A DNA stretch of 64,000 nt from Pseudomonadota bacterium (GTDB lineage: Bacteria; Campylobacterota; Campylobacteria; Campylobacterales; Sulfurimonadaceae), in assembly GCA_043797085.1 (NCBI GenBank), contig JAZDQA010000012.1, forward strand, positions 126,883-190,882, in the 5' to 3' direction. Positions within the stretch are counted from its first letter, which is position 1; every line of letters begins with the position of its first letter. The notes beneath the pieces were generated by a model. The model made no database searches, had not been told where the DNA came from, and was given only the letters and a program-made list of their open reading frames with translations. Position numbers and translations under genes: made by a program. Positions 1 to 64,000 of this stretch are shown in pieces.

Positions 1-242
1 ATTTTAGAGATTAAAAAACGGATCAATTCTGCAGTTGTTCTGACACGGTATTGCTTCACTTCTTCCAAGGTCTTTTTATCCAATAAAGGGGTGAATCGAT
101 CAATACCGCCACAGTCTTCTACTTGCACGCCCGCTTTTTTTGCTTCCATACAAAACGTTTGAGCATACACATCCGGTGTCCATACTTTACCTTCAGCTTT
201 AAGCCGTTCTACCGTATTACGTACAATTTGATTGATTGTCAC
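1..242 (-). CDS. 5' part of a protein running off the window (MTINQIVRNTVERLKAEGK...); possibly the N-terminus of a GGDEF-domain protein
   Basis: GTG at 242 preceded by AAGGAG; frame open to position 1; product assignment is only a recollected resemblance. Confidence 0.6.
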   Translation of the reverse strand, partial: MTINQIVRNTVERLKAEGKVWTPDVYAQTFCMEAKKAGVQVEDCGGIDRFTPLLDKKTLEEVKQYRVRTTAELIRFLISK

Positions 243-244
243 TG

Positions 245-751
245 TTACTCCTTTGGAAGGTTTGAGCCTTGCGCTGCGACTTGAGCGATAAACACATCAA
301 TTGCTTTTTGTGAACTTTGTCGTATCGCTTCAAAACGAGACTGATCAGAGATAATCGCATTGGGCTCTATGTCAAAATCATACACACCTGATACCGAATA
401 ATGTCCCTTTGAAGCTTTCGAAACTCTCTCAACATTCATAGAAACCCTCGTTCGATACGTTATTATATATCCATTTGTGTCATAGCGCAATGGAAAAAAT
501 CCAACCGATGCTATCCGAAACTTCAAATGCGTTTGTGAACTGTTTTTGCCCACCAATGCAGTGCGAAATTTGGTAATAATCGCCGTATCAACAGCGTCTT
601 TGATAATGACCGTATTTTGAGGATCTTCCATTGAGATAACTACCTCAGTGCTGACACTCTCCCCAACAATATTTTTGGCATAATGACTGGCAGGCGAGTA
701 ACCGCATCCTGTCATCAAAAAGAGAACTGCGCATGAGAGTAGAAATTTCAT
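245..751 (-). CDS. lptE: LPS-assembly lipoprotein, LptE family
   Basis: Lipobox LMTGCGY; position directly downstream of leuS as usual. Confidence 0.75.
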   Translation of the reverse strand: MKFLLSCAVLFLMTGCGYSPASHYAKNIVGESVSTEVVISMEDPQNTVIIKDAVDTAIITKFRTALVGKNSSQTHLKFRIASVGFFPLRYDTNGYIITYRTRVSMNVERVSKASKGHYSVSGVYDFDIEPNAIISDQSRFEAIRQSSQKAIDVFIAQVAAQGSNLPKE

Positions 752-753
752 CC

Positions 754-3204
754 CTAACCTTTTATAACGAGATTGACGAGTTTTCCGGGGACAACAATCG
801 ATTTTACTATCTCTTTATCTTCTAGCCATTTTTCAACAGAAGCTTTTGCTATTGCAATAATCTCTTCATCAGTAGTATTGACCCCTACTTCGATCGTGGC
901 ACGATTTTTTCCGTTTACAGAAACACCCAATACAAGCGCATCCACTTCAAAGACCTCTTCAAGCACATGCTGAGGAGAAAGATTTTTTCCGCCAAAAAGA
1001 GTATGAGAAAGTTCCCAACAAATATGAGGAACGATCGGTTCCATCACAGAACTAAGAATCCAATACCCCTCGCTCCATACATCCCGATTGGTTTGCTCGT
1101 TAAGGGCATTCATCGCTTCCATAACTCCGGCAATCATGGTATTGAAGGTATAGCGTTCATTGTAAACGTCTTGGGCACGTTTGAGTGCTTCATAGACTTT
1201 TTTACGGGCATTTTTCTCTTCTTTAGAGAGACTTGAATGATCTATCACTGGAAGTTTATTGCTTTTGTTTACATACGAACTGCGATCCGCAAACCGTTTT
1301 AGAAAACGAAATGCCCCCTCAACTGCACTGTCATTCCACTCTAACTCTTGGGTAGGAGGAGCGGCAAATAATATAAATAATCGAGCAGTATCCGCTCCGT
1401 ATTTTTCGATGATTGCATCGGGATCGACGGTATTTCCTTTGGACTTGGACATTTTTGCCCCGTCTTTTAGAACCATCCCCTGCGTTAACAGTTTCTCAAA
1501 CGGCTCATCAAACTCCACGTATCCCAAATCTCTGAATACTTTGGTAAAAAATCGCGCATAAAGCAAATGCAAAATCGCATGTTCAATCCCACCGATGTAA
1601 TGGTCCACACCCATCCAGTATTTGATCTGTTCGCTTGAAAATGCTTCCTTTTCCCAGTTAGCGGGTGAGGCACAAAAACGTAAAAAATACCAGCTCGATT
1701 CGACAAATGTATCCATCGTATCGGTTTCACGAATCGCATCTTTACCACATTGCGGGCATTTGCAGTGCTTCCACGTCGGATGTTTTTCGAGCGGATTTCC
1801 CTCACCGGTAATCTCAATATCGTGAGGAAGAGCAATCGGAAGGTTCTCTTTTTTCTCCATCACTAAACCGCAATCGTCACAGTGAACAAAAGGGATTGGA
1901 GCACCCCAATAGCGTTGGCGTGAGACACCCCAGTCTTTGAGTTTGTAGTTTGTCGTTTTTTGTCCGATTTTTTGGGCTTCAAAATAGTCAATTACTTTTG
2001 ATTGTGCCTCTTTAGAGTTTAATCCATCGAAGGAGCTTGAGTTAAACATAATCCCTGCATCGGTATAGGCTTTCGTTAAATCCAACTCACCCTCTAATGG
2101 TTTAATGACAGCATGAATCGGCAAATCGTATTTTTTCGCAAAATCAAAATCACGATCATCGTGTGCCGGAACCGCCATAACTGCACCGCTGCCGTAATCC
2201 ATCAATACAAAATTGGCAATCCACACAGGAACACTTTCCCCAGTCAATGGATGGAGAACATTTAAGCCTAATGCAACACCTGATTTCTCTTTTTGGCGAT
2301 CGATAGATGAACTGTTTTTCATCTCTTTAATTTGAGAAACTACATCATCGCTCAATAGAGTATTTTCAATCATATAAGAAACGATAGGATGCTCAGGCGC
2401 TAATGCCGTATACGAAATACCGTAAATCGTATCAGGACGGGTGGTAAAAACATCAAAACTTTGAAAAGTCGAGTTTAATTTTTCCTTGCTTTCGTCATCA
2501 AAAAAGAGATCAAATGCCAAACCGTTCGATTTTCCGATCCAGTTTTCCTGCATCGTTAAAACTTGTTTAGGCCAGCCGCCCTCAAGTTTTTTCAGATCAT
2601 CTAACAGCTCATCGCCGTATTGGGTAATCTTAAAATAATACTGATTCATATCTTTTTTGACAATAGGAGTATCACATCTCCAACAGCATCCGTCAACGAC
2701 TTGTTCGTTCGCCAATACCGTCAAATCATGAGGGCACCAGTTGAGCATCCCTTTTTTACGATAGAGTAACCCTTTTTCATACATATCGATGATAAAGCCC
2801 TGTTCAAACTTCGTATACAGTTCATCACTGGTTGCAAGTTCGCGATCTTTTGAAAACGAAAAGCCCAAAGAGGCAAACTCTTTTTTCATGTAATCGATGT
2901 TATCGTACGTCCATGTTTTTGGATGCGAACCGTTTTTAATCGCCGCATTTTCAGCGGGCATACCAAAACTGTCAAAACCGATAGGATGGAGAACATTAAA
3001 ACCTTGTTGGCGATAATAGCGGGCGAAGGTATCACTGAGGGTATAGTTTCGTACATGCCCCATATGGAGTCGTCCACTGGGGAAAGGAAACATGCTTAAG
3101 ATGTATTTTTTGGTTTTCGAAAAATCTTCACTGGGCTCAAAACTTTTGTTTTCAGCCCAAAATTTTTGCCACTTGGCTTCAATGACAGACGGGGAATAAT
3201 TCAA
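754..3204 (-). CDS. leuS: Leucine--tRNA ligase
   Basis: [13 protein letters not shown] (HIGH-like) and KMSKS motifs, editing domain [16 protein letters not shown]. Confidence 0.98.
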
Positions 3205-3222
3205 ATAAGACTCCTGATACTT

Positions 3223-4194
3223 TTACACGATGCCTTGCTCGAATTGAGCACGCATTTTCTCTTTTTCGATTTCTCTTATCGCTTTTTCCGAAAGTTTAGT
3301 CCGATATTTTTTCAAATCAAATCCAAGGATTTCCAACAACGGAGAAGCAACAAAAATTGAACTGTATGTCCCTACAACAACACCCACTAACAATGTCGTT
3401 GCAAACGTATGGATAATCTCTCCGCCAAAGGCAAACAACGTCACCAAAACAATAAATACGGTCAATGACGTTAGTACGGTACGAGAAAGCGTTCGGGTAA
3501 CCGAATCATCGATAATCTCATCCACACTGCCTGCCGATGATTCCGTAATCTCTTCACGTATTCGGTCAAATACAATAATGGTATCGTTAATCGAATACCC
3601 TAATATGGTTAGCAATGCTGCAATAACATCAAGATTAACATCCAACTGTAAAAGTGAAATAGCTCCTACTGCGATGGTAAGGTCATGAGCAAGGGCTAAA
3701 ACCGATGCCACAGCAAAACGCCATTCAAAGCGAAATGCTACATAGATTAAAATACCGACAATAGCAAAGGTTAATGCCAAAATGCCTTTTTCACGCAGCT
3801 CGCTTCCTACTTTGGCTCCAACAATGTCAACACGGCGAATTTCAAAAGTTCCCGTTCCGGACAACTGTTCACGAGTAACGTCTCCAATATCTCGAGTAAC
3901 ACTTTCTGAACTGTTTTTCAGACGAATCACTACTTCATCAGGCGAACCGAATTCATTGATGCTCGAACCTTCAAACATAGGATTCGCGCTAAGTTTCTGA
4001 CGCATTGTATCGATAGGAGCGGCACTTTCATATTTTACTTGAATAATGGTACCGCCGGCAAAATCGATCCCGAAATTCAGCCCTTTGGTAAAAATAATAA
4101 CCAACGATGCAATGACCATAAACATCGAAATGCCCATTGCAATTTTGGACTTCTTCATAAGCGGAATTGGCTTAGAATAACGAAATAATTCCAT
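3223..4194 (-). CDS. secF: Protein translocase subunit SecF
   Basis: GIDFAGG, GYSINDTIIVFDRIRE; start taken at ATG 4194 overlapping the secD stop. Confidence 0.96.
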   Translation of the reverse strand: MELFRYSKPIPLMKKSKIAMGISMFMVIASLVIIFTKGLNFGIDFAGGTIIQVKYESAAPIDTMRQKLSANPMFEGSSINEFGSPDEVVIRLKNSSESVTRDIGDVTREQLSGTGTFEIRRVDIVGAKVGSELREKGILALTFAIVGILIYVAFRFEWRFAVASVLALAHDLTIAVGAISLLQLDVNLDVIAALLTILGYSINDTIIVFDRIREEITESSAGSVDEIIDDSVTRTLSRTVLTSLTVFIVLVTLFAFGGEIIHTFATTLLVGVVVGTYSSIFVASPLLEILGFDLKKYRTKLSEKAIREIEKEKMRAQFEQGIV

Positions 4195-5765
4195 CACACA
4201 CTCCGTTTCACGCCAAACCATTTGGCGGTGTCTTTTGATTTTTCAATACGATCTTGCAGCATCATATAAATACCATGCGTCCCTAAAATAGCCGTAATCA
4301 TGGAAGCGATAATTCCGATGCTAATGGTGATAGCAAATCCTTTAATCGCTCCCGTTCCATAAACATACAAAGCAACTGCCGCGATTAAGGTAGTGATATT
4401 TGAATCCGTTATGGCTCGCATCGCATTTTCATATCCTACTTCAATAGCCCGTTTCACAGATGAACCTTCGGCTAGAATCTCTCGTATCCGTTCGTTGATA
4501 ATGACATTGGAATCAACCGCCATACCGACAGTGAGGACGATTCCCGCCATCCCCGGCAACGTTAATGTCGCTCCAAAAAGTGCCATAACTGCAATGATGA
4601 GCAAGATATTCACCACCAAGGCGATATTAGCAATCACTCCTGCACGTCGATAATAGACCATCATAAACAAAACAACCGCTCCAAAACCCGAAAGCAGCGC
4701 GATCATACTCGCCTTAATACTGTCCGCACCAAGGCTTGGTCCTACAGAGCGTTTTTCCATCATATAAATCGGTGCCAACAGCGCCCCTGAACGAAGAGCA
4801 ATTGCTAAATCATTCGCTTCGGCAGTAGTATAATTACCGCTGATTTGACCTGAACCGCCACCAATGCGCTCATTGATTACCGGAGCAGAATAGACTTTGC
4901 CATCGAGAACAATCGCCAGCCGTTTACCGACACTTTTGCCCGTGAAATCACCGAAGACTTGTGCCCCTTGGGAATTGAGTGTAAAGTTAATCACGGGATT
5001 ATTATTTTGATCGTATCCCACTTGAGCATCGGTGAGCATGGTTCCATCTAAAATTGCAATCTCATGCACTAAATGTTTCATTTTAGGCTGAAGTGCATCA
5101 TCAAGAATCTTATCCCCATAACTGCTTGCCTCAGCCTCGCTCATTTCCATTACTCGCATAGCGCGATCTTCATCGACTGCCATCAGCTCAAGCTTCGCAG
5201 CACGAGAAATTAACTCACGGGCACGCTGCTCTTCTTCGGCAGTTTTAATACCCGGGAGTTCGACCAAAATTTTATCAATCCCTTGCTTGGCGACCGTCGG
5301 TTCTGAGAGTCCGAACTGGTCCAGTCGATTACGAATCGTCTCAATTGCCTGATCAACGGCTTGCAGTTTTAATTTTGCAACTTCTTCTTGCGTTAAGACA
5401 AGGGAATATTTCCCTTCACTCGCATGAACTACTGTCCCTTGAAGTGTTTTAAGGTGTTCATCCAATACCGTTGCATCGTCATTGTCTAAAAGCTCAAAGA
5501 CAACCGTATCATTTTGAACACTTAAACTGTCCAACAAAATATCGTTACGTTCCGAAAAATGCTTCATTCCTGATGCGATCGATTTAAGTTGAGATGTTAC
5601 AGCTTCTTCGGTTTTAACCCCAAGCAGCATGTGCAATCCGCCTTGCAAATCAAGCCCTAGAGTGATTTTTTTGCCATCAGAATTTTGATTAAATGTAGGG
5701 ATTGAAAATACGAGCCCAAAAATGGTTGCCAGTATCAGAATAACGACGCGATAATTAAGCTTCAT
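4194..5765 (-). CDS. secD: Protein translocase subunit SecD
   Basis: LGLDLQGG, GMAVDSNVIINERIRE; start MKLNYR at 5765. Confidence 0.97.
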   Translation of the reverse strand: MKLNYRVVILILATIFGLVFSIPTFNQNSDGKKITLGLDLQGGLHMLLGVKTEEAVTSQLKSIASGMKHFSERNDILLDSLSVQNDTVVFELLDNDDATVLDEHLKTLQGTVVHASEGKYSLVLTQEEVAKLKLQAVDQAIETIRNRLDQFGLSEPTVAKQGIDKILVELPGIKTAEEEQRARELISRAAKLELMAVDEDRAMRVMEMSEAEASSYGDKILDDALQPKMKHLVHEIAILDGTMLTDAQVGYDQNNNPVINFTLNSQGAQVFGDFTGKSVGKRLAIVLDGKVYSAPVINERIGGGSGQISGNYTTAEANDLAIALRSGALLAPIYMMEKRSVGPSLGADSIKASMIALLSGFGAVVLFMMVYYRRAGVIANIALVVNILLIIAVMALFGATLTLPGMAGIVLTVGMAVDSNVIINERIREILAEGSSVKRAIEVGYENAMRAITDSNITTLIAAVALYVYGTGAIKGFAITISIGIIASMITAILGTHGIYMMLQDRIEKSKDTAKWFGVKRSV

Positions 5766-6021
5766 CCTCGTACTTTCGCGCAACAGCGTCTTTGACTAAA
5801 CGCCCCTCTACGTCATTATTGAATTTCACTGCAAAAAAGGTCTCTTCGACTTTTTTAATTTCAACGATCAAACCGCCATTCGTAACCACTTTATCTCCCT
5901 TGGTAAGGGCACTAAGCATTTCAGCATGTTTCTTTGCTTGCTGTTGTTGTGGACGAATGATGACGAAGTACATAATCGCAATCAAAAAGACAAAAGGGAG
6001 TAATTGAGTTACTATTTCCAT
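5755..6021 (-). CDS. yajC: Preprotein translocase subunit YajC
   Basis: YFVIIRPQ, GDKVVTNGG; upstream of secD; start MEIVTQ. Confidence 0.95.
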   Translation of the reverse strand: MEIVTQLLPFVFLIAIMYFVIIRPQQQQAKKHAEMLSALTKGDKVVTNGGLIVEIKKVEETFFAVKFNNDVEGRLVKDAVARKYEDEA

Positions 6022-6051
6022 GAAGATCCTTGGATGTATAAAAGTTGGTGC

Positions 6052-6084
6052 ATTATACTCAAAAGAGATTAACATCGCTATAAT
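6052..6084. promoter_or_regulatory. Divergent sigma70 -10 boxes for yajC (6052-6057, minus) and lnt (6079-6084, plus)
   Basis: Perfect TATAAT on each strand in the short divergent intergenic region. Confidence 0.7.
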
Positions 6085-6090
6085 TCGCCC

Positions 6091-7308
6091 ATGAAATTAC
6101 CGATTACTGTCCCCTATAACCTACTCGTCACTCCGCTGCTGATTGCACTTGGCTTTAGTGCTTTTATCTATTTTGAACACTTTCACATGACGATTAAATT
6201 CATCAACACGCTTATGGCGCTTGGAGCACTTTATGGCCTGCTGCATGCTCCGCGCATTGCACTTCCCATAGCAGGATTTTGGATTGGTCTTCTTTGGTGC
6301 TACTGGATTGGTTTCAGTTTTCAATATTATGGGTTTGGATGGGCTACATGGCTAATAGCTCTTGGTTTTGGCGGTGTCTATGCTCTTTATTATGGAACAC
6401 TTGGACTAACGAGCAATCCATGGCTTCGAGCACTTATACTCTTTGGATTAACCTATGTATGGCCAATGGATTTTAACTGGATGCAGCCTGAACTTATTTT
6501 TGTAGAAAGTTATCTCGGTTTTGAAAAATGGCAATTTGCCTTAGTCTTAGCACTTTTAGCCTCCACATCATGGTTTTACCGACAGAAAAAGCTTCTGCCT
6601 CTGCTATTGCTCCCCTTGACCATGCAACCAAAATATACTCCGCCTCCACCGCCACCACTGAAAATCAAACTCATCTCAACCGACATTCCGCAGGATTTAA
6701 AATGGCAGGGATTTATTCTCGAAGATACCATTAATAATAATCTGGATCTTATCGATGAAGCAATAGCTCAGAAATATGATCTAGTCGTTTTACCCGAAGC
6801 CGCGTTTACCCTCTATATGAATCATGCTCCGATGTTAATGAAAGAACTGCAAAAAAAATCTGCCTCTATTGCTATTCTCACAGGAACACTCCACGATGAA
6901 AAAAATCTCAACTACAATGTGTCGTATCTTTTTGATCATGGCAAAATCACGGTAGCCAAAAAAATGATTCTTGTCCCTTTTGGAGAATACATACCTCTGC
7001 CGTCGTTTTTAAAAGTGTGGGTAAATCGTCAAATTTTTGGGGGAGGATCGGATTTCGTTACGGCAGATAAGCCAACCGATTTTAGTATAAAAGGGGTGAA
7101 ATTTCGTAATGCTATCTGTTACGAAGCCACACGCGAGGAACTTTACACTCCCGACGCTCGCTATCTCATCGCAACCAGTAACAACGGATGGTTTAAACCT
7201 TCTATCGAACCTACATTGCAAAATCTCTTAATCCGATTTTATGCACGAAAAAATAATTCGATGGTGTTTCATTCCGCCAATGGCGGAGGAAGCGGAATAG
7301 TCTTTTAG
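6091..7308 (+). CDS. lnt: Apolipoprotein N-acyltransferase
   Basis: N-terminal TM helices, nitrilase-fold motifs LPEAA, KMILVPFGEY, ICYE. Confidence 0.93.
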   Translation: MKLPITVPYNLLVTPLLIALGFSAFIYFEHFHMTIKFINTLMALGALYGLLHAPRIALPIAGFWIGLLWCYWIGFSFQYYGFGWATWLIALGFGGVYALYYGTLGLTSNPWLRALILFGLTYVWPMDFNWMQPELIFVESYLGFEKWQFALVLALLASTSWFYRQKKLLPLLLLPLTMQPKYTPPPPPPLKIKLISTDIPQDLKWQGFILEDTINNNLDLIDEAIAQKYDLVVLPEAAFTLYMNHAPMLMKELQKKSASIAILTGTLHDEKNLNYNVSYLFDHGKITVAKKMILVPFGEYIPLPSFLKVWVNRQIFGGGSDFVTADKPTDFSIKGVKFRNAICYEATREELYTPDARYLIATSNNGWFKPSIEPTLQNLLIRFYARKNNSMVFHSANGGGSGIVF

Positions 7309-8762
7309 TGTCGTACTGTTAAATTTTTAGCATTAATCGCAGCAATGATTTGCTCGATTTGTTTCATCTTTGTCTCTTCATCATCCATATTGTGGATAGC
7401 ATCGAGATTAAAAGTACTCAATTTAGTATCCAAATAACCTGTATCCAAGTTTCCGGCTATAAAATCTGGATCACGAACAATTTGACGGTGAAGTGAAATA
7501 TTGGTAGGTACACCCTCGATGATAAATTCATCCAGTGCACGTCGTGCTTTACGTACAACGTCTTCCCATGTCAATGCTGAAACGATAAGCTTTCCGATCA
7601 TAGAATCATAGTTTGATGGAATTTGATAGTTGGTATATGCCATACTGTCCAAACGCACACCTGGACCACCTGGAGCTAGATAGTTCGTAATAAGACCCGG
7701 TGACGGTACAAATCCAAGTTTTGGATTTTCAGCATTAATACGGAATTCAATAGCATATCCACGGAATTTAATCTCTTCTTGCAAGAAAATAAGTTGATCA
7801 CCCTCAGCAATTTGAATCATACGTTGGATCAAATCGATTCCTGAAATTGCTTCGGTAACCGGATGCTCAACTTGAACACGGGTATTCATTTCGATGAAAT
7901 AAATATTGTCATCTTGGTCTACTAGATATTCGATCGTACCGACACTTTCATATCCAAGTTTGAACATCGCTTTGGTCGAAATACGGTAGAGCTCACGACG
8001 AGTTGTTTCATTTAACAACGGGGATGGAGCAATTTCGATTACCTTTTGGTGACGACGCTGAATGGAACAGTCACGATCGCCCAAGTGGACAACGTTACCG
8101 TATTTATCAGCAACAATTTGGATTTCAATATGACGAGGATTTTTGAGATATTTTTCAATAAATGTTTCACCACGATTGAAAAATCGTAATGCTTCATTGG
8201 TCGCAGACTCATACATCTCTTTAAAATCTTCCGCTTTCTCAACGATACGCATACCGCGTCCGCCTCCGCCGAAAGCCGCTTTAATAATAACAGGGAAACC
8301 TATCTCTGTTGCAATTTTTTCTGCTTCATTGATGTTGTCAATCGGCTCGTCCGTACCCGGAAGCATAGGAACACCTACGGCACGCATAGCTACTTTTGAG
8401 GCCATTTTATCACCAAAAAGGGCAATATGATCCGCTTTTGGTCCGATGAAAATAATTCCGTTATCCGCACATGCTTGCGCGAATTCAGCACTCTCGGAGA
8501 GAAAGCCATATCCAGGATGAATCGCATCACAATCTGCTTTTTTAGCCAAAGAAATAATACGTTCATAGTCCAAATAGGCGGCGATTGGATCACCCATAAT
8601 CGGATAACACTCATCTGCTTTACGAACCCAGACGCCGTTTACATCTGCTTCAGAAAAAACAACGACACTTTTTTTACCAAGTTCTTTACATGCACGAATA
8701 ATACGCAATGCAATCTCACCACGGTTTGCAATCAAAATTTTATTGATCGTTTTGTGCTCCAT
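7305..8762 (-). CDS. Biotin carboxylase subunit (AccC / pyruvate or 2-oxoglutarate carboxylase subunit A type)
   Basis: ILIANRGEIA, HPGYGFLSE, GGGGRGMR, EMNTRVQVEHPVTE, YDSMIGK. Confidence 0.93.
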   Translation of the reverse strand: MEHKTINKILIANRGEIALRIIRACKELGKKSVVVFSEADVNGVWVRKADECYPIMGDPIAAYLDYERIISLAKKADCDAIHPGYGFLSESAEFAQACADNGIIFIGPKADHIALFGDKMASKVAMRAVGVPMLPGTDEPIDNINEAEKIATEIGFPVIIKAAFGGGGRGMRIVEKAEDFKEMYESATNEALRFFNRGETFIEKYLKNPRHIEIQIVADKYGNVVHLGDRDCSIQRRHQKVIEIAPSPLLNETTRRELYRISTKAMFKLGYESVGTIEYLVDQDDNIYFIEMNTRVQVEHPVTEAISGIDLIQRMIQIAEGDQLIFLQEEIKFRGYAIEFRINAENPKLGFVPSPGLITNYLAPGGPGVRLDSMAYTNYQIPSNYDSMIGKLIVSALTWEDVVRKARRALDEFIIEGVPTNISLHRQIVRDPDFIAGNLDTGYLDTKLSTFNLDAIHNMDDEETKMKQIEQIIAAINAKNLTVRH

Positions 8763-8899
8763 CGAATACCCCAAATAATGAATTTTATTATGAAAATTAT
8801 ACCTAACCTAATATTAAACTATAAAACCTCAATGTTATGCTGTTTATTCTTTTGTTTTTTCTTTATTTCGTTTATAATAAGAAAAAAAATGGGGAATTC

Positions 8900-9823
8900 A
8901 TGAATATCGCCGCCAACATCACTGAACTTATCGGAAATACCCCCCTTGTACATCTTAATGTTCCTTCTAAAACTTCAGGCGCAACAATTTTAGGCAAATG
9001 TGAATTTATGAATCCTACCAGTTCCGTTAAAGATCGTATTGGATTCAATATGATTAAAACGGCAATGGATGAAGGTAAAATTACTAAAGAGACCCTGATT
9101 ATAGAACCTACCAGCGGTAATACAGGCATTGCTCTGGCTTCCATTTGTGCCGCTTTAGGACTTAATCTCACCCTCACTATGCCGGAGTCTATGAGCATTG
9201 AACGACGTAATCTGCTTTACGCCCTTGGAGCCAACCTCGTTTTGACACCCGCGTCTCAAGGGATGAAAGGGGCAATCGATGAAGCCAATAATCTCAATCA
9301 AAATACTCCAAATTCCATTGTTTTACAACAATTTTCCAATCCTGCCAATCCTCAGATTCATCGAGAGACAACAGCCCAAGAAATCTTACGCGATACGGAT
9401 GGGAAGGTAGATATTTTTGTCGCTGCAGTGGGAACGGGTGGAACCATCACGGGAACAGGCGAAGCACTGCGAGCAGTTTTACCCAATATTCAAATTATCG
9501 CGGTAGAGCCGAAAGATTCATGTATCCTCTCAGGAGGCAAAGCAGGTCCGCATAAAATCCAAGGGATAGGGGCAGGTTTTATCCCTGATATACTTAATAC
9601 CTCTCTCTACAATGAAGTCATTACCGTCAGTAATGAAGATGCTATCGCAACCTCTAAAAAACTTGCTCGCGAAGAAGGAATTCTCGTAGGCATCTCTGCT
9701 GGTGCGAATGTTTGCGCCGCTATTGCAGTAGCTTCTCGCCCTGAAAACAAAGGCAAAACCGTAGTTACCATCCTTTGTGACACCGCAGAACGTTACTTAA
9801 GCACAGCACTGTTTGAAGTCTAA
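8900..9823 (+). CDS. cysK: Cysteine synthase A
   Basis: SSVKDRIG (PLP lysine), EPTSGNTG, HKIQGIG; start MNIAAN after GGGG RBS, TATAAT at 8873-8878. Confidence 0.96.
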   Translation: MNIAANITELIGNTPLVHLNVPSKTSGATILGKCEFMNPTSSVKDRIGFNMIKTAMDEGKITKETLIIEPTSGNTGIALASICAALGLNLTLTMPESMSIERRNLLYALGANLVLTPASQGMKGAIDEANNLNQNTPNSIVLQQFSNPANPQIHRETTAQEILRDTDGKVDIFVAAVGTGGTITGTGEALRAVLPNIQIIAVEPKDSCILSGGKAGPHKIQGIGAGFIPDILNTSLYNEVITVSNEDAIATSKKLAREEGILVGISAGANVCAAIAVASRPENKGKTVVTILCDTAERYLSTALFEV

Positions 9824-10394
9824 ACTGTTTTTGGAGACCATCTTGTGCGATGAGGGAGTTGCCCATCATCTCTCTTATCATCAACGGCGGTTGGATTTAA
9901 CGTTACAAAAGTTTAATCTCACGGTACACTATAATCTCTCAGAACTTATAACACCGCTGGATGAGACTCTGTATCGATGTCGTTTCTTATATGATGATTT
10001 ACACTGCAGTATTGAATACCATCCCTACACTCCAAAAAAAATCACCACACTGCGTTTGATTCAAGACAACACCATAGAATATTCATCCAAATATGCCAAT
10101 CGTAATGATTTAAACACCCTTTTTGAGTTACGAGAGGGATGCGATGATATACTGATTGTAAAAAATGGATGCATTACGGATACTACAATTGCAAATATCG
10201 CTCTTTTTATTAACAATCAATGGCTGACTCCTGAAATACCTCTACTGAAAGGGACGACACGTTCACGACTAATTGATGAGGGGAAAATAATTCCTGCCAA
10301 TATAAGTATTTTAGATGCACTTAACGCACCAAAAATCGCCCTGATGAATGCAATGACAGGCTTCGTTGAGATGGAAAATGGTATAATACTTTAA
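9813..10394 (+). CDS. Aminotransferase class IV family protein (4-amino-4-deoxychorismate lyase-like)
   Basis: LFLETI, YHQRRL, ITDTTIANI, LLKGTTR motifs. Confidence 0.8.
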   Translation: MKSKLFLETILCDEGVAHHLSYHQRRLDLTLQKFNLTVHYNLSELITPLDETLYRCRFLYDDLHCSIEYHPYTPKKITTLRLIQDNTIEYSSKYANRNDLNTLFELREGCDDILIVKNGCITDTTIANIALFINNQWLTPEIPLLKGTTRSRLIDEGKIIPANISILDALNAPKIALMNAMTGFVEMENGIIL

Positions 10395-10396
10395 AT

Positions 10397-10474
10397 TTGA
10401 ACGCTACGCGGAGTAAAACCCAGCGTAGCTGCGCTTGCCGCTATGGCACTGAAGCTTGTCTCCTCGGAGGCAGA
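10397..10474 (-). repeat. Dispersed hairpin element, subfamily 1, copy A
   Basis: Minus strand: TCTGCCTCC-GA-GGAGACAAGCTTCAGTGCCATAGCGGCAAGCGCAG-[hairpin]-CGTTCAA; core shared with 20849, 61884, 63078. Confidence 0.85.
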
Positions 10475-10502
10475 ATTTAACTACTCATTAGGTTTTATCA
10501 AC

Positions 10503-10973
10503 ATGCTATACGATATTATAAAAAGCTCTTCGTTTGCCCGACTCATGGAAAATCATGTTCGTGATATGCTCATCTATCTGTTTGAAAATGAACAAAATTT
10601 CGGGATTTTATGCAAAATCGAATCGGTTAGCTTTGACCCTGTCCTCCCTAAACCTATTGCCGATGAGTTTAGATCCATGACACTCTTTTTTCTTGCAGGA
10701 TACACTTTTGAAAGTGCTCGTATCGACAATGACGTTTTAATTTTTGAAGCAGGGTTTGGGCAGGAAAACATTGGCAGTTTTGTAAGCGTCCCTTTGCTGT
10801 CCATCGTGCAAGTAATCATCGATGATACTCCGGCATTTGTTAATTTGGCACTTCCACATGAGCGAATAATGCCAGCAAACAGTGAAAAAAATGAAGGGGT
10901 TCAAAATTCCATGAGTGCCTTTCTCTCAAATCCTGAAAATCAGAAATTTTTAAAAGAGACACCGAAAAAGTAG
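10503..10973 (+). CDS. Hypothetical protein
   Basis: Open frame; the ORF-track start at 10443 lies inside repeat copy A, so MLYDII at 10503 is preferred. Confidence 0.75.
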   Translation: MLYDIIKSSSFARLMENHVRDMLIYLFENEQNFGILCKIESVSFDPVLPKPIADEFRSMTLFFLAGYTFESARIDNDVLIFEAGFGQENIGSFVSVPLLSIVQVIIDDTPAFVNLALPHERIMPANSEKNEGVQNSMSAFLSNPENQKFLKETPKK

Positions 10974-11873
10974 TTAGAGCTTTAAGCCCAATAAATACGT
11001 TACAACGTTATCAATAAAGGCATCATGCTTGCGCTCTTTGCTGTAAGCGATGTAAAACTTGCGTTTGATTTTAAAGTTTTTGATTCGCGCTTCAAATAAT
11101 TTCCCCTCTTCCACTTCATCTTGAATAACATGGCGAGAAATGACCGACACAACAGGACGTTCAGCATTTTTAGGAGAGCGAAGGATCGTCTCTTTGATCG
11201 CCGTAGAACTTGCTACTACACCGATTACGCTAAAACTGGAGCACTCGACACCGATCTCTTCAAAAACTTCCGCTGTCAGCTTGCGAGTATGCGAGTTTTC
11301 ATCACGGCAAATCCAATCGAATTTATATAAATCCTCTTTACGAAGCTGCTTAGGAATAGGTTGATTGGAAAAAATAACCAATTCATCTTCTTCCCATTCA
11401 CGGTAAATAATACCCTCTTTCATTACAGGCGACTCAATCAGCGCAATATCGATTTTTTTATCCATCAACTGATCGATAATATCTTCCGAAAGGGCAACAC
11501 GAATATGAACTTCATTGTTGATTTTATCTTTTAAAGCCGCGAGATACATTGGAAGAACATAGTTTCCAATGGCGTATGAGGCCCCTACAATAAAGGTGAA
11601 TTCTTTATTGATAATTTTCAGTAAATCTTTTTCACTGCTGAGAATAGCTTTTTCAAGTCTAATGGCAATTCGATAAAGATCCTCACCCTCTTTTGTAAGC
11701 TTAATCCCATTTTTTTTCCGCTCAACAATACGTGTATCAAGATAATCTTCAATAAATTTGATCTGTTGCGTTACCGCAGGTTGGGAAATTCCAAGCTTAG
11801 CAGATGCTTTTGAAAAGCTTTTTTCTTTGACCACCGTTAAGAAGGTCAAGAGTTTCGCAAAGTCTTTTAACAT
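10974..11873 (-). CDS. LysR-family transcriptional regulator
   Basis: N-terminal HTH SFSKASAKLGISQPAVTQQIK, 299 aa. Confidence 0.95.
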   Translation of the reverse strand: MLKDFAKLLTFLTVVKEKSFSKASAKLGISQPAVTQQIKFIEDYLDTRIVERKKNGIKLTKEGEDLYRIAIRLEKAILSSEKDLLKIINKEFTFIVGASYAIGNYVLPMYLAALKDKINNEVHIRVALSEDIIDQLMDKKIDIALIESPVMKEGIIYREWEEDELVIFSNQPIPKQLRKEDLYKFDWICRDENSHTRKLTAEVFEEIGVECSSFSVIGVVASSTAIKETILRSPKNAERPVVSVISRHVIQDEVEEGKLFEARIKNFKIKRKFYIAYSKERKHDAFIDNVVTYLLGLKL

Positions 11874-12010
11874 AATAATTCCTATAAGTAAAATATATGA
11901 CAGTATTATAACCTAGAATTATGACCTTTGCAAGCTGTTGCTATTTTTTCACACTTCGAGCGAAATTGAGCTATAATAAAACATCTAATGCAATGAAGGC
12001 TCTCTCGGAT

Positions 12011-14059
12011 ATGGATAAAATTTTTGATAGTCTCAATGATGCTCAACGATCGGCGGTTGAGACGATTGATGGTCCTTTACTCATCCTAGCAGGCGCAGGA
12101 AGCGGAAAAACTAAAACCATTACCTCGCGTCTCGCTTACCTACTCGATTCCGTAGGTGTTCCCTCCAGCCAAACCCTCACCCTGACGTTCACTAACAAGG
12201 CGGCCAAAGAGATGCGTGAGCGCGCAATGGGGCTTATCTCTCAAAAAAGCTATCCGCCATTACTGTGTACCTTTCATAAATTCGGCTTATTGTTTTTAAA
12301 ATTTCATATTCATCTACTGGGACGAAGCAATAGCTTTGTCGTAATTGACAGTGATGACAAAAAAAAGATTCTCAAAAAAATCAATGCAGATCTACCCACC
12401 GCACTTGTTGCCAGTGAAATTTCTCGTTATAAAAACTCATTAATTGCTCCGCAAGAGGCTTATGCACAAGCTGAACTTACCAACTACAAACATATCGCTA
12501 AAATTTACGAAGAGTACCAAGCCTATTTACTCGATAACAATTTAGTAGACTTTGATGATCTGCTATGTCTTACCTATAAACTGCTTGATGAAAACGATGA
12601 ACTTTGCACTCAAACCAGTGAAAAATACCGCTACATTATGATCGATGAGTACCAAGATACCAATGAACTGCAACTGCGGTTACTGCAAAAACTCTGCTCT
12701 ACCCACAATAATCTCTGTGTAGTTGGGGATGATGATCAAAGTATTTATGGATGGCGCGGGGCACACGTGCGTAATATTTTGGAGTTTGACCAAGACTTTC
12801 CCAATACCACCATCGTAAAACTTGAACATAACTACCGTTCCACGCAAGCCATTCTTACTGTTGCCAATTCACTCATCGAGCATAATCGATCCCGATTAGG
12901 TAAAACGCTTATTGCTACTAAAACCGGTGGGGAAGATGTCAAAATCCTTAGTGCACATGACGAGAGCGAAGAATCTCAAAAAGTAGCCAAAGAGATTCGC
13001 CGTCTCTTAGACAGTGGCGTACGCGCTAATGAAATTGCGGTACTGTACCGGATCAATGCCCTTAGTCGTTCTCTCGAAGAGGGTCTAAACCGTGCCGGAG
13101 TTGCCTACAAGCTCGTAGGTGGATTACGCTTTTATGACCGTGCCGAAGTCAAAGACTTGATCAGTTATTTGCGTGTTATCACCAATGTTCATGATAACTT
13201 TTCCCTCAAACGTATTATCAACAAGCCTAAACGAGGGTTAGGAAAAGCAACCATCGAAAAACTCGAACTCTCCGCAATGGCTGCGAGTAAATCGATGTTT
13301 GAATTTATTGACACCTTATCTGATGGTGAACTCGAAGGGTTAGCACGCAAAAAAAGTGTCGGTGAATTACGTAACTTTATCCGAGAAATCGTCGAATTAC
13401 GAGATATTGCCGAAGAAGCTATTTACCAATTTATCGATCAGCTTGAAAATCGTTTCAAAATCAAAGAAACACTCAAAGGGCTCCCCGATGAAGCCGATAA
13501 AATTTCCAATGTGGATGAATTTTATGGACTGTTTCGCGATTATGTCAAACAAAACCCTGAGACCTCACTCGCCGAATTTCTAAATGACATTACCCTCCAA
13601 AGCGACCAAGATCAAGTCGAAGGGGAGAGCATCTATATTATGAGTATTCACGCTTCAAAAGGATTGGAATTTGAGCACCTTTTTGTCATTGGAATGGAAG
13701 AGGGGTTTTTACCTCTAATCGGAGATGGAAGTGATTTGGAAGAGGAACGTCGCCTTGGATATGTTGCTTTTACCCGCGCTAAGAGCAATCTCACTTTATC
13801 AAGTGTCAACAGCCGTTTCTACAAAGGTCGTCGCACAGAACTGCAAAAAAGCCGTTTTATCAATGAGGCAGGTTTATGCGAGGGCTCACTTATTTTAGAA
13901 AAAAATACTGCTTACAAAAAAGGAGATTTAGTGCGCCATAAAATATTCGGTGCCGGACGAGTCGAGGGCGTGAGCAAATCAGGGCGCGAGTTTAAACTTC
14001 TCATCAACTTCGGCGGCAACAAACGTGATATTCTCGCCTCCTTCGTAGAGAAACTTTAA
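12011..14059 (+). CDS. uvrD: ATP-dependent DNA helicase, UvrD/PcrA/Rep family
   Basis: AGAGSGKT, DEYQD, VGDDDQSIY, HASKGLEF, EERRLGYVAFTRA; TATAAT at 11972-11977. Confidence 0.95.
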   Translation: MDKIFDSLNDAQRSAVETIDGPLLILAGAGSGKTKTITSRLAYLLDSVGVPSSQTLTLTFTNKAAKEMRERAMGLISQKSYPPLLCTFHKFGLLFLKFHIHLLGRSNSFVVIDSDDKKKILKKINADLPTALVASEISRYKNSLIAPQEAYAQAELTNYKHIAKIYEEYQAYLLDNNLVDFDDLLCLTYKLLDENDELCTQTSEKYRYIMIDEYQDTNELQLRLLQKLCSTHNNLCVVGDDDQSIYGWRGAHVRNILEFDQDFPNTTIVKLEHNYRSTQAILTVANSLIEHNRSRLGKTLIATKTGGEDVKILSAHDESEESQKVAKEIRRLLDSGVRANEIAVLYRINALSRSLEEGLNRAGVAYKLVGGLRFYDRAEVKDLISYLRVITNVHDNFSLKRIINKPKRGLGKATIEKLELSAMAASKSMFEFIDTLSDGELEGLARKKSVGELRNFIREIVELRDIAEEAIYQFIDQLENRFKIKETLKGLPDEADKISNVDEFYGLFRDYVKQNPETSLAEFLNDITLQSDQDQVEGESIYIMSIHASKGLEFEHLFVIGMEEGFLPLIGDGSDLEEERRLGYVAFTRAKSNLTLSSVNSRFYKGRRTELQKSRFINEAGLCEGSLILEKNTAYKKGDLVRHKIFGAGRVEGVSKSGREFKLLINFGGNKRDILASFVEKL

Positions 14060-14881
14060 TTGAATCGTCTTTTTGTAGCCTATAAGCCCGCAGGGATAAG
14101 TTCTAACCATTTTTTAGGGCGGCTAAAACGTCGGTATGGAGTCAAAAAAGCAGGATTTTCAGGAACACTCGACCCTTTTGCAAAAGGGGTTTTAATTGTC
14201 GCTTTTGGCAATCACGGTCGCCTCTTTCGTTTTTTAAACAAAACTCCCAAGCGCTATCGTGCAACGCTGTGGCTGGGTGCATATTCCCCAACATTGGATA
14301 TTGAAGGGGTAGAAGAGATTGAAACGCTCGAAGCTTTTCCTGTTGAAAAAATAGAAACTGTTATTGCCTCACTTCAAGGAGAACTCAGCTACCTTCCACC
14401 CAAATTCAGTGCAAAACGGCTTAATGGAAGACGTGCCTACGAATTTGCAAGAGCCGGTATTGATGTGGAGCTAAAAACCATTACATCCACAATTCATGAA
14501 ATAAAAATGCTCCACTATTGTCACCCCTTTGTCACCTTCGAAGCAAGCGTTTCGGAGGGGAGCTATATTCGTTCATTGGGTGAAATGGTTGCAGATGCTC
14601 TTGGATGCTCAGGCTCACTTAGCGCATTAGAACGTTTGAGTGAAGGACAGTTTGTATTCGATAATGAAAATGCAATCGACATAAAAACAGGACTTGGAAT
14701 CCCTAAAAATCGGTATAATGGCACAAAAGAAACCATTCTTTTAGGTCAACCATTAGAGCGATCACTTTTTGAGATAAACGAAAATGGAACCTACTGGATT
14801 GATAACGATGAAACAATCTCCATTGTTGAGATTGCCGATGATAAGGTTCACTATATTCTCAATAAGGTTGAGGCATGCTAA
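14060..14881 (+). CDS. truB: tRNA pseudouridine(55) synthase
   Basis: GFSGTLDPFAKG, PPKFSAK, SEGSYIRSL. Confidence 0.95.
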   Translation: MNRLFVAYKPAGISSNHFLGRLKRRYGVKKAGFSGTLDPFAKGVLIVAFGNHGRLFRFLNKTPKRYRATLWLGAYSPTLDIEGVEEIETLEAFPVEKIETVIASLQGELSYLPPKFSAKRLNGRRAYEFARAGIDVELKTITSTIHEIKMLHYCHPFVTFEASVSEGSYIRSLGEMVADALGCSGSLSALERLSEGQFVFDNENAIDIKTGLGIPKNRYNGTKETILLGQPLERSLFEINENGTYWIDNDETISIVEIADDKVHYILNKVEAC

Positions 14882-15105
14882 TACTTTCACGAAAACTTGA
14901 TGAATCCATCCTTATTGGGGATTCAATAATGATCAAAGTAGTCGCCATTGATAAAGGAGTCGTTAAACTCGGTATTGATGCTCCTGCTCATATTCGAGTA
15001 CTGCGAAGTGAACTCATCCGTGCAGTGGAAGATTCGAACAAAGCAGCTTCCATTGAGCATGATGAATCACTTTTACATCAACTTGCCAAAAAATTCAAAC
15101 TATGA
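14875..15105 (+). CDS. csrA: Carbon storage regulator
   Basis: MLILSRK...VKLGIDAP...LRSEL. Confidence 0.95.
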   Translation: MLILSRKLDESILIGDSIMIKVVAIDKGVVKLGIDAPAHIRVLRSELIRAVEDSNKAASIEHDESLLHQLAKKFKL

Positions 15106-15869
15106 CACGCTACAAAGCCTTTGCAAAGGTCAATATTTTTTTAAAAATCACAGGGATACGAGGAAACTACCACACGATCACCTCACGATTTATGCGAGTA
15201 TCCTCTCTTTTTGACACCCTGTGGTTTGAACCGAAATTAACCCCTGAATTTGAAATCAGAGGAAATTTTGACTGTGAGATACATTCTAACACCATTTACA
15301 AAGCTTATAAACACCTCCTTACCTATACACGCTCAAATGCGCTATCAACCCTAATGGAAGAGAATGCCGTATGCGTTGATAAGCAAATTCCTTCGTATGC
15401 AGGGTTAGGCGGTGGAAGTTCTGATGCCGCCACCTATCTTCATCTGTGCAATGACACTCTCCATCTGGGATTAAGCATCGAAGAACTCTCCGAAATCGGC
15501 TCCGCCGTAGGTGCCGATGTCCCCTTTTTCGTTTATGGCTACGAGAGTGCCAACGTCAGCGGAATCGGAGAGATTGTTCAGCCGTATAACGAGAAACTCA
15601 TTGATTTTGAAACGATTACCCCGCCCATCCAAATCAGTACCCCTGCGGTTTATCGCTACTATCGTGACCATCTCTATGCTCCCATCAGTACCGAGGAAGC
15701 AATCCGTCTTGAATCAACACCTTCTTTGGATATTCTAGCCTCAATGAATGCCAAAGAGGCAAATGACCTTTATGGTGCAGCACTTGGATGTTATCCTGAA
15801 CTTACCGAAAAAGAGGGATGGTTTTTCAGCGGCAGCGGCAGCAGTTTTTTTAGACTAAAGGATAGATAA
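15102..15869 (+). CDS. ispE: 4-diphosphocytidyl-2-C-methyl-D-erythritol kinase
   Basis: [32 protein letters not shown]. Confidence 0.95.
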
Positions 15870-15871
15870 TC

Positions 15872-16324
15872 ATGGGCGAAAACATAGCCACCAATAAAAA
15901 AGCCTTTTTTGACTACCACATCGAAGAGAAATTCGAAGCAGGTCTTGTCCTTCACGGCTCTGAAGTCAAAGCACTGCGGGCAGGACGGGTCAACCTCAAA
16001 GAGGGGTTTATTAAAATCGTTCGAGGGGAAGCCTTTTTATTTAATGTCCATATCGGTGTACTCGCGACAACGCACCATTTTTATGCGCATGAAGAACGGG
16101 GAAGCCGAAAACTCCTTTTGCACAAAAAACAAATTGACAAGATGTTCAAAGCAGTCGAAAAAGAAGGCTTCACACTTGTTCCACTCAGCATCTATCTCAA
16201 TGATCGAAATATTTTTAAAATGCAAGTTGCTATTGCAAAAGGAAAAAAACTCTACGACAAACGAGAGGACTTAAAAGAAAAAAGTCTTAAGCGGGATATG
16301 GAACGAGCACTCAAAGGAGAATAG
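15872..16324 (+). CDS. smpB: SsrA-binding protein
   Basis: [36 protein letters not shown]. Confidence 0.97.
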
Positions 16325-16327
16325 CAC

Positions 16328-17161
16328 ATGGTCACAATGAACGGCGTCACCCTGCATGATCTGCACTTCAAAGATCTTCAAAATCCAATCCATCCTTCTG
16401 TTTACGAAAGCTTTAGTGATTACCAAATATTGATCCTTAGATTACCCGAATTATGGGAGGGCAAATCGAGTATCCTCTCTCTGCGATTACCGGAATTTTG
16501 GGAAGCCAAAGGAAAGTTTCTCTCTTATGGTTTTGTCATTAGTCCAAAGGGAGTCTGCTATTACGATAAAAAAACCAATTCTTTCATTAATTACTCCGAA
16601 GGGATGAAAGATTTGTATCATTTTTTAGATACAAAGATTGATGCCCTAATGGAGGATATGGACATGGCTCAAGAGAAAATTGCTTTTCTTGAAGAGGGGT
16701 TGTATAAAAAACACAATAGTGCTCTTATGGATCGATGGCATACCCTTAAAAAAGAGCTTTCACGTTCTGAGCGAGTTATTGTAAAAGCAGTGGACACCTT
16801 AGGACAATTTATCATAAAATCAAAACTCACAGAAGAATCGTTAGAGAATGAATTCAATGATCTTCATGAGCATCTCGAGCGAACGCTTCGTTCCACAATT
16901 TCTGCTAATAACCAGCTCGATGATTTATACCGCTACTATAACCTTCGATCCAACGATCGGATGAATCGCAGTATCTACGTCCTCACGATTGTTTCGGTCA
17001 TTTTTTTACCTCTTAATCTTGCGGTTGGTTTTTTCGGAATGAATACAGGTGGATTGCCATTTCAGGACATAAGCTTTGGAACCGTATATGCGCTTGAAAG
17101 TATGATTATTTTTGCTATATTGCTCATTGGTGCAGTGATTTGGAAAATAAAACAAGAATAA
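16328..17161 (+). CDS. CorA-family divalent cation transporter
   Basis: C-terminal TM pair with FLPL...GFFGMN signature. Confidence 0.9.
   Translation: MVTMNGVTLHDLHFKDLQNPIHPSVYESFSDYQILILRLPELWEGKSSILSLRLPEFWEAKGKFLSYGFVISPKGVCYYDKKTNSFINYSEGMKDLYHFLDTKIDALMEDMDMAQEKIAFLEEGLYKKHNSALMDRWHTLKKELSRSERVIVKAVDTLGQFIIKSKLTEESLENEFNDLHEHLERTLRSTISANNQLDDLYRYYNLRSNDRMNRSIYVLTIVSVIFLPLNLAVGFFGMNTGGLPFQDISFGTVYALESMIIFAILLIGAVIWKIKQE
16436..16525 (+). repeat. In-frame degenerate 45-bp tandem duplication inside the CorA-family gene
   Basis: LRLPELWEGKSSILS / LRLPEFWEAKGKFLS. Confidence 0.85.
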
Positions 17162-17173
17162 GATAAATGTTTT

Positions 17174-17194
17174 CCCGCATCCGTAAGATGCGGG
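17174..17194. terminator. Hairpin between convergent corA and rplS, probable bidirectional terminator
   Basis: CCCGCATC-CGTAA-GATGCGGG perfect 8-bp stem. Confidence 0.65.
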
Positions 17195-17223
17195 TAATTT
17201 TGGGGAAGATATTCGTTTTAGTT

Positions 17224-17598
17224 TTAAACGTTACTTGTCTTAGGGCGACGAATTTCTTTGATACGTGCTTTTTTACCAGCAAGGTCACGAAGATAGAACA
17301 ATTTCGCACGACGAACACGACCACGGCGAAGTACTTCGATTTTTTCTAAGCTATCGCTGTAGATTGGGAATACACGCTCGATACCGATAGCATTTGCTCC
17401 GATTTTACGAACAGTAATAGTACGGCCAGTGCCTTCTCCACGAATAGAGATACATACACCCTCATAACTTTGCACACGAGTTTTTTCACCCTCTGTAATG
17501 CTAACAGCAAGACGAAGTGTATCGCCTGCACGGAATAAAGGAATATCTTTCCCAGCGATTTGTGCTTGCTCGAAGCTAGCAATGTATTTATTTTTCAT
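17224..17598 (-). CDS. rplS: 50S ribosomal protein L19
   Basis: [26 protein letters not shown]. Confidence 0.98.
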
Positions 17599-18283
17599 AA
17601 GAAGTCCTTATTTTATGCTTTAGTAGCTGTTCAGGTCTGAAATATTTTGTTTTACATTCAGACATAGCTAATTTTAGTGCTAGAATTTTACTGTGATTTC
17701 CCTTTAAATATTCTGATGGAACACCCATTTGCTCATAAATAGCTGGTTTTCCAAAAGAAGGTGCTTCTAAAAGTGGCGTTTCAAAGCTTTCATATTCAAG
17801 TGATTCACTGTTTCCAAGAACGCCGTCAATATTTCTAACAATAGCATCGCTCATAACAAGCGATGGAAGTTCACCACCGGTGAGAACATAATCACCGATA
17901 CTAAACACTTCATCCGCAAAGGATTCAATCACACGTTCATCGATTCCCTCGTACCGTCCGCTAACAAAAACAACATGCTCTCTCAAAGCAAGACGCTTGG
18001 CATCGTTTTGGGTAAATTGCTTCCCAACGGGTGCTGCAAAAATGATATACGCATCGTCATCCAACGTATTAAGCGCATCAAAAAGAGGCTGAGGGGTCAT
18101 AACCATCCCAGCACCTCCACCTACTGCCGTATCATCAACCTTGGAGTGTTTTGATGCACTGTAATCTCTAGGATTGAGATACGCTACTTCAAACTTTCCT
18201 GATTCAATGGCGCGCTTCAAAATAGAATCTTGAAAATAACCTTCTATCAGATTAGAGAAAAGGGTAACATACGTGAATCGCAT
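17588..18283 (-). CDS. trmD: tRNA (guanine-N1)-methyltransferase
   Basis: [29 protein letters not shown]. Confidence 0.97.
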
Positions 18284-18838
18284 TTATGATGCCTCAAGTA
18301 AATCGACACCACCGTCTACACTTATTTTCTTCATCTCTAAATCAATTTTTAGTACAAAACGATCAATATAAGGGATTAGAAACGTAGCAGGAAACTCTTG
18401 TAAAACCAAAGCATTATCCGTCTTAATAAACAGGTAATCCTGTGGTCCAATCCGCTCAACTTCAATAACGGTTCCCAAAAGTTTTTCACCTTCAAAGACA
18501 TTAAGTCCCGGTAAATCAAACCAAAAGAACTCCCCCTCAGCAAGCTTACAACGATCACGAGTTGCTTCATGTGTGGTAAATAGCTTTGCATTAGTCAGAG
18601 CTTTTGCCGTTTCGGGGATATCGTATCCCACAATATGCGCAAGCTCTCGATCAGGGTTATAACTTTGGAGAGTTATGGTTTTACCGTTTTCTAAATCAAA
18701 GGCTGCACCTTTGGCAAATTGTTCCGGAAAATCCGTATGAAGATTGAGTTTTATATCGCCCTTAAGTCCTACTACGCGACCCAGTGTGGCGACATGTAGA
18801 AGATCAGGATTAGGAGAATTACGAAAGCGGTTCGACAT
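18284..18838 (-). CDS. rimM: Ribosome maturation factor RimM
   Basis: GRVVGLKG, EGEFFWFDL, FLIPY; position before trmD; start approximate. Confidence 0.92.
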   Translation of the reverse strand: MSNRFRNSPNPDLLHVATLGRVVGLKGDIKLNLHTDFPEQFAKGAAFDLENGKTITLQSYNPDRELAHIVGYDIPETAKALTNAKLFTTHEATRDRCKLAEGEFFWFDLPGLNVFEGEKLLGTVIEVERIGPQDYLFIKTDNALVLQEFPATFLIPYIDRFVLKIDLEMKKISVDGGVDLLEAS

Positions 18839-19058
18839 TGATACGATAACTCTTTCCATCTTTGGCCTTACAACCAGAAATGACAGTTTTGATCGCACCG
18901 ATCATCTTTCCCTCTTTACCGATGAGCTTACCTACATCGGCTTGATTAGCGTACAATAAAATTTCTGTTACTTCATCGCGCTCGTAAAATTCCACTCGAA
19001 CATCCTCAGGATAGGTGGCAACTAGCTTGGCAAAACCAGCGACGAAGTCAGCAATCAT
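18819..19058 (-). CDS. khpA: KH-domain RNA-binding protein (KhpA/YlqC)
   Basis: DVGKLIGKEG motif; between rpsP and rimM. Confidence 0.88.
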   Translation of the reverse strand: MIADFVAGFAKLVATYPEDVRVEFYERDEVTEILLYANQADVGKLIGKEGKMIGAIKTVISGCKAKDGKSYRINVEPLS

Positions 19059-19060
19059 AC

Positions 19061-19291
19061 TTATTTACCTGTAATTTTTTTAACGCGATCTGACATTTGA
19101 GCACCAACGCTCATCCAATACGTAAGACGCTCTTCATCAACTTTAACCGTAATAGGGTCAGTCATTGGGTTATAATAACCGATCAATTCAATCCAACCAC
19201 CATCACGACGCTTACGGCTGTCTGTTACTGCGATACGGTAGAAAGGTTGTTTTTTACGACCCATACGGGTTAGACGAATGACTGTTGCCAT
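19061..19291 (-). CDS. rpsP: 30S ribosomal protein S16
   Basis: [21 protein letters not shown]. Confidence 0.98.
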
Positions 19292-19420
19292 TTTAGATCC
19301 TTTTAAATAATATTTTGCGCACAGTTACTTTGAAGAGTGTTTTGCCCATAAAAGCAAAAAAAAACCACAAAATGACTAGAACGCTAAGTCAGAGATTTCG
19401 AAAAATCTCCTGCTTAACGT

Positions 19421-20767
19421 TTAGCGTGGAATCCGCTGACCTTGCATTTGCCCCATCATGCTTTGCAAATCTTTCATCCCCTGTTTACCAGAAAATCTTT
19501 TTGCCATTTTAGAAGCATTTTTAAACTGCTTCAGAATACGGTTAACATCTACGATATTCAAACCGCATCCCATAGCCAAACGTGCTTTTCGGCTATTGTT
19601 CAGCAATTCAGGATCTTCACGTTCTTTCATCGTCATCGATGAGACCAATGCTTTAATCCGTTTCAACTCGCCTGAGTTTTCCAGATCAAAATCTTTGAGC
19701 GCCGATGCCATGCCACCCATCCCGGGAATCATTCCCATAATGGATTTCATGCTCCCCATTTTTTTGAGGCTTTCCATTTGCTCTAGGAAGTCATTAAAAT
19801 TGAACTCCCCTTTTTTGATCTTTTTGGTGAGCTGTTTTGCTTTTTTTTCATCGATGATTGAAGCCGTTTTTTCCGCAAGCCCTTCAATATCCCCAAGCCC
19901 CATAAGGCGGTTGACGATACGGTCGGGTAAGAAGATTTCCAAATCTTCCATCTTCTCACCTGCACCGATAAAGCGTAACGGCACTTGAATCTGAGAGGCG
20001 ATACCCAGTGCAACACCACCCTTAGAATCTCCATCGTATTTGGTGAGGATGACTCCATCGATACCGATTTTTTGGTTAAACAAATCCGCAGTACGCACCG
20101 CATCTTGACCTGCTAACGAATCGGCAACATAGAAAATTTCATGAGGGCTTGCAGCACGCTTGACCTCAGCTAACTCATCCATAAGGGCATCATCAATCGC
20201 TAAACGTCCTGCCGTGTCAATCAACACAACATCAACAAGAAGTTTTTGAGCATAGGCAATAGCACCCTTGACTACGTCAGCTGGGTTTTTGGTTGTTTCA
20301 TCGCTGTAAAGCTCAACTTCAATCCCTGCGCACACTTGACGAAGCTGCTCTACCGCCGCAAGACGCTGTAAGTCTGCCGCAACAACCAAGACCCTTTTCT
20401 TTTGACGAATCTTGAGGTAATTTGCAAGCTTACCCGTCGTGGTTGTTTTCCCTGAACCTTGCAAGCCGGTCATCAAAATAACCGTAGGCGATTGTGGTGC
20501 GTATACGAAGCCCGAATTTCCCTTGACCTTCAAAAGCTCATACAATGAACTTCGAAGCGCATCTAGAAATTGATCTTTACCGATACCGTTTTGTTTTACT
20601 TGAAGTTCAACCGAATCAATAAGATCTTTCACCACTTTGTGATGAACATCTGCTTTTAATAACGCTTTCTTAAGCTCGCCCAATGCCTTGGTGAGTGCTT
20701 TTTCATCGTCATGAAAACGAATCTTGCGTATGGCAGATGTAAATGATTCGGTGAGCGTATCAAACAC
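19421..20767 (-). CDS. ffh: Signal recognition particle protein
   Basis: GLQGSGKTTT, DTAGR, TKYDGD, Met-rich M domain. Confidence 0.98.
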   Translation of the reverse strand: MFDTLTESFTSAIRKIRFHDDEKALTKALGELKKALLKADVHHKVVKDLIDSVELQVKQNGIGKDQFLDALRSSLYELLKVKGNSGFVYAPQSPTVILMTGLQGSGKTTTTGKLANYLKIRQKKRVLVVAADLQRLAAVEQLRQVCAGIEVELYSDETTKNPADVVKGAIAYAQKLLVDVVLIDTAGRLAIDDALMDELAEVKRAASPHEIFYVADSLAGQDAVRTADLFNQKIGIDGVILTKYDGDSKGGVALGIASQIQVPLRFIGAGEKMEDLEIFLPDRIVNRLMGLGDIEGLAEKTASIIDEKKAKQLTKKIKKGEFNFNDFLEQMESLKKMGSMKSIMGMIPGMGGMASALKDFDLENSGELKRIKALVSSMTMKEREDPELLNNSRKARLAMGCGLNIVDVNRILKQFKNASKMAKRFSGKQGMKDLQSMMGQMQGQRIPR

Positions 20768-20848
20768 TTGAACTCCTAAATAGTACGGTTACAGGGTATA
20801 AAAAGTTTCGCATTATAGCTAAAGTTGCCTTTAGCTACGCTTTTTATT

Positions 20849-20923
20849 TTGAACGCCGTTAGAGCAAAGCTCCAACGTCTACGCTAGCCGCTATGGCACT
20901 AAAGCTTGCCTTTTCAAGGCAGA
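20849..20923 (-). repeat. Dispersed hairpin element, subfamily 1, copy B
   Basis: Minus strand: TCTGCCTT-GAA-AAGGCAAGCTTTAGTGCCATAGCGGCTAGCGTAG-ACGTTGGAGC-TTT-GCTCTAACGG-CGTTCAA. Confidence 0.9.
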
Positions 20924-20944
20924 TAAAAGTCAAAAAATTTAACC

Positions 20945-21682
20945 TCAACTACCGAAATGTCCAAATATTTTAGGCTCTGACGCTATAAATGTCAATCCCA
21001 GAATCTCCACTTTTTTAGCGTGTAACATAACGCGCTTCGCCTGACGTCCACCGTAGCTCTCATCGCCTACTATCGGATGAAGCGCGTATTTCATGTGTGC
21101 ACGGATTTGGTGCGTTCGTCCATGATGGATAATCAGTTGAACTTTCGTCTTTTTTCCTGATACTTCCAGAGGGGTTACTTCGGTAATCGCGGGCTTACCG
21201 TTTTTGGCTACTTTCGTATACGCCTTGTTCCCTTTTTTCTCCGTAATAAGAGGCTGGTCGATGACAAACGGCTCACTTATGATACCATCTACCCATGCGA
21301 CATACTCTTTATAGACGTTATCTTTTTTAAACTCGCCGATAGCTTTGAGGCGGTATTCCTCATTTTTAACCAACATCAAGACGCCACTTGTTTCACGGTC
21401 AAGTCTGTGAAGAAGCTGTGAACCTTTAAATTGTCGCTCAATCTCATCGGAGTTGACAAAGGCAGGCTTATCAATGACAATCAGATTGTCATCTTCGTAT
21501 ATCGGGTGAGCTTTTTCTACCTTTTGAACGATAAAAGTGGTTTTAGCACTGATTTCACCCCGCGCGATCAACACCTTGGAATTACCCACATAGACCAATC
21601 CACGGTCAATTAGTGATTTTGCTTCGGAATTGCTGATTCCCTCTTGTGCTGCTAAGAGCTTGTATGCTTTTGGTTTTTCCAT
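20945..21682 (-). CDS. RluA-family pseudouridine synthase with S4 domain
   Basis: HRLDRETSG, GRTHQIR. Confidence 0.92.
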   Translation of the reverse strand: MEKPKAYKLLAAQEGISNSEAKSLIDRGLVYVGNSKVLIARGEISAKTTFIVQKVEKAHPIYEDDNLIVIDKPAFVNSDEIERQFKGSQLLHRLDRETSGVLMLVKNEEYRLKAIGEFKKDNVYKEYVAWVDGIISEPFVIDQPLITEKKGNKAYTKVAKNGKPAITEVTPLEVSGKKTKVQLIIHHGRTHQIRAHMKYALHPIVGDESYGGRQAKRVMLHAKKVEILGLTFIASEPKIFGHFGS

Positions 21683-21736
21683 TTTATCGTCCTCAGGTTG
21701 ATTTTCAATCCGTTTATTTTTGGAATTATAGCACTA

Positions 21737-22909
21737 TCACGCTTTAACTCTAACAGTTGAGCGTAAACACTCCATCACCCTATCCAAATCAATGGTTGCA
21801 TTTACCTGTGATGGTGGTAATGTTTCGGCAATATACAGGGCTTCAGTAATCTCCTCTACATCCACAAACTGAACATGAGACACGTATTTAAATAACTCAC
21901 GCTGTAAAAATATCTGTTTACCCGTAATAATCTTGCATCCAAAATGAGCAGGTTCTAGGGGATTATGTCCACCGATGGGGGAAAATGCTCCTCCCAAAAT
22001 CGCTATGTCACTGATGGCATAGAGGTTGTTAAGTTCACCCATGGCATCGATGAGGGTAATATCGGCATCCATCGTTTGAGTTTGGCTCCAGCGTGAAAAA
22101 CTATTATTTGGAGCAATTCGTGTAATTAATTCTGCTACTTTAGTAAAACGTTCGGGATGGCGGGGGACGATGAGGAGTTTTACATGAGGATTTCTAACGC
22201 GGTACTCCATAAAGCCCCGTACAATTCCCTCCTCTTCCCCCTCATGGGTACTTCCCGCAACAATCAATAATCCATCGGGTTTCGGATACTCTTTGGTTGC
22301 TTCGATCTTTTGCGCCAGCTTGATGTTTCCGACCACTTCGACATTGTGAGCACCCAACGCAATGAAACGCGCCATATCCTCACTGCTTTGACATAAAATA
22401 CGGTCGCATTTTTCAAATAATCTCGCATAAAACCATCGCATTTTATAGTATTTTGGAAAACTTCGATCACTGATACGGGCATTGAGGGCAATGACCCGTG
22501 CGCCTCGGAGGGTACAAATACTAAATAAAAGATACCAAAACTCTGCTTCTAAGATGACGACGGTTTTAGGAGTACGTATCCAAAACCATAACCATGGCTC
22601 AAAAGGGAGATAACGTACCTCTGCGGTGTATTTGGATGCAGCTTCGTATCCGGTGTGGGTAATGACACTGATAGCGATTTTAAGCCCTTTTAAGCGCTCT
22701 ACTATCGGGGCGATAGCTTTGGCTTCTCCTAAAGAGCAAACATGAAACCAAATATCATGATCTTTGAAGGGACGATTGTTATAGAAAAAAAAGCGAGAGG
22801 GGATAGAAGAACGGTATTTTTTTTTAAAGGATAGAAAAATAATAAAAGGAAGAGCCACCATAAAAAGAACGGTGGCTAATAAGGTATAAAAAAGGTCAAA
22901 CACCTTCAC
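21737..22909 (-). CDS. waaA: 3-deoxy-D-manno-octulosonic acid transferase
   Basis: WFHVCSLGE, NARISDRS, GSTHEGEE, VPRHPERF, GGHNPLEP. Confidence 0.96.
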   Translation of the reverse strand: MKVFDLFYTLLATVLFMVALPFIIFLSFKKKYRSSIPSRFFFYNNRPFKDHDIWFHVCSLGEAKAIAPIVERLKGLKIAISVITHTGYEAASKYTAEVRYLPFEPWLWFWIRTPKTVVILEAEFWYLLFSICTLRGARVIALNARISDRSFPKYYKMRWFYARLFEKCDRILCQSSEDMARFIALGAHNVEVVGNIKLAQKIEATKEYPKPDGLLIVAGSTHEGEEEGIVRGFMEYRVRNPHVKLLIVPRHPERFTKVAELITRIAPNNSFSRWSQTQTMDADITLIDAMGELNNLYAISDIAILGGAFSPIGGHNPLEPAHFGCKIITGKQIFLQRELFKYVSHVQFVDVEEITEALYIAETLPPSQVNATIDLDRVMECLRSTVRVKA

Positions 22910-22917
22910 GAAAAGAT

Positions 22918-23643
22918 TTACGCACCCATCTCTTCAGTAACAGGCTCAAGATACAAAAGACGTCCACAGTGTGGGCACATTGTAATCTCTTCACCTTTGA
23001 TGACTTCGGAATACACTTTGTCACTCAACGCCATGTAGCATCCCATACACGCTTGATTACGAACCGGTACGGCTGTCGTGTTTTTCGCCCAACGACGAAT
23101 TTTTTGATAAAAAGAGAGCCCTTTTTGATTCATTGCACCAACAAGAATCTCTTTTTTAGCAAATATTACTTTACGTTCTTCATCAATTCGTGCCAATTTG
23201 ACATCAACATCCGCTTTTACTCCAGAAAGTTTCCCTTCTACTTCGGATGCTTTTGTCTCAAGTTCTTCGATTTTTGCTTTTTTGTGATCGATAAGTTTTT
23301 CCAAACGTCCAATCTCTTCATTGGCAAAATTAACTTGCTCTTTTGCAATTTCTTCTTCAAGTTGAAGTGATTTCATCTCGCGTTCGGTTTTGATTTCAGC
23401 GCTTTTTTTGCTGTTGTCTTCCAATTTTGCAGAAAGTTCTGCAAGGTGAAGCTCATTTTTTTGCTTCTTGACTTGCTCATCTTTGATCTCATTAGAGAGG
23501 GTTGAAATCTCATTTACCAAAGCTGTTTTTGTGGCTAAAAGAGCGTCGTACTGAAGGTTTGCTTCGTCAATTTGTGGCTCGAACGCATCGATCTCTTTGT
23601 CAATCAACGACAAGTCGATTAGCTGCTCTAAATGTTTGTTCAT
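22918..23643 (-). CDS. Coiled-coil C4 zinc-ribbon protein (HP0958/CT398-like)
   Basis: Long coiled coil with CMGC...CPHCGR C-terminus. Confidence 0.88.
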   Translation of the reverse strand: MNKHLEQLIDLSLIDKEIDAFEPQIDEANLQYDALLATKTALVNEISTLSNEIKDEQVKKQKNELHLAELSAKLEDNSKKSAEIKTEREMKSLQLEEEIAKEQVNFANEEIGRLEKLIDHKKAKIEELETKASEVEGKLSGVKADVDVKLARIDEERKVIFAKKEILVGAMNQKGLSFYQKIRRWAKNTTAVPVRNQACMGCYMALSDKVYSEVIKGEEITMCPHCGRLLYLEPVTEEMGA

Positions 23644-23670
23644 AATGTGCCTTTTTGGGGGTGCTTCATC

Positions 23671-24393
23671 TCAATGGTAAGAGAATGGGTTTTTTGATGG
23701 TGAAATTATAACACTCAAACCTAATTTTTCCAAGTGTGTTGCCAATATCTCTCCAAAATAGCATTCACTTTCATAATGACCAATGTCCAGCATCGACAAT
23801 TCAAGGGCTTTTGCTTCCATCGCATCATGGTATTTTATGTCTCCGGTTAAAAAACAATCTGCTTGGATATTTCGCATTAATGATGCACCGGAACCGGTTA
23901 CCAAAGCACACGAACGGATATGATCATGACACTGTACGCTTCGAATATGGTCAAGCCCCATCGCTTTTTTGATTTTAGATGCAAAAAGTTCAAACGGTTC
24001 ATCCACTCCTAAATAGGCGACAAATCCCTCTTTGGCAATGATCTCATACCCTAATACTTTTGTCGCAACGTATTCGTTGAGATGGGTCTGATCAAAGTTT
24101 GTGTGCATGGCGATGTTGGAAATATTTTTACGAATCATCGGGGCGAGAAGTTTGGCGGGATATTGGTTAAATTGTAACTGCTTGAGTCCTCCGAAGATAA
24201 GGGGATGATGAGTGATAAGCAACGCATTATCTGGAAGAGATTCAAGCAATCCTTCATCCAAATCAATCGAAAGAACGACCGTCGAAATCTCCTGAGTAAA
24301 ATCACCGACCAACAGTCCTGAATTATCCCAACTTTCTTGAAGTGCAAAAGGGGAAAGTTCATCTAAAAAGGTGTAGATTTCTCGTACCGTCAT
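23671..24393 (-). CDS. Nif3-like dinuclear metal-centre protein
   Basis: QESWDNSGL, THHPLIF, HTNFD, GHYESE. Confidence 0.92.
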   Translation of the reverse strand: MTVREIYTFLDELSPFALQESWDNSGLLVGDFTQEISTVVLSIDLDEGLLESLPDNALLITHHPLIFGGLKQLQFNQYPAKLLAPMIRKNISNIAMHTNFDQTHLNEYVATKVLGYEIIAKEGFVAYLGVDEPFELFASKIKKAMGLDHIRSVQCHDHIRSCALVTGSGASLMRNIQADCFLTGDIKYHDAMEAKALELSMLDIGHYESECYFGEILATHLEKLGLSVIISPSKNPFSYH

Positions 24394-25133
24394 TTTTCAT
24401 AACTCCTTTTCTTGCGCTTTACTCTCACATGAATGGACTGAGAGCCAGAAAGTGGATCGGAATATTTGAACTCAAACTCTCCTAATCCTTCGATCAAATC
24501 GACCAATTTTTTGTATCCAAAACTGCGTGGGTCAAATTCGGGAGATTTGTTGATCAAGTTTTGTCCTATTGCCCCCATATACGACCACCCTGCTTCGTTT
24601 GTTGTATCTTCAACCGCATTACGTACCAATTCTAAAAGGGCTTTTGTATCGTGCTTGACGGTAGAGGGAGCGATCGGAGCAGTTGTGGCAGAAGAACGAC
24701 GGAGATTTTCGGTATAGATAAATTTATCACACGCACCGATAAACGATTTAGGTGTTTTTTGCTCACCAAAGCCGTACACTTTAATCCCAGATTCCCGAAT
24801 ACGGCTGGCAAGCCTCGTAAAGTCACTGTCACTGGAAACAATGCAAAAACCGTCAAAATTTTTCGTATACAGTAAATCCATTGCATCGATGATCATGGCG
24901 CTATCCGTCGCGTTTTTCCCTGTTGTGTAGGCGAATTGCTGCATCGGATGAAGTCCGTGTTCAAGCAACACATTTTTCCACCCCTTGAGCTTTACGTCTG
25001 TCCAATCCCCATAAATACGTTTGACACTCGCTACGCCGTGTCCCGCGATTTCATCGAGTAAGCCGGCAATGATAGAGGGCTGAGAATTATCCGCATCGAT
25101 CAATACCGCCAAGCGGGCTTGGTTTTGATTCAC
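24390..25133 (-). CDS. NYN (LabA/DUF88) domain protein with C-terminal OST-HTH/LOTUS domain
   Basis: LIDADN, GKNATD, SSDSDF, FDPRSFGYKKL. Confidence 0.9.
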   Translation of the reverse strand: MNQNQARLAVLIDADNSQPSIIAGLLDEIAGHGVASVKRIYGDWTDVKLKGWKNVLLEHGLHPMQQFAYTTGKNATDSAMIIDAMDLLYTKNFDGFCIVSSDSDFTRLASRIRESGIKVYGFGEQKTPKSFIGACDKFIYTENLRRSSATTAPIAPSTVKHDTKALLELVRNAVEDTTNEAGWSYMGAIGQNLINKSPEFDPRSFGYKKLVDLIEGLGEFEFKYSDPLSGSQSIHVRVKRKKRSYEK

Positions 25134-25726
25134 TTAGCCTCCTTTAATTGCTCCAGCGCTTCGCGTGCTTCTTTAAAATCTTCTTGTAAAGCAAGTGCTT
25201 TCAAATACATCTGCTCTGCTCTCTCAACGTTTCCTTTGTCATTAAAGAGATTTCCATAGTTATAGTAGGTTACTGCGTATTTTGTATCTATGGCAAGTGC
25301 TTTTTCATAGTGTTCTTGTGCGTGTTCAAAATCACCTTGGGCTTTATATATGGATGCTATGGCTAAATGAGTTAAGTCATCCGTCGCATCAAGTTCCAAG
25401 GAACGGCTGTAGAGAGAAATTGCTTCTTCTGTATTTCCCATCTTGCCATTGATAAAGGCACGTTTGTTAAGAATTTCAGTGTTATTTGGAAATTGGGTAT
25501 TCGCGCGGTTAAGTTTCTCCAACGCACGCTCAAAATCTCCCTCACTGTACGCTTCATCAGCTTCTACGATTAAATCCGCTGAGTTATCTATCAAAACATC
25601 CTTGGTCGAAATCGGTTCTGACGCTTCATTTTTTGGGGCAGGATCTTCCAATGTTTGAACGTGACGATAAATCTGGTAAGCAAAAAATACGGTTGCACCC
25701 AACATAATAATGGCAAATATACTCAT
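25130..25726 (-). CDS. Membrane-anchored tetratricopeptide-repeat protein
   Basis: N-terminal TM helix, TPR-like repeats (YYNYGNL, YEKALA); ATG after AAGGAG. Confidence 0.85.
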   Translation of the reverse strand: MSIFAIIMLGATVFFAYQIYRHVQTLEDPAPKNEASEPISTKDVLIDNSADLIVEADEAYSEGDFERALEKLNRANTQFPNNTEILNKRAFINGKMGNTEEAISLYSRSLELDATDDLTHLAIASIYKAQGDFEHAQEHYEKALAIDTKYAVTYYNYGNLFNDKGNVERAEQMYLKALALQEDFKEAREALEQLKEAK

Positions 25727-25788
25727 AGAACTCCTTTTTGTAATCAAAGTATACTATAATCGCAACAACATAATAATAGGTACACAGC

Positions 25789-27888
25789 ATGCACAGTAAT
25801 TTAAAAGATCCAGCCCTTTATATCAACCGTGAACTTTCATGGCTTCATTTTAATACCCGTGTTTTAGGGCAAGCACAAGACGAATCCTTACCGTTACTTG
25901 AACGCTTGAAATTTCTTGCAATTTACGGAACCAATCTTGATGAATTTTACATGATTCGCGTTGCAGGACTCAAAAAGCTCTTTAGTGCGGGTGTCAACGT
26001 CTCCGGTGCCGATCGATTTACTCCTCTTCATCAGCTTCGTGAAATACGGACATATCTCCATACCGAGCAACAAGAGGTCGAGAAGTGCTTACTGGGAATA
26101 ATGCAATCTCTTGAAAAAGAGGGGATTTTTTTCAAATCCTACAAAGAGGTAACGCAACAAGAGCAGCAGTATTTGGATCGTTATTTTCATGAAAATATCT
26201 ATTCGGTTATTGTTCCTATCGCCATCGATGCGACTCATCCGTTTCCTCATCTCAACAACCTCGGATTTGGGCAAATTGTCAAACTCAGAGACAAAGATGA
26301 TACAGCAATCGAACGCTATGGACTGATCCGTATACCACGAGTATTACCGCGTTTTGTGGACATCGACAACCGTATTTATGTCCCGATCGGAAGCGTTGTT
26401 GCCGAACACATCGATGATCTTTTTCCCGGATATGAGCTCATCAAATTTTCGGCATTCCGTGTCACCCGTAATGCTGACATCGCCATCGAAGAGGAGGAAG
26501 CCGATGACTTTATGGAGATGCTCGAAGAGGGGCTGAAGCTACGTAAAAAAGGGGAATTGGTTCGACTGGAACTGAGCAATCACGCCGATGATGACCTATT
26601 AAATTTCTTTAACCGTCACGCCAATGTTTTCAAAGATGATATTTACCGTTTTCAAACCTATCTCAATCTCGGAGCACTCTGGCAAGTAGTTGGAAATAAA
26701 GATTTTGCCCATCTTACGAGCCCCAGTTTTAAACCTCGAAATCTCCCTCCTCTTAATTCGGATGAAAATCTTTACTCCATTTTGGACAAACAAGACTTGG
26801 TTATCTTTCACCCTTTTGAGAGTTTTGAACCTGTTGTTCGCCTAATCCAAACGGCAGCAAAAGATCCCGATGTTGTCTCCATTCGTATGACGCTTTATCG
26901 TTCAGGATCTAAATCCGTTATCGTCCAATCCCTCATTGCCGCAGCCGAATCGGGCAAACAAGTAACGGTTATGGTGGAGCTCAAAGCCCGTTTTGATGAA
27001 GAGAACAACCTCATTTGGGCAAAAGCACTTGAAAGTGCCGGAGCGCATGTTATTTATGGTATCTCAGGGTTTAAAGTTCACGCCAAAGCTGCCCTCATCA
27101 CCCGTCGTGTTGGTGGAAAACTTAAACAATACGGTCACCTTGCTACAGGTAATTACAATCCTTCCACTGCTACTATCTATACCGATATTAGCTACATGAC
27201 ATCCAACGATGCTATCACCAACGATATGACTCGCTTTTTTCACTTTCTCACGGGCTTTAGTAAAAAAGGGAAACTAAACGAGCTATATATGGCTCCAACA
27301 CAGATTAAACCAAAAATTCTCTCTCTTATCCATAACGAAACCCGCATGGGAGGTGAAGGTGTTATCATCGCTAAGATGAACGCACTTGTCGATGACGATA
27401 TTATTAAAGCTTTGTATAAAGCATCTCAAGCGGGTGTTAAAATCCAGCTTATTATTCGAGGAGTGTGCTGTTTGCGTCCTGGAGTTGAGGGAATCAGTGA
27501 AAACATTCGCGTTATCTCCATCATCGGAAAATATCTTGAGCATGCTCGGATTTTTTATTTTAAACACTCTGCTCCGCAAACGTACATTTCCAGTGCCGAT
27601 TGGATGCCTCGTAACCTTTTGCGTCGTATCGAACTGCTTACTCCGATTGCAGGGGAAGAGGCTTCGGGTAAACTTCTTCAAATTTTACAATTGCAGATTT
27701 CAGATAATGCTTTGGCGCATGAGCTTCAAAGTGATGGAACGTATACCAAAATTGCTCACGAAAGCAATAATGCCATCAACTCACACCAAATTGTTGAAAG
27801 CACAACCAATAAAGTATATAATTCCGCCAAAAAACAATCTCCCAATTACATGCAGCAACTCACGTCACGCTTGTTTAGAGAAAGTTGA
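25789..27888 (+). CDS. ppk1: Polyphosphate kinase 1
   Basis: NRELSWL, NLDEFYMIRVAG, ARFDEENN, KVHAK, YLEHAR, SADWMPRN; TATAAT at 25755-25760. Confidence 0.97.
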   Translation: MHSNLKDPALYINRELSWLHFNTRVLGQAQDESLPLLERLKFLAIYGTNLDEFYMIRVAGLKKLFSAGVNVSGADRFTPLHQLREIRTYLHTEQQEVEKCLLGIMQSLEKEGIFFKSYKEVTQQEQQYLDRYFHENIYSVIVPIAIDATHPFPHLNNLGFGQIVKLRDKDDTAIERYGLIRIPRVLPRFVDIDNRIYVPIGSVVAEHIDDLFPGYELIKFSAFRVTRNADIAIEEEEADDFMEMLEEGLKLRKKGELVRLELSNHADDDLLNFFNRHANVFKDDIYRFQTYLNLGALWQVVGNKDFAHLTSPSFKPRNLPPLNSDENLYSILDKQDLVIFHPFESFEPVVRLIQTAAKDPDVVSIRMTLYRSGSKSVIVQSLIAAAESGKQVTVMVELKARFDEENNLIWAKALESAGAHVIYGISGFKVHAKAALITRRVGGKLKQYGHLATGNYNPSTATIYTDISYMTSNDAITNDMTRFFHFLTGFSKKGKLNELYMAPTQIKPKILSLIHNETRMGGEGVIIAKMNALVDDDIIKALYKASQAGVKIQLIIRGVCCLRPGVEGISENIRVISIIGKYLEHARIFYFKHSAPQTYISSADWMPRNLLRRIELLTPIAGEEASGKLLQILQLQISDNALAHELQSDGTYTKIAHESNNAINSHQIVESTTNKVYNSAKKQSPNYMQQLTSRLFRES

Positions 27889-27904
27889 CCCACAAGGAAC
27901 GTCT

Positions 27905-28441
27905 ATGCTCGGAAATTATCTCAACTATACGCCAACCCTCAAAGAACGGGTTTGGATTGCCCCCTCTGCCGATGTAATTGGTCGCGTTGAAATGGGTGAG
28001 GATGTAAGTATTTGGTTTGGATGTGTTGTACGCGGGGATGTCCATTTTATCAAAATCGGTGATCGCAGTAACATCCAAGATTTGAGCATGGTTCACGTCA
28101 CCCACCACAAACGTGATGATATGAGTGACGGGTATCCTACCATAATCGGCAACGATGTCACCGTCGGTCATCGTGTTATGCTCCACGGCTGTACGATCGA
28201 AGATGCGTGTTTAATCGGAATGAGTGCCACTATCCTCGATGGGGCTGTCATTGGCAAGGAATCCATCGTCGGTGCAGGTGCATTGGTCACTAAAAATAAA
28301 ATCTTTCCTCCACGCTCACTCATCATGGGAAGCCCTGCGAAAGTGGTGAGAGAACTCACCGATGAAGAAGTTGCTGAACTTTATGCCTCTGCACGCCGCT
28401 ATGTGAGCTTTAAAGAAAACTACCGCGCCCCGAATGTTTGA
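27905..28441 (+). CDS. Gamma carbonic anhydrase family (YrdA-like) hexapeptide-repeat protein
   Basis: VVRGDV, NIQD..VH, TVGH..LHGC; true start taken as ATG 27905. Confidence 0.92.
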   Translation: MLGNYLNYTPTLKERVWIAPSADVIGRVEMGEDVSIWFGCVVRGDVHFIKIGDRSNIQDLSMVHVTHHKRDDMSDGYPTIIGNDVTVGHRVMLHGCTIEDACLIGMSATILDGAVIGKESIVGAGALVTKNKIFPPRSLIMGSPAKVVRELTDEEVAELYASARRYVSFKENYRAPNV

Positions 28442-29057
28442 ATTTAATCTCGTTGTTGTCGCTGATATTCTCGGAATCATTGCATTTGCTTTAAGCGGAT
28501 TTTTGATCGGGGTACGTCATAAACTTGATTTATTGGGACTCATCATCTCGGCTTCCATCACAGCCCTTGGCGGTGGGGTAGTTCGTGATGTTATTTTGGA
28601 TCGTACTCCGTTTGCGTTTAATGAATACTACCCTGCCATTACCGTCTTTGCCACCATTACGATTGCTTTTATGTTTCGTAATAATTTGCGTGAGGAGCTA
28701 GAACGCCAATGGCTTTTTGTCATCAGTGACACTATCGGTCTAGTAGCATTTAGTATCACTGGAGCACTGCTCGCGATTGACGCCCAGTTTAACTTTTTTG
28801 GGGTCATAATACTCAGCTTTTTAACGGCTGTCGGCGGAGGTGTATTGCGCGATACGATGATTAATCAAGTACCTTCCGTTCTCATCAGCGATTTTTACGG
28901 CTCCATAGCCCTTATCGTTGCGATCTTGCTCATCATTTCCAATGCTCTTTGGAATCTCAATACCGCAAGTGTCGCCATCATCGCCACCCTCGCGATTACA
29001 CTGCGCCTTTTAGCCTATACCAAACAATGGCACTTGCCGAAACTGGAAATAAAATGA
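28434..29057 (+). CDS. TRIC/UPF0126 (YadS-like) membrane protein
   Basis: Duplicated TAxGGGxxRD motifs. Confidence 0.9.
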   Translation: MFEFNLVVVADILGIIAFALSGFLIGVRHKLDLLGLIISASITALGGGVVRDVILDRTPFAFNEYYPAITVFATITIAFMFRNNLREELERQWLFVISDTIGLVAFSITGALLAIDAQFNFFGVIILSFLTAVGGGVLRDTMINQVPSVLISDFYGSIALIVAILLIISNALWNLNTASVAIIATLAITLRLLAYTKQWHLPKLEIK

Positions 29058-29935
29058 ATAAATTTTGGAAAATAGTCCTCATTCTTTTCGTACTTGGAGC
29101 ACTCGACATCGGGCGCTATGCTGTTTATCCCAATATTGCCGCTCTAAAAAATGAGCGTCCCATACCGACTGCTTTTATGGAATATCGAGAAAACCAGTGG
29201 GCAGATGAAAATCGAGATATGCACCTCACCCACAAATGGGTCAGTATGGATAAAATCTCTCCCAACATTATCAAAGCAGTTCTTATTGGAGAAGATGACG
29301 GATTTTGGAAACACGACGGTTTTGACGTCAAAGGGATGGAAAACGCTATCGAGCGCAGTATCAAGAAAAAAACCTTAGCCGGCGGAAGCACCATCAGCCA
29401 ACAACTCTCGAAAAATCTCTACCTCTCACCGAGTAAAAATCCTGTACGAAAAATCAAAGAGGCAATTCTCACATGGCGGATCGAAAAAACACTCTCCAAA
29501 CGCCGTATTTTAGAGATTTATCTCAACGTCGCTGAGTGGGGTGATGGAATATTCGGTATCGAAGCAGCCTCTCGTCATTATTACCACAAAAGTGCCAAAA
29601 ACCTCACAGCCAACGAAGCTTCAAGACTCGCTGCCGTCTTGCCAAATCCTATTAAATACAATCCGACAGGAAACCAAAAATACGTCAAAAACCGTGCTCG
29701 TATCATTCTAAAAACCATGAAGCGCAGAGGTGTCATCCAATCCATTTATAAAGAGGTTATGACACCCGTAAAAGAAGAGGATCTACCCGCAACAACTGAA
29801 ATGAATGCTTCTATAGAGTCATTATTTGATACGTCCACAAGTGATACACCCACAGAAAACAGCGAGTCTTCCGCAACTGAAAACCCCGTAGAATCCTCTG
29901 TCTTTATGCAGGATGAGGGGAATGTGACGCAGTAG
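29054..29935 (+). CDS. mtgA: Monofunctional peptidoglycan transglycosylase
   Basis: EDDGFWKHDGFD, GGSTISQQLSKN, EIYLNVAEWG; ATG overlaps upstream stop. Confidence 0.93.
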   Translation: MNKFWKIVLILFVLGALDIGRYAVYPNIAALKNERPIPTAFMEYRENQWADENRDMHLTHKWVSMDKISPNIIKAVLIGEDDGFWKHDGFDVKGMENAIERSIKKKTLAGGSTISQQLSKNLYLSPSKNPVRKIKEAILTWRIEKTLSKRRILEIYLNVAEWGDGIFGIEAASRHYYHKSAKNLTANEASRLAAVLPNPIKYNPTGNQKYVKNRARIILKTMKRRGVIQSIYKEVMTPVKEEDLPATTEMNASIESLFDTSTSDTPTENSESSATENPVESSVFMQDEGNVTQ

Positions 29936-29937
29936 TT

Positions 29938-31179
29938 TTACTTGCTTTTGATCCGTCCCAAAGTAGCAAGCGCTATCAATGAAGCCAAAATAAGCAAATA
30001 GGCAGGAGCATACGCGTTTGAACTGACTTTTACTAAAGAGGTCATCAATGCCGGAGTAATTCCACCAACAAGTCCTGCTGCACTGCCTAAAATCAAAGCG
30101 GTAAACGAGGCTCGGTATCCGTGGTACTCAAGCGCATGAACGACGGCTGAAAAGATCGGTGCTTGATAAGCACACAGCAAAATCACCATTGCCATTACCG
30201 CACCAAGAGCACCGTAATATCCCCCATGCATCATCGCATACATCAACGGATAGATGGTAACAGCACTTACAAATGCTGCTGTTCTCATCACTCGAATCGA
30301 ACCGAATTTATCCGCAACCATCGCCATCAAAGGGATGAAAATCACCCCTAGGATAATGGAAATGGTATTGATATTTCCGGCTTGTGGTTTGGTCAATCCC
30401 GCACTTGCTTCAAGCCAAATAGGAAGATAAATAAACAACGTGTAATAAAACATCCAAATCACAGAAGCAACGATGAGAAATTGTCCGAAAATCTTTTTGT
30501 GCTCTTTGAAAATTGCTACCAACGGAATCGTTTTATCCTCATGCGCCTGATAGTTATCCGTGAGGTTTCTTCGTAAATACAACCCTGCTGCCGCAATGAA
30601 AATACTCAAGATAAACGGAATTCTCCATCCCCACTCACCCATTGAATCCTCACCCAAATACCAAAGCAATCCGCCACACAGTGCCGAACCCAGCGCCATC
30701 CCGATTTTTGCACCGACAGATACGAATGATCCGTAAAGATTTTGGCGATTGGGACTGGATTGTTCTACGAGATAGACGATGGAACTTGCGTATTCTCCTC
30801 CCACAGAGAGACCTTGAATCATACGTAGTAATACCAGTAATATTGGTGCCATTATCCCTATTTGCGCGTATGTCGGTAAAAATCCGATCAGAAATGTCGG
30901 CAGTGCCATCAACATCAGCGATGCCATAAGAGCATAACGTCGCCCTACTCTATCCCCGATATGACCAAAAATAGCAGCCCCAACAGGGCGCATAATCATA
31001 CCTGCCGCAAACGCTCCAAAAGAACCTAGCAAGGATAGAAAAGGGTCATCTGATGGGAAAAAGAGCTTCCCCATCATCACCGCTAAAAAACCGATAAGGG
31101 CAAAATCGTAATACTCGATGACGTTGCCGATAATTCCTGCGGCGATAATACGTTTTTTAGACCCGATCAAACAATCCAC
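29938..31179 (-). CDS. MFS transporter, ProP/MHS family
   Basis: GNVIEYYDF, GDRVGRR, QGLSVGGEY. Confidence 0.92.
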   Translation of the reverse strand: MDCLIGSKKRIIAAGIIGNVIEYYDFALIGFLAVMMGKLFFPSDDPFLSLLGSFGAFAAGMIMRPVGAAIFGHIGDRVGRRYALMASLMLMALPTFLIGFLPTYAQIGIMAPILLVLLRMIQGLSVGGEYASSIVYLVEQSSPNRQNLYGSFVSVGAKIGMALGSALCGGLLWYLGEDSMGEWGWRIPFILSIFIAAAGLYLRRNLTDNYQAHEDKTIPLVAIFKEHKKIFGQFLIVASVIWMFYYTLFIYLPIWLEASAGLTKPQAGNINTISIILGVIFIPLMAMVADKFGSIRVMRTAAFVSAVTIYPLMYAMMHGGYYGALGAVMAMVILLCAYQAPIFSAVVHALEYHGYRASFTALILGSAAGLVGGITPALMTSLVKVSSNAYAPAYLLILASLIALATLGRIKSK

Positions 31180-32186
31180 CCACCGCCGAGAAGCGTGTCC
31201 CCATCATAAAAGACACCCGCTTGACCGGAGGCAACACCCAGTACGGGTTCATGCAACTCTACCGTAGCATGATTGCCATCAATGACAACATAACATCGCA
31301 CTGCAGTAGTTCGATAGCGAAGTTTCACATCGCATTCAAAACTGACGCGATCATCAAACATATTGACATTTTCCAGCACGACACGATGGCACTCTAATGC
31401 TTCACGAGGACCTACTACGATTTGATTGGTATCGGGTCTGATTTCTACAACGAAATGAGGATCATGCGCACCGTGAACACTAAATCCTTTACGTTTTCCG
31501 ATGGTATAGTGCATGTAGCCTTTATGCTTACCGACCACTTTACCCTCAAGATTTAGAACATCACCCTCAACATCCACATTGACATACGGCTTTAACACAT
31601 CTGCATAGGTCGTTTCCACAAAACAAATCTCACTGGATTCTCCTTGCGAAGCAAACGATTCTAATCCTGAAATACCGGCAGCATACGCTTTTATATCTGT
31701 TTTATGCTTTTCACCCAGAGGGAAAAGGAGACGGGGAACCAATGCGGGGTCGATGTAAAAAAGAAAATAGCTTTGATCTTTTGTATCGTCTTCTGCCATC
31801 TGGAGATATTGTCCGTTATGGCGAATATAGTGTCCTGTTGCTATAAAATCTGCCCCCAAAGAATCCGCAAACTCTACCATTGCCCCAAATTTAATATTAC
31901 GGTTACACAATGCACACGGATTAGGAGTTTTTCCCTCTTTATACGTTTCAATAAAAGGGGTAAAAACTTTTTCATTGAATTTTTCTTGCAAATCAAGGAT
32001 ATGAAGTTTTACCCCTGCAAAATCAGCGGCTTTTTGCGCGCGGGCTTGATGGATTTCATGATAGCCCGGTTTCGAATGGAGCTTCATATACACCCCTTCT
32101 ACCTCGTAGCCTTGCTCTTTTAACAATAATGTCGAAACGGTAGAATCTACTCCTCCGCTCATCCCGATGACTACTTTTTGTCTCAT
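31167..32186 (-). CDS. mnmA: tRNA 2-thiouridine(34) synthase
   Basis: SGGVDS, TPNPC..CN, ATGHY, KDQSYFL, EICF. Confidence 0.96.
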   Translation of the reverse strand: MRQKVVIGMSGGVDSTVSTLLLKEQGYEVEGVYMKLHSKPGYHEIHQARAQKAADFAGVKLHILDLQEKFNEKVFTPFIETYKEGKTPNPCALCNRNIKFGAMVEFADSLGADFIATGHYIRHNGQYLQMAEDDTKDQSYFLFYIDPALVPRLLFPLGEKHKTDIKAYAAGISGLESFASQGESSEICFVETTYADVLKPYVNVDVEGDVLNLEGKVVGKHKGYMHYTIGKRKGFSVHGAHDPHFVVEIRPDTNQIVVGPREALECHRVVLENVNMFDDRVSFECDVKLRYRTTAVRCYVVIDGNHATVELHEPVLGVASGQAGVFYDGDTLLGGGWIV

Positions 32187-32971
32187 TAAATACTTCCTTC
32201 GTCCACATTGGATCGATCATTCACATAAGCAGAAAGAGCCTGATAATATTTTGTATTGTCCAATCCCTCTTTTTCTAAATCCGCCATTTGTGCTTTCAAT
32301 GATTTATCAATTTCTGTAAGCACGAAATCAAGATCATCACTGAGTGTAATAAAATCTATATCATCTTCGTCGATCATTCCCTCAGCCAAAACTTTTGTCC
32401 GTATAAATTCCATAAGCGGTGCATAAAATTCTGTCCCGATAACAAAAAGACGAACTCCCCATACTTTTCGTGTTTGAATTAACGTTAATGCTTCGAACAT
32501 CTCATCAAGCGTTCCAAAACCGCCGGGAAAAATGACGTATGCCATCGAGTATTTAACCAGCATCACTTTTCGTGAGAAAAAGTAGTCAAAGCTTCGCCCT
32601 TTCGTGATATATTGGTTTGGCTTCTGCTCTGAGGGAAGTTCGACGTTTAATCCTATGGATTCTACTGCTTCATGTTTAAATGCACCTCGATTGGCAGCTT
32701 CCATAACTCCTGGACCGCCGCCTGTGATGACATTATAACCTTTAGCTCCAAGCATATCGGAGAGTTGCATCGCTTGTTGATAATACGGATGATTTTCATT
32801 CACGCGTGCACTTCCAAAAATGGTTACGGATGGACCTAAATCTCCTAATTCATCAAACCCTTGAACGAAATCGGAAATAATTTTAAAAATGCTCCACGAC
32901 CCAGCAGACTTAATATCTTTGACATAGCGGCTGCTGGGATACTCTTTTTTTTTCCTTCGACCATTGGACAT
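32186..32971 (-). CDS. LOG-family Rossmann-fold protein (TIGR00730-like)
   Basis: TGGGPGVMEAANRG, PGGFGTLDE. Confidence 0.9.
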   Translation of the reverse strand: MSNGRRKKKEYPSSRYVKDIKSAGSWSIFKIISDFVQGFDELGDLGPSVTIFGSARVNENHPYYQQAMQLSDMLGAKGYNVITGGGPGVMEAANRGAFKHEAVESIGLNVELPSEQKPNQYITKGRSFDYFFSRKVMLVKYSMAYVIFPGGFGTLDEMFEALTLIQTRKVWGVRLFVIGTEFYAPLMEFIRTKVLAEGMIDEDDIDFITLSDDLDFVLTEIDKSLKAQMADLEKEGLDNTKYYQALSAYVNDRSNVDEGSI

Positions 32972-32974
32972 TTG

Positions 32975-33844
32975 TTACCCTTTTAGCTTCGTCAAACGAT
33001 CGCGCTTTGTCCCAATTGAGGTAATTTGTACTCCAAAGTTACCATCAACAATAACGACTTCACCTTGAGCGATTACATGGTCATCGACTAAAATATCGAG
33101 TGGATCATTTGCCAATTGATTGAGTTCAATAACAGACCCAATGTCCATACTCAAAACATCTTTAAGCAACATTTTTTTCTTACCGATACGAACACGGACA
33201 GGAAGCTTAACATCCATAATGAGACCGATATTTTTCATCTCGCCCTCATCAAGCTTGCGCCCTTTGTTTTGTCCTTCATGATTACCAAAAACAGAGTCTC
33301 TATCGCTTTTATCCTCATTCGCAATGCTGTTTGATCCCTCTAAAGCATTTACAATCGAGGAATCCACTGCAAACATCACTAAAGAATTGATACTGCCCAA
33401 AACAAAAGAAAAAACATACATCTTTGCATACGGATCAAGATTAATTTCTTCACTCTCACCAATAAAAATTGCACTTTCTGTCTTAATCGAAAATTTTGGA
33501 AGTTCTTTTTGTGAGCCCAATGTCGTGCTCATGGCTCCCGTAATATTTGAAATAATCTCCTTGAGTGCATCGAGATCATCGTCATTCATATCCTCTTTGC
33601 CCTCACCCTCACCGCCAAGCATCATATCGCCAAGCGCAGTAGCCAGCATTGGCGGAAGCATAATGACAGCACGTCCAGATGCTGCTCCGCTAAAGCTCAA
33701 CTGTACTGAGGCAATCGGAGGAATAACATTGCTTACGATCGAAATGGTTTCAGCATCTTTAAACGTAACCGTAGGAGCTTGACCTGTTAATCCTTCAATC
33801 GTTGCTGTTGTTTCGGTAGAAAATAACCCGGTAAAATTACTCAT
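32975..33844 (-). CDS. fliY: Flagellar motor switch protein FliY
   Basis: CheC-like N-terminus (EIISN) plus FliN/SpoA C-terminus (GEVVIVDGNFGVQI). Confidence 0.93.
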   Translation of the reverse strand: MSNFTGLFSTETTATIEGLTGQAPTVTFKDAETISIVSNVIPPIASVQLSFSGAASGRAVIMLPPMLATALGDMMLGGEGEGKEDMNDDDLDALKEIISNITGAMSTTLGSQKELPKFSIKTESAIFIGESEEINLDPYAKMYVFSFVLGSINSLVMFAVDSSIVNALEGSNSIANEDKSDRDSVFGNHEGQNKGRKLDEGEMKNIGLIMDVKLPVRVRIGKKKMLLKDVLSMDIGSVIELNQLANDPLDILVDDHVIAQGEVVIVDGNFGVQITSIGTKRDRLTKLKG

Positions 33845-34935
33845 CTTTCATCCTCATCAAACTCATCGGGAGTTCTTATTATCTCTTTTGCACCAATAAT
33901 ACGCTCTTTACGTTTGGTTTCAAACTCTTTAAGTGCACGCTTAACTGCATCTTTTTCTGTATCGATCACTTCGGTAATTTGAACCGATTTTCGAAAACGC
34001 CGCAATCCCATTTGTGCTACAAAACGCTCTTTTCCATCAACACTGACACTCACTACATCATTTGCAGGAAGGTTAAGACGTAAAATATCACCCTCTTCAA
34101 TGTCTAGCAGTTCATGCAGGCTTAACTCTGCATATCCGAGATTTACGTCCACATTGACATGGGCACCGCCAAGTAGGACTTGAAGTTCTTGATTACGGCT
34201 TTTTTTCGAACTTGTCTCATTGAGCATCAAATCGCGACTGGCAAGCTTGGGCAATATTGGCTCCAGAGCAATAACCGGATAGCATATATTCATCATCCCC
34301 GAACTGTGCCCGATAATAATCTCCATAACGACCATGACAACAATCTCATTTTGTGCGACGATTTGAACCACATTCGGACTCGATTCTTTGGACTCGATTT
34401 GCGGATAAAGCTCCGTTACGGGACCCCACGCTTCCCGTAAAGTTGCCATCATGACGCGCAAAATGGTTTCAAACAGCGAAAGCTCAATATCGGAAAACTC
34501 TCGATTTGCTTCAAAAGGCTCGCCCTTGCCCCCTAAAATACGATCCAACATCGGAAAAGCGATGGACGGATTAATCTCTAAAACACCGTTACCTTCGAGC
34601 GGCTTCATCGAAAAGACATTAAAGCTCGTCGGATTAGGCAGTGACATCAAGAACTCCCCGTACGTCATCTGATCGACGGAGTGAAGCTGTATCTCAACAA
34701 TGGAGCGCATAATAGACGATATTTGAGATGAGATAGAACGCGCCATCTTATCATGTATCCCTCTAAATGCCCGTAATTGCTCTTTGGAAACACGATTTGG
34801 ACGCTTAAAATCATAGAGTGTTATTTGGCGATTAGCAAATAAATTTTCCTCTTCACCATCCAGTGATACCTCACCTTCATCATCCACAACGTCCAACAGA
34901 GCATCTATTTCTTCTTGGGATAAAATATCAGCCAT
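33841..34935 (-). CDS. fliM: Flagellar motor switch protein FliM
   Basis: MADILSQEEIDALL, YDFKRP. Confidence 0.97.
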   Translation of the reverse strand: MADILSQEEIDALLDVVDDEGEVSLDGEEENLFANRQITLYDFKRPNRVSKEQLRAFRGIHDKMARSISSQISSIMRSIVEIQLHSVDQMTYGEFLMSLPNPTSFNVFSMKPLEGNGVLEINPSIAFPMLDRILGGKGEPFEANREFSDIELSLFETILRVMMATLREAWGPVTELYPQIESKESSPNVVQIVAQNEIVVMVVMEIIIGHSSGMMNICYPVIALEPILPKLASRDLMLNETSSKKSRNQELQVLLGGAHVNVDVNLGYAELSLHELLDIEEGDILRLNLPANDVVSVSVDGKERFVAQMGLRRFRKSVQITEVIDTEKDAVKRALKEFETKRKERIIGAKEIIRTPDEFDEDER

Positions 34936-34938
34936 CTT

Positions 34939-35628
34939 TTACCCCCTTACCGTTTCTTTAATACGTCGAATGACCGATTTGTGAATCTGCGAAATACGTG
35001 ATTCTGTGATATTGATAATCTCGCTAATCTCTTTCAACGTTAATTCCTCGAAATAATAGAGCTGAATAATCATTTGCTCGCGTTCATCAAAGCCCATTAG
35101 AACATCTCTTATGACATCTACTAACTCTTCGTGCTCCATGCGTTCAAGCGTTCCGCCTTCGCACTCATTGCCTAACTGATCATCCAGTGGTAAAACGGTA
35201 TAAATATCCGAAGCGATACGAGCTTCATGAACTTTTTCTTCATCAATTCCCAATATTACGGCTAACTCTTTATTGGTCGGTTCACTGTCGTGCTGAAGCA
35301 AGTGATGTTCAATCACAACATCGATTTCTTTGATAAGACGTCTACTGGCACGACTCACAACATCCAGTGAACGAAGATAATCCAACATCGCTCCATACAC
35401 TCTCGTTTTAGCATATCCCCAAAAGGAATCATTTTGTGCTTCATCGTAACGCCGTGCAAGTTTTACGAGTTCTTCCGTACCAATAGCAGACAAATCCATG
35501 TAATCAATGGAACTGGGTAACCGTTCTTTTAGCCTAAACGACATTGCCTTGACTGCAGGAAGATATTGCAATGCAAGTTGATCTTCTTTATGCTTCAGCT
35601 CTTGACAATATACACCTGCACCACTCAT
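34939..35628 (-). CDS. fliA: RNA polymerase sigma-28 factor
   Basis: GAMLDYLR, ELTLKEI...TESRISQIH; flagellar context. Confidence 0.95.
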   Translation of the reverse strand: MSGAGVYCQELKHKEDQLALQYLPAVKAMSFRLKERLPSSIDYMDLSAIGTEELVKLARRYDEAQNDSFWGYAKTRVYGAMLDYLRSLDVVSRASRRLIKEIDVVIEHHLLQHDSEPTNKELAVILGIDEEKVHEARIASDIYTVLPLDDQLGNECEGGTLERMEHEELVDVIRDVLMGFDEREQMIIQLYYFEELTLKEISEIINITESRISQIHKSVIRRIKETVRG

Positions 35629-35948
35629 TGACTCACCTTCTCATCTTCGCTGAGCAATTCAGATTTATGGACGTAATAGGCATCAATAAACTGCTCACGA
35701 CGATTAATTTCACGAACATAATTGTCCAAACTTTTCTCATGCGAATGCTTAGGAAACGGATGAACTTTAACACCCAATGTTTGAAAATAAAACCCGACAC
35801 ACACATGGGCGAACAGATAAAAAAATGTGGTAATTAAAAGCACCAATCCCAAAAAATTTTCAGCAGAGGTCGATTGTACTATCCCAAACACAACACCCAA
35901 GAGGAACCCTTGAACTGTTAAAAAAGAGACAAAGTTCGAACCGCGCAT
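35625..35948 (-). CDS. Small membrane protein between flhG and fliA
   Basis: Two TM helices; overlaps the fliA start. Confidence 0.75.
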   Translation of the reverse strand: MRGSNFVSFLTVQGFLLGVVFGIVQSTSAENFLGLVLLITTFFYLFAHVCVGFYFQTLGVKVHPFPKHSHEKSLDNYVREINRREQFIDAYYVHKSELLSEDEKVSQ

Positions 35949-35967
35949 TATGTGCCTTGTAGGAATA

Positions 35968-36840
35968 TCAAAAGTGTTCCATTAGGCGCTTAAAGAAGCC
36001 GCCGAGTCCACTCTCCTGTGGACTAACGAGCACATTTCGTTCCAATTTTTTTGCAATTTTTTTCACAATCATTTCCAACTCAACCGCAGGAGTCGAAGTC
36101 GGAAATTCACGACTGTACAATGCCCTTTTTTTAACACTCATAGAAACTTTTGGATCCGAGGTGATTTGTCCTAAAAAATTCAGTCGTAATTGCTCCCCGA
36201 TGTTTGCAAGGGCAACTTTTTGAATTTTTTCAAACAAGGCTGACGCCTCTTTTTCACTGCGAACTTGATTCATGATAACGCTAATATCATTGCGAAGACG
36301 TGAAGTGACTTTTATGGTCGCATAGGCATCTGTAATAGCCGCAGGATCAGGAACAGTTACCACAATTACATCATCGCATGCACGTAAAAAAAGTTGGATA
36401 TGCTCGCCGATACCTGCTCCCGTATCGATAATCATCACATCCAAATCATCCAACACATGCGCTTCATCCATAAAGCGTTCAAACAATCCCGATGAGGCAT
36501 ACTTAAAGATCTCTTCACCACTTTCTCCTGGGATTAAAACAAGATTATTTTCAATCGGAACCAAGATCTCCTCAACTGTAGCTTCTCCGCGAAGTACATG
36601 TAAAATATTTTTTTTAATCTTGACGTTGAACATCACATCGAGATTGGCAAGCCCTATGTCTGCGTCAAAAATCCCTACCTTGAGCCCATTTTTTGCCATA
36701 ATATGCGCCATATTGGAGCTAATAGTACTTTTTCCCACGCCGCCTTTCCCGCTTGTGATTGCAATAAAACGGGTTTTTTTTGACGTGACATGTCCATTAT
36801 GCTTTACCAGTGCTTCGAGCTTTGTGGCTTGATGACTCAT
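35968..36840 (-). CDS. flhG: MinD-like ATPase FlhG
   Basis: SGKGGVGKS, DADIGLAN, DTGAG; follows flhF. Confidence 0.93.
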   Translation of the reverse strand: MSHQATKLEALVKHNGHVTSKKTRFIAITSGKGGVGKSTISSNMAHIMAKNGLKVGIFDADIGLANLDVMFNVKIKKNILHVLRGEATVEEILVPIENNLVLIPGESGEEIFKYASSGLFERFMDEAHVLDDLDVMIIDTGAGIGEHIQLFLRACDDVIVVTVPDPAAITDAYATIKVTSRLRNDISVIMNQVRSEKEASALFEKIQKVALANIGEQLRLNFLGQITSDPKVSMSVKKRALYSREFPTSTPAVELEMIVKKIAKKLERNVLVSPQESGLGGFFKRLMEHF

Positions 36841-38099
36841 AAGTTTTCACCCTTGCGAAATCCGTTTAACAAACAATCAATCAAAAAATCGCTGCTGGAA
36901 ACCACCAGATCTTCCGGAACCTCTTGTCCGATTGAAAAGTAACTAATGGGAACTTTCGTTTCATAAACGAGAGAAAAGATATTACCAAACCCTCGTGTTT
37001 CATCGAGCTTTGTAAACATCATCGTATCAATGCCCAAAGGGGCAAAATTCTCATACGTTGATTTTAAATCTTCATATTTGATCGAACTTGGCAAAACAAG
37101 AATCACATCGACGCTGTAATCGGTTGTGTTGGAGCGCAAGCACTCATAAATTTTTTCGATTTTACCCTTGTCATAAGGTGAGCTACCCATGGTATCGATC
37201 AAAATATAATCGCTGTATTGAAGCGAATTCAATGCAGTTGAAAATTCAGGAGGATCAACCACAGTCTCAATCCCCAGCTTCATCATCCGTGCGTATTGCA
37301 TCAACTGCTCAACGGCTCCGATACGGTAAGTGTCCAATACGACCAATCCTACTTTGTATTTTTTCTCTAAAAAGTAGGAGTATCTCGCGGCCAATTTTGC
37401 AATGGACGTTGTTTTTCCCACTCCCGTAGGACCTACAAGCATCACCACTTTTTTAGCGCCCATTTTAGGAGCACTCTCTAATCTAACGGGAATCATTTTA
37501 CGCAATAAAGTTTGAAAATAACGCTTGACGGTTTCAGAATTTTCACGCATTTTGGAGGGCATATGCTCCAATGTAAGCTGCATGATTTCATCTAAATGTT
37601 CTTGATTCATACCACTTTGTTGTGCAAGACGATAAATCTCAGCAAACTCAGGAGGGATGGGAAGGCTATTTTTAGGTGATTTTTCATTCCAAAACATATT
37701 TTGAATCAGCTTGACCTTATCACCGAGTTTTTCTATCTCATCTTTAATTTTTTTGAGATCTTCACTTTGCACAACAGGAGTAAGCTTGGAGGGACGATCT
37801 ACTTCCGTTACTTCTGCAATTTTAGAGATTTGCTTTGCAGCTTCGGATATATTGTACAAAACATCATTGCTTTTTTGGGCTAAAGGCCGCTGCTTGGTCA
37901 AAGGCTCTGGTTGACGTTGAGAACTGCGCGGCATGGCATTCTCTTCAACCCCTACCACGATTTCATACAGAGCTGTTTTTCCAAGTGATTTTTTTTGAAT
38001 CTCACGTGTTTCGATTAGCATTGCATCTTCGCCGACTTCAAGCTGTGCTTTTTTCAATGCCTCCGCTGGAGTGGAACCGCTAAACGTTAAGATTTTCAT
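36837..38099 (-). CDS. flhF: Flagellar biosynthesis SRP-GTPase FlhF
   Basis: GPTGVGKTT, DTYRIGA, TKLDET, GQEVPED. Confidence 0.96.
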   Translation of the reverse strand: MKILTFSGSTPAEALKKAQLEVGEDAMLIETREIQKKSLGKTALYEIVVGVEENAMPRSSQRQPEPLTKQRPLAQKSNDVLYNISEAAKQISKIAEVTEVDRPSKLTPVVQSEDLKKIKDEIEKLGDKVKLIQNMFWNEKSPKNSLPIPPEFAEIYRLAQQSGMNQEHLDEIMQLTLEHMPSKMRENSETVKRYFQTLLRKMIPVRLESAPKMGAKKVVMLVGPTGVGKTTSIAKLAARYSYFLEKKYKVGLVVLDTYRIGAVEQLMQYARMMKLGIETVVDPPEFSTALNSLQYSDYILIDTMGSSPYDKGKIEKIYECLRSNTTDYSVDVILVLPSSIKYEDLKSTYENFAPLGIDTMMFTKLDETRGFGNIFSLVYETKVPISYFSIGQEVPEDLVVSSSDFLIDCLLNGFRKGENL

Positions 38100-38604
38100 A
38101 TTGTCTCCGTATCGTGTTTCGAGCCATGCTTCGCAATGGTATCACCACGCTGGATCGCTCTTTCCAATGGGGGTGAGGAACACTAAGCTCTGGATAATTC
38201 AAAGTCTTATCACCGTAAAATATCACATCTAAATCAAGTGTTCTTGGAGCATTCGTAAAACTACGAACCCGCCCAAAACGCTTTTCAATTCTCCACAGCA
38301 ATCGTAAAAAAACTCGAGGAGAAAGTGATGTTGAAATCTCAATCACTGTGTTATAAAAATCATCTTGTTGAGTATATCCAAACGGAGGATTTTTTAAAAT
38401 TACTCCGCTTTGAATGCGTTTAAGTTGAGACAGTTTTCCCAAATAAATCCACAAATGTTCCATACGCCGTCTGACATCGCCAACATTTCCACCCACTCCC
38501 AAAATAACGGAAAATCGGTGTTTATTTTCGACTCGCACCTTGGAAGGGAAAGTTCGACTTACATAAATCGAATGTTTCTTATCCACTATTCGCGTTAAAA
38601 ACAT
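38080..38604 (-). CDS. folK: 2-amino-4-hydroxy-6-hydroxymethyldihydropteridine diphosphokinase
   Basis: GGNVG, IEKRFGR, PRTLDLD, VPHP. Confidence 0.93.
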   Translation of the reverse strand: MFLTRIVDKKHSIYVSRTFPSKVRVENKHRFSVILGVGGNVGDVRRRMEHLWIYLGKLSQLKRIQSGVILKNPPFGYTQQDDFYNTVIEISTSLSPRVFLRLLWRIEKRFGRVRSFTNAPRTLDLDVIFYGDKTLNYPELSVPHPHWKERSSVVIPLRSMARNTIRRQYENLNV

Positions 38605-38606
38605 AT

Positions 38607-39083
38607 TTATTCTTGAGTTGCTTCTTGTTGAGCACGTTGCATTGCTTGAATTTCACTCAAAATCTGCATCATACCTACCATTGCCAAATGATAACCAAAC
38701 GGTCCAAAACCGATAATGGATGACGTACATGCAGGCGCGGTCATACTTTTTTGACGAAACTCTTCGCGACGATAGATGTTGCTGATATGAACTTCAATGG
38801 TTGGGATATTAACCGCACTGATCGCATCACGAATCGCAATCGAAGTATGCGTGTAGGCAGCAGGATTAATGATGATCCCATCTGCATCTCCATAACACTC
38901 TTGAATTTTATCAACAATTTCGCCTTCCAAATTGCTTTGATAAAAATCAATTTCGATTCCGTTTTGCCCTGCAAAATCTTTCATTTGCGCATGAATTTGT
39001 TCTAAACGCATCGGACCGTACACTTGAGTGTCACGCACACCTAACATATTGAGATTTGGACCTTGAATTACCGCTATCTTCAT
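38607..39083 (-). CDS. aroQ: Type II 3-dehydroquinate dehydratase
   Basis: [23 protein letters not shown]. Confidence 0.97.
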
Positions 39084-39149
39084 ACAAAAACCTTGAATTT
39101 TACTTTTAAGGCTAGATTATACGCGGTAGTAGATTATAAGGAACTTTTA

Positions 39150-40433
39150 TTAGAGTATTTCAACTCGGTTTCTACCATTTTTCTTTGCTTTGTACAAAGC
39201 CGTATCTGCGCGGTTTAAAAGCGTTGCATGCGTATCGCCTGCAACAAACAAGCTCACTCCGAATGATAATTTAACGTCTACAAATAACCTAAGCTTCTCG
39301 ACAGTCATTCTTAGTTTTTCTGCTACATAAATGGCTTTGTTTGCATTCACATGAGATAATAAAAAGATAAATTCTTCTCCTCCCCATCGAGCGATTACAT
39401 CTCCGTTTTGTAGGGTTTGAGAGAGTACCTTGGCTATTTCCACTAATACCTCATCCCCTCTTGGATGCCCATAAATATCATTGACTTGTTTAAAATGATC
39501 AATATCCGCCATAACAATGGCAAATGAATCATCTGTTTTCCAATGTTCTCGCATCAACATAATGTTAAAGATCTCATCAAATTTATACCGATTATAAAGC
39601 TTGGTGAGAGAATCCGTTGTCGCCAAAAGCTCCAGTCGTTTTTTATCGGTTATATCATGATAAATAGCCGTGTAACTGTTCAACACTCCCGAATCCTCAA
39701 GCCATGGCGTGACCACGGCATCCACCCACAATGCTTGTCCGTTTTTTGAAACAATTTCTATTTCACCACTCCAACGCTGTGCCTTTTGAAGGGTATTTTT
39801 CATCTGTATATATTCTGAAACCGATATTTTATCCGAACAAATCACCTGTAACGGCCAATCCATAAGCTCATTTTCCGCAAATCCAAAAAAGGAATTAAAA
39901 GCTTTTGAAACTTCTATAATATGAAACTCCCCGTCTGTTTTTACAATCAATAAATTATCATCGATAATTTGCTTATCGTGTTGAAGCTCACTATTAAGAT
40001 GCGCTATTTTCTCCATCTGCTTTTGCAAAGTCAGCTTCAATTCATGAAGATCACTAATGTCATACACCGCAATCATCACCATCCCTTGATCGATAATATA
40101 GGGGGAAATCGTGACTTGCAGCTGCATTGTACTTAAAAGAGAGCTGCTGATTTTGTTTCGAGGGATGGGGATAAATCGATTATTCAATGAGGCATCGTAA
40201 AAAGTAGGAGAATTGAGTCTCAGGGTTGTTCGAATTTTTCGCTGAAGCGTCCGATAATCGATCTTTGGATAAAACGTTAAGAGTGATTTTCCCACTATAT
40301 TGCTATAAGCATGACCGGTATTGATTTCCAGCCATTGATTCCAGTACATAATGTTAAACTCTTCGTCAACGATCATGATCCCATGTTCTAGCGCATCAAG
40401 TAAAATATTGGGGTAATCAACCGGTTTTTTCAT
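39150..40433 (-). CDS. PAS-PAS-GGDEF diguanylate cyclase
   Basis: Two PAS-like segments, TDSLTKLYNR, DIDHFKQVND, RWGGEEF, ADTALY.AK..GRN. Confidence 0.93.
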   Translation of the reverse strand: MKKPVDYPNILLDALEHGIMIVDEEFNIMYWNQWLEINTGHAYSNIVGKSLLTFYPKIDYRTLQRKIRTTLRLNSPTFYDASLNNRFIPIPRNKISSSLLSTMQLQVTISPYIIDQGMVMIAVYDISDLHELKLTLQKQMEKIAHLNSELQHDKQIIDDNLLIVKTDGEFHIIEVSKAFNSFFGFAENELMDWPLQVICSDKISVSEYIQMKNTLQKAQRWSGEIEIVSKNGQALWVDAVVTPWLEDSGVLNSYTAIYHDITDKKRLELLATTDSLTKLYNRYKFDEIFNIMLMREHWKTDDSFAIVMADIDHFKQVNDIYGHPRGDEVLVEIAKVLSQTLQNGDVIARWGGEEFIFLLSHVNANKAIYVAEKLRMTVEKLRLFVDVKLSFGVSLFVAGDTHATLLNRADTALYKAKKNGRNRVEIL

Positions 40434-41050
40434 GCATACAATTCTTCAAGTTTTTGGTCAATAAGGTCTTTGAGACTTTGGATCATGGCATCCTTAGCCA
40501 GAATAAAAATGTGCCCGTTGATGTTTTGATTTTGAAATTCCATTTGCGTACTGATAATAATAATCTGTGAATATTCAACCGTCTCTTCCAAATAAATCAA
40601 ATCATTCCCTGCGATAATCTCCGTTGAAGGGAGAAAAAACTGAACCTTTACATTCAACTCTTCCGTCAACCTGCTTATCATGGTAGCACTTAAAATATTG
40701 GTCAGTTCAATCACTGCATCGTAAATATCCGCATCATTTGGAGCCTCAACATCATAAAGATGATTTCCCAAATTAATCGCCACTTCGTCCGTAATAACAA
40801 AAATAAACTCTCCCCCAAACGGACCCCCGAAAAGCTGTTTAGTCACATAGTGACTGCTTTCGTTTGGGATAGTTTCATGCATGTACTGCTTCAATCCCTT
40901 AATATCGCTGATGGCGATTTTAGGGATATGCATTGTTCCAAACGCTCGTAACAAATCAGCGATACTCGCCGTGGCATTTCCCACAGCAATGTTCATAAGC
41001 TCTCGAAGGACATCCAAATGATCCCCGCTAAATTCAACTTTTTTCAGCAC
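40430..41050 (-). CDS. CheC-like phosphatase
   Basis: Two ExxN motifs (ELMN, ELTN). Confidence 0.8.
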   Translation of the reverse strand: MLKKVEFSGDHLDVLRELMNIAVGNATASIADLLRAFGTMHIPKIAISDIKGLKQYMHETIPNESSHYVTKQLFGGPFGGEFIFVITDEVAINLGNHLYDVEAPNDADIYDAVIELTNILSATMISRLTEELNVKVQFFLPSTEIIAGNDLIYLEETVEYSQIIIISTQMEFQNQNINGHIFILAKDAMIQSLKDLIDQKLEELYA

Positions 41051-41063
41051 TTATGTCCTTTAT

Positions 41064-41423
41064 TCAGAATACAAGCTGTTCTAAAACAGTTTGCATTTTT
41101 TCACTGCTGATAGGCTTTGGAATCACCGTCTTTGCACCCAACGCTATAACCTGCGCCTGTGCCTGACTTTGAATATCCGCTGTTACTACAACTACTTGAG
41201 CTTTTGAATTCATTGCAATGATTTTTTCCAATGCTTCATACCCGTCCATCACAGGCATCGTCAAATCCAAAAAAACGATTGAAGGAGAATTTTCTTTATA
41301 TTGTTCGACCGCGATTAAACCATTTTCAGCCTCAATAATCTCACAATGAGGTTCAAGTCCCTTAATAATTTTAATAAGGGACAATCGCGCCAATTTTGAA
41401 TCATCTGCGACTAATATCTTCAC
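41064..41423 (-). CDS. Single-domain response regulator (CheY-like)
   Basis: ADDS, FLDLTMP, VTAD, KP. Confidence 0.92.
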   Translation of the reverse strand: MKILVADDSKLARLSLIKIIKGLEPHCEIIEAENGLIAVEQYKENSPSIVFLDLTMPVMDGYEALEKIIAMNSKAQVVVVTADIQSQAQAQVIALGAKTVIPKPISSEKMQTVLEQLVF

Positions 41424-41523
41424 TCTTGGCTCCTGAAAACTATGCGTTAATTGTTTAGATTATAGCAAATTATGATTAAAAAGGTTCTGCTATACTGTTA
41501 TTAAAATTTTCAAAGGTTCTCTT

Positions 41524-42738
41524 TTGCAGATACTTCTCGCCGACACTATTTTTACCCCTGATAGCATTTACCGTGATCACGGAATCGTTTTTGACAAAAC
41601 CATTATTGCAGTAGCCCCTAACAACCACCTTAGAGAACAATACGGTACGCAATGCCAAGAACTGGGCGAGGGTTCAGTGATTATGAGCGGTCTTATCAAT
41701 GCGCACGTTCATCTCGAATTCAGTGCCAACCGTTCAACGCTTACGTATGGTGAATTTATGCCATGGCTTTCCAGTGTTATCGCAAATCGTGATGAACTGA
41801 TTAACAGCTGTGATAGTGAATGTATGGAACATGCTACACAAATGATGCTGGACAATGGCATCACTGCGTTTGGGGCGGTGAGTTCGTATGGTTTTGATTT
41901 AGATGCTTGCGCTAAAACACCTCAAAAAGTCGTTTATTTCAATGAACTCATAGGCTCTGATCCCCTCATGGCGGATGCTTTATACGGCGATTTTCAAGAG
42001 CGCTTGTTTGCCTCACAAACCGTAAAAAGAGAAGGATTTTATCCCTCAATCGCCATCCATTCCCCCTACTCCGTTCATCGCATACTCATCCAAAAAGCGC
42101 TCAAATACGCGCAAGAAAAAGCTCTTCGCGTCACAGCACATTTACTGGAAAGTTCCGCAGAACGAGAGTGGCTTGACAACAACAATGGAGACTTTCAACC
42201 TTTTTTCCAAAACTTTCTCAAACAACATAAAGCCGCCAATACCGTAGAAGAGTTTTTACAGCTTTTCAAAGAAGTACCGACTCTGTTTACCCATGTCATT
42301 CACGCCAAAGAAAATGAGCGCATCGCGATAAAAGAAGGAAATCACACCATCATCCACTGCCCTATTTCCAACCGACTTCTCGGTAATGGAGCACTCGATT
42401 TGAAAGAATTGGATTCCAAAAATATTCGTTGGGTCTGCGGAACCGATGGTCTAAGCTCCAACTACACTCTGAATTTATTGGAAGAGATGAAAGCTGCCCT
42501 ATTTATGCATCATAATCTCAGTTTATTGGAACTCGCCACCGCTCTTTGGAAAAGCGTCACGGTCGATGCAGCGGATGCATTAGGATTAAACTGTGGTACA
42601 ATCGCACCTTCTTATGATGCGGATTTACTCGTTGCTCGAGTGAATTATGAAATCAACGATCAACTGCCGATTCATCTGCTGCTGCAACCGCTGCAAATCG
42701 AATCGGTTTATATTGTCGGACAAAAAGTAAAAGGATAA
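41524..42738 (+). CDS. Metal-dependent amidohydrolase (aminofutalosine deaminase-like family)
   Basis: NAHVHLE, HSPYS, HLLES, HCPISN, GTDG; upstream of sppA. Confidence 0.85.
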   Translation: MQILLADTIFTPDSIYRDHGIVFDKTIIAVAPNNHLREQYGTQCQELGEGSVIMSGLINAHVHLEFSANRSTLTYGEFMPWLSSVIANRDELINSCDSECMEHATQMMLDNGITAFGAVSSYGFDLDACAKTPQKVVYFNELIGSDPLMADALYGDFQERLFASQTVKREGFYPSIAIHSPYSVHRILIQKALKYAQEKALRVTAHLLESSAEREWLDNNNGDFQPFFQNFLKQHKAANTVEEFLQLFKEVPTLFTHVIHAKENERIAIKEGNHTIIHCPISNRLLGNGALDLKELDSKNIRWVCGTDGLSSNYTLNLLEEMKAALFMHHNLSLLELATALWKSVTVDAADALGLNCGTIAPSYDADLLVARVNYEINDQLPIHLLLQPLQIESVYIVGQKVKG

Positions 42739-42741
42739 TCA

Positions 42742-43614
42742 ATGATGGAATGGATTAAAAAAATAGGCTCATGTCTTGCAAATGGATTACGTTTTATCCA
42801 AAATCATTTCAAAGCAACACTTCTCGTATTGTTCGTACTATGGCTCATACTTCCCTCAAGCGAAGAAGGACTCACCTCTTACAATCTTCAAAAAATATCG
42901 CTTGTTGGTCCCATCATAGATGCAACCTCTATTGTTGAGCAACTCGATGAAGCAAGAGAAAACAAAGAGGTAAAAGGGGTTTTGTTTAGCATCGATTCTC
43001 CCGGTGGAGCCGTTGCCCCTTCGGTTGAAATTGCGTATGCGGTAAAACGTCTGAGAGAAACCAAACCTGTTGTTGTTTACGCTGCAGGTATCATGGCAAG
43101 CGGAGGTTATTACTCCGCCATTTGGGGAAGCGAGATCGTAGCCAATCCCGGAAGTATGATCGGCTCAATCGGTGTTATTATGGAAGGTGCTGATCTCTCC
43201 GAACTAATGGCAAAAGTGGGAGTCAAAACCCAAGTCGTTCACGCAGGAACCTACAAACAAGTAGGGACAATGGAACGTCAATGGAGCAATGTAGAACGAG
43301 CAGAACTTGAAAAAATCATTAACGGCACCTATACTCTATTTGTCGGAGACGTTGCCCGTGCACGCAAACTCGATTTAAACCGCAGCAACGACTATGCAGA
43401 TGCGCATGTCTTCACCGCTGCTCAAGCCAAAGAGGTCAAGCTCGTTGATTCTCTCGGAGTAGAGTTTGATGCGAAAAAACGCCTTGAAGCACTCACCAAA
43501 GTGACCGATCCAACATGGAACAAAGAAGATCCTATGGATAAATTTTTCAAGAAATTTGCGGCTGAAGGGGCAACGCTTGCCCACATGTACTTTCCACCTG
43601 TAACTCTTAAATAA
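42742..43614 (+). CDS. sppA: Signal peptide peptidase SppA
   Basis: IDSPGG, ASGGYY, GSIGV. Confidence 0.93.
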   Translation: MMEWIKKIGSCLANGLRFIQNHFKATLLVLFVLWLILPSSEEGLTSYNLQKISLVGPIIDATSIVEQLDEARENKEVKGVLFSIDSPGGAVAPSVEIAYAVKRLRETKPVVVYAAGIMASGGYYSAIWGSEIVANPGSMIGSIGVIMEGADLSELMAKVGVKTQVVHAGTYKQVGTMERQWSNVERAELEKIINGTYTLFVGDVARARKLDLNRSNDYADAHVFTAAQAKEVKLVDSLGVEFDAKKRLEALTKVTDPTWNKEDPMDKFFKKFAAEGATLAHMYFPPVTLK

Positions 43615-43617
43615 GGG

Positions 43618-44871
43618 TTACATCTTCGTTATTTTAACCACCTCTGACGTCACTGAAGTTGTATCATTCATCGCCTCAAACCGATCCCCGACATTCAGTA
43701 CATCCAAATCAATCACTTTCCCCTCACGTGTTATCTGTGCAAAGCCTCGTTTGTTTTTATGCTTTGGATGTTGTGATTCATAGGCTTGAGTCATTTGAGA
43801 CAGTGTGTTTTGCTTTTGGCGGATAAAACTTTCTATGGTTTGCGATAAACGTTCTCCCAGAGGAGAGAGTTCACGAAACTTAGCTTCTAAAATCACTCTT
43901 ATTTGTCCATTTAGTCTCTCTCGAAGCTCTTGTAACTGCTCTTTTTGATGCACTAATCGCTGTTCTACTCCATGACGTTTAAACGCCTCTTGCATAGAAG
44001 TGAGCTGTTCACGTTTGCGCTCTAATCGTTGTGAGATCATCCCATAGGCACCATAACGCATCTCATCAATGCTTTGCATCAACTCATTCCTATCAGGTAA
44101 AATCATCTGCATTGCGGCACTGGGGGTGGGAGCACGAAGATCGGCTACATAATCACTGATGACCCAATCAATCTCATGCCCAACAGCCGAAACAACCGGA
44201 GTAGTCATTGCAAAAAGTGCATCGGCAACGACCTCTTTGTTAAACGCCCATAAATCTTCAACACTTCCGCCGCCGCGTCCTACTACTACCGCATCGCACC
44301 CTAATGTATCCGAAAACCTAAGAGCATCCGCGATCATCAAAGCAGCCGTTGAACCTTGCACCAACACGTCAATCACTATTAACTTTACCAATGGCCATCG
44401 TTGAGCAGCAACTCGTTGCATGTCTTGCAATGCTGCACCCGTTGCGGAGGTTACTAAAGCAATTATTTGGGGGAATTTAGGAAATGGTTTTTTGTGCGTT
44501 GGGTCAAAATAGCCTTTTGCTTCGAGCTTTTTTTTGAGTTGCTCGAAGGCTACTGCTAATGCCCCCGCCCCGTAAGGCTCAGCACTGACACAGTTGATCT
44601 GATACTCACCTCGCGGGGTATAAAGACTCAACGCACCATGAATCACCACATGTGCACCCTCATCAAGAGAAAACTTTAACCGCGCAGCATTACCTCGGAA
44701 CATGACACACTTTATCGAAGAGTTGGCATCTTTGAGGGTGAAGTAGATATGACCGCTGCCGTGTTTGGTAACGCGAGAAAGCTCACCCTCAACGCTTACA
44801 AATTCAAACGTCGTCTCAAGCAACGTTTTGATTTGCTCATTAAGAGTTGAAACGCTGAGTGTTGATGCCAT
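43618..44871 (-). CDS. xseA: Exodeoxyribonuclease VII large subunit
   Basis: SGHIYFTLKD, RGGGSVEDLWAFN, VGHE.D, RAPTPSAA. Confidence 0.97.
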   Translation of the reverse strand: MASTLSVSTLNEQIKTLLETTFEFVSVEGELSRVTKHGSGHIYFTLKDANSSIKCVMFRGNAARLKFSLDEGAHVVIHGALSLYTPRGEYQINCVSAEPYGAGALAVAFEQLKKKLEAKGYFDPTHKKPFPKFPQIIALVTSATGAALQDMQRVAAQRWPLVKLIVIDVLVQGSTAALMIADALRFSDTLGCDAVVVGRGGGSVEDLWAFNKEVVADALFAMTTPVVSAVGHEIDWVISDYVADLRAPTPSAAMQMILPDRNELMQSIDEMRYGAYGMISQRLERKREQLTSMQEAFKRHGVEQRLVHQKEQLQELRERLNGQIRVILEAKFRELSPLGERLSQTIESFIRQKQNTLSQMTQAYESQHPKHKNKRGFAQITREGKVIDLDVLNVGDRFEAMNDTTSVTSEVVKITKM

Positions 44872-44875
44872 AAAG

Positions 44876-45583
44876 TTACTTTTTACGGGCGATCATCAAC
44901 GTCGAAATATCCATCGAAAAGCTTTTAGTATACAACATCTCAAATCCTGCTTCTTCAAGCTCTGCTTCCATTTTTCCAACCGTTAAAAAACCTTCAATGG
45001 AATCTGGAAGATAGCGATACGCTTCGTAATTGTTGGAAATCAATCCTCCAATACGCGGAAGAACATTGTTCATGTACCAATCACGCACTTTTCCCAAAGC
45101 AGAAGGATTTTCATTTTTCATAAATTCGAGGATAACAACCAATCCACCCGTTTTAAGTACACGGTTAAATTCAATAAGGGCTGCTTGACGCTCCATAACA
45201 TTGCGAATACCGTAAGAGATACTGATAATATCAGCAGAAGTGCTCTCTCTAGGTAGCTGTGTTGCAGGGGCAATGTAAAAGGACATTTGCGGGAACTTTT
45301 CACGTCCGACACCCACCATCCCCTCTGAAGGGTCAATACCGATGATCTCATCAATAAGAATACTGTTTTCATCTGCTATACGTTTCCAATATCCCATCAT
45401 ATCACCGGTACCGCAGGCAACATCAACAATAGAAAGCGCATTGTCATCACAATAACCAAAAGCAAGATTACACGCTTTTTTTCTCCAAATTGTATCAACA
45501 CCCATACTCAAAACACGATTGGCTCGATCATACGTCGGAGCAATATCATTAAACATGGATACAATTTTTTCTTGTTTGGTCAC
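44876..45583 (-). CDS. ubiE: UbiE/MenG-family methyltransferase
   Basis: MFNDIAPTYD..N, DVACGTGD, YGIRNV, RVLK.GG. Confidence 0.92.
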   Translation of the reverse strand: MTKQEKIVSMFNDIAPTYDRANRVLSMGVDTIWRKKACNLAFGYCDDNALSIVDVACGTGDMMGYWKRIADENSILIDEIIGIDPSEGMVGVGREKFPQMSFYIAPATQLPRESTSADIISISYGIRNVMERQAALIEFNRVLKTGGLVVILEFMKNENPSALGKVRDWYMNNVLPRIGGLISNNYEAYRYLPDSIEGFLTVGKMEAELEEAGFEMLYTKSFSMDISTLMIARKK

Positions 45584-45593
45584 TTATTTTCCT

Positions 45594-45658
45594 TTAAACG
45601 ACAACAAAACGCGTCTTGTTGTCTACGCTAGCGCTAAGCTTCCTTCAGCAGGAGGCTC
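45594..45658 (-). repeat. Dispersed hairpin element, subfamily 2, copy E
   Basis: Minus strand: GAGCCTCCTGCTGAAGGAAGCTTAGCGCTAGCGTAG-ACAACAAGAC-GC-GTTTTGTTGT-CGTTTAA. Confidence 0.8.
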
Positions 45659-45692
45659 GTGCGCACATATGTGCTTGTTAAATTTTATTTTC

Positions 45693-46703
45693 CTATTTCT
45701 TTCTCATCCAAAGGATAATATCTTCGTTTATTTTAGCGTGCAGTACCTCAAAACTCTCTGTAACAGCCCCCATACTCACACTTCCACCACCAATTATGGG
45801 TGCAATGTAACATGAATACCAGTCACATACATCCTCTGTCGCTTCTAACATACTAGCCCCGCCCTCAATCATCACCAAAGAATACTCTTTTATCTTTTCC
45901 AATGATGACTCGATAAATACGCGACGATTTGGGATGGAAAAAAGAGCAATAGTCATATCAAAATCCAGATCGTGTGAATAAATCAATACATCAGGAGCTT
46001 TTCCATCCACCAAACGGGCATCGAGTGTAGGACGATCTTCTCGCACCGTACGTCCTCCGATAACAATCAAATCACATACATTGCGCAGGGCATGAACGTG
46101 TTTTCGAGATGTTTGAGAGCTGATGATTCCATTGTTTACAGTTCCATCAAGCCGTTGTGCCCATTTGAAAAAGACAAAAGGATTATTTTGCCATTGTAAA
46201 AAGGGTTCAAGCAATTTAGTTCCCTCTTCTTCCATAATCCCAAAAGTACACGTTACCCCTGCATCTTCTAAGATACTCATACCATTTGCAGCAATGGGAT
46301 TGGAGTCTTTGCACGAAATAAAAAGAGTTTTTATCCCCAAATCACGAATCAGTAACGCACATGAAGGTGTTTTACCGCTGTGAGCGCAGGGTTCTAGCGT
46401 TACCGCCATGGAGATGTTTTGAAAAAGATTGTTATGATGTTCTCGTAGATAAGTGTGGATGTGTGCGGAATCGTCGCACAAAGCAATTGACGTATCACCG
46501 CTTAAAGCGACATACGCATCACGAAGCGCGTACACCTCGGCATGAGGACCGCCTGCTTTTTTATGAGCACCAATAGAGAGAATTTCTCCATGAGCACCAA
46601 TACACACAGCACCAACAGCAGGATTAGGAAAAGTTAAGAGTTGATAGTCCCACGCCGCATTGATGGCGAGGTTCATAGGAGTTTGAGAGGTTTTCATCAC
46701 CAC
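45693..46703 (-). CDS. ribD: Riboflavin biosynthesis protein RibD
   Basis: PNPAVG, HAE, TLEPCAHSGKTPSC, IEGG; start uncertain. Confidence 0.95.
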   Translation of the reverse strand: MVMKTSQTPMNLAINAAWDYQLLTFPNPAVGAVCIGAHGEILSIGAHKKAGGPHAEVYALRDAYVALSGDTSIALCDDSAHIHTYLREHHNNLFQNISMAVTLEPCAHSGKTPSCALLIRDLGIKTLFISCKDSNPIAANGMSILEDAGVTCTFGIMEEEGTKLLEPFLQWQNNPFVFFKWAQRLDGTVNNGIISSQTSRKHVHALRNVCDLIVIGGRTVREDRPTLDARLVDGKAPDVLIYSHDLDFDMTIALFSIPNRRVFIESSLEKIKEYSLVMIEGGASMLEATEDVCDWYSCYIAPIIGGGSVSMGAVTESFEVLHAKINEDIILWMRKK

Positions 46704-47128
46704 TCGAAGTAGGTTTTTGCCTTGCTTACAGAACGAAAAGGGACTTTTTGCTCGCCCTCTTCTTTGGTTGAAATGGTAATCTCATCTCCGATAACGCTGA
46801 GGATTTCTCCTTCAACTTTTTCTTTGTTTACCGTAGAAAGCGCTACTTTTTCCCCAACTGACTGAGCAAAATGTTCTAACGTTTTAAGACGGCGTTCAAT
46901 ACCAGGAGAGCTCACTTCAAGTCTGTATTCACCGCTCATCGCAGGAGTTACATCAAGAAGCGGATTGATCAAATGCGTTACTTCGGCACATTGATCCAAA
47001 GTAACTCCACCCGGTGCAGTTACACTGACTCGGTAAATGGTATTCTCATTTTCATTTAAAATTTGTGTGTCATAAAGAGAAAGACCGATGGACTCAACCA
47101 TTTTTTTGATATCACGTTCAAGACTCAT
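46697..47128 (-). CDS. rimP: Ribosome maturation factor RimP
   Basis: GVTLDQC, YRLEVSSPGIER. Confidence 0.95.
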   Translation of the reverse strand: MSLERDIKKMVESIGLSLYDTQILNENENTIYRVSVTAPGGVTLDQCAEVTHLINPLLDVTPAMSGEYRLEVSSPGIERRLKTLEHFAQSVGEKVALSTVNKEKVEGEILSVIGDEITISTKEEGEQKVPFRSVSKAKTYFEW

Positions 47129-47483
47129 CTTTTTTCTCCTTGGCAATTTTTGCAAATAAAGCTTCGATATTTTTACTTCGTTCTAACGTATCATCGAAGA
47201 CAAATGTTAAACGTGGAGATCGAAACCATCCTTGATCTTTCATGCAGTGTTCTTCGATAATAGGGCGCACTTTCTCAAGTAATTTCATAAATGCAGCCTG
47301 TTCTTGAGGAGTATAATGATGAGGGTCAAGATAGACTTTTGCATCGCTGCGTCCTCGTGAACATTTTACATCGATTACATCGACTTCGCGAACACGTGCA
47401 TCAGCGAGACCTGAAATAGCTTCAGGAATCAGCTCTTTAAGCATCGATTCTGTCCGTTTTATTTTTATCTGAGCCGGAGTCAC
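47118..47483 (-). CDS. rbfA: 30S ribosome-binding factor
   Basis: [14 protein letters not shown]; directly after infB. Confidence 0.9.
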
Positions 47484-50005
47484 AGAGTTACTTTTTTCTC
47501 AATTTTTTTGAAGGTTTCAACAACGTCACCAACTTTAACATCAGTATAACCGTTCAGAACAACACCACAGTCAAACCCTTTACCAACTTCTTTTACATCG
47601 TCTTTGAAACGTCGCAGAGAAGTCAAATCACCTTCATGGATAACGACACCGTCACGGATAACACGAACCATACCACCACGAACAAGCTTACCGTCAACAA
47701 CGACACAACCGGCGATTGTTCCTGCACCTTTTGGCATTGGGAAGGTATCGCGCACTTCAGCCTGGCCTGTGTTCTCTTCACGGAACTGAGGAGCCATCAT
47801 ACCGCCTAACAACAATTTGACATCGTCGATAAGCTGATAAATGATAGAGTAAGTTTTGATTTCAATACCCATTTGTTTTGCTGCTGCACTTACATTGCCC
47901 GTAGGACGAACATTAAAGCCTAGTAAGACACAGTTTTCGCTGTTGTTTACCAAACTAACATCATTCTCGGTAATACCGCCCACTCCGCTAGAGATCACTT
48001 CAACTTTAACTTCTTCATTACGAAGATCTGCAAGAGCCGATTTAATCGCTTCCAATGATCCGTGAACGTCTGTTTTAAGAACCACTTTAAGCGCTTTAAC
48101 ACGCCCTTCAGCAATCAACGACGTTAAGTCATCAAACGATGCTTTTGTGCTTAATGAAAGTTCACGATGGCGATCGTATTCAGCACGTTTTTGTGCTACC
48201 TCACGTGCTTCTTTATCGCTTTCCATAACCATCATCACTTCACCCGATGGCGGAACATCACTAAGTCCGACAACAACCGCTGTTTGACTTGGTCCGATTT
48301 CCTGAAGTTGTACTTTACGATCGTTGATCAATGCACGAACACGTCCGTATGCACCACCGCACACGATGTTATCACCAACACGAAGCGTTCCGTTTTGTAC
48401 AATAACCGTAGCAACCGGTCCACGTCCTTTTTCAAGTGTACTCTCTACAACAACCGCTTTTGCCATAACATCAGGATTTGCAGTAAGCTCTAACACTTCA
48501 GCTTGTACCAAAATCGCTTCTAACAGCTCGTCAATACCCGTCAGAGCCTTAGCAGAAACACCAACAAACTCAACATCTCCGCCCCACTCTACAGGATTGA
48601 GACCAAGCTCTGCCATTTGCGCTTTAACCATATCCGGATTAGCACCCGGTTTGTCCATTTTATTGATAGCTACAATAACAGGAACTTTTGCATCTTTGGC
48701 ATGCTGAACGGATTCGCGTGTTTGTGGTTTAACACCATCATCAGCGGCAACTACAATAACAATAATATCCGTAAGCTGTGCACCGCGTGAACGCATCGCA
48801 CTAAAGGCTTCGTGTCCCGGAGTATCCAAGAATGTCACGAGTTTACCTTTTTGCTCTACCGAATACGCACCAATATGCTGAGTAATTCCGCCTGCTTCAC
48901 CATGCGCTACTTTTGCACTACGGATGGCATCCAAAAGAGATGTTTTACCGTGGTCAACGTGACCCATAATCGTAATAACCGGAGGACGCTCAACCGTTCC
49001 CTCGCTACCTTCATGCTCTTCGTCATACGCTGCTTCAAGACTGAATGCATCCTTAGGATCGATTGTCGTTACTTCTACCCCAAATTCATTTGCAAGAATT
49101 TCGATTTCGTCTTTGCCAAGGAAGTCATTTTTAGTTACCATCATTCCAAGATCAAAAAGAACTTTAATAACCGCAGAGATACTTTGTCCCACTTTTTCAG
49201 CAAATTCATAGACACGAACATCTTCAGCAATTTCAACGTGCGTAATTACTTCATCTTCTTTTGAATCTTTGGCGTATTTTTTACGGGATTCACGAGAAAC
49301 TTGACGTGATTTACCACGATTTGCCCCTTGTTTTTTACCGCTGTTACGACCAAGAGGTTTTGCAACTTTTGGCTTTTGTACTTCTTCTGGAGGCATGGTT
49401 GCATTGAGGTCACTAAAGTCGAGAAGAACAACTTGCTCGTCTTCATAATCCATCGAAATGTCAGACATTCCACCATCAAAAATATCAAGGCGAGTACCTT
49501 GTTCTTTTCTTTGTGTTGGTCCGCTTGTATGAAGTTTTTTGGCTTTTTTGGCTTCCAACTCACGCTGTACTTCAGCACTTACTTTGCCGTATTGAGAAAT
49601 ATTGACATTCTCATAACGTACAGGAGCAGCAACTACCTCAACAGGACGTGCTTTTTTGACAATTTTCAAACCTGAACGCTTTGGAATTTCAATTTCAGGC
49701 ACAACTTCAGGTGTTTTCACTTCAACAGGAGCCGCTTCAGGAGCACTCACTGCTTCGCTAACCGCAACAGGAGCAACAACAACTGCTGCTTCAACCGTTG
49801 ATTCAGGAATTGAGACCTTTGGAGTACTCACCTCATGAGCTGCACCACTCATGATGTAGTTCATGATTTTTTCAGCTTCTTCCATTGATACTGTACTCGA
49901 AGCGGTTTTTACATTCAATCCCATCACGGCAGCTTTATCCACTACCTCTTTAGAATTGATTCCAAGTTCCTTGGCTATTTCATGAACTCTTACTTTATCC
50001 ATCAT
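47480..50005 (-). CDS. infB: Translation initiation factor IF-2
   Basis: [28 protein letters not shown]. Confidence 0.98.
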
Positions 50006-50249
50006 TAACAACGATCTCCTTTAAACGATTCATGAGCTGTACTGGGGTGTTGCTCTTGCAGTGGCGGGCGAGTTGCCCCGAAGTTTTTTTATGATCCATG
50101 CACGCAAAACACAGATAAAAACTTCGCCCCATCCCGTGATAGATTTCCAAATTGCCTTCACGGCATTGGAGTCGTATTAACGTCGATTGCGCGAATCGTT
50201 CACGACAAACAATACACATGCGTACGGGATGACTACTATTTTGCGCCAT
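49995..50249 (-). CDS. YlxR/DUF448 family protein
   Basis: [16 protein letters not shown]; upstream of infB. Confidence 0.88.
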
Positions 50250-50270
50250 TATACCTAATTCTTTCTTTAC

Positions 50271-51152
50271 TTATCGTTCAACAACAAGACCGTCATTGTC
50301 AAAGTTTAATATTTTTACTTCAAAATCCGGAAACGCATTGATAAATTTATCTGCCATCGATGCGGCATCTTGATCGTACACCATGTTAAAGAATGTTGAT
50401 CCGCTTCCCGACAATGTACTCATTAGTGCACCGTTTTCGTACGCAATTCGTTGCACATCGAACAGCTCAGGCAACATTTTCATGCGCAATCTCTGATGAA
50501 AACGATCTTGAGTAGCCAGACGCAGCATCTCCCAATCTTCGTTATAAAACGCCCCAACCGTTACTGCCGTATGCGACAAGTTGAATACCGCATTTTCCTT
50601 GCTGTATGAGCGTGGAAGGGTTGTTCGCGATTTTGCTGTGGAGATAGGCTTGTTGGGGATAACCACAACGGCTTTGAGATAATCGGGCATGTGCTTTTGC
50701 TGAGAAAATACTTTTTGTTTCTCTACCATCGCCGAATTAAATCCCCCCATAACTGCTGGAGTAATGTTATCAGGATGTGTTTCATACACCAAGGCGTAGT
50801 TAAGGATACGGCGCTTAGAGACTTTTACCCCTGCTGCTTCATGCGCACAACTAATCGCACTGACGATGACGGCTGAAGAGCTTCCCAGTCCGCGAGACAT
50901 CGGTATTTGATTGTAAAACGTAAATTTAAAATTTTGTCGTTTTTGCGTCAAACGGCGATAATGTTCATTGAAAATACTCACAAACAGATTATTTCCTTTG
51001 AGACGAGGATTATTTTCCCCCTCCCCTTTGATCGAAACGGTAAAAAATCGTGATGGGACAAGCTCAACACGGTTACGCAAATCAACGGCTAATCCTAATG
51101 AGTCAAAACCGGGCCCTAAATTGGCACTGGTCGCAGGTACACTTACAAACAC
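50271..51152 (-). CDS. thrB: Homoserine kinase
   Basis: [32 protein letters not shown] 51152 after AAGGAAG. Confidence 0.96.
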
Positions 51153-51188
51153 ATTCTTCCTTGTGATTTTGATGTTATACACCAAAAC

Positions 51189-51283
51189 GAACCCGTCCGT
51201 TTTAGTGGCAGGGACGCCCAGCCGGTACTTCGTACATCGGCATGGGTTCCAAAGCTAAAAAAGTCAAGAAGTTGGCTTTTTTT
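51189..51283 (+). ncRNA. Candidate structured small RNA (three-way junction plus terminator-like hairpin)
   Basis: GC-rich nested stems in the tsaB-like/thrB gap; family not recognised; strand inferred from a G·U pair and U-tail. Confidence 0.4.
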
Positions 51284-51306
51284 ACGCTTTTCACCCGTAC
51301 AACCCC

Positions 51307-51759
51307 CTAAAGCGCATCTATTCTATAATGCGGGGCGTTATCGGTATTAAAATTTTCAACATTTATGACATTTGGAAGCTCAAAGCCTTTCAAAACTGGC
51401 TGCTCCAGTGGCGTCGTCGAAATCATATTACTATTTTTAACGAAATAGAGCTTTCCTACTGCTTTGATGGGGTGATTTTCATTGAAAAAGAACCCATCCG
51501 CTGCCAAGAGTGGAATTTTTTTGACGATACTGAGGGTTTTTAAAAAGAGATAGGTCACTTTTATCCCCATAAAACTTCCCGGACCATTCGCATACATCAA
51601 ATAACGAAACGAATACCGACTCAATAAATCCTCAAAAATCTCACTCAACGCATCGGATCCCATCTTGTCACTTTTGATGGCTTCGATTAGTTTTCCTGAT
51701 TCATCGTAAATCCCAACTAAAACAGGACTTCCCAATGCGATGACAACGGCATCATGCAT
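51307..51759 (-). CDS. TsaB-like (YeaZ/glycoprotease-like) protein, short Campylobacterota form
   Basis: [12 protein letters not shown] motif; between lpxC and thrB. Confidence 0.8.
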
Positions 51760-52639
51760 ACGCTTTTGCCAACTCTTTTGACTCTGCGGTGACGAGTTCG
51801 ACAATCTCATAATTGGCAGGATCTTTTAACAGTTCCATCGTCAGCTTATGATTGAGATCATGACTTCCCGCAAAAGCTTCATAATTTCCGATAAAGTTCA
51901 TCCCGATCAACGACATATCCCCGATAGCATCGAGAATTTTATGACGAACAAACTCATCTGTGAAACGTAACCCCTCAGGATTAAGAACTTTTTTATCGTC
52001 CAAAACTACAGCATTTTCTAAACTTCCACCCAGAGCAAGCCCTTTTGAACGCAGATACTGCACTTCATGGACAAAACCGAAAGTTCGAGCTCTGGCAATC
52101 TCTTTTTTGTAATTTTCTTTGGTAAAGTTCAGAACATACGTTTGTTTATCAATCACAGGGTGGGCAAATTTGATGGTAAAATCGTAGCTTAGATCATTTG
52201 AGGGAGAGAGCTTGACATACTTGTCACCCTCTCGGACTTCAACCTCTTTTTTAATGCGCATGATTTTCTTGGGCGTATCGAGCTCCACAATTCCTGCTTC
52301 ATCTAAAAGCATACAAAAGCTCATAGAGGAGCCATCCATAACAGGAACCTCATCCGCATCCACAATAACACGAAGATTATCAATCCCATACGCGTAAATA
52401 GCAGAAAGCATGTGCTCAATCGTGGAAATAGTCACCCCGTCTTTTCCAATAACGGTTGCCATTTTAGTATCCACAACACTCTCAGGCGTCAATGGAATCG
52501 AGACACCGGCATCGCTTCTAAAAAAAACAATTCCGCTGTTGCTCTCCATCGGCTCAAGACGCAGATGAACCGGAACACCTTTATGCAGCCCGATCCCTAC
52601 CAGCTCAACTTTTTTACCGATTGTTGTTTGTCGTTTCAT
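51752..52639 (-). CDS. lpxC: UDP-3-O-acyl-N-acetylglucosamine deacetylase
   Basis: GIGLH, TIEH, DGSS, ARTFGF, HKILD. Confidence 0.98.
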
Positions 52640-52687
52640 AACTGCCGTTTCCTCATGCTGGAGAATTATTTCCCATTATAACTGTTT

Positions 52688-54058
52688 TTACTGTTGATCG
52701 ATAAACATTTTTGCCGTATCGATGACACTCGCAATGTTGTCTTGAATCCATTTACTGTCCATCCACTCTTCCGGACGTACTTCGATTCCCTGAACTAAGA
52801 TACCAAAATGGAGATGATCTCCCATCGCATAACCGCTCATACCCGTTTTAGCAATCACTTGTGCTGCGGCAACACTGTCATTTTCATGAACATGGACGTC
52901 AGAACAGTGACCATAAAGGGTGTAAAGACCAAATCCATGATCAATAATAGGGAGATTTCCATAAATGCCGTTAGGTTGAGAGAAAACGACCTTGCCCGCA
53001 TTGGAACTCGTAATAGCACCCATCTGAACACTCGCCAAATCAAGCCCCATGTGGTACGCTTGAGAAACGTTTTTTTGTCCTTTGTAGCTATATATACGGT
53101 GATCTCCAAAGTCTGCTACTTTTTGACCGTTTACCAAAGGATAAAAAGGGATGGGTTTAAAGTCGTTAATCAAAGTATTTGATACTTTTGACGTAATGGT
53201 ATGAATAACTTTTTCATTATCGTCACGGACTTTTTCGTTAATGATACGAAACTGTTCAAGTCGGTCATTTACCCCTACAGTTTGCTCATACACGTTTGCA
53301 AGTTCAGCAATTTTACCTTCCAAGAAAGCGTCGCTCAACTCAATATTCGAAACTTTATATGCATGATCTTTTAATCGTAGAGGGACAGTTCCTCTCGTCT
53401 CATTTCCTGCTTTATCACGAGCTACCACCGTTGCACTAAAGCTCTCACTTTGAACCGGCCATGCGAGCAAGGAGGCGTAATACCCTTTTTTATAAAAAGG
53501 CTGCGCAATGAATGTTTTACCAATGGTTGTCTCGATTTTCAAGCTCTCCATTTGCGCATCTTCCGCTTTAAAAATGACGATAGCAGAACCACCCTTTTGG
53601 ATTTTATAGGAGCTTGCAATAACGGAAAGAACCGGACGACGCTGGTCGATTACTAATGTAACCTCTTTTTTAACGGTGTTACCCAAAAACAATCCCCAAA
53701 GGCTGTTGTCGGTTGCTTCGATTTTCAATACAACACTTTGCGCTTCAGCGTTTCGTTTACCCTTAGGAGGAAGAACTTGAAAACTTTTTTTAGTAACTTT
53801 AGAAGGTACAGCCTCATCGACGACCACCCACTCATCATGAGGACCTACGATAGTAGCCGTAAACGATTTCAAACCGCTGCTGTCTTCAACATCAACATTG
53901 ATCGGGTCTTGAAAATTCCAGTAAGCATCTTTACTGATCGTTAATTTTGGATCTTCACGCTCAAAAAGTGGCGAAAATGCCATAAATCCAATGGCACCAA
54001 TCGCTACCGCACCCAAAATTAATCCTGCTATTCCTGAACCATTTCCTCGTCTTCTCAC
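52688..54058 (-). CDS. M23-family metallopeptidase, membrane anchored
   Basis: HMGLD and HLHF zinc motifs; N-terminal TM. Confidence 0.92.
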   Translation of the reverse strand: MRRRGNGSGIAGLILGAVAIGAIGFMAFSPLFEREDPKLTISKDAYWNFQDPINVDVEDSSGLKSFTATIVGPHDEWVVVDEAVPSKVTKKSFQVLPPKGKRNAEAQSVVLKIEATDNSLWGLFLGNTVKKEVTLVIDQRRPVLSVIASSYKIQKGGSAIVIFKAEDAQMESLKIETTIGKTFIAQPFYKKGYYASLLAWPVQSESFSATVVARDKAGNETRGTVPLRLKDHAYKVSNIELSDAFLEGKIAELANVYEQTVGVNDRLEQFRIINEKVRDDNEKVIHTITSKVSNTLINDFKPIPFYPLVNGQKVADFGDHRIYSYKGQKNVSQAYHMGLDLASVQMGAITSSNAGKVVFSQPNGIYGNLPIIDHGFGLYTLYGHCSDVHVHENDSVAAAQVIAKTGMSGYAMGDHLHFGILVQGIEVRPEEWMDSKWIQDNIASVIDTAKMFIDQQ

Positions 54059-54086
54059 ACTAACACCTCCGTAATATTTTATTATT

Positions 54087-54153
54087 TTAAACGCTTATTG
54101 GAACTTGTCCCAACAAACTACGCTAACGCTATGTTTACTTCAGCAGTAGGCTC
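54087..54153 (-). repeat. Dispersed hairpin element, subfamily 2, copy F (overlaps the 3' end of the DHH gene)
   Basis: Minus strand: GAGCCTACTGCTGAAGTAAACATAGCGTTAGCGTAG-TTTGTTGGGAC-AA-GTTCCAATAAG-CGTTTAA; core matches copy E. Confidence 0.75.
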
Positions 54154-55077
54154 AAGTGCTATTTTTATTGAATCCATTAAATTGTTAATTACTGACTCAC
54201 GGGAACCCTCTACTATTCGAGCACCTGCACGGATTTTATGTCCGCCTCCGCCATAAGAGTGTAACAGTTCGGCAGCATTAATAGTTCCATCACTGCGCAA
54301 AGAAACTTTGACACCGCCACTCTTTAGTTCTACCACTAAAAGTGCGATTTGAACCGTTTTAAGACTCAATGCTTCATCGACAACTGCTTTACAATCCCGC
54401 AAGATGGCACCTGAACTTGCAAAAAGTGCTTGATCCACTTCAAACACCGCCACGCGACCATCGTGAAGTATTCTCATCCGCTTCAACATCTCCCCTTTTA
54501 GTCTAAAGGAGGACAAAGAATGACTGTGAAACAGTGCATCCACACACAAAGCATGGTTAGCACCCGCTTGTATTAACGAATGTGCCATGTTAAATACTGC
54601 ACCAGTACAGCTTGAATCACTAAAACAGTGGGTATCATCAAGCAACCCTGCATAAAGCGCATTTGCCATTTTACCATTGATTTTGACTGTATTGGTAACG
54701 AACCACTCATAAAGTACTTGTGTCGTACTCAAGGCTTTGGTATCAACACAATTATATGTTCCATAATTTTCATTACTAATATGGTGATCAAAATTTATCA
54801 ACTCACCTTCATACTCAATACCAAGCCTGCCATAACTGCCACAGTCAAAGCTAATCGCCAAATCAGCATCAGAAGGAAATTTCGACGTTATTTCACCAAA
54901 CCACGGAAGAAAAGAGAGATTTTTATCCACAGATGGGGTAACACAAAAAAGTGTCACTTTCGTTTTGGATCGTAAGAGATAGGAATAAAATGCACAAGCA
55001 GACCCAAGCGAATCTGCATCGGGATGCTCATGGGCTACGAGGACGATGTGATGAGCAGAATCGATAAGCGCTTGCAA
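54118..55077 (-). CDS. DHH/DHHA1 phosphoesterase (NrnA-like)
   Basis: HEHPDAD, FDHH, SLRS, GGGGH; TATAAT at 55108-55113. Confidence 0.92.
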   Translation of the reverse strand: MQALIDSAHHIVLVAHEHPDADSLGSACAFYSYLLRSKTKVTLFCVTPSVDKNLSFLPWFGEITSKFPSDADLAISFDCGSYGRLGIEYEGELINFDHHISNENYGTYNCVDTKALSTTQVLYEWFVTNTVKINGKMANALYAGLLDDTHCFSDSSCTGAVFNMAHSLIQAGANHALCVDALFHSHSLSSFRLKGEMLKRMRILHDGRVAVFEVDQALFASSGAILRDCKAVVDEALSLKTVQIALLVVELKSGGVKVSLRSDGTINAAELLHSYGGGGHKIRAGARIVEGSRESVINNLMDSIKIALEPTAEVNIALA

Positions 55078-55118
55078 TGGAATCCTCTTCGCAAAAAAAT
55101 ATTTGCGATTATACCTAA

Positions 55119-56036
55119 TTACTCTGTTGCGGCTTTTAACACTTCTTCAAAATCTTTTTGCGCCTGAAGCAACACTTGTTTTCCCTCAGGATCACTTAAT
55201 TTCGCGCTGCTCATCCAGTTGTACACGGCAGGGAATCCCATAACAATTTCATTGACACCTTTTTTCTTGTAGACCATAAGGGTACATGGTGCAAATGCTG
55301 CGGCTTCCGGACGCGTTTTAGCTACCGTATAAATCACTTTTAATTTGCAAATCGAGTACGTATCGTAAAAATCAAAAGGGCTTACTTGTCCTTTATCACT
55401 CAGCATAAACTGATAATCGGTAAAGTTTGACATAACAAATCCGGCAGGTTTTAGCCCGTCTTCAATTATCATTTCAACCTCTTCCTTATCTTTTTTCCAG
55501 CTTTCGTTATCTGAGGGACGGACAAATCGACTTAGCAATGCTCCCTCTTTTGGAAGAGACGTTTCACTAAAGGTGTGTTTGGCCTTTGGGAGTGCCTTTT
55601 TGAATGTCGCCAATACCGCTTTTTCAATCAAGGCAAATTGAGCTGCTTTAAACCCCGCAATCTTCTCCTGTGCTTTTGAAGTCAAAACCGATACATGAAG
55701 TTCACTTTCACCTTTGCGCTGATAGATACCGACACCCATCGGGACAAATATCCCTGCATCGGGATGGGATTTAACCAATGATGCTGCATGTTTAATGTGA
55801 AATACGGTCAGCAAGTTAAATGCCGTAAAATCACTTTGCTCAAATTGTTTCATAAATGGACCGTTCATCTCAGAATTGGCAGAGATATAAAATCCATTGG
55901 CTTCGAGCGCTTTTTCGATCATCGTTGCATTGACTTTACCATCCGCATTGGGGACACTGAACAGATGTAAATCTCCTGCAGCATGTAATGTGACCATTCC
56001 CAACATCATCCATACGAAGAACACTATTTTTTTCAT
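55119..56036 (-). CDS. Exported tandem DUF302-like protein
   Basis: Signal peptide; two similar halves (GIFVPMGVGIY / AAFAPCTLMVY). Confidence 0.7.
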   Translation of the reverse strand: MKKIVFFVWMMLGMVTLHAAGDLHLFSVPNADGKVNATMIEKALEANGFYISANSEMNGPFMKQFEQSDFTAFNLLTVFHIKHAASLVKSHPDAGIFVPMGVGIYQRKGESELHVSVLTSKAQEKIAGFKAAQFALIEKAVLATFKKALPKAKHTFSETSLPKEGALLSRFVRPSDNESWKKDKEEVEMIIEDGLKPAGFVMSNFTDYQFMLSDKGQVSPFDFYDTYSICKLKVIYTVAKTRPEAAAFAPCTLMVYKKKGVNEIVMGFPAVYNWMSSAKLSDPEGKQVLLQAQKDFEEVLKAATE

Positions 56037-56055
56037 CTTGACTCCTTTTGTTTTT

Positions 56056-56490
56056 TTAAGGTTTGATGTAAATCCAGCCGGATTTTACACGTTCTAACAT
56101 CTCCACAATCCCTGCTGTGACGATTTCACTTCCCTCTATGAGCTGTGAGGGTTTGATCTTTTTTGTCTCCATCGTATTTCCGCATGCGACAAATTTTACA
56201 TCATACTGCATCAATGCGTTTACCCGAACAGCAATCTTTTTTTCACTTTTCAACAAGGCTCGTATCCCATGATAATAGGCAACGATTTCCATTTCTACTT
56301 TCTCAGGACCATAATATTTGAGGACATTGTTTGCAGAACTTAAGACGTGGTTGATCGATTCATCATCCCCCTCTGTAATACAAAAAACGACCTGACGCGG
56401 ATTGTCGATCGAGGGTACGGGTTGAGCGAACTGCGTTTCAGCGTGAGCAGCAAAATAAAATAAAGCTGCTATAAAAAGTTTTTTAATCAT
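56056..56490 (-). CDS. Exported DsrE-family protein
   Basis: Signal peptide; IVAY..G, FVACGNTM, GWIYIKP. Confidence 0.85.
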   Translation of the reverse strand: MIKKLFIAALFYFAAHAETQFAQPVPSIDNPRQVVFCITEGDDESINHVLSSANNVLKYYGPEKVEMEIVAYYHGIRALLKSEKKIAVRVNALMQYDVKFVACGNTMETKKIKPSQLIEGSEIVTAGIVEMLERVKSGWIYIKP

Positions 56491-57389
56491 TCCCACTCCA
56501 ACATACGATAAGATGCTTCAACATTCCCTCGGTGAAGGGTTTCATACATTTTCAGCGATTTGTATTGAGGCATTGTCACTTTTTTGACCGTCTCCTCGAT
56601 ACCTATCCCATCAGCAATCGCCGCACGAACTTGGGATCGCATATCTGTGAGATAATTATAGGTCATATCTGCCGCTTTTTTATCGGTACGATACCCATGC
56701 CCGCCAATAATCGTCGTTGCATTCAATTTTTTTAGCTCATCGAGTGCATCAATCCAACCGTTAATATCTCCACCTGCCAGAGAGGGAACGCGGTCATTAA
56801 ACACTAAATCTGCCGCAAAAAGGGTTTTAGATTTGGGTAAAAATATCACCATGTCTTTATCGCTGTGGGCTTTTTTCTTCATAAGACGTAATTGCAGTTC
56901 TTGATCTCCGATTTTCAGAGTTTTATCCGAGTTTATCATTTCACTAGGACGGGTCGGAACGGTCAGCGCGTACGCTTCTGGGGAGATATGGGTTTGGATT
57001 CGGGAAGGAGAATCAATGCTGGCATTATGAACAAAGTCATCCGAACCCAAAACCTTAACTCCTATTTGAGCGAAAAAGCCATTACCCAGCCAATGATCAT
57101 CATGGACATGGGTGTTTATCACAAGCTCTACGGGTAAAGCTTTTATTTTTTGCATCACTTTGTATGCCGAGTGGGCATACGCGTACGAAGAACCGCTGTC
57201 GATAACGACATAGCTCTTTTTGGTATCGATATAGCACGTGTTGACCATGTTGCCGTTATTCGTCGTATTCATCACAGCAGGTTCACCGAAAAAACAGGTT
57301 ACCTCAGGGGTAACGCGCTTGGGTGTGAGTGCGAAATCGTACGCACTCAATGTTGTGAGTGAGAGTAGTAATGGCAACATCCAACGCAT
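56487..57389 (-). CDS. Exported metallo-beta-lactamase-fold hydrolase (SoxH-like)
   Basis: VIDSG, NTHVHDDH, DLVF, GGHG; signal peptide; sox context. Confidence 0.85.
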   Translation of the reverse strand: MRWMLPLLLSLTTLSAYDFALTPKRVTPEVTCFFGEPAVMNTTNNGNMVNTCYIDTKKSYVVIDSGSSYAYAHSAYKVMQKIKALPVELVINTHVHDDHWLGNGFFAQIGVKVLGSDDFVHNASIDSPSRIQTHISPEAYALTVPTRPSEMINSDKTLKIGDQELQLRLMKKKAHSDKDMVIFLPKSKTLFAADLVFNDRVPSLAGGDINGWIDALDELKKLNATTIIGGHGYRTDKKAADMTYNYLTDMRSQVRAAIADGIGIEETVKKVTMPQYKSLKMYETLHRGNVEASYRMLEWE

Positions 57390-57399
57390 GTTTTATCCT

Positions 57400-58905
57400 T
57401 TAGAAGAGATAGTTAATTTCGAAACGGTATTCGTTGTAGGAGTTATTATCTACAGTCGATTGTACTGTTGCACTGGTATATGCGGGATCTGCATTAACGG
57501 TTGCAAAACGGAGTTTAAATTCAGTGTTAGGAACTGCTTTAAATGTTTTCCATGCATCGACATGGAAAATATTACGGTCAGTGAAACCTGAAGTAAATGC
57601 TTTAGCATCATCAAAGTTCATATTTTCATAATCAGCCGCTACTTTGAATCCTGATACCATACCCGCTTTTCCAAAATCATAAACCGCTTTTACAGCCCAG
57701 TTTTTGGTATTAGCGATCCAGTCAACTTGTGCCATTGAACGAGTATATCCACCCGTAGGGAATCCGCGCCATGGTGCGATGATATCCGCATCATCGGAAA
57801 CTTTTGAGTAACCGGTTGAAAGCTCTAGCGGTCCGCTAGCTGCTACTAAACGTGCCATTATGATGCTACCGTCTACATTTCTTACATCTTTATAGCCAGT
57901 GATTCCAGATGTTGTTGCATTTTGTAGCTTATTACTAAGTGCTGCACCCCCAATATATCCGGCACCATCATCCATTTGAGATAAATAACGTACACCCGGT
58001 GTCAATGTCCATGCATCGCTCAATTTGATTTTATAGTTAGCTTCGGCAATCGCAGTATTTACAAAACCGTCAACTCCTACATACTCTGCATTCAATTTCA
58101 AATTCGGTATAGAGGTATTTTGAGCTGTAATCAATACCATTTCAGGATCAATATCACCGTTGCCTCTAGTGCGGATATTAGCCGTCGAAAGCCCTTTATG
58201 AACACCAGAATCGTCATTGCCTTCAACTTTTGAGACTGAATCGAATGCGATAATACTGTGAAACGATTGGTGGTCACGAAGCTTTTGAGACATAATATAA
58301 CCGGCACGTAAAGTCGTATTAGCTATGTCTTTGTTTTCAACCACGGCTGCTTCAAAAGTATTCGGAATCATTTTAGTATCATTCGATGCCAACATGATAC
58401 TGTCGATCATTTGACGCCCCACTTTTACATCCGTTTTACCGTTTTTATATTCCAAGTAGGCTTCGGCAAAGTTACCCATGCCACCTTCAGTACCATCACG
58501 GCGGGTGTGATACGTGTCTTTACCCGCTTTACCAAAGTTGGTTACACTACCTGGAATTGTATTATCGTCTAAAACTTGAGTTGTTCCATAAAAGCCAATC
58601 GTTGCACCAAAACCATGATAAAAACCGGTTTTTGCTACTAAGCTGCCACCCAAGCCCCACATGTCATTATCTTGAACAGCAGCATTTTCGTTATTCCAAT
58701 CCCACAAAAAAGCATTCGAACGTAGGCGTCCGTACACTTCACCCTCACTAAACATCTCAGCGAATGAATTTACATCGCCCGGTGCTTTTGTGTACTCTAC
58801 TTGATAATTTCCCTTAATAATACGATCTTCACTTTTAAGCGCATGCGCCGAGGTTGCGAACAAACATGCTGCTGCTGCTGCGATGCTAAGATTTACTAAT
58901 TTCAT
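57400..58905 (-). CDS. OprD-family outer-membrane porin
   Basis: Signal peptide, EAYLEY..KVGRQ, MIPNTFEA, beta-signal EYRFEINYLF. Confidence 0.85.
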   Translation of the reverse strand: MKLVNLSIAAAAACLFATSAHALKSEDRIIKGNYQVEYTKAPGDVNSFAEMFSEGEVYGRLRSNAFLWDWNNENAAVQDNDMWGLGGSLVAKTGFYHGFGATIGFYGTTQVLDDNTIPGSVTNFGKAGKDTYHTRRDGTEGGMGNFAEAYLEYKNGKTDVKVGRQMIDSIMLASNDTKMIPNTFEAAVVENKDIANTTLRAGYIMSQKLRDHQSFHSIIAFDSVSKVEGNDDSGVHKGLSTANIRTRGNGDIDPEMVLITAQNTSIPNLKLNAEYVGVDGFVNTAIAEANYKIKLSDAWTLTPGVRYLSQMDDGAGYIGGAALSNKLQNATTSGITGYKDVRNVDGSIIMARLVAASGPLELSTGYSKVSDDADIIAPWRGFPTGGYTRSMAQVDWIANTKNWAVKAVYDFGKAGMVSGFKVAADYENMNFDDAKAFTSGFTDRNIFHVDAWKTFKAVPNTEFKLRFATVNADPAYTSATVQSTVDNNSYNEYRFEINYLF

Positions 58906-58936
58906 TCTAACTCCTTAAGATAAATTAAAAACTGTT

Positions 58937-60697
58937 TTAGCAGCTTTTTGAGCCCTTGCGAGGGCAACCGCAATCGTAATCTAAGATATTGACATTGCTG
59001 TTACCGCTGATGTCTACATTTTTTTGTTTACGTATGTAGTTGGCAGCGATATCATAAACCGGACGGGTCAATTGATCATTCAGGTTGGTTCCTGCATTTT
59101 GCAAGTTTCCGCCCCATGATGACACTTTATAGACCTTACGGTCATCCAAAGGTTTCCCTTTTACCATGATATTCGTAATACGTTTCCCGCTTGGAGCACC
59201 GATTTTGATATCATAGGTCACACCACCAAGACGGCTCATATCGCCACCTTGCTGGTAGAGAGGATTTGCATTAAAGACATTATCAGCAATGTCTTCAAGA
59301 ACATTTCGTATCTGTAATCCGCCCATTTCAAACGTATAAACATTCGGATAGGTAATCGCCGTCATCCCATAGACATCATCCATAGTGATGGCTTCTCCGC
59401 CAAGAACCGTGGTTCCCCAACGGTAACCTGGCGTAAACGAAATATCCGAATCCATCGCATCCATAATCGAGTCGTTGATCAACTCATCAAACGGGGAATG
59501 GAAGGTATCGCGTTTGTACAAGATGTTTTTTGTCACACCGAGTATTTCACTGAACTCTTTTTCATGCGGTGCATAAAGAGAATTGACAAGCTCTACCCCT
59601 TCTGGATCAGCAGGGATAAGATTGGCAGCTACTGGGATGAGTTTGTACTCATATCCTTTTACTTTATGGTTCTTGATATCAATATCCAAGCGCCCGACGT
59701 ATTTGCCATGGCTTCCTGCGATAATGATGACCGTACCGTTGATGACGGTCGGTTGCGGTGACGGATCATGCGTGTGACCGCTTAGGATAAAATCGATCCC
59801 CTTGACCTGACGCGCAACTTCTTGGTCAACGCTGAAACCGTCGTGCGATAAAAGAACCACACAATCGACTTTTTCTTCTTTACGCAATTTATCCACGTAC
59901 GTTTGAAGCGTATCAAGACGCAATCCAAAACTCCACCCTTGGGTAAACTCTTTTGGATTTGCCGTGGAGGTAAACGGAAACGATTGACCGATAATCCCGA
60001 TCTTCGCACCGCCTCGTTCCATAATCGTATACGGTTCAAAAATCAATTCCTCATAATCATCGGCAAACGAATCATCGCCGACAATATTTTGAGAAATAAA
60101 TTTCCCTTTGAGCATTTCGATCAGCTCTTTTACCCGTTGCTTGCCGTAGGTAAATTCCCAGTGACCGACCATAACGTCAACGCCCAAATAGTTTTGAGCT
60201 TGGACGATCGCTTCACCCTTGGTTTTTAGTGCAACACCGGTACCCTGCCATGTGTCTCCTGAATCCAGAAGCAATACATTGTCCGCACCGCGCTCTTTTT
60301 TGACGTGGTTGATGAGGGTTTTCATGTGAGCGATTCCCCCCATTTTTCCGAACTTGTGTGCCAATGCATCAAAGTTCATAAACGTGTCGAAATACGCATC
60401 AAGAGTCTTGCCCTTCATTCCGTAGTGTTTCAAAAACGACTCACCGCACAAAAACCCTGGAGTTCCTGTAAGGTTTGGAGCCGAAATCAAGGTCGAAGGC
60501 TCACGCCAGTAGAGAGGCTTGATGTGAGCGTGCATGTCACAGATATGTAACAGCGTCACATTACCTCTGGCATTAAATCCGTAAATGTCTTGCAAGCCTA
60601 CTTGATCGAGGCGTTTTGGTGCAGCAGTTGCAAGGGTTGGTAATCCAATCCCTAAAGCAGCCGCAATGTGAAAAAAGTCTCTTCGTGATACATCCAT
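58937..60697 (-). CDS. soxB: Thiosulfohydrolase SoxB
   Basis: Tat signal SRRDFF; DMHAH..PLYWREP, GDTWQG, GHWEFT, GHTHD, QQGGDM. Confidence 0.96.
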   Translation of the reverse strand: MDVSRRDFFHIAAALGIGLPTLATAAPKRLDQVGLQDIYGFNARGNVTLLHICDMHAHIKPLYWREPSTLISAPNLTGTPGFLCGESFLKHYGMKGKTLDAYFDTFMNFDALAHKFGKMGGIAHMKTLINHVKKERGADNVLLLDSGDTWQGTGVALKTKGEAIVQAQNYLGVDVMVGHWEFTYGKQRVKELIEMLKGKFISQNIVGDDSFADDYEELIFEPYTIMERGGAKIGIIGQSFPFTSTANPKEFTQGWSFGLRLDTLQTYVDKLRKEEKVDCVVLLSHDGFSVDQEVARQVKGIDFILSGHTHDPSPQPTVINGTVIIIAGSHGKYVGRLDIDIKNHKVKGYEYKLIPVAANLIPADPEGVELVNSLYAPHEKEFSEILGVTKNILYKRDTFHSPFDELINDSIMDAMDSDISFTPGYRWGTTVLGGEAITMDDVYGMTAITYPNVYTFEMGGLQIRNVLEDIADNVFNANPLYQQGGDMSRLGGVTYDIKIGAPSGKRITNIMVKGKPLDDRKVYKVSSWGGNLQNAGTNLNDQLTRPVYDIAANYIRKQKNVDISGNSNVNILDYDCGCPRKGSKSC

Positions 60698-60707
60698 CTG
60701 ATTTTCC

Positions 60708-61514
60708 TTAGCGCTTCAATCCAGGGATTTGAATCGCGTTTCCTTTGGTTTTATTGGTTACATAGACTTCAAGTGCAACCATCTCTTTAGAGCCCAACGG
60801 CAGTTCAGCCAATAGAGCATTTTTCATACATTGCTGCATACGCTTGTCCAATGTCACCATCGCACTTTGCGTCATACGATATGCCGGCCATGTTCCCGCA
60901 GCTGCAGTCTCTTTCGCTCCCAAATCAGGAAGAGGCTGCATACGAAGACGCATACCTACTACATCTTCGCTGTGACAACTGTTGCACGAAAGTCCGCGTC
61001 CGCCGCGACGCTCTTCGAATACTGATTGACCCAATGCGTACATCTCTTGCATTTGCTTGTTTGCTTTGACGTCAATGTTCGTTTTAAGATCATTTGCGAG
61101 TGATTTCACATACGCTGTCATATTAATCATCTCTTTGTCTTTAAGCTTAAAAACCTTTTTATCACGATCCGCCAATGCCATTTGCAAGGATTGAGATAAC
61201 GTCACGACTTTGCGCATCGTCTTTGGAAACGTAAAATCATATTTAGGTGTGGCTGTCAGCATACGAGGAAACCCGGCAATAGTTTCTGGCAGATCTTTTA
61301 CGCTAACCCCAAGTACCTTTGCATAGGCTTCTTGACCGATTAGAGAGTTGAACATCTCTTCACCCTCTGCCACATCCATAGCAGCCGGATTATTTTCAAC
61401 CATTTCAGCGTACATTGCCTTATCAGCATCACTCATACTCAGTTTTTCATCCGCACTTAACATGCCACAAAGAGCCACGGAAAGTAATGCAGCACAAATA
61501 GAAAGATTACGCAT
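60708..61514 (-). CDS. soxA: SoxA cytochrome (mono-haem type)
   Basis: Single CNSCH, WPAYR, RMQQC active-site cysteine. Confidence 0.93.
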   Translation of the reverse strand: MRNLSICAALLSVALCGMLSADEKLSMSDADKAMYAEMVENNPAAMDVAEGEEMFNSLIGQEAYAKVLGVSVKDLPETIAGFPRMLTATPKYDFTFPKTMRKVVTLSQSLQMALADRDKKVFKLKDKEMINMTAYVKSLANDLKTNIDVKANKQMQEMYALGQSVFEERRGGRGLSCNSCHSEDVVGMRLRMQPLPDLGAKETAAAGTWPAYRMTQSAMVTLDKRMQQCMKNALLAELPLGSKEMVALEVYVTNKTKGNAIQIPGLKR

Positions 61515-61517
61515 GAC

Positions 61518-61853
61518 TTATCCTTTTGGAGTAATGGCTACAGTACTCTCTACACTTTGACCTTTGTTGTCTTTTGCTAGAACTTTTAACGCTCCGGCAG
61601 AAGGGACTTTAAAACTGATGCTTAAAACAGGATTTACCGAAAGGGATTCCCACGTTACCATCTTAGTCACCAATTTATCGTTGAATGAAAAACTAACTTC
61701 ATTGATGTAATGTGCCGGAATAATTGCTCCGGTATCTTTGTCTTTACGCATTCCCGATTCCATAGGGTGCATTGCCATAAAGTCGATTTTGACGACATCG
61801 CCTGCTTTGTAATCTTTTGGTTTGATCTTGATCAATGTTTTCATCTCTGCCAT
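61518..61853 (-). CDS. soxZ: Sulfur carrier complex subunit SoxZ
   Basis: HPMESGMRKD, IPAHYI, SVNP, DNKG; start MAEMK after GAAGG. Confidence 0.95.
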   Translation of the reverse strand: MAEMKTLIKIKPKDYKAGDVVKIDFMAMHPMESGMRKDKDTGAIIPAHYINEVSFSFNDKLVTKMVTWESLSVNPVLSISFKVPSAGALKVLAKDNKGQSVESTVAITPKG

Positions 61854-61883
61854 AATAAATCCTTCTTTTATTTTCATTAATAA

Positions 61884-61977
61884 TCTGCCTCGACAGAGGC
61901 AAGCTTTAGTGCCTTAGCGGCTAGCGTAGCCGGCGGGGCTCACGTGCCCTTTAGGGTATAGCTCCGTTGACGTTCAA
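61884..61977 (+). repeat. Dispersed hairpin element, subfamily 1, copy C
   Basis: TCTGCCTC-GACA-GAGGCAAGCTTTAGTGCCTTAGCGGCTAGCGTAG-[long hairpin]-CGTTCAA. Confidence 0.9.
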
Positions 61978-61985
61978 AATAGAAC

Positions 61986-62459
61986 TTAACCACATCCACC
62001 GATAGTTACTTTAACGTTTTGCTTGCCGCTTAGGAATGTTCCGTCGCTCATCTCAGCAATCGCCAAAACATCTTGTGTTCCGCCCAGTTTGATACGCGTT
62101 CCAAAAGAAGCTTCTCCGTTAGCAGGAGTCAAATAGACGTTTGCGCATCGGACATTATTATTTTTTGTCGCCAATACATGGATCGCTTTAACATAATCTT
62201 TATCCGTCATTGGGCTTGCAACGGTTACTTTGATCGGAACAACTGCACCATTTTCCGCAATTTCAGGAGCGGATAAAGACACTTTTGATGATGGAGTTAC
62301 CGCTTTTCCGCCGGTAATAGCCGAAATTGCCGTTTCAACACTCATCTCATTAGGACCTGTAACCTTTTTGGCTTCATCCGCTGCACTTGCGATACTAGGA
62401 AGCAGTGTTGCACATGCTGCTACTGCTCCAAAACTTTTTAAAAATGATCTACGTTCCAT
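61986..62459 (-). CDS. soxY: Sulfur carrier protein SoxY
   Basis: Tat signal ERRSFLK; APEIAENGAVVP; C-terminal VKVTIGGCG. Confidence 0.97.
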   Translation of the reverse strand: MERRSFLKSFGAVAACATLLPSIASAADEAKKVTGPNEMSVETAISAITGGKAVTPSSKVSLSAPEIAENGAVVPIKVTVASPMTDKDYVKAIHVLATKNNNVRCANVYLTPANGEASFGTRIKLGGTQDVLAIAEMSDGTFLSGKQNVKVTIGGCG

Positions 62460-62474
62460 CTTTTCTCCTTGAAT

Positions 62475-62996
62475 TTATTTTTTAGACATGACATACGATG
62501 CCAAATCACATACTTCACGCTCATTAAAGAGTCCATTTGCCAAATTGACCGTCATGTGTGTTTGTGGATTATCCATACGGGGATCAGCAATCTTTTGGTA
62601 CACAAACTGACCGTTTCGTACCCCGCTGTCAACAAAAAGAGATTTATAGTTACTCAAATCCGGTCCGATATTACCGTACCCTTTTGCCCCTTCGATATTG
62701 TGACAAGCGACACAATTACCGTATTGTTTCTCACTTTTCCCATCAGCCATTTTACGGCTAAGCCCTTCAGGCGGATTCTCTTTTGCATCTTTTCCATTAA
62801 GATTATGGAAAATGTATTTTCCCCGTGCAATCGCACCAAGATCTTCCGTAATACACCCTTGCGGCATTGAATACAATTTAGGTGCAGGAAGTGCATCTTT
62901 AAGTAAAATTGCAGTCGCATCTGGCGCTTCAATCACCTGCGATAAATCAGCAGCACCTAAAAAGGTCGCGATTCCAAGTACTATCACTTTTCGCAT
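62475..62996 (-). CDS. soxX: SoxX cytochrome c
   Basis: GNCVACH, GNIGPDL; first gene of the sox operon. Confidence 0.93.
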   Translation of the reverse strand: MRKVIVLGIATFLGAADLSQVIEAPDATAILLKDALPAPKLYSMPQGCITEDLGAIARGKYIFHNLNGKDAKENPPEGLSRKMADGKSEKQYGNCVACHNIEGAKGYGNIGPDLSNYKSLFVDSGVRNGQFVYQKIADPRMDNPQTHMTVNLANGLFNEREVCDLASYVMSKK

Positions 62997-63028
62997 TGGC
63001 TCTCCTAGTTATATTTATTTCAAGGAGT

Positions 63029-63061
63029 ATTGTAAAGGAGAAGTGTAAAATTAACGTAAAA
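63029..63061 (-). promoter_or_regulatory. Putative sox operon promoter (-10 TACAAT) with upstream direct repeats
   Basis: TACAAT at 63034-63029; GTAAAA at 63045 and 63056 (11-bp period). Confidence 0.45.
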
Positions 63062-63077
63062 AAATGAGCAAATTAAT

Positions 63078-63153
63078 TCTGCCTCTACAGAGGCAAGCTT
63101 TAGCAGCCCAAGCGGCTAGCGAAGCGAAAGGGATTCTATTCCTTTCGCATAAA
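63078..63153 (+). repeat. Dispersed hairpin element, subfamily 1, copy D
   Basis: TCTGCCTCT-AC-AGAGGCAAGCTTTAGCAGCCCAAGCGGCTAGCGAAG-CGAAAGGGA-TTCTAT-TCCTTTCG-CATAAA. Confidence 0.85.
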
Positions 63154-63250
63154 CATAGATGGGCGGGGTAAAAATATAGATAAAAGTAGTATTCTTTATG
63201 AAAATCTGCCCATTTTAACTCCGCCGTTGACAGCCGTGGATGGTGAGATT

Positions 63251-63514
63251 TTATTTTAGCTCTTTAAGCGGTATCAGTGCAACAAATAAAATATTAAAAA
63301 GAAGAATAAAGAATAAAATCCATACAAAAGAATCACAATTTCTACATAAAGAGTGAATTAACATTCCAACCAAGATGAAACCACCCATTGCAAAAAATGT
63401 ATTAATTACATATATCAGCAGTTTCGCACAACATGGAAATTTATATTTTTTGTTTTCTATATAGATTTCGTCTACAAAAATTAGCATTATTTTTTTGATT
63501 ATCATGCTATTCAT
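63251..63514 (-). CDS. AT-rich small membrane protein, unknown function
   Basis: 87-aa ORF, hydrophobic segments, AGGAAG upstream. Confidence 0.5.
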   Translation of the reverse strand: MNSMIIKKIMLIFVDEIYIENKKYKFPCCAKLLIYVINTFFAMGGFILVGMLIHSLCRNCDSFVWILFFILLFNILFVALIPLKELK

Positions 63515-63605
63515 AACTAACTTCCTAAAATAATTGAACGTGCAAAATCATCAATTTGTTTTGCTGTAAATCTAATATCACCATATTTGGAAGTCGTAGG
63601 AATAT

Positions 63606-63860
63606 TCAGTTGGTTTCATAATGAAGCATTTCTTGAATTGGAATAAACTTAACTATAGCTAATTCTAAAAGATAGCATACTGCTGTAATTAGTAAGATAC
63701 CGATACAAAATACGAGAAAAAAATTAATTGATAAATCGCTAAAAAAAGCAACCATGGCAGCTGTAAAGCCAAACAAAGCAAAGTATTCTAAAAACATTAT
63801 GATTATTCCAAAAATAATAAAATAAGGAATGAATATAAAAGTTGGGATTTTATAATAATT
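63606..63860 (-). pseudogene. 3' remnant of an AT-rich membrane-protein gene, probably cut by the IS
   Basis: Frame stays open and hydrophobic upstream of the ORF-track ATG (NYYKIPTFIFIPYFIIFGIII-MFLEY...) up to the IS end. Confidence 0.55.
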
Positions 63861-64000
63861 GGGAGCGTTAGAAATTCTGTGTCAATCCAGTAGAATATCA
63901 ACTACTCAAGGACAGACACATGGAACTAACACTAGATACACAGGCAATATTGCAACAAATTCGTGAGGGCAAAGCTCTCACAGGAAAAGATGGTGCGCTA
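63861..64000 (+). mobile_element. Left end of an IS256-family insertion sequence
   Basis: GGGAGCGTTAGAAATTCTGTGT resembles IS256-family terminal IRs; followed by a transposase start. Confidence 0.75.
63920..64000 (+). CDS. IS256-family transposase, N-terminus only
   Basis: AAGGA RBS; MELTLDTQAILQQIREGKALTGKDGAL, where GKxLTGKDG is typical of IS256-family N-termini. Confidence 0.72.
   Translation, partial: MELTLDTQAILQQIREGKALTGKDGAL

Follow-up and report, generated by a model that had tools for sequence, protein, structure and literature searches.

Introduction

REP sequences are marked by GTAG at the foot of a hairpin (PMC6006769), and irregularities of the stem matter for recognition by TnpA-REP (PMC8266576), as the available portions of these papers describe. 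According to the accessible part of PMC3733652, REPs avoid spacers between divergent genes, as does the repeat described here, and REPtrons can be lost. For the birth, spread and diversification of REP-like repeats, the present family offers filled, empty, inverted and swapped alleles in close species.

The repeat is a short hairpin chain with about 60 intergenic copies in the genome of a sulfur-oxidising bacterium (G000), six of them in the window, i.e., the whole 64-kb stretch of DNA analysed. It carries GT[AG]G at the 5' foot of its hairpin in 50/62 copies, where the final G has a possible partner in the following C, it is extragenic and multicopy between tandem or convergent genes (58/62 copies outside divergent spacers, by crude gene calls), and its short-looped stem has a conserved irregularity, all features of GTAG-REPs.

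Results

All six copies listed in the initial annotation were present at the positions and on the strands it gave, and it was right about their orientation (B, E and F sense, A, C and D antisense to neighbouring genes) and anchors (four GTAG, with GCAG in A and GAAG in D). Its motif and extents required correction, since D ends in CATAAA rather than CGTTCAA and E and F reach further 5'. Copy A (subfamily 1; 10397..10474, minus strand) lies antisense between two plus-strand genes, and its site is empty in the relatives G002 and G045, as it is in contigs from two runs, X8 and X12. Copy B (subfamily 1; 20849..20923, minus), sense between an RluA-family gene and ffh, is common to G002 and G045, and the region is replaced in an X4 contig. 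Copy E (subfamily 2; 45594..45684, minus), sense between ribD and ubiE, has an extra 5' hairpin and an A/T-rich leader, and is flanked by a 10-nt direct repeat on the minus strand, with the 3' copy (AGGAAAATAA, ribosome-binding-site-like) at 45584..45593 and the 5' copy at 45685..45694; the site is empty in G002 and G045, the G002 allele holding one similar copy of the 10-nt repeat. Copy F (subfamily 2; 54087..54160, minus), sense between an NrnA-like gene and pgp6, is common to G045 and G002, and is skipped in X3 and X7 contigs; a contig from RNA run X1, of the same strain and with DNA carry-over possible, covers it with no difference. Copy C (subfamily 1; 61884..61977, plus) is antisense in the soxY-soxZ spacer and carries, in the loop of its terminal hairpin, an 18-nt mini-hairpin insert, M4 (CACGTGCCCTTTAGGGTA; 61941..61958, plus). 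Copy D (subfamily 1; 63078..63153, plus) is antisense upstream of soxX; orthologues were found only in G000, G002 and G045, in a comparison with two mis-mapped loci, and those of G002 and G045 are decayed, with an M4-type insert.

The shared core runs from a small NNAGY-loop hairpin through A(G/A)CGTAG to a roughly 10-bp stem whose loop has 2-4 nt, followed by CGT(T/A). The two subfamilies differ in their 5' hairpins, and both have a second small NNAGY-loop hairpin, paired GCC/GGC in subfamily 1 and AAC/GTT in subfamily 2. It had been claimed that the terminal hairpin differs in sequence and length in every copy, which holds for the six outer pairs, variable in sequence and covarying, whereas the inner stem is conserved and length is nearly constant. 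Terminal hairpins of the window copies measure 25, 23, 22, 24, 41 and 23 nt, and with inserts removed 88/98 distinct subfamily-1 hairpins measure 22-24 nt; the 41 nt of copy C are explained by a 23-nt hairpin plus a precise 18-nt insert. The inner stem has a conserved G.T pair: the form GGRY-loop-RYTC with G.T, which was built into the search pattern, fits 65/98 subfamily-1 hairpins, and in an independent 27-row alignment G.T was the commonest pair at that column (18/27). Recognition by linker plus shape only, as first proposed, was therefore overstated, given this conservation of inner stem and stem length. In 26/27 alignment rows the C that follows the hairpin is a possible partner for the last G of GTAG, so that GTAG may not be a free foot. 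The GNA triloop is a DNA mini-hairpin; a reading of the GCGTAGC anchor as such a triloop was considered, and one predicted fold, that of copy C, shows it.

Covariation, the check suggested in the initial annotation, was seen at 9/11 terminal pairs, with 0/500 shuffles reaching the score. The 17 orthologous comparisons revealed 8 stem changes, each on one side only; 4 of these disrupted a pair, and double changes were absent. Covariation of the outer pairs is seen from one copy to another, not within a copy at its site. Divergence between intact orthologues was about 2% in stem and linker, 8% in loops and 5.5% in flanks, in a set for which the parser kept near-intact copies only, and the low value for stem and linker may reflect host selection. 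As RNA, the element strand is predicted to fold more stably than its complement in 49/60 copies.

The profile search of the genome (nhmmer) gave 62 matches, a few of them partial, against 0 and 2 weak matches (E 0.098, 0.21) in reversed-genome controls, and the perfect pattern of anchor, hairpin and CGT[TA] occurred 25 times against 0 in each of three order-5 Markov nulls, bearing out the expectation of many more genomic copies. By pattern search the repeat was present in 23/24 congeners (control pattern, 0), and it also occurs in other free-living Campylobacterota. G077 gave 67 pattern matches, the fetched ones being near-identical copies at many unlinked sites. Some genomes contain head-to-tail arrays with spacings of 56-58, 71 or 103 nt and microhomology at the joints, and the repeat clusters of G024 and G077 run head-to-tail. 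Copies also lie within phage structural operons; among viral contigs, subfamily 1 gave one match and subfamily 2 gave 72 pattern matches, of which 4 pass the hairpin filter and 2 look real, and a plasmid collection searched with copies C and E gave no match. Covariance-model searches with Rfam 15 returned one chance match outside the repeats in the window (E 0.06) and none in 8 loci at E up to 1, in agreement with the view that this is not a catalogued Rfam family.

Tandem spacers hold 24 sense and 24 antisense copies, i.e., without orientation bias, which upholds the earlier argument against a riboswitch or simple terminator. Divergent spacers are depleted (4/62 copies against 248/797 spacers, P 2.5e-6, by crude gene calls), and a replichore bias is unsupported (35/61, P 0.31). 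The same spacers recur across genera (soxY-soxZ, nifS-nifU-like, amtB-glnK-like), and when 260 neighbour ORFs from 124 loci were clustered, the recurring neighbours proved to be ordinary host genes.

Each of the six window sites lacks a copy in some relative, and comparison of orthologous loci, as had been proposed, revealed filled, empty and inverted sites. Among 29 genomes, the soxY-soxZ spacer holds 6 antisense copies, 1 sense copy and 2 CGTC-type repeats and is empty in 20, with at least six state changes on the soxY+soxZ tree and near-identical copies in distant congeners. Since this spacer holds either orientation or an unrelated CGTC-type repeat, the repeat is mobile rather than a fixed regulatory RNA. 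A clean 92-nt gain with an 8-nt duplication was seen in G002 relative to G045 and G000, while in most filled/empty pairs the spacer was rewritten rather than precisely interrupted. Flanking duplications of at least 8 nt occur at 11/102 copies against a null mean of 2.2, but shared modules or tandem arrays account for 6 of them. Four sites show duplications, 8 nt long in G002, 10 nt at site E and 20 nt or more at two gene starts, and most sites have none, so that a general target duplication, looked for on the earlier suggestion, is unsupported. The proposal of a non-autonomous, mobile, structured family was sustained by the many copies, the covariation, the polymorphic sites and the lack of an Rfam match.

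Two features escaped the initial annotation, the insert nested in copy C and the way spacers swap between this and other repeat families, and these are the surprising parts of the analysis. M4 is missing from the orthologous G045 copy of C, and its 18-mer lies inside other, unrelated hairpin repeats in 46 metagenome contexts, 39 of which show no duplication at the junctions; at least five predicted pairs span the junction in 38/46 contexts against 186/500 random junctions. The CGTC-type repeats carry the same insert, which a search did not find in viral contigs; six IS110 loci of the genus contained neither M4 nor the hairpin-chain repeat. Another repeat replaces the hairpin-chain copy in 12/26 clear polymorphic spacers, an excess over the repeat density of this genome (P 7e-6 at p 0.11) that shrinks once the comparison allows for two relatives per site and for their greater repeat density (P 0.004 at 0.21, 0.06 at 0.30). 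Long permissive spacers are a confounder of this comparison.

The search for a flanked Y1/HUH, TnpB or RT gene, envisaged in the initial annotation, gave no such case. The genome, 95.9% complete, yielded no Y1 gene. From relatives, 63 Y1 loci were fetched, a subset of the Y1 matches, and the repeat flanks none of them, the two loci of G077 included. The 13 TnpB-domain loci (1.5 kb on each side of the C-terminal domain) and the IS200-type TnpA loci L001 and L002 had no profile match to the repeat, nor are their element ends shared with it, as would be expected of an IS200/IS605 PATE. The only RT of G000 is in a prophage, adjoining a DGR-like layout; G077, G024 and G045 gave no RT match, and no RT was flanked by the repeat. 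GIY-YIG loci flanked by the repeat numbered 0/71, 0/13 and 0/20 in partly overlapping sets, and two of these loci have a single copy 0.75-1.1 kb away, while in the genus and family 95-aa GIY-YIG genes are flanked by CGTC-type repeats and a second type of 92-95 aa by CGTTC repeats. The IS110, IS91, DUF559 and GxxExxY genes searched were not flanked, nor were the tyrosine recombinase loci (L392 has one copy, on one side), and the integron-integrase-like locus of G077 has no hairpin-chain copy. The genes flanked by an inverted pair in L134 are ordinary ones.

Discussion

We tentatively interpret the hairpin chain, which close relatives gain and lose at intergenic sites, as a dispersed non-coding repeat, GTAG-REP-like and non-autonomous, spread as single-stranded DNA by a trans-acting HUH nuclease of the RAYT/TnpA-REP type, with host repair finishing insertion; an HUH nuclease is the likely mover. 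Such an enzyme would bind the strand in its folded form, by way of GTAG and the imperfect inner stem, and nick nearby, as TnpA-REP does. Copies would land in A/T-rich spacers, where repair would rewrite the spacer or duplicate 8 to over 20 nt, and the insertions that survive would be those keeping a ribosome-binding site or start codon. The outer stem could vary and yet stay paired if amplification copies one arm afresh from its partner (template switch) or if unpaired variants are immobile, and resident copies would mutate one base at a time. M4 would be a second passenger of smaller size, inserting into the folded hairpins of several families with no duplication and from then on carried along by its host repeat. 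Copy number and controls, the spread among congeners, the changing soxY-soxZ spacer, the clean 92-nt gain and the copies in phage structural operons are consistent with this interpretation, as are the absence of orientation bias, the depletion of divergent spacers, the frequency of GTAG, the covariation with one-sided stem changes in orthologues, and the entry of M4 mostly without duplication. It is weakened by the lack of a Y1 gene in the genome and of flanked Y1 loci in relatives, by the absence of inverted doublets, by the last G of GTAG that can pair, by spacers mostly rewritten without general flanking duplications, and by the low divergence of stem and linker.

Rewritten spacers fit cut-and-repair by an Ssn-like GIY-YIG or other small single-strand nuclease. 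It would cut next to the hairpin while the DNA is single-stranded, during replication or transformation, and illegitimate repair of the cuts would spread the repeat; the CGTC repeats of the genus may spread alike. The GIY-YIG genes flanked by CGTC-type and CGTTC repeats favor this explanation, since those repeats swap with the hairpin chain at the same spacers and carry M4, and both repeats have CGT just 5' and C just 3' of the hairpin, positions key to SsnA in the available portion of PMC11893778. However, we consider it unlikely, as 0/62 copies fit the published SRM pattern, no GIY-YIG locus is flanked by the hairpin chain, and the same portion of PMC11893778 shows SsnA cutting, not mobilising.

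The absence of a cognate gene from all searches would be expected if no dedicated enzyme were present and the copies were remnants of a lost element, multiplied by slippage and template switching, by gene conversion from hairpin to hairpin and by recombination in which strains trade entire spacers. Head-to-tail arrays with microhomology and the near-identical soxY-soxZ copies of distant congeners agree with this, and template switching can restore stems (bioRxiv 2021.04.15.439925, in the part accessible). It is nonetheless quite unlikely in view of the near-identical G077 copies at unlinked sites, the phage-operon copies, the clean new insertion and the precise entry of M4 into unrelated hosts.

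A host-selected structured RNA in inter-cistronic leaders (mRNA stabiliser, processing site or protein-binding motif) would account for the more stable element strand, the tolerated G.T pairs, the recurrence of the same spacers across genera, the low stem divergence and the presence of copy F in the contig of RNA run X1, where DNA carry-over is possible. Yet half of the tandem-spacer copies are antisense, copies at the soxY-soxZ site point either way or give place to an unrelated repeat, and 20/29 genomes have no copy there, no compensatory change occurred in place, the D orthologues decay and no Rfam family matches, which makes this role highly improbable; a secondary effect of the repeat on mRNA is possible. 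The family also cautions that strong covariation alone does not prove a functional RNA. The duplications at the four sites could point to a MITE mobilised by a DDE transposase or to a retro-copied (SINE-like) element. This has a very slight probability, as terminal inverted repeats were not apparent by eye at the ends of 102 subfamily-1 and 28 subfamily-2 copies, the duplications are rare and of no constant length, and among G000, G077, G024 and G045 the only RT is that in the prophage of G000.

Returning to M4, it is possible, though doubtful, that these 18-20 nt form an independent minimal mobile element that enters folded hairpins precisely, by shape and not by sequence, within a layered community of parasites; its hosts would be the hairpin-chain family and the CGTC/SRM, CGTTC and CCCTCC types. 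In this joint proposal, hairpin repeats would compete for places between genes by way of a common route of single-strand cutting and repair, whose driving enzyme would be of a kind so far unlinked to repeats. A shape-targeted 18-nt insert, if true, would to our knowledge rank with the smallest mobile units described and would suggest a single-strand DNA activity that is new.

Comparison with known systems

The attC sites of integrons are single-strand hairpins conserved in shape and variable in sequence, with paired AAC/GTT cores, in cassette arrays oriented as the cassette genes. The hairpin chain resembles them in its shape-conserved, sequence-variable hairpin, but it has neither end-paired AAC...GTT cores nor cassette arrays and lies in both orientations between housekeeping genes. 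IS1397 is an IS element that targets REPs. ISPpu9, of the IS110 family, likewise enters a palindromic repeat as a passenger, as M4 does (available portions of PMC12288879 and PMC8450116), whereas M4 is 18-20 nt long, non-coding and enters several unrelated hosts.

The CGTC REP/NTS/SRM sequences associated with Ssn GIY-YIG nucleases, as far as the accessible parts of PMC3733652 and PMC11893778 describe them, share with the hairpin chain a CGT before and a C after a variable stem, and also the genome, the spacers and the M4 insert; the hairpin chain differs in not forming head-to-head dimers, in falling outside the SRM pattern and in having no flanked GIY-YIG gene. REPINs are likewise small, non-autonomous hairpin DNA with presence/absence polymorphism, but consist of inverted REP doublets (PMC3116915), whereas no two of the 62 copies lie within 400 nt of each other. 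The Sulfurovum REP given in the available portion of PMC4690160 is unlike the hairpin chain in sequence. From GTAG-REP/BIME sequences with their RAYT, the repeat differs in its three or more hairpins, its freely covarying outer stem, the pairing open to the last G of GTAG, its occurrence as singletons and head-to-tail arrays rather than inverted doublets, and the absence of a REPtron from the loci searched. With them it shares GTAG at the foot of an imperfect, short-looped hairpin, an intergenic place in tens of copies, the preference for tandem or convergent spacers and the mosaic composites described in the available portions of PMC3733652, PMC6006769 and PMC8266576.

Anatomy and genomic copies of the element

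The six copies that the initial annotation had placed in the window (A, B, E and F on the minus strand, C and D on the plus strand; A-D of subfamily 1, E and F of subfamily 2) were confirmed in its sequence, and the further genomic copies that it proposed to look for were found. In the source genome (2.40 Mb, 14 contigs, 95.9%-complete; window at C12:126883-190882), a scan for anchor, hairpin and CGT[TA] gave 25 perfect matches, whereas three Markov nulls gave 0 apiece, and a profile search with 42 seed copies returned 62 matches, a few of them partial, while the reversed genome gave 0 and 2 weak ones.

The core common to both subfamilies runs from a small NNAGY-loop hairpin through A(G/A)CGTAG to a terminal hairpin and CGT(T/A), with GTAG at the hairpin foot in 50/62 copies. 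The small-hairpin stem is GCC/GGC in 96/98 subfamily-1 copies and AAC/GTT in 24/28 subfamily-2 copies; in subfamily 1 the core is joined by a 5' hairpin plus AAGCTTYAG, in subfamily 2 by a GCYGA-loop hairpin and often one more hairpin. The terminal hairpin, thought earlier to differ in length in every copy, measures 22-24 nt in 88 of the 98 subfamily-1 copies, and 65 of the 98 have an inner GGRY-loop-RYTC that contains a G.T pair. The claim that it always pairs held up, the outer six positions being paired in 86-96/98 versus permutation means of 41-59. Covariation, which it had been proposed to test, was likewise borne out, with two-sided changes at 9/11 terminal pairs and a score reached by 0/500 shuffles, in a 27-row alignment whose rows were picked for 23-nt hairpins and whose kinship inflates covariation.

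Distribution and placement

Near-identical copies with matching flanks occur in Sulfuricurvum records, which makes Sulfuricurvum the likely genus, and an exact 19-nt pattern was present in 23/24 congeners, 1/16 other families and 10/201 genomes of the class (0/83 and 0/64 in the two largest families sampled). Among the 80 listed of at least 123 genome-collection loci, all but one bear Campylobacterota names, with the labels Sulfuricurvum, Sulfurimonas, Sulfurospirillum, Sulfurovaceae and Helicobacteraceae. The genome of one relative, G077, has 67 pattern matches, many as head-to-tail arrays spaced at 71 or 103 nt, and these arrays of near-identical copies suggest a recent burst. Additional flanking hairpin modules accompany head-to-tail arrays of near-identical copies at L217-L233 of G077 and at L031/L032 of another relative, G024.

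The spacer between soxY and soxZ, which holds copy C, was compared across the 29 best-scoring loci that contain the two genes, a sample biased towards carriers because the query held the element: it was antisense in 6 and sense in 1, a CGTC-type repeat stood in 2, and 20 had nothing. At least 6 changes of spacer state are needed on the soxY-soxZ tree, and the core is inverted at this site in contigs of sequencing runs X2 and X3. The sulfur-oxidation genes soxX, Y, Z, A and B lie at 58937-62996 on the minus strand, and just past soxB an extra repeat copy is present in the close relatives G002 and G045 and absent from this genome. The same operon spacers are occupied in several genera and in both orientations (L091, L146, L149, L155, L172, L195, L218, L224; L102, L124, L133, L143; L110, L148), at soxY-soxZ and at gene pairs that we take from their sequences to be nifS-nifU-like and amtB-glnK-like.

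Polymorphic sites

In contigs of sequencing runs, copy F is skipped (X3, X7), copy A is skipped (X8, X12) and the B region is replaced (X4). Comparison with 749 kb of G002 and 460 kb of G045 revealed 30 distinct polymorphic sites, establishing the filled and empty orthologous sites whose comparison had been proposed. By eye, a relative carries another repeat at 12/26 of these sites (4 unclear ones left out), of the CGTC type, the CGTTC type or the opposite subfamily inverted; such slot swapping exceeds the genome's repeat density, by a modest margin when the background is conservative (P 7e-6 to 0.06). The 51181-51310 segment of the window is another dispersed composite repeat, also found elsewhere in G045 and G002, where its type alternates with a short GTAG-type hairpin.

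Across 17 orthologous comparisons, whose pairs are not independent and from which decayed copies were excluded, 8 changes fell among 340 stem sites, each on one side only and 4 of them disrupting a pair, with loops changed at 4/51, linker at 6/323 and flanks 94.5% identical. Because the orthologous stem changes are all one-sided, paired stem variation seems to come about from one copy to the next, and not within a copy that stays at its site.

The nested insert

Relative to its G045 orthologue, copy C holds an 18-nt mini-hairpin insert, M4, at 61941-61958; copy D is without one, and its G002 and G045 orthologues carry one. M4 also stands at one common position in 10/28 subfamily-2 copies. A loose M4 pattern matched the genome 35 times, against 6 in the reversed control: by eye, 11 matches lie in the element, 11 in CGTC/CGTTC-type repeats and 13 elsewhere, the last probably largely chance. 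The exact 18-mer occurred at 48 metagenome loci, or 46 distinct contexts, which do not equal 46 insertion events because an M4-carrying host can amplify as a unit. Judged by eye, the hosts are mostly CGTC-type loops (CTT before the insert in 30/46, GA after it in 37/46), four are CCCTCC/GGAGGG hairpins and a few are hairpins of other kinds. Once restored, just 7 of the hosts conform to the strict published pattern of SRM, the Ssn GIY-YIG target repeat. Junction duplication is absent in 39/46 contexts, and at least 5 predicted pairs span the junction in 38/46 versus 186/500 random junctions. Neither Y1 nor GIY-YIG genes were found up to 1.2 kb from the metagenome matches. At L332 and L336, a single CGTC-type repeat has two different M4-type inserts, and at L367 (G003:C17) a DUF559 gene has CCCTCC/GGAGGG hairpins upstream, a repeat type that also hosts M4.

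Mode of movement and candidate enzymes

The element is very probably mobile and non-autonomous, a conclusion far better supported than the identity of its enzyme. Our best reading, somewhat short of an even chance, is a GTAG-REP-like passenger that an HUH nuclease would move in trans, with host repair taking part. In its favour are GTAG at the foot of the hairpin, the imperfect stem and a placement like that of REPs; against it stand the missing REPtron (a Y1 gene flanked by its own repeat), the missing doublets and the untidy junctions.

No cognate enzyme gene was found in searches of the genome and of relatives' loci. The initial annotation had suggested looking for Y1/HUH, TnpB or RT genes flanked by copies, and the element flanks 0/63 Y1, 0/13 TnpB and 0/3 RT loci, nor does it flank any of 6 IS110, 2 IS91, 9 DUF559, 15 GxxExxY or 30 tyrosine-recombinase loci. 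This genome has no match for Y1, DUF559, IS110, TnpB, IS91 or GxxExxY, and its sole RT sits in a prophage. The prophage region L406 (G000:C11:90819-94412) contains an RT (355 aa), a 111-aa ORF upstream and a target-like gene, presumably a DGR-like layout, and L376 (G077:C45:1-2801) a 320-aa integron-integrase-like gene with upstream hairpins that we take to be attC-like.

Action of an Ssn-like or other small nuclease is possible, if doubtful. The same searches recovered, in the genus and family, 95-aa GIY-YIG genes that lie among CGTC repeats in an Ssn-like layout (L278, L281, L282, L295, L300, L303, L599, L602, L604, L605, L608-L610, L612-L614); the element flanks none of 71 + 13 + 20 GIY-YIG loci, and this genome has about 42 CGTC-type repeat loci and no Ssn-like GIY-YIG gene. 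Single-domain GIY-YIG genes of 92-95 aa with CGTTC-tagged hairpin dimers on both sides (L237-L242, L244, L246, L268) are a putative second nuclease-repeat pair, unlike in sequence to the type among CGTC repeats; none was found in the accessible part of PMC11893778.

Y1 genes accompanied by inverted repeats of a different kind were also recovered in these taxa, and the recovery of such repeat-enzyme pairs indicates that the method could detect them where present. At L016-L020, L025-L028 and L030, 177-aa Y1 proteins are flanked by inverted repeats that belong to another family, and one such repeat abuts a partial subfamily-2 copy at C11:159743 of this genome.

That no dedicated enzyme exists is unlikely: subfamily 2 lies within structural operons of two phage contigs.

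An RNA maintained by host selection is improbable: Rfam, whose search had been proposed, gave no match to the element, and by crude gene calls tandem spacers hold 24 copies sense and 24 antisense, with 10 in convergent and 4 in divergent spacers (divergent depletion, P 2.5e-6).

A MITE or retro-copy is the least probable reading; the target duplications that it had been proposed to look for exist at individual sites, namely one clean gain in G002 (92 nt with an 8-nt duplication), a 10-nt duplication flanking copy E and gene-start duplications of at least 20 nt at two sites, and are not general, the spacer being rewritten in most filled/empty pairs. At C1:113943 and C10:4168 of this genome, the adjacent gene's first 20-28 nt are duplicated either side of a copy.

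Comparison with known repeat families

A literature search, mostly among papers outside subscription, returned no description of the element family or of M4, the sole exact-motif match being a Zymomonas OxyR paper. Novelty was judged against the accessible parts of PMC3733652, PMC4690160, PMC3116915, PMC6006769, PMC8266576, PMC11893778 and bioRxiv 2021.04.15.439925, PMC3733652 being represented without its consensus figures and files S4 and S5, which may bear on novelty; the only Campylobacterota genome in the part covered is Sulfurovum NBC37-1. REPIN, SRM, MITE and Rfam RNA identities were each ruled out by membership tests. The element is a real and apparently undescribed family of the REP class. 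It works like a GTAG REP, sharing the GTAG foot, the imperfect stem and the placement, but no REPtron was found, which leaves membership unproven; its nested 18-nt insert and slot swapping set it above an ordinary repeat.
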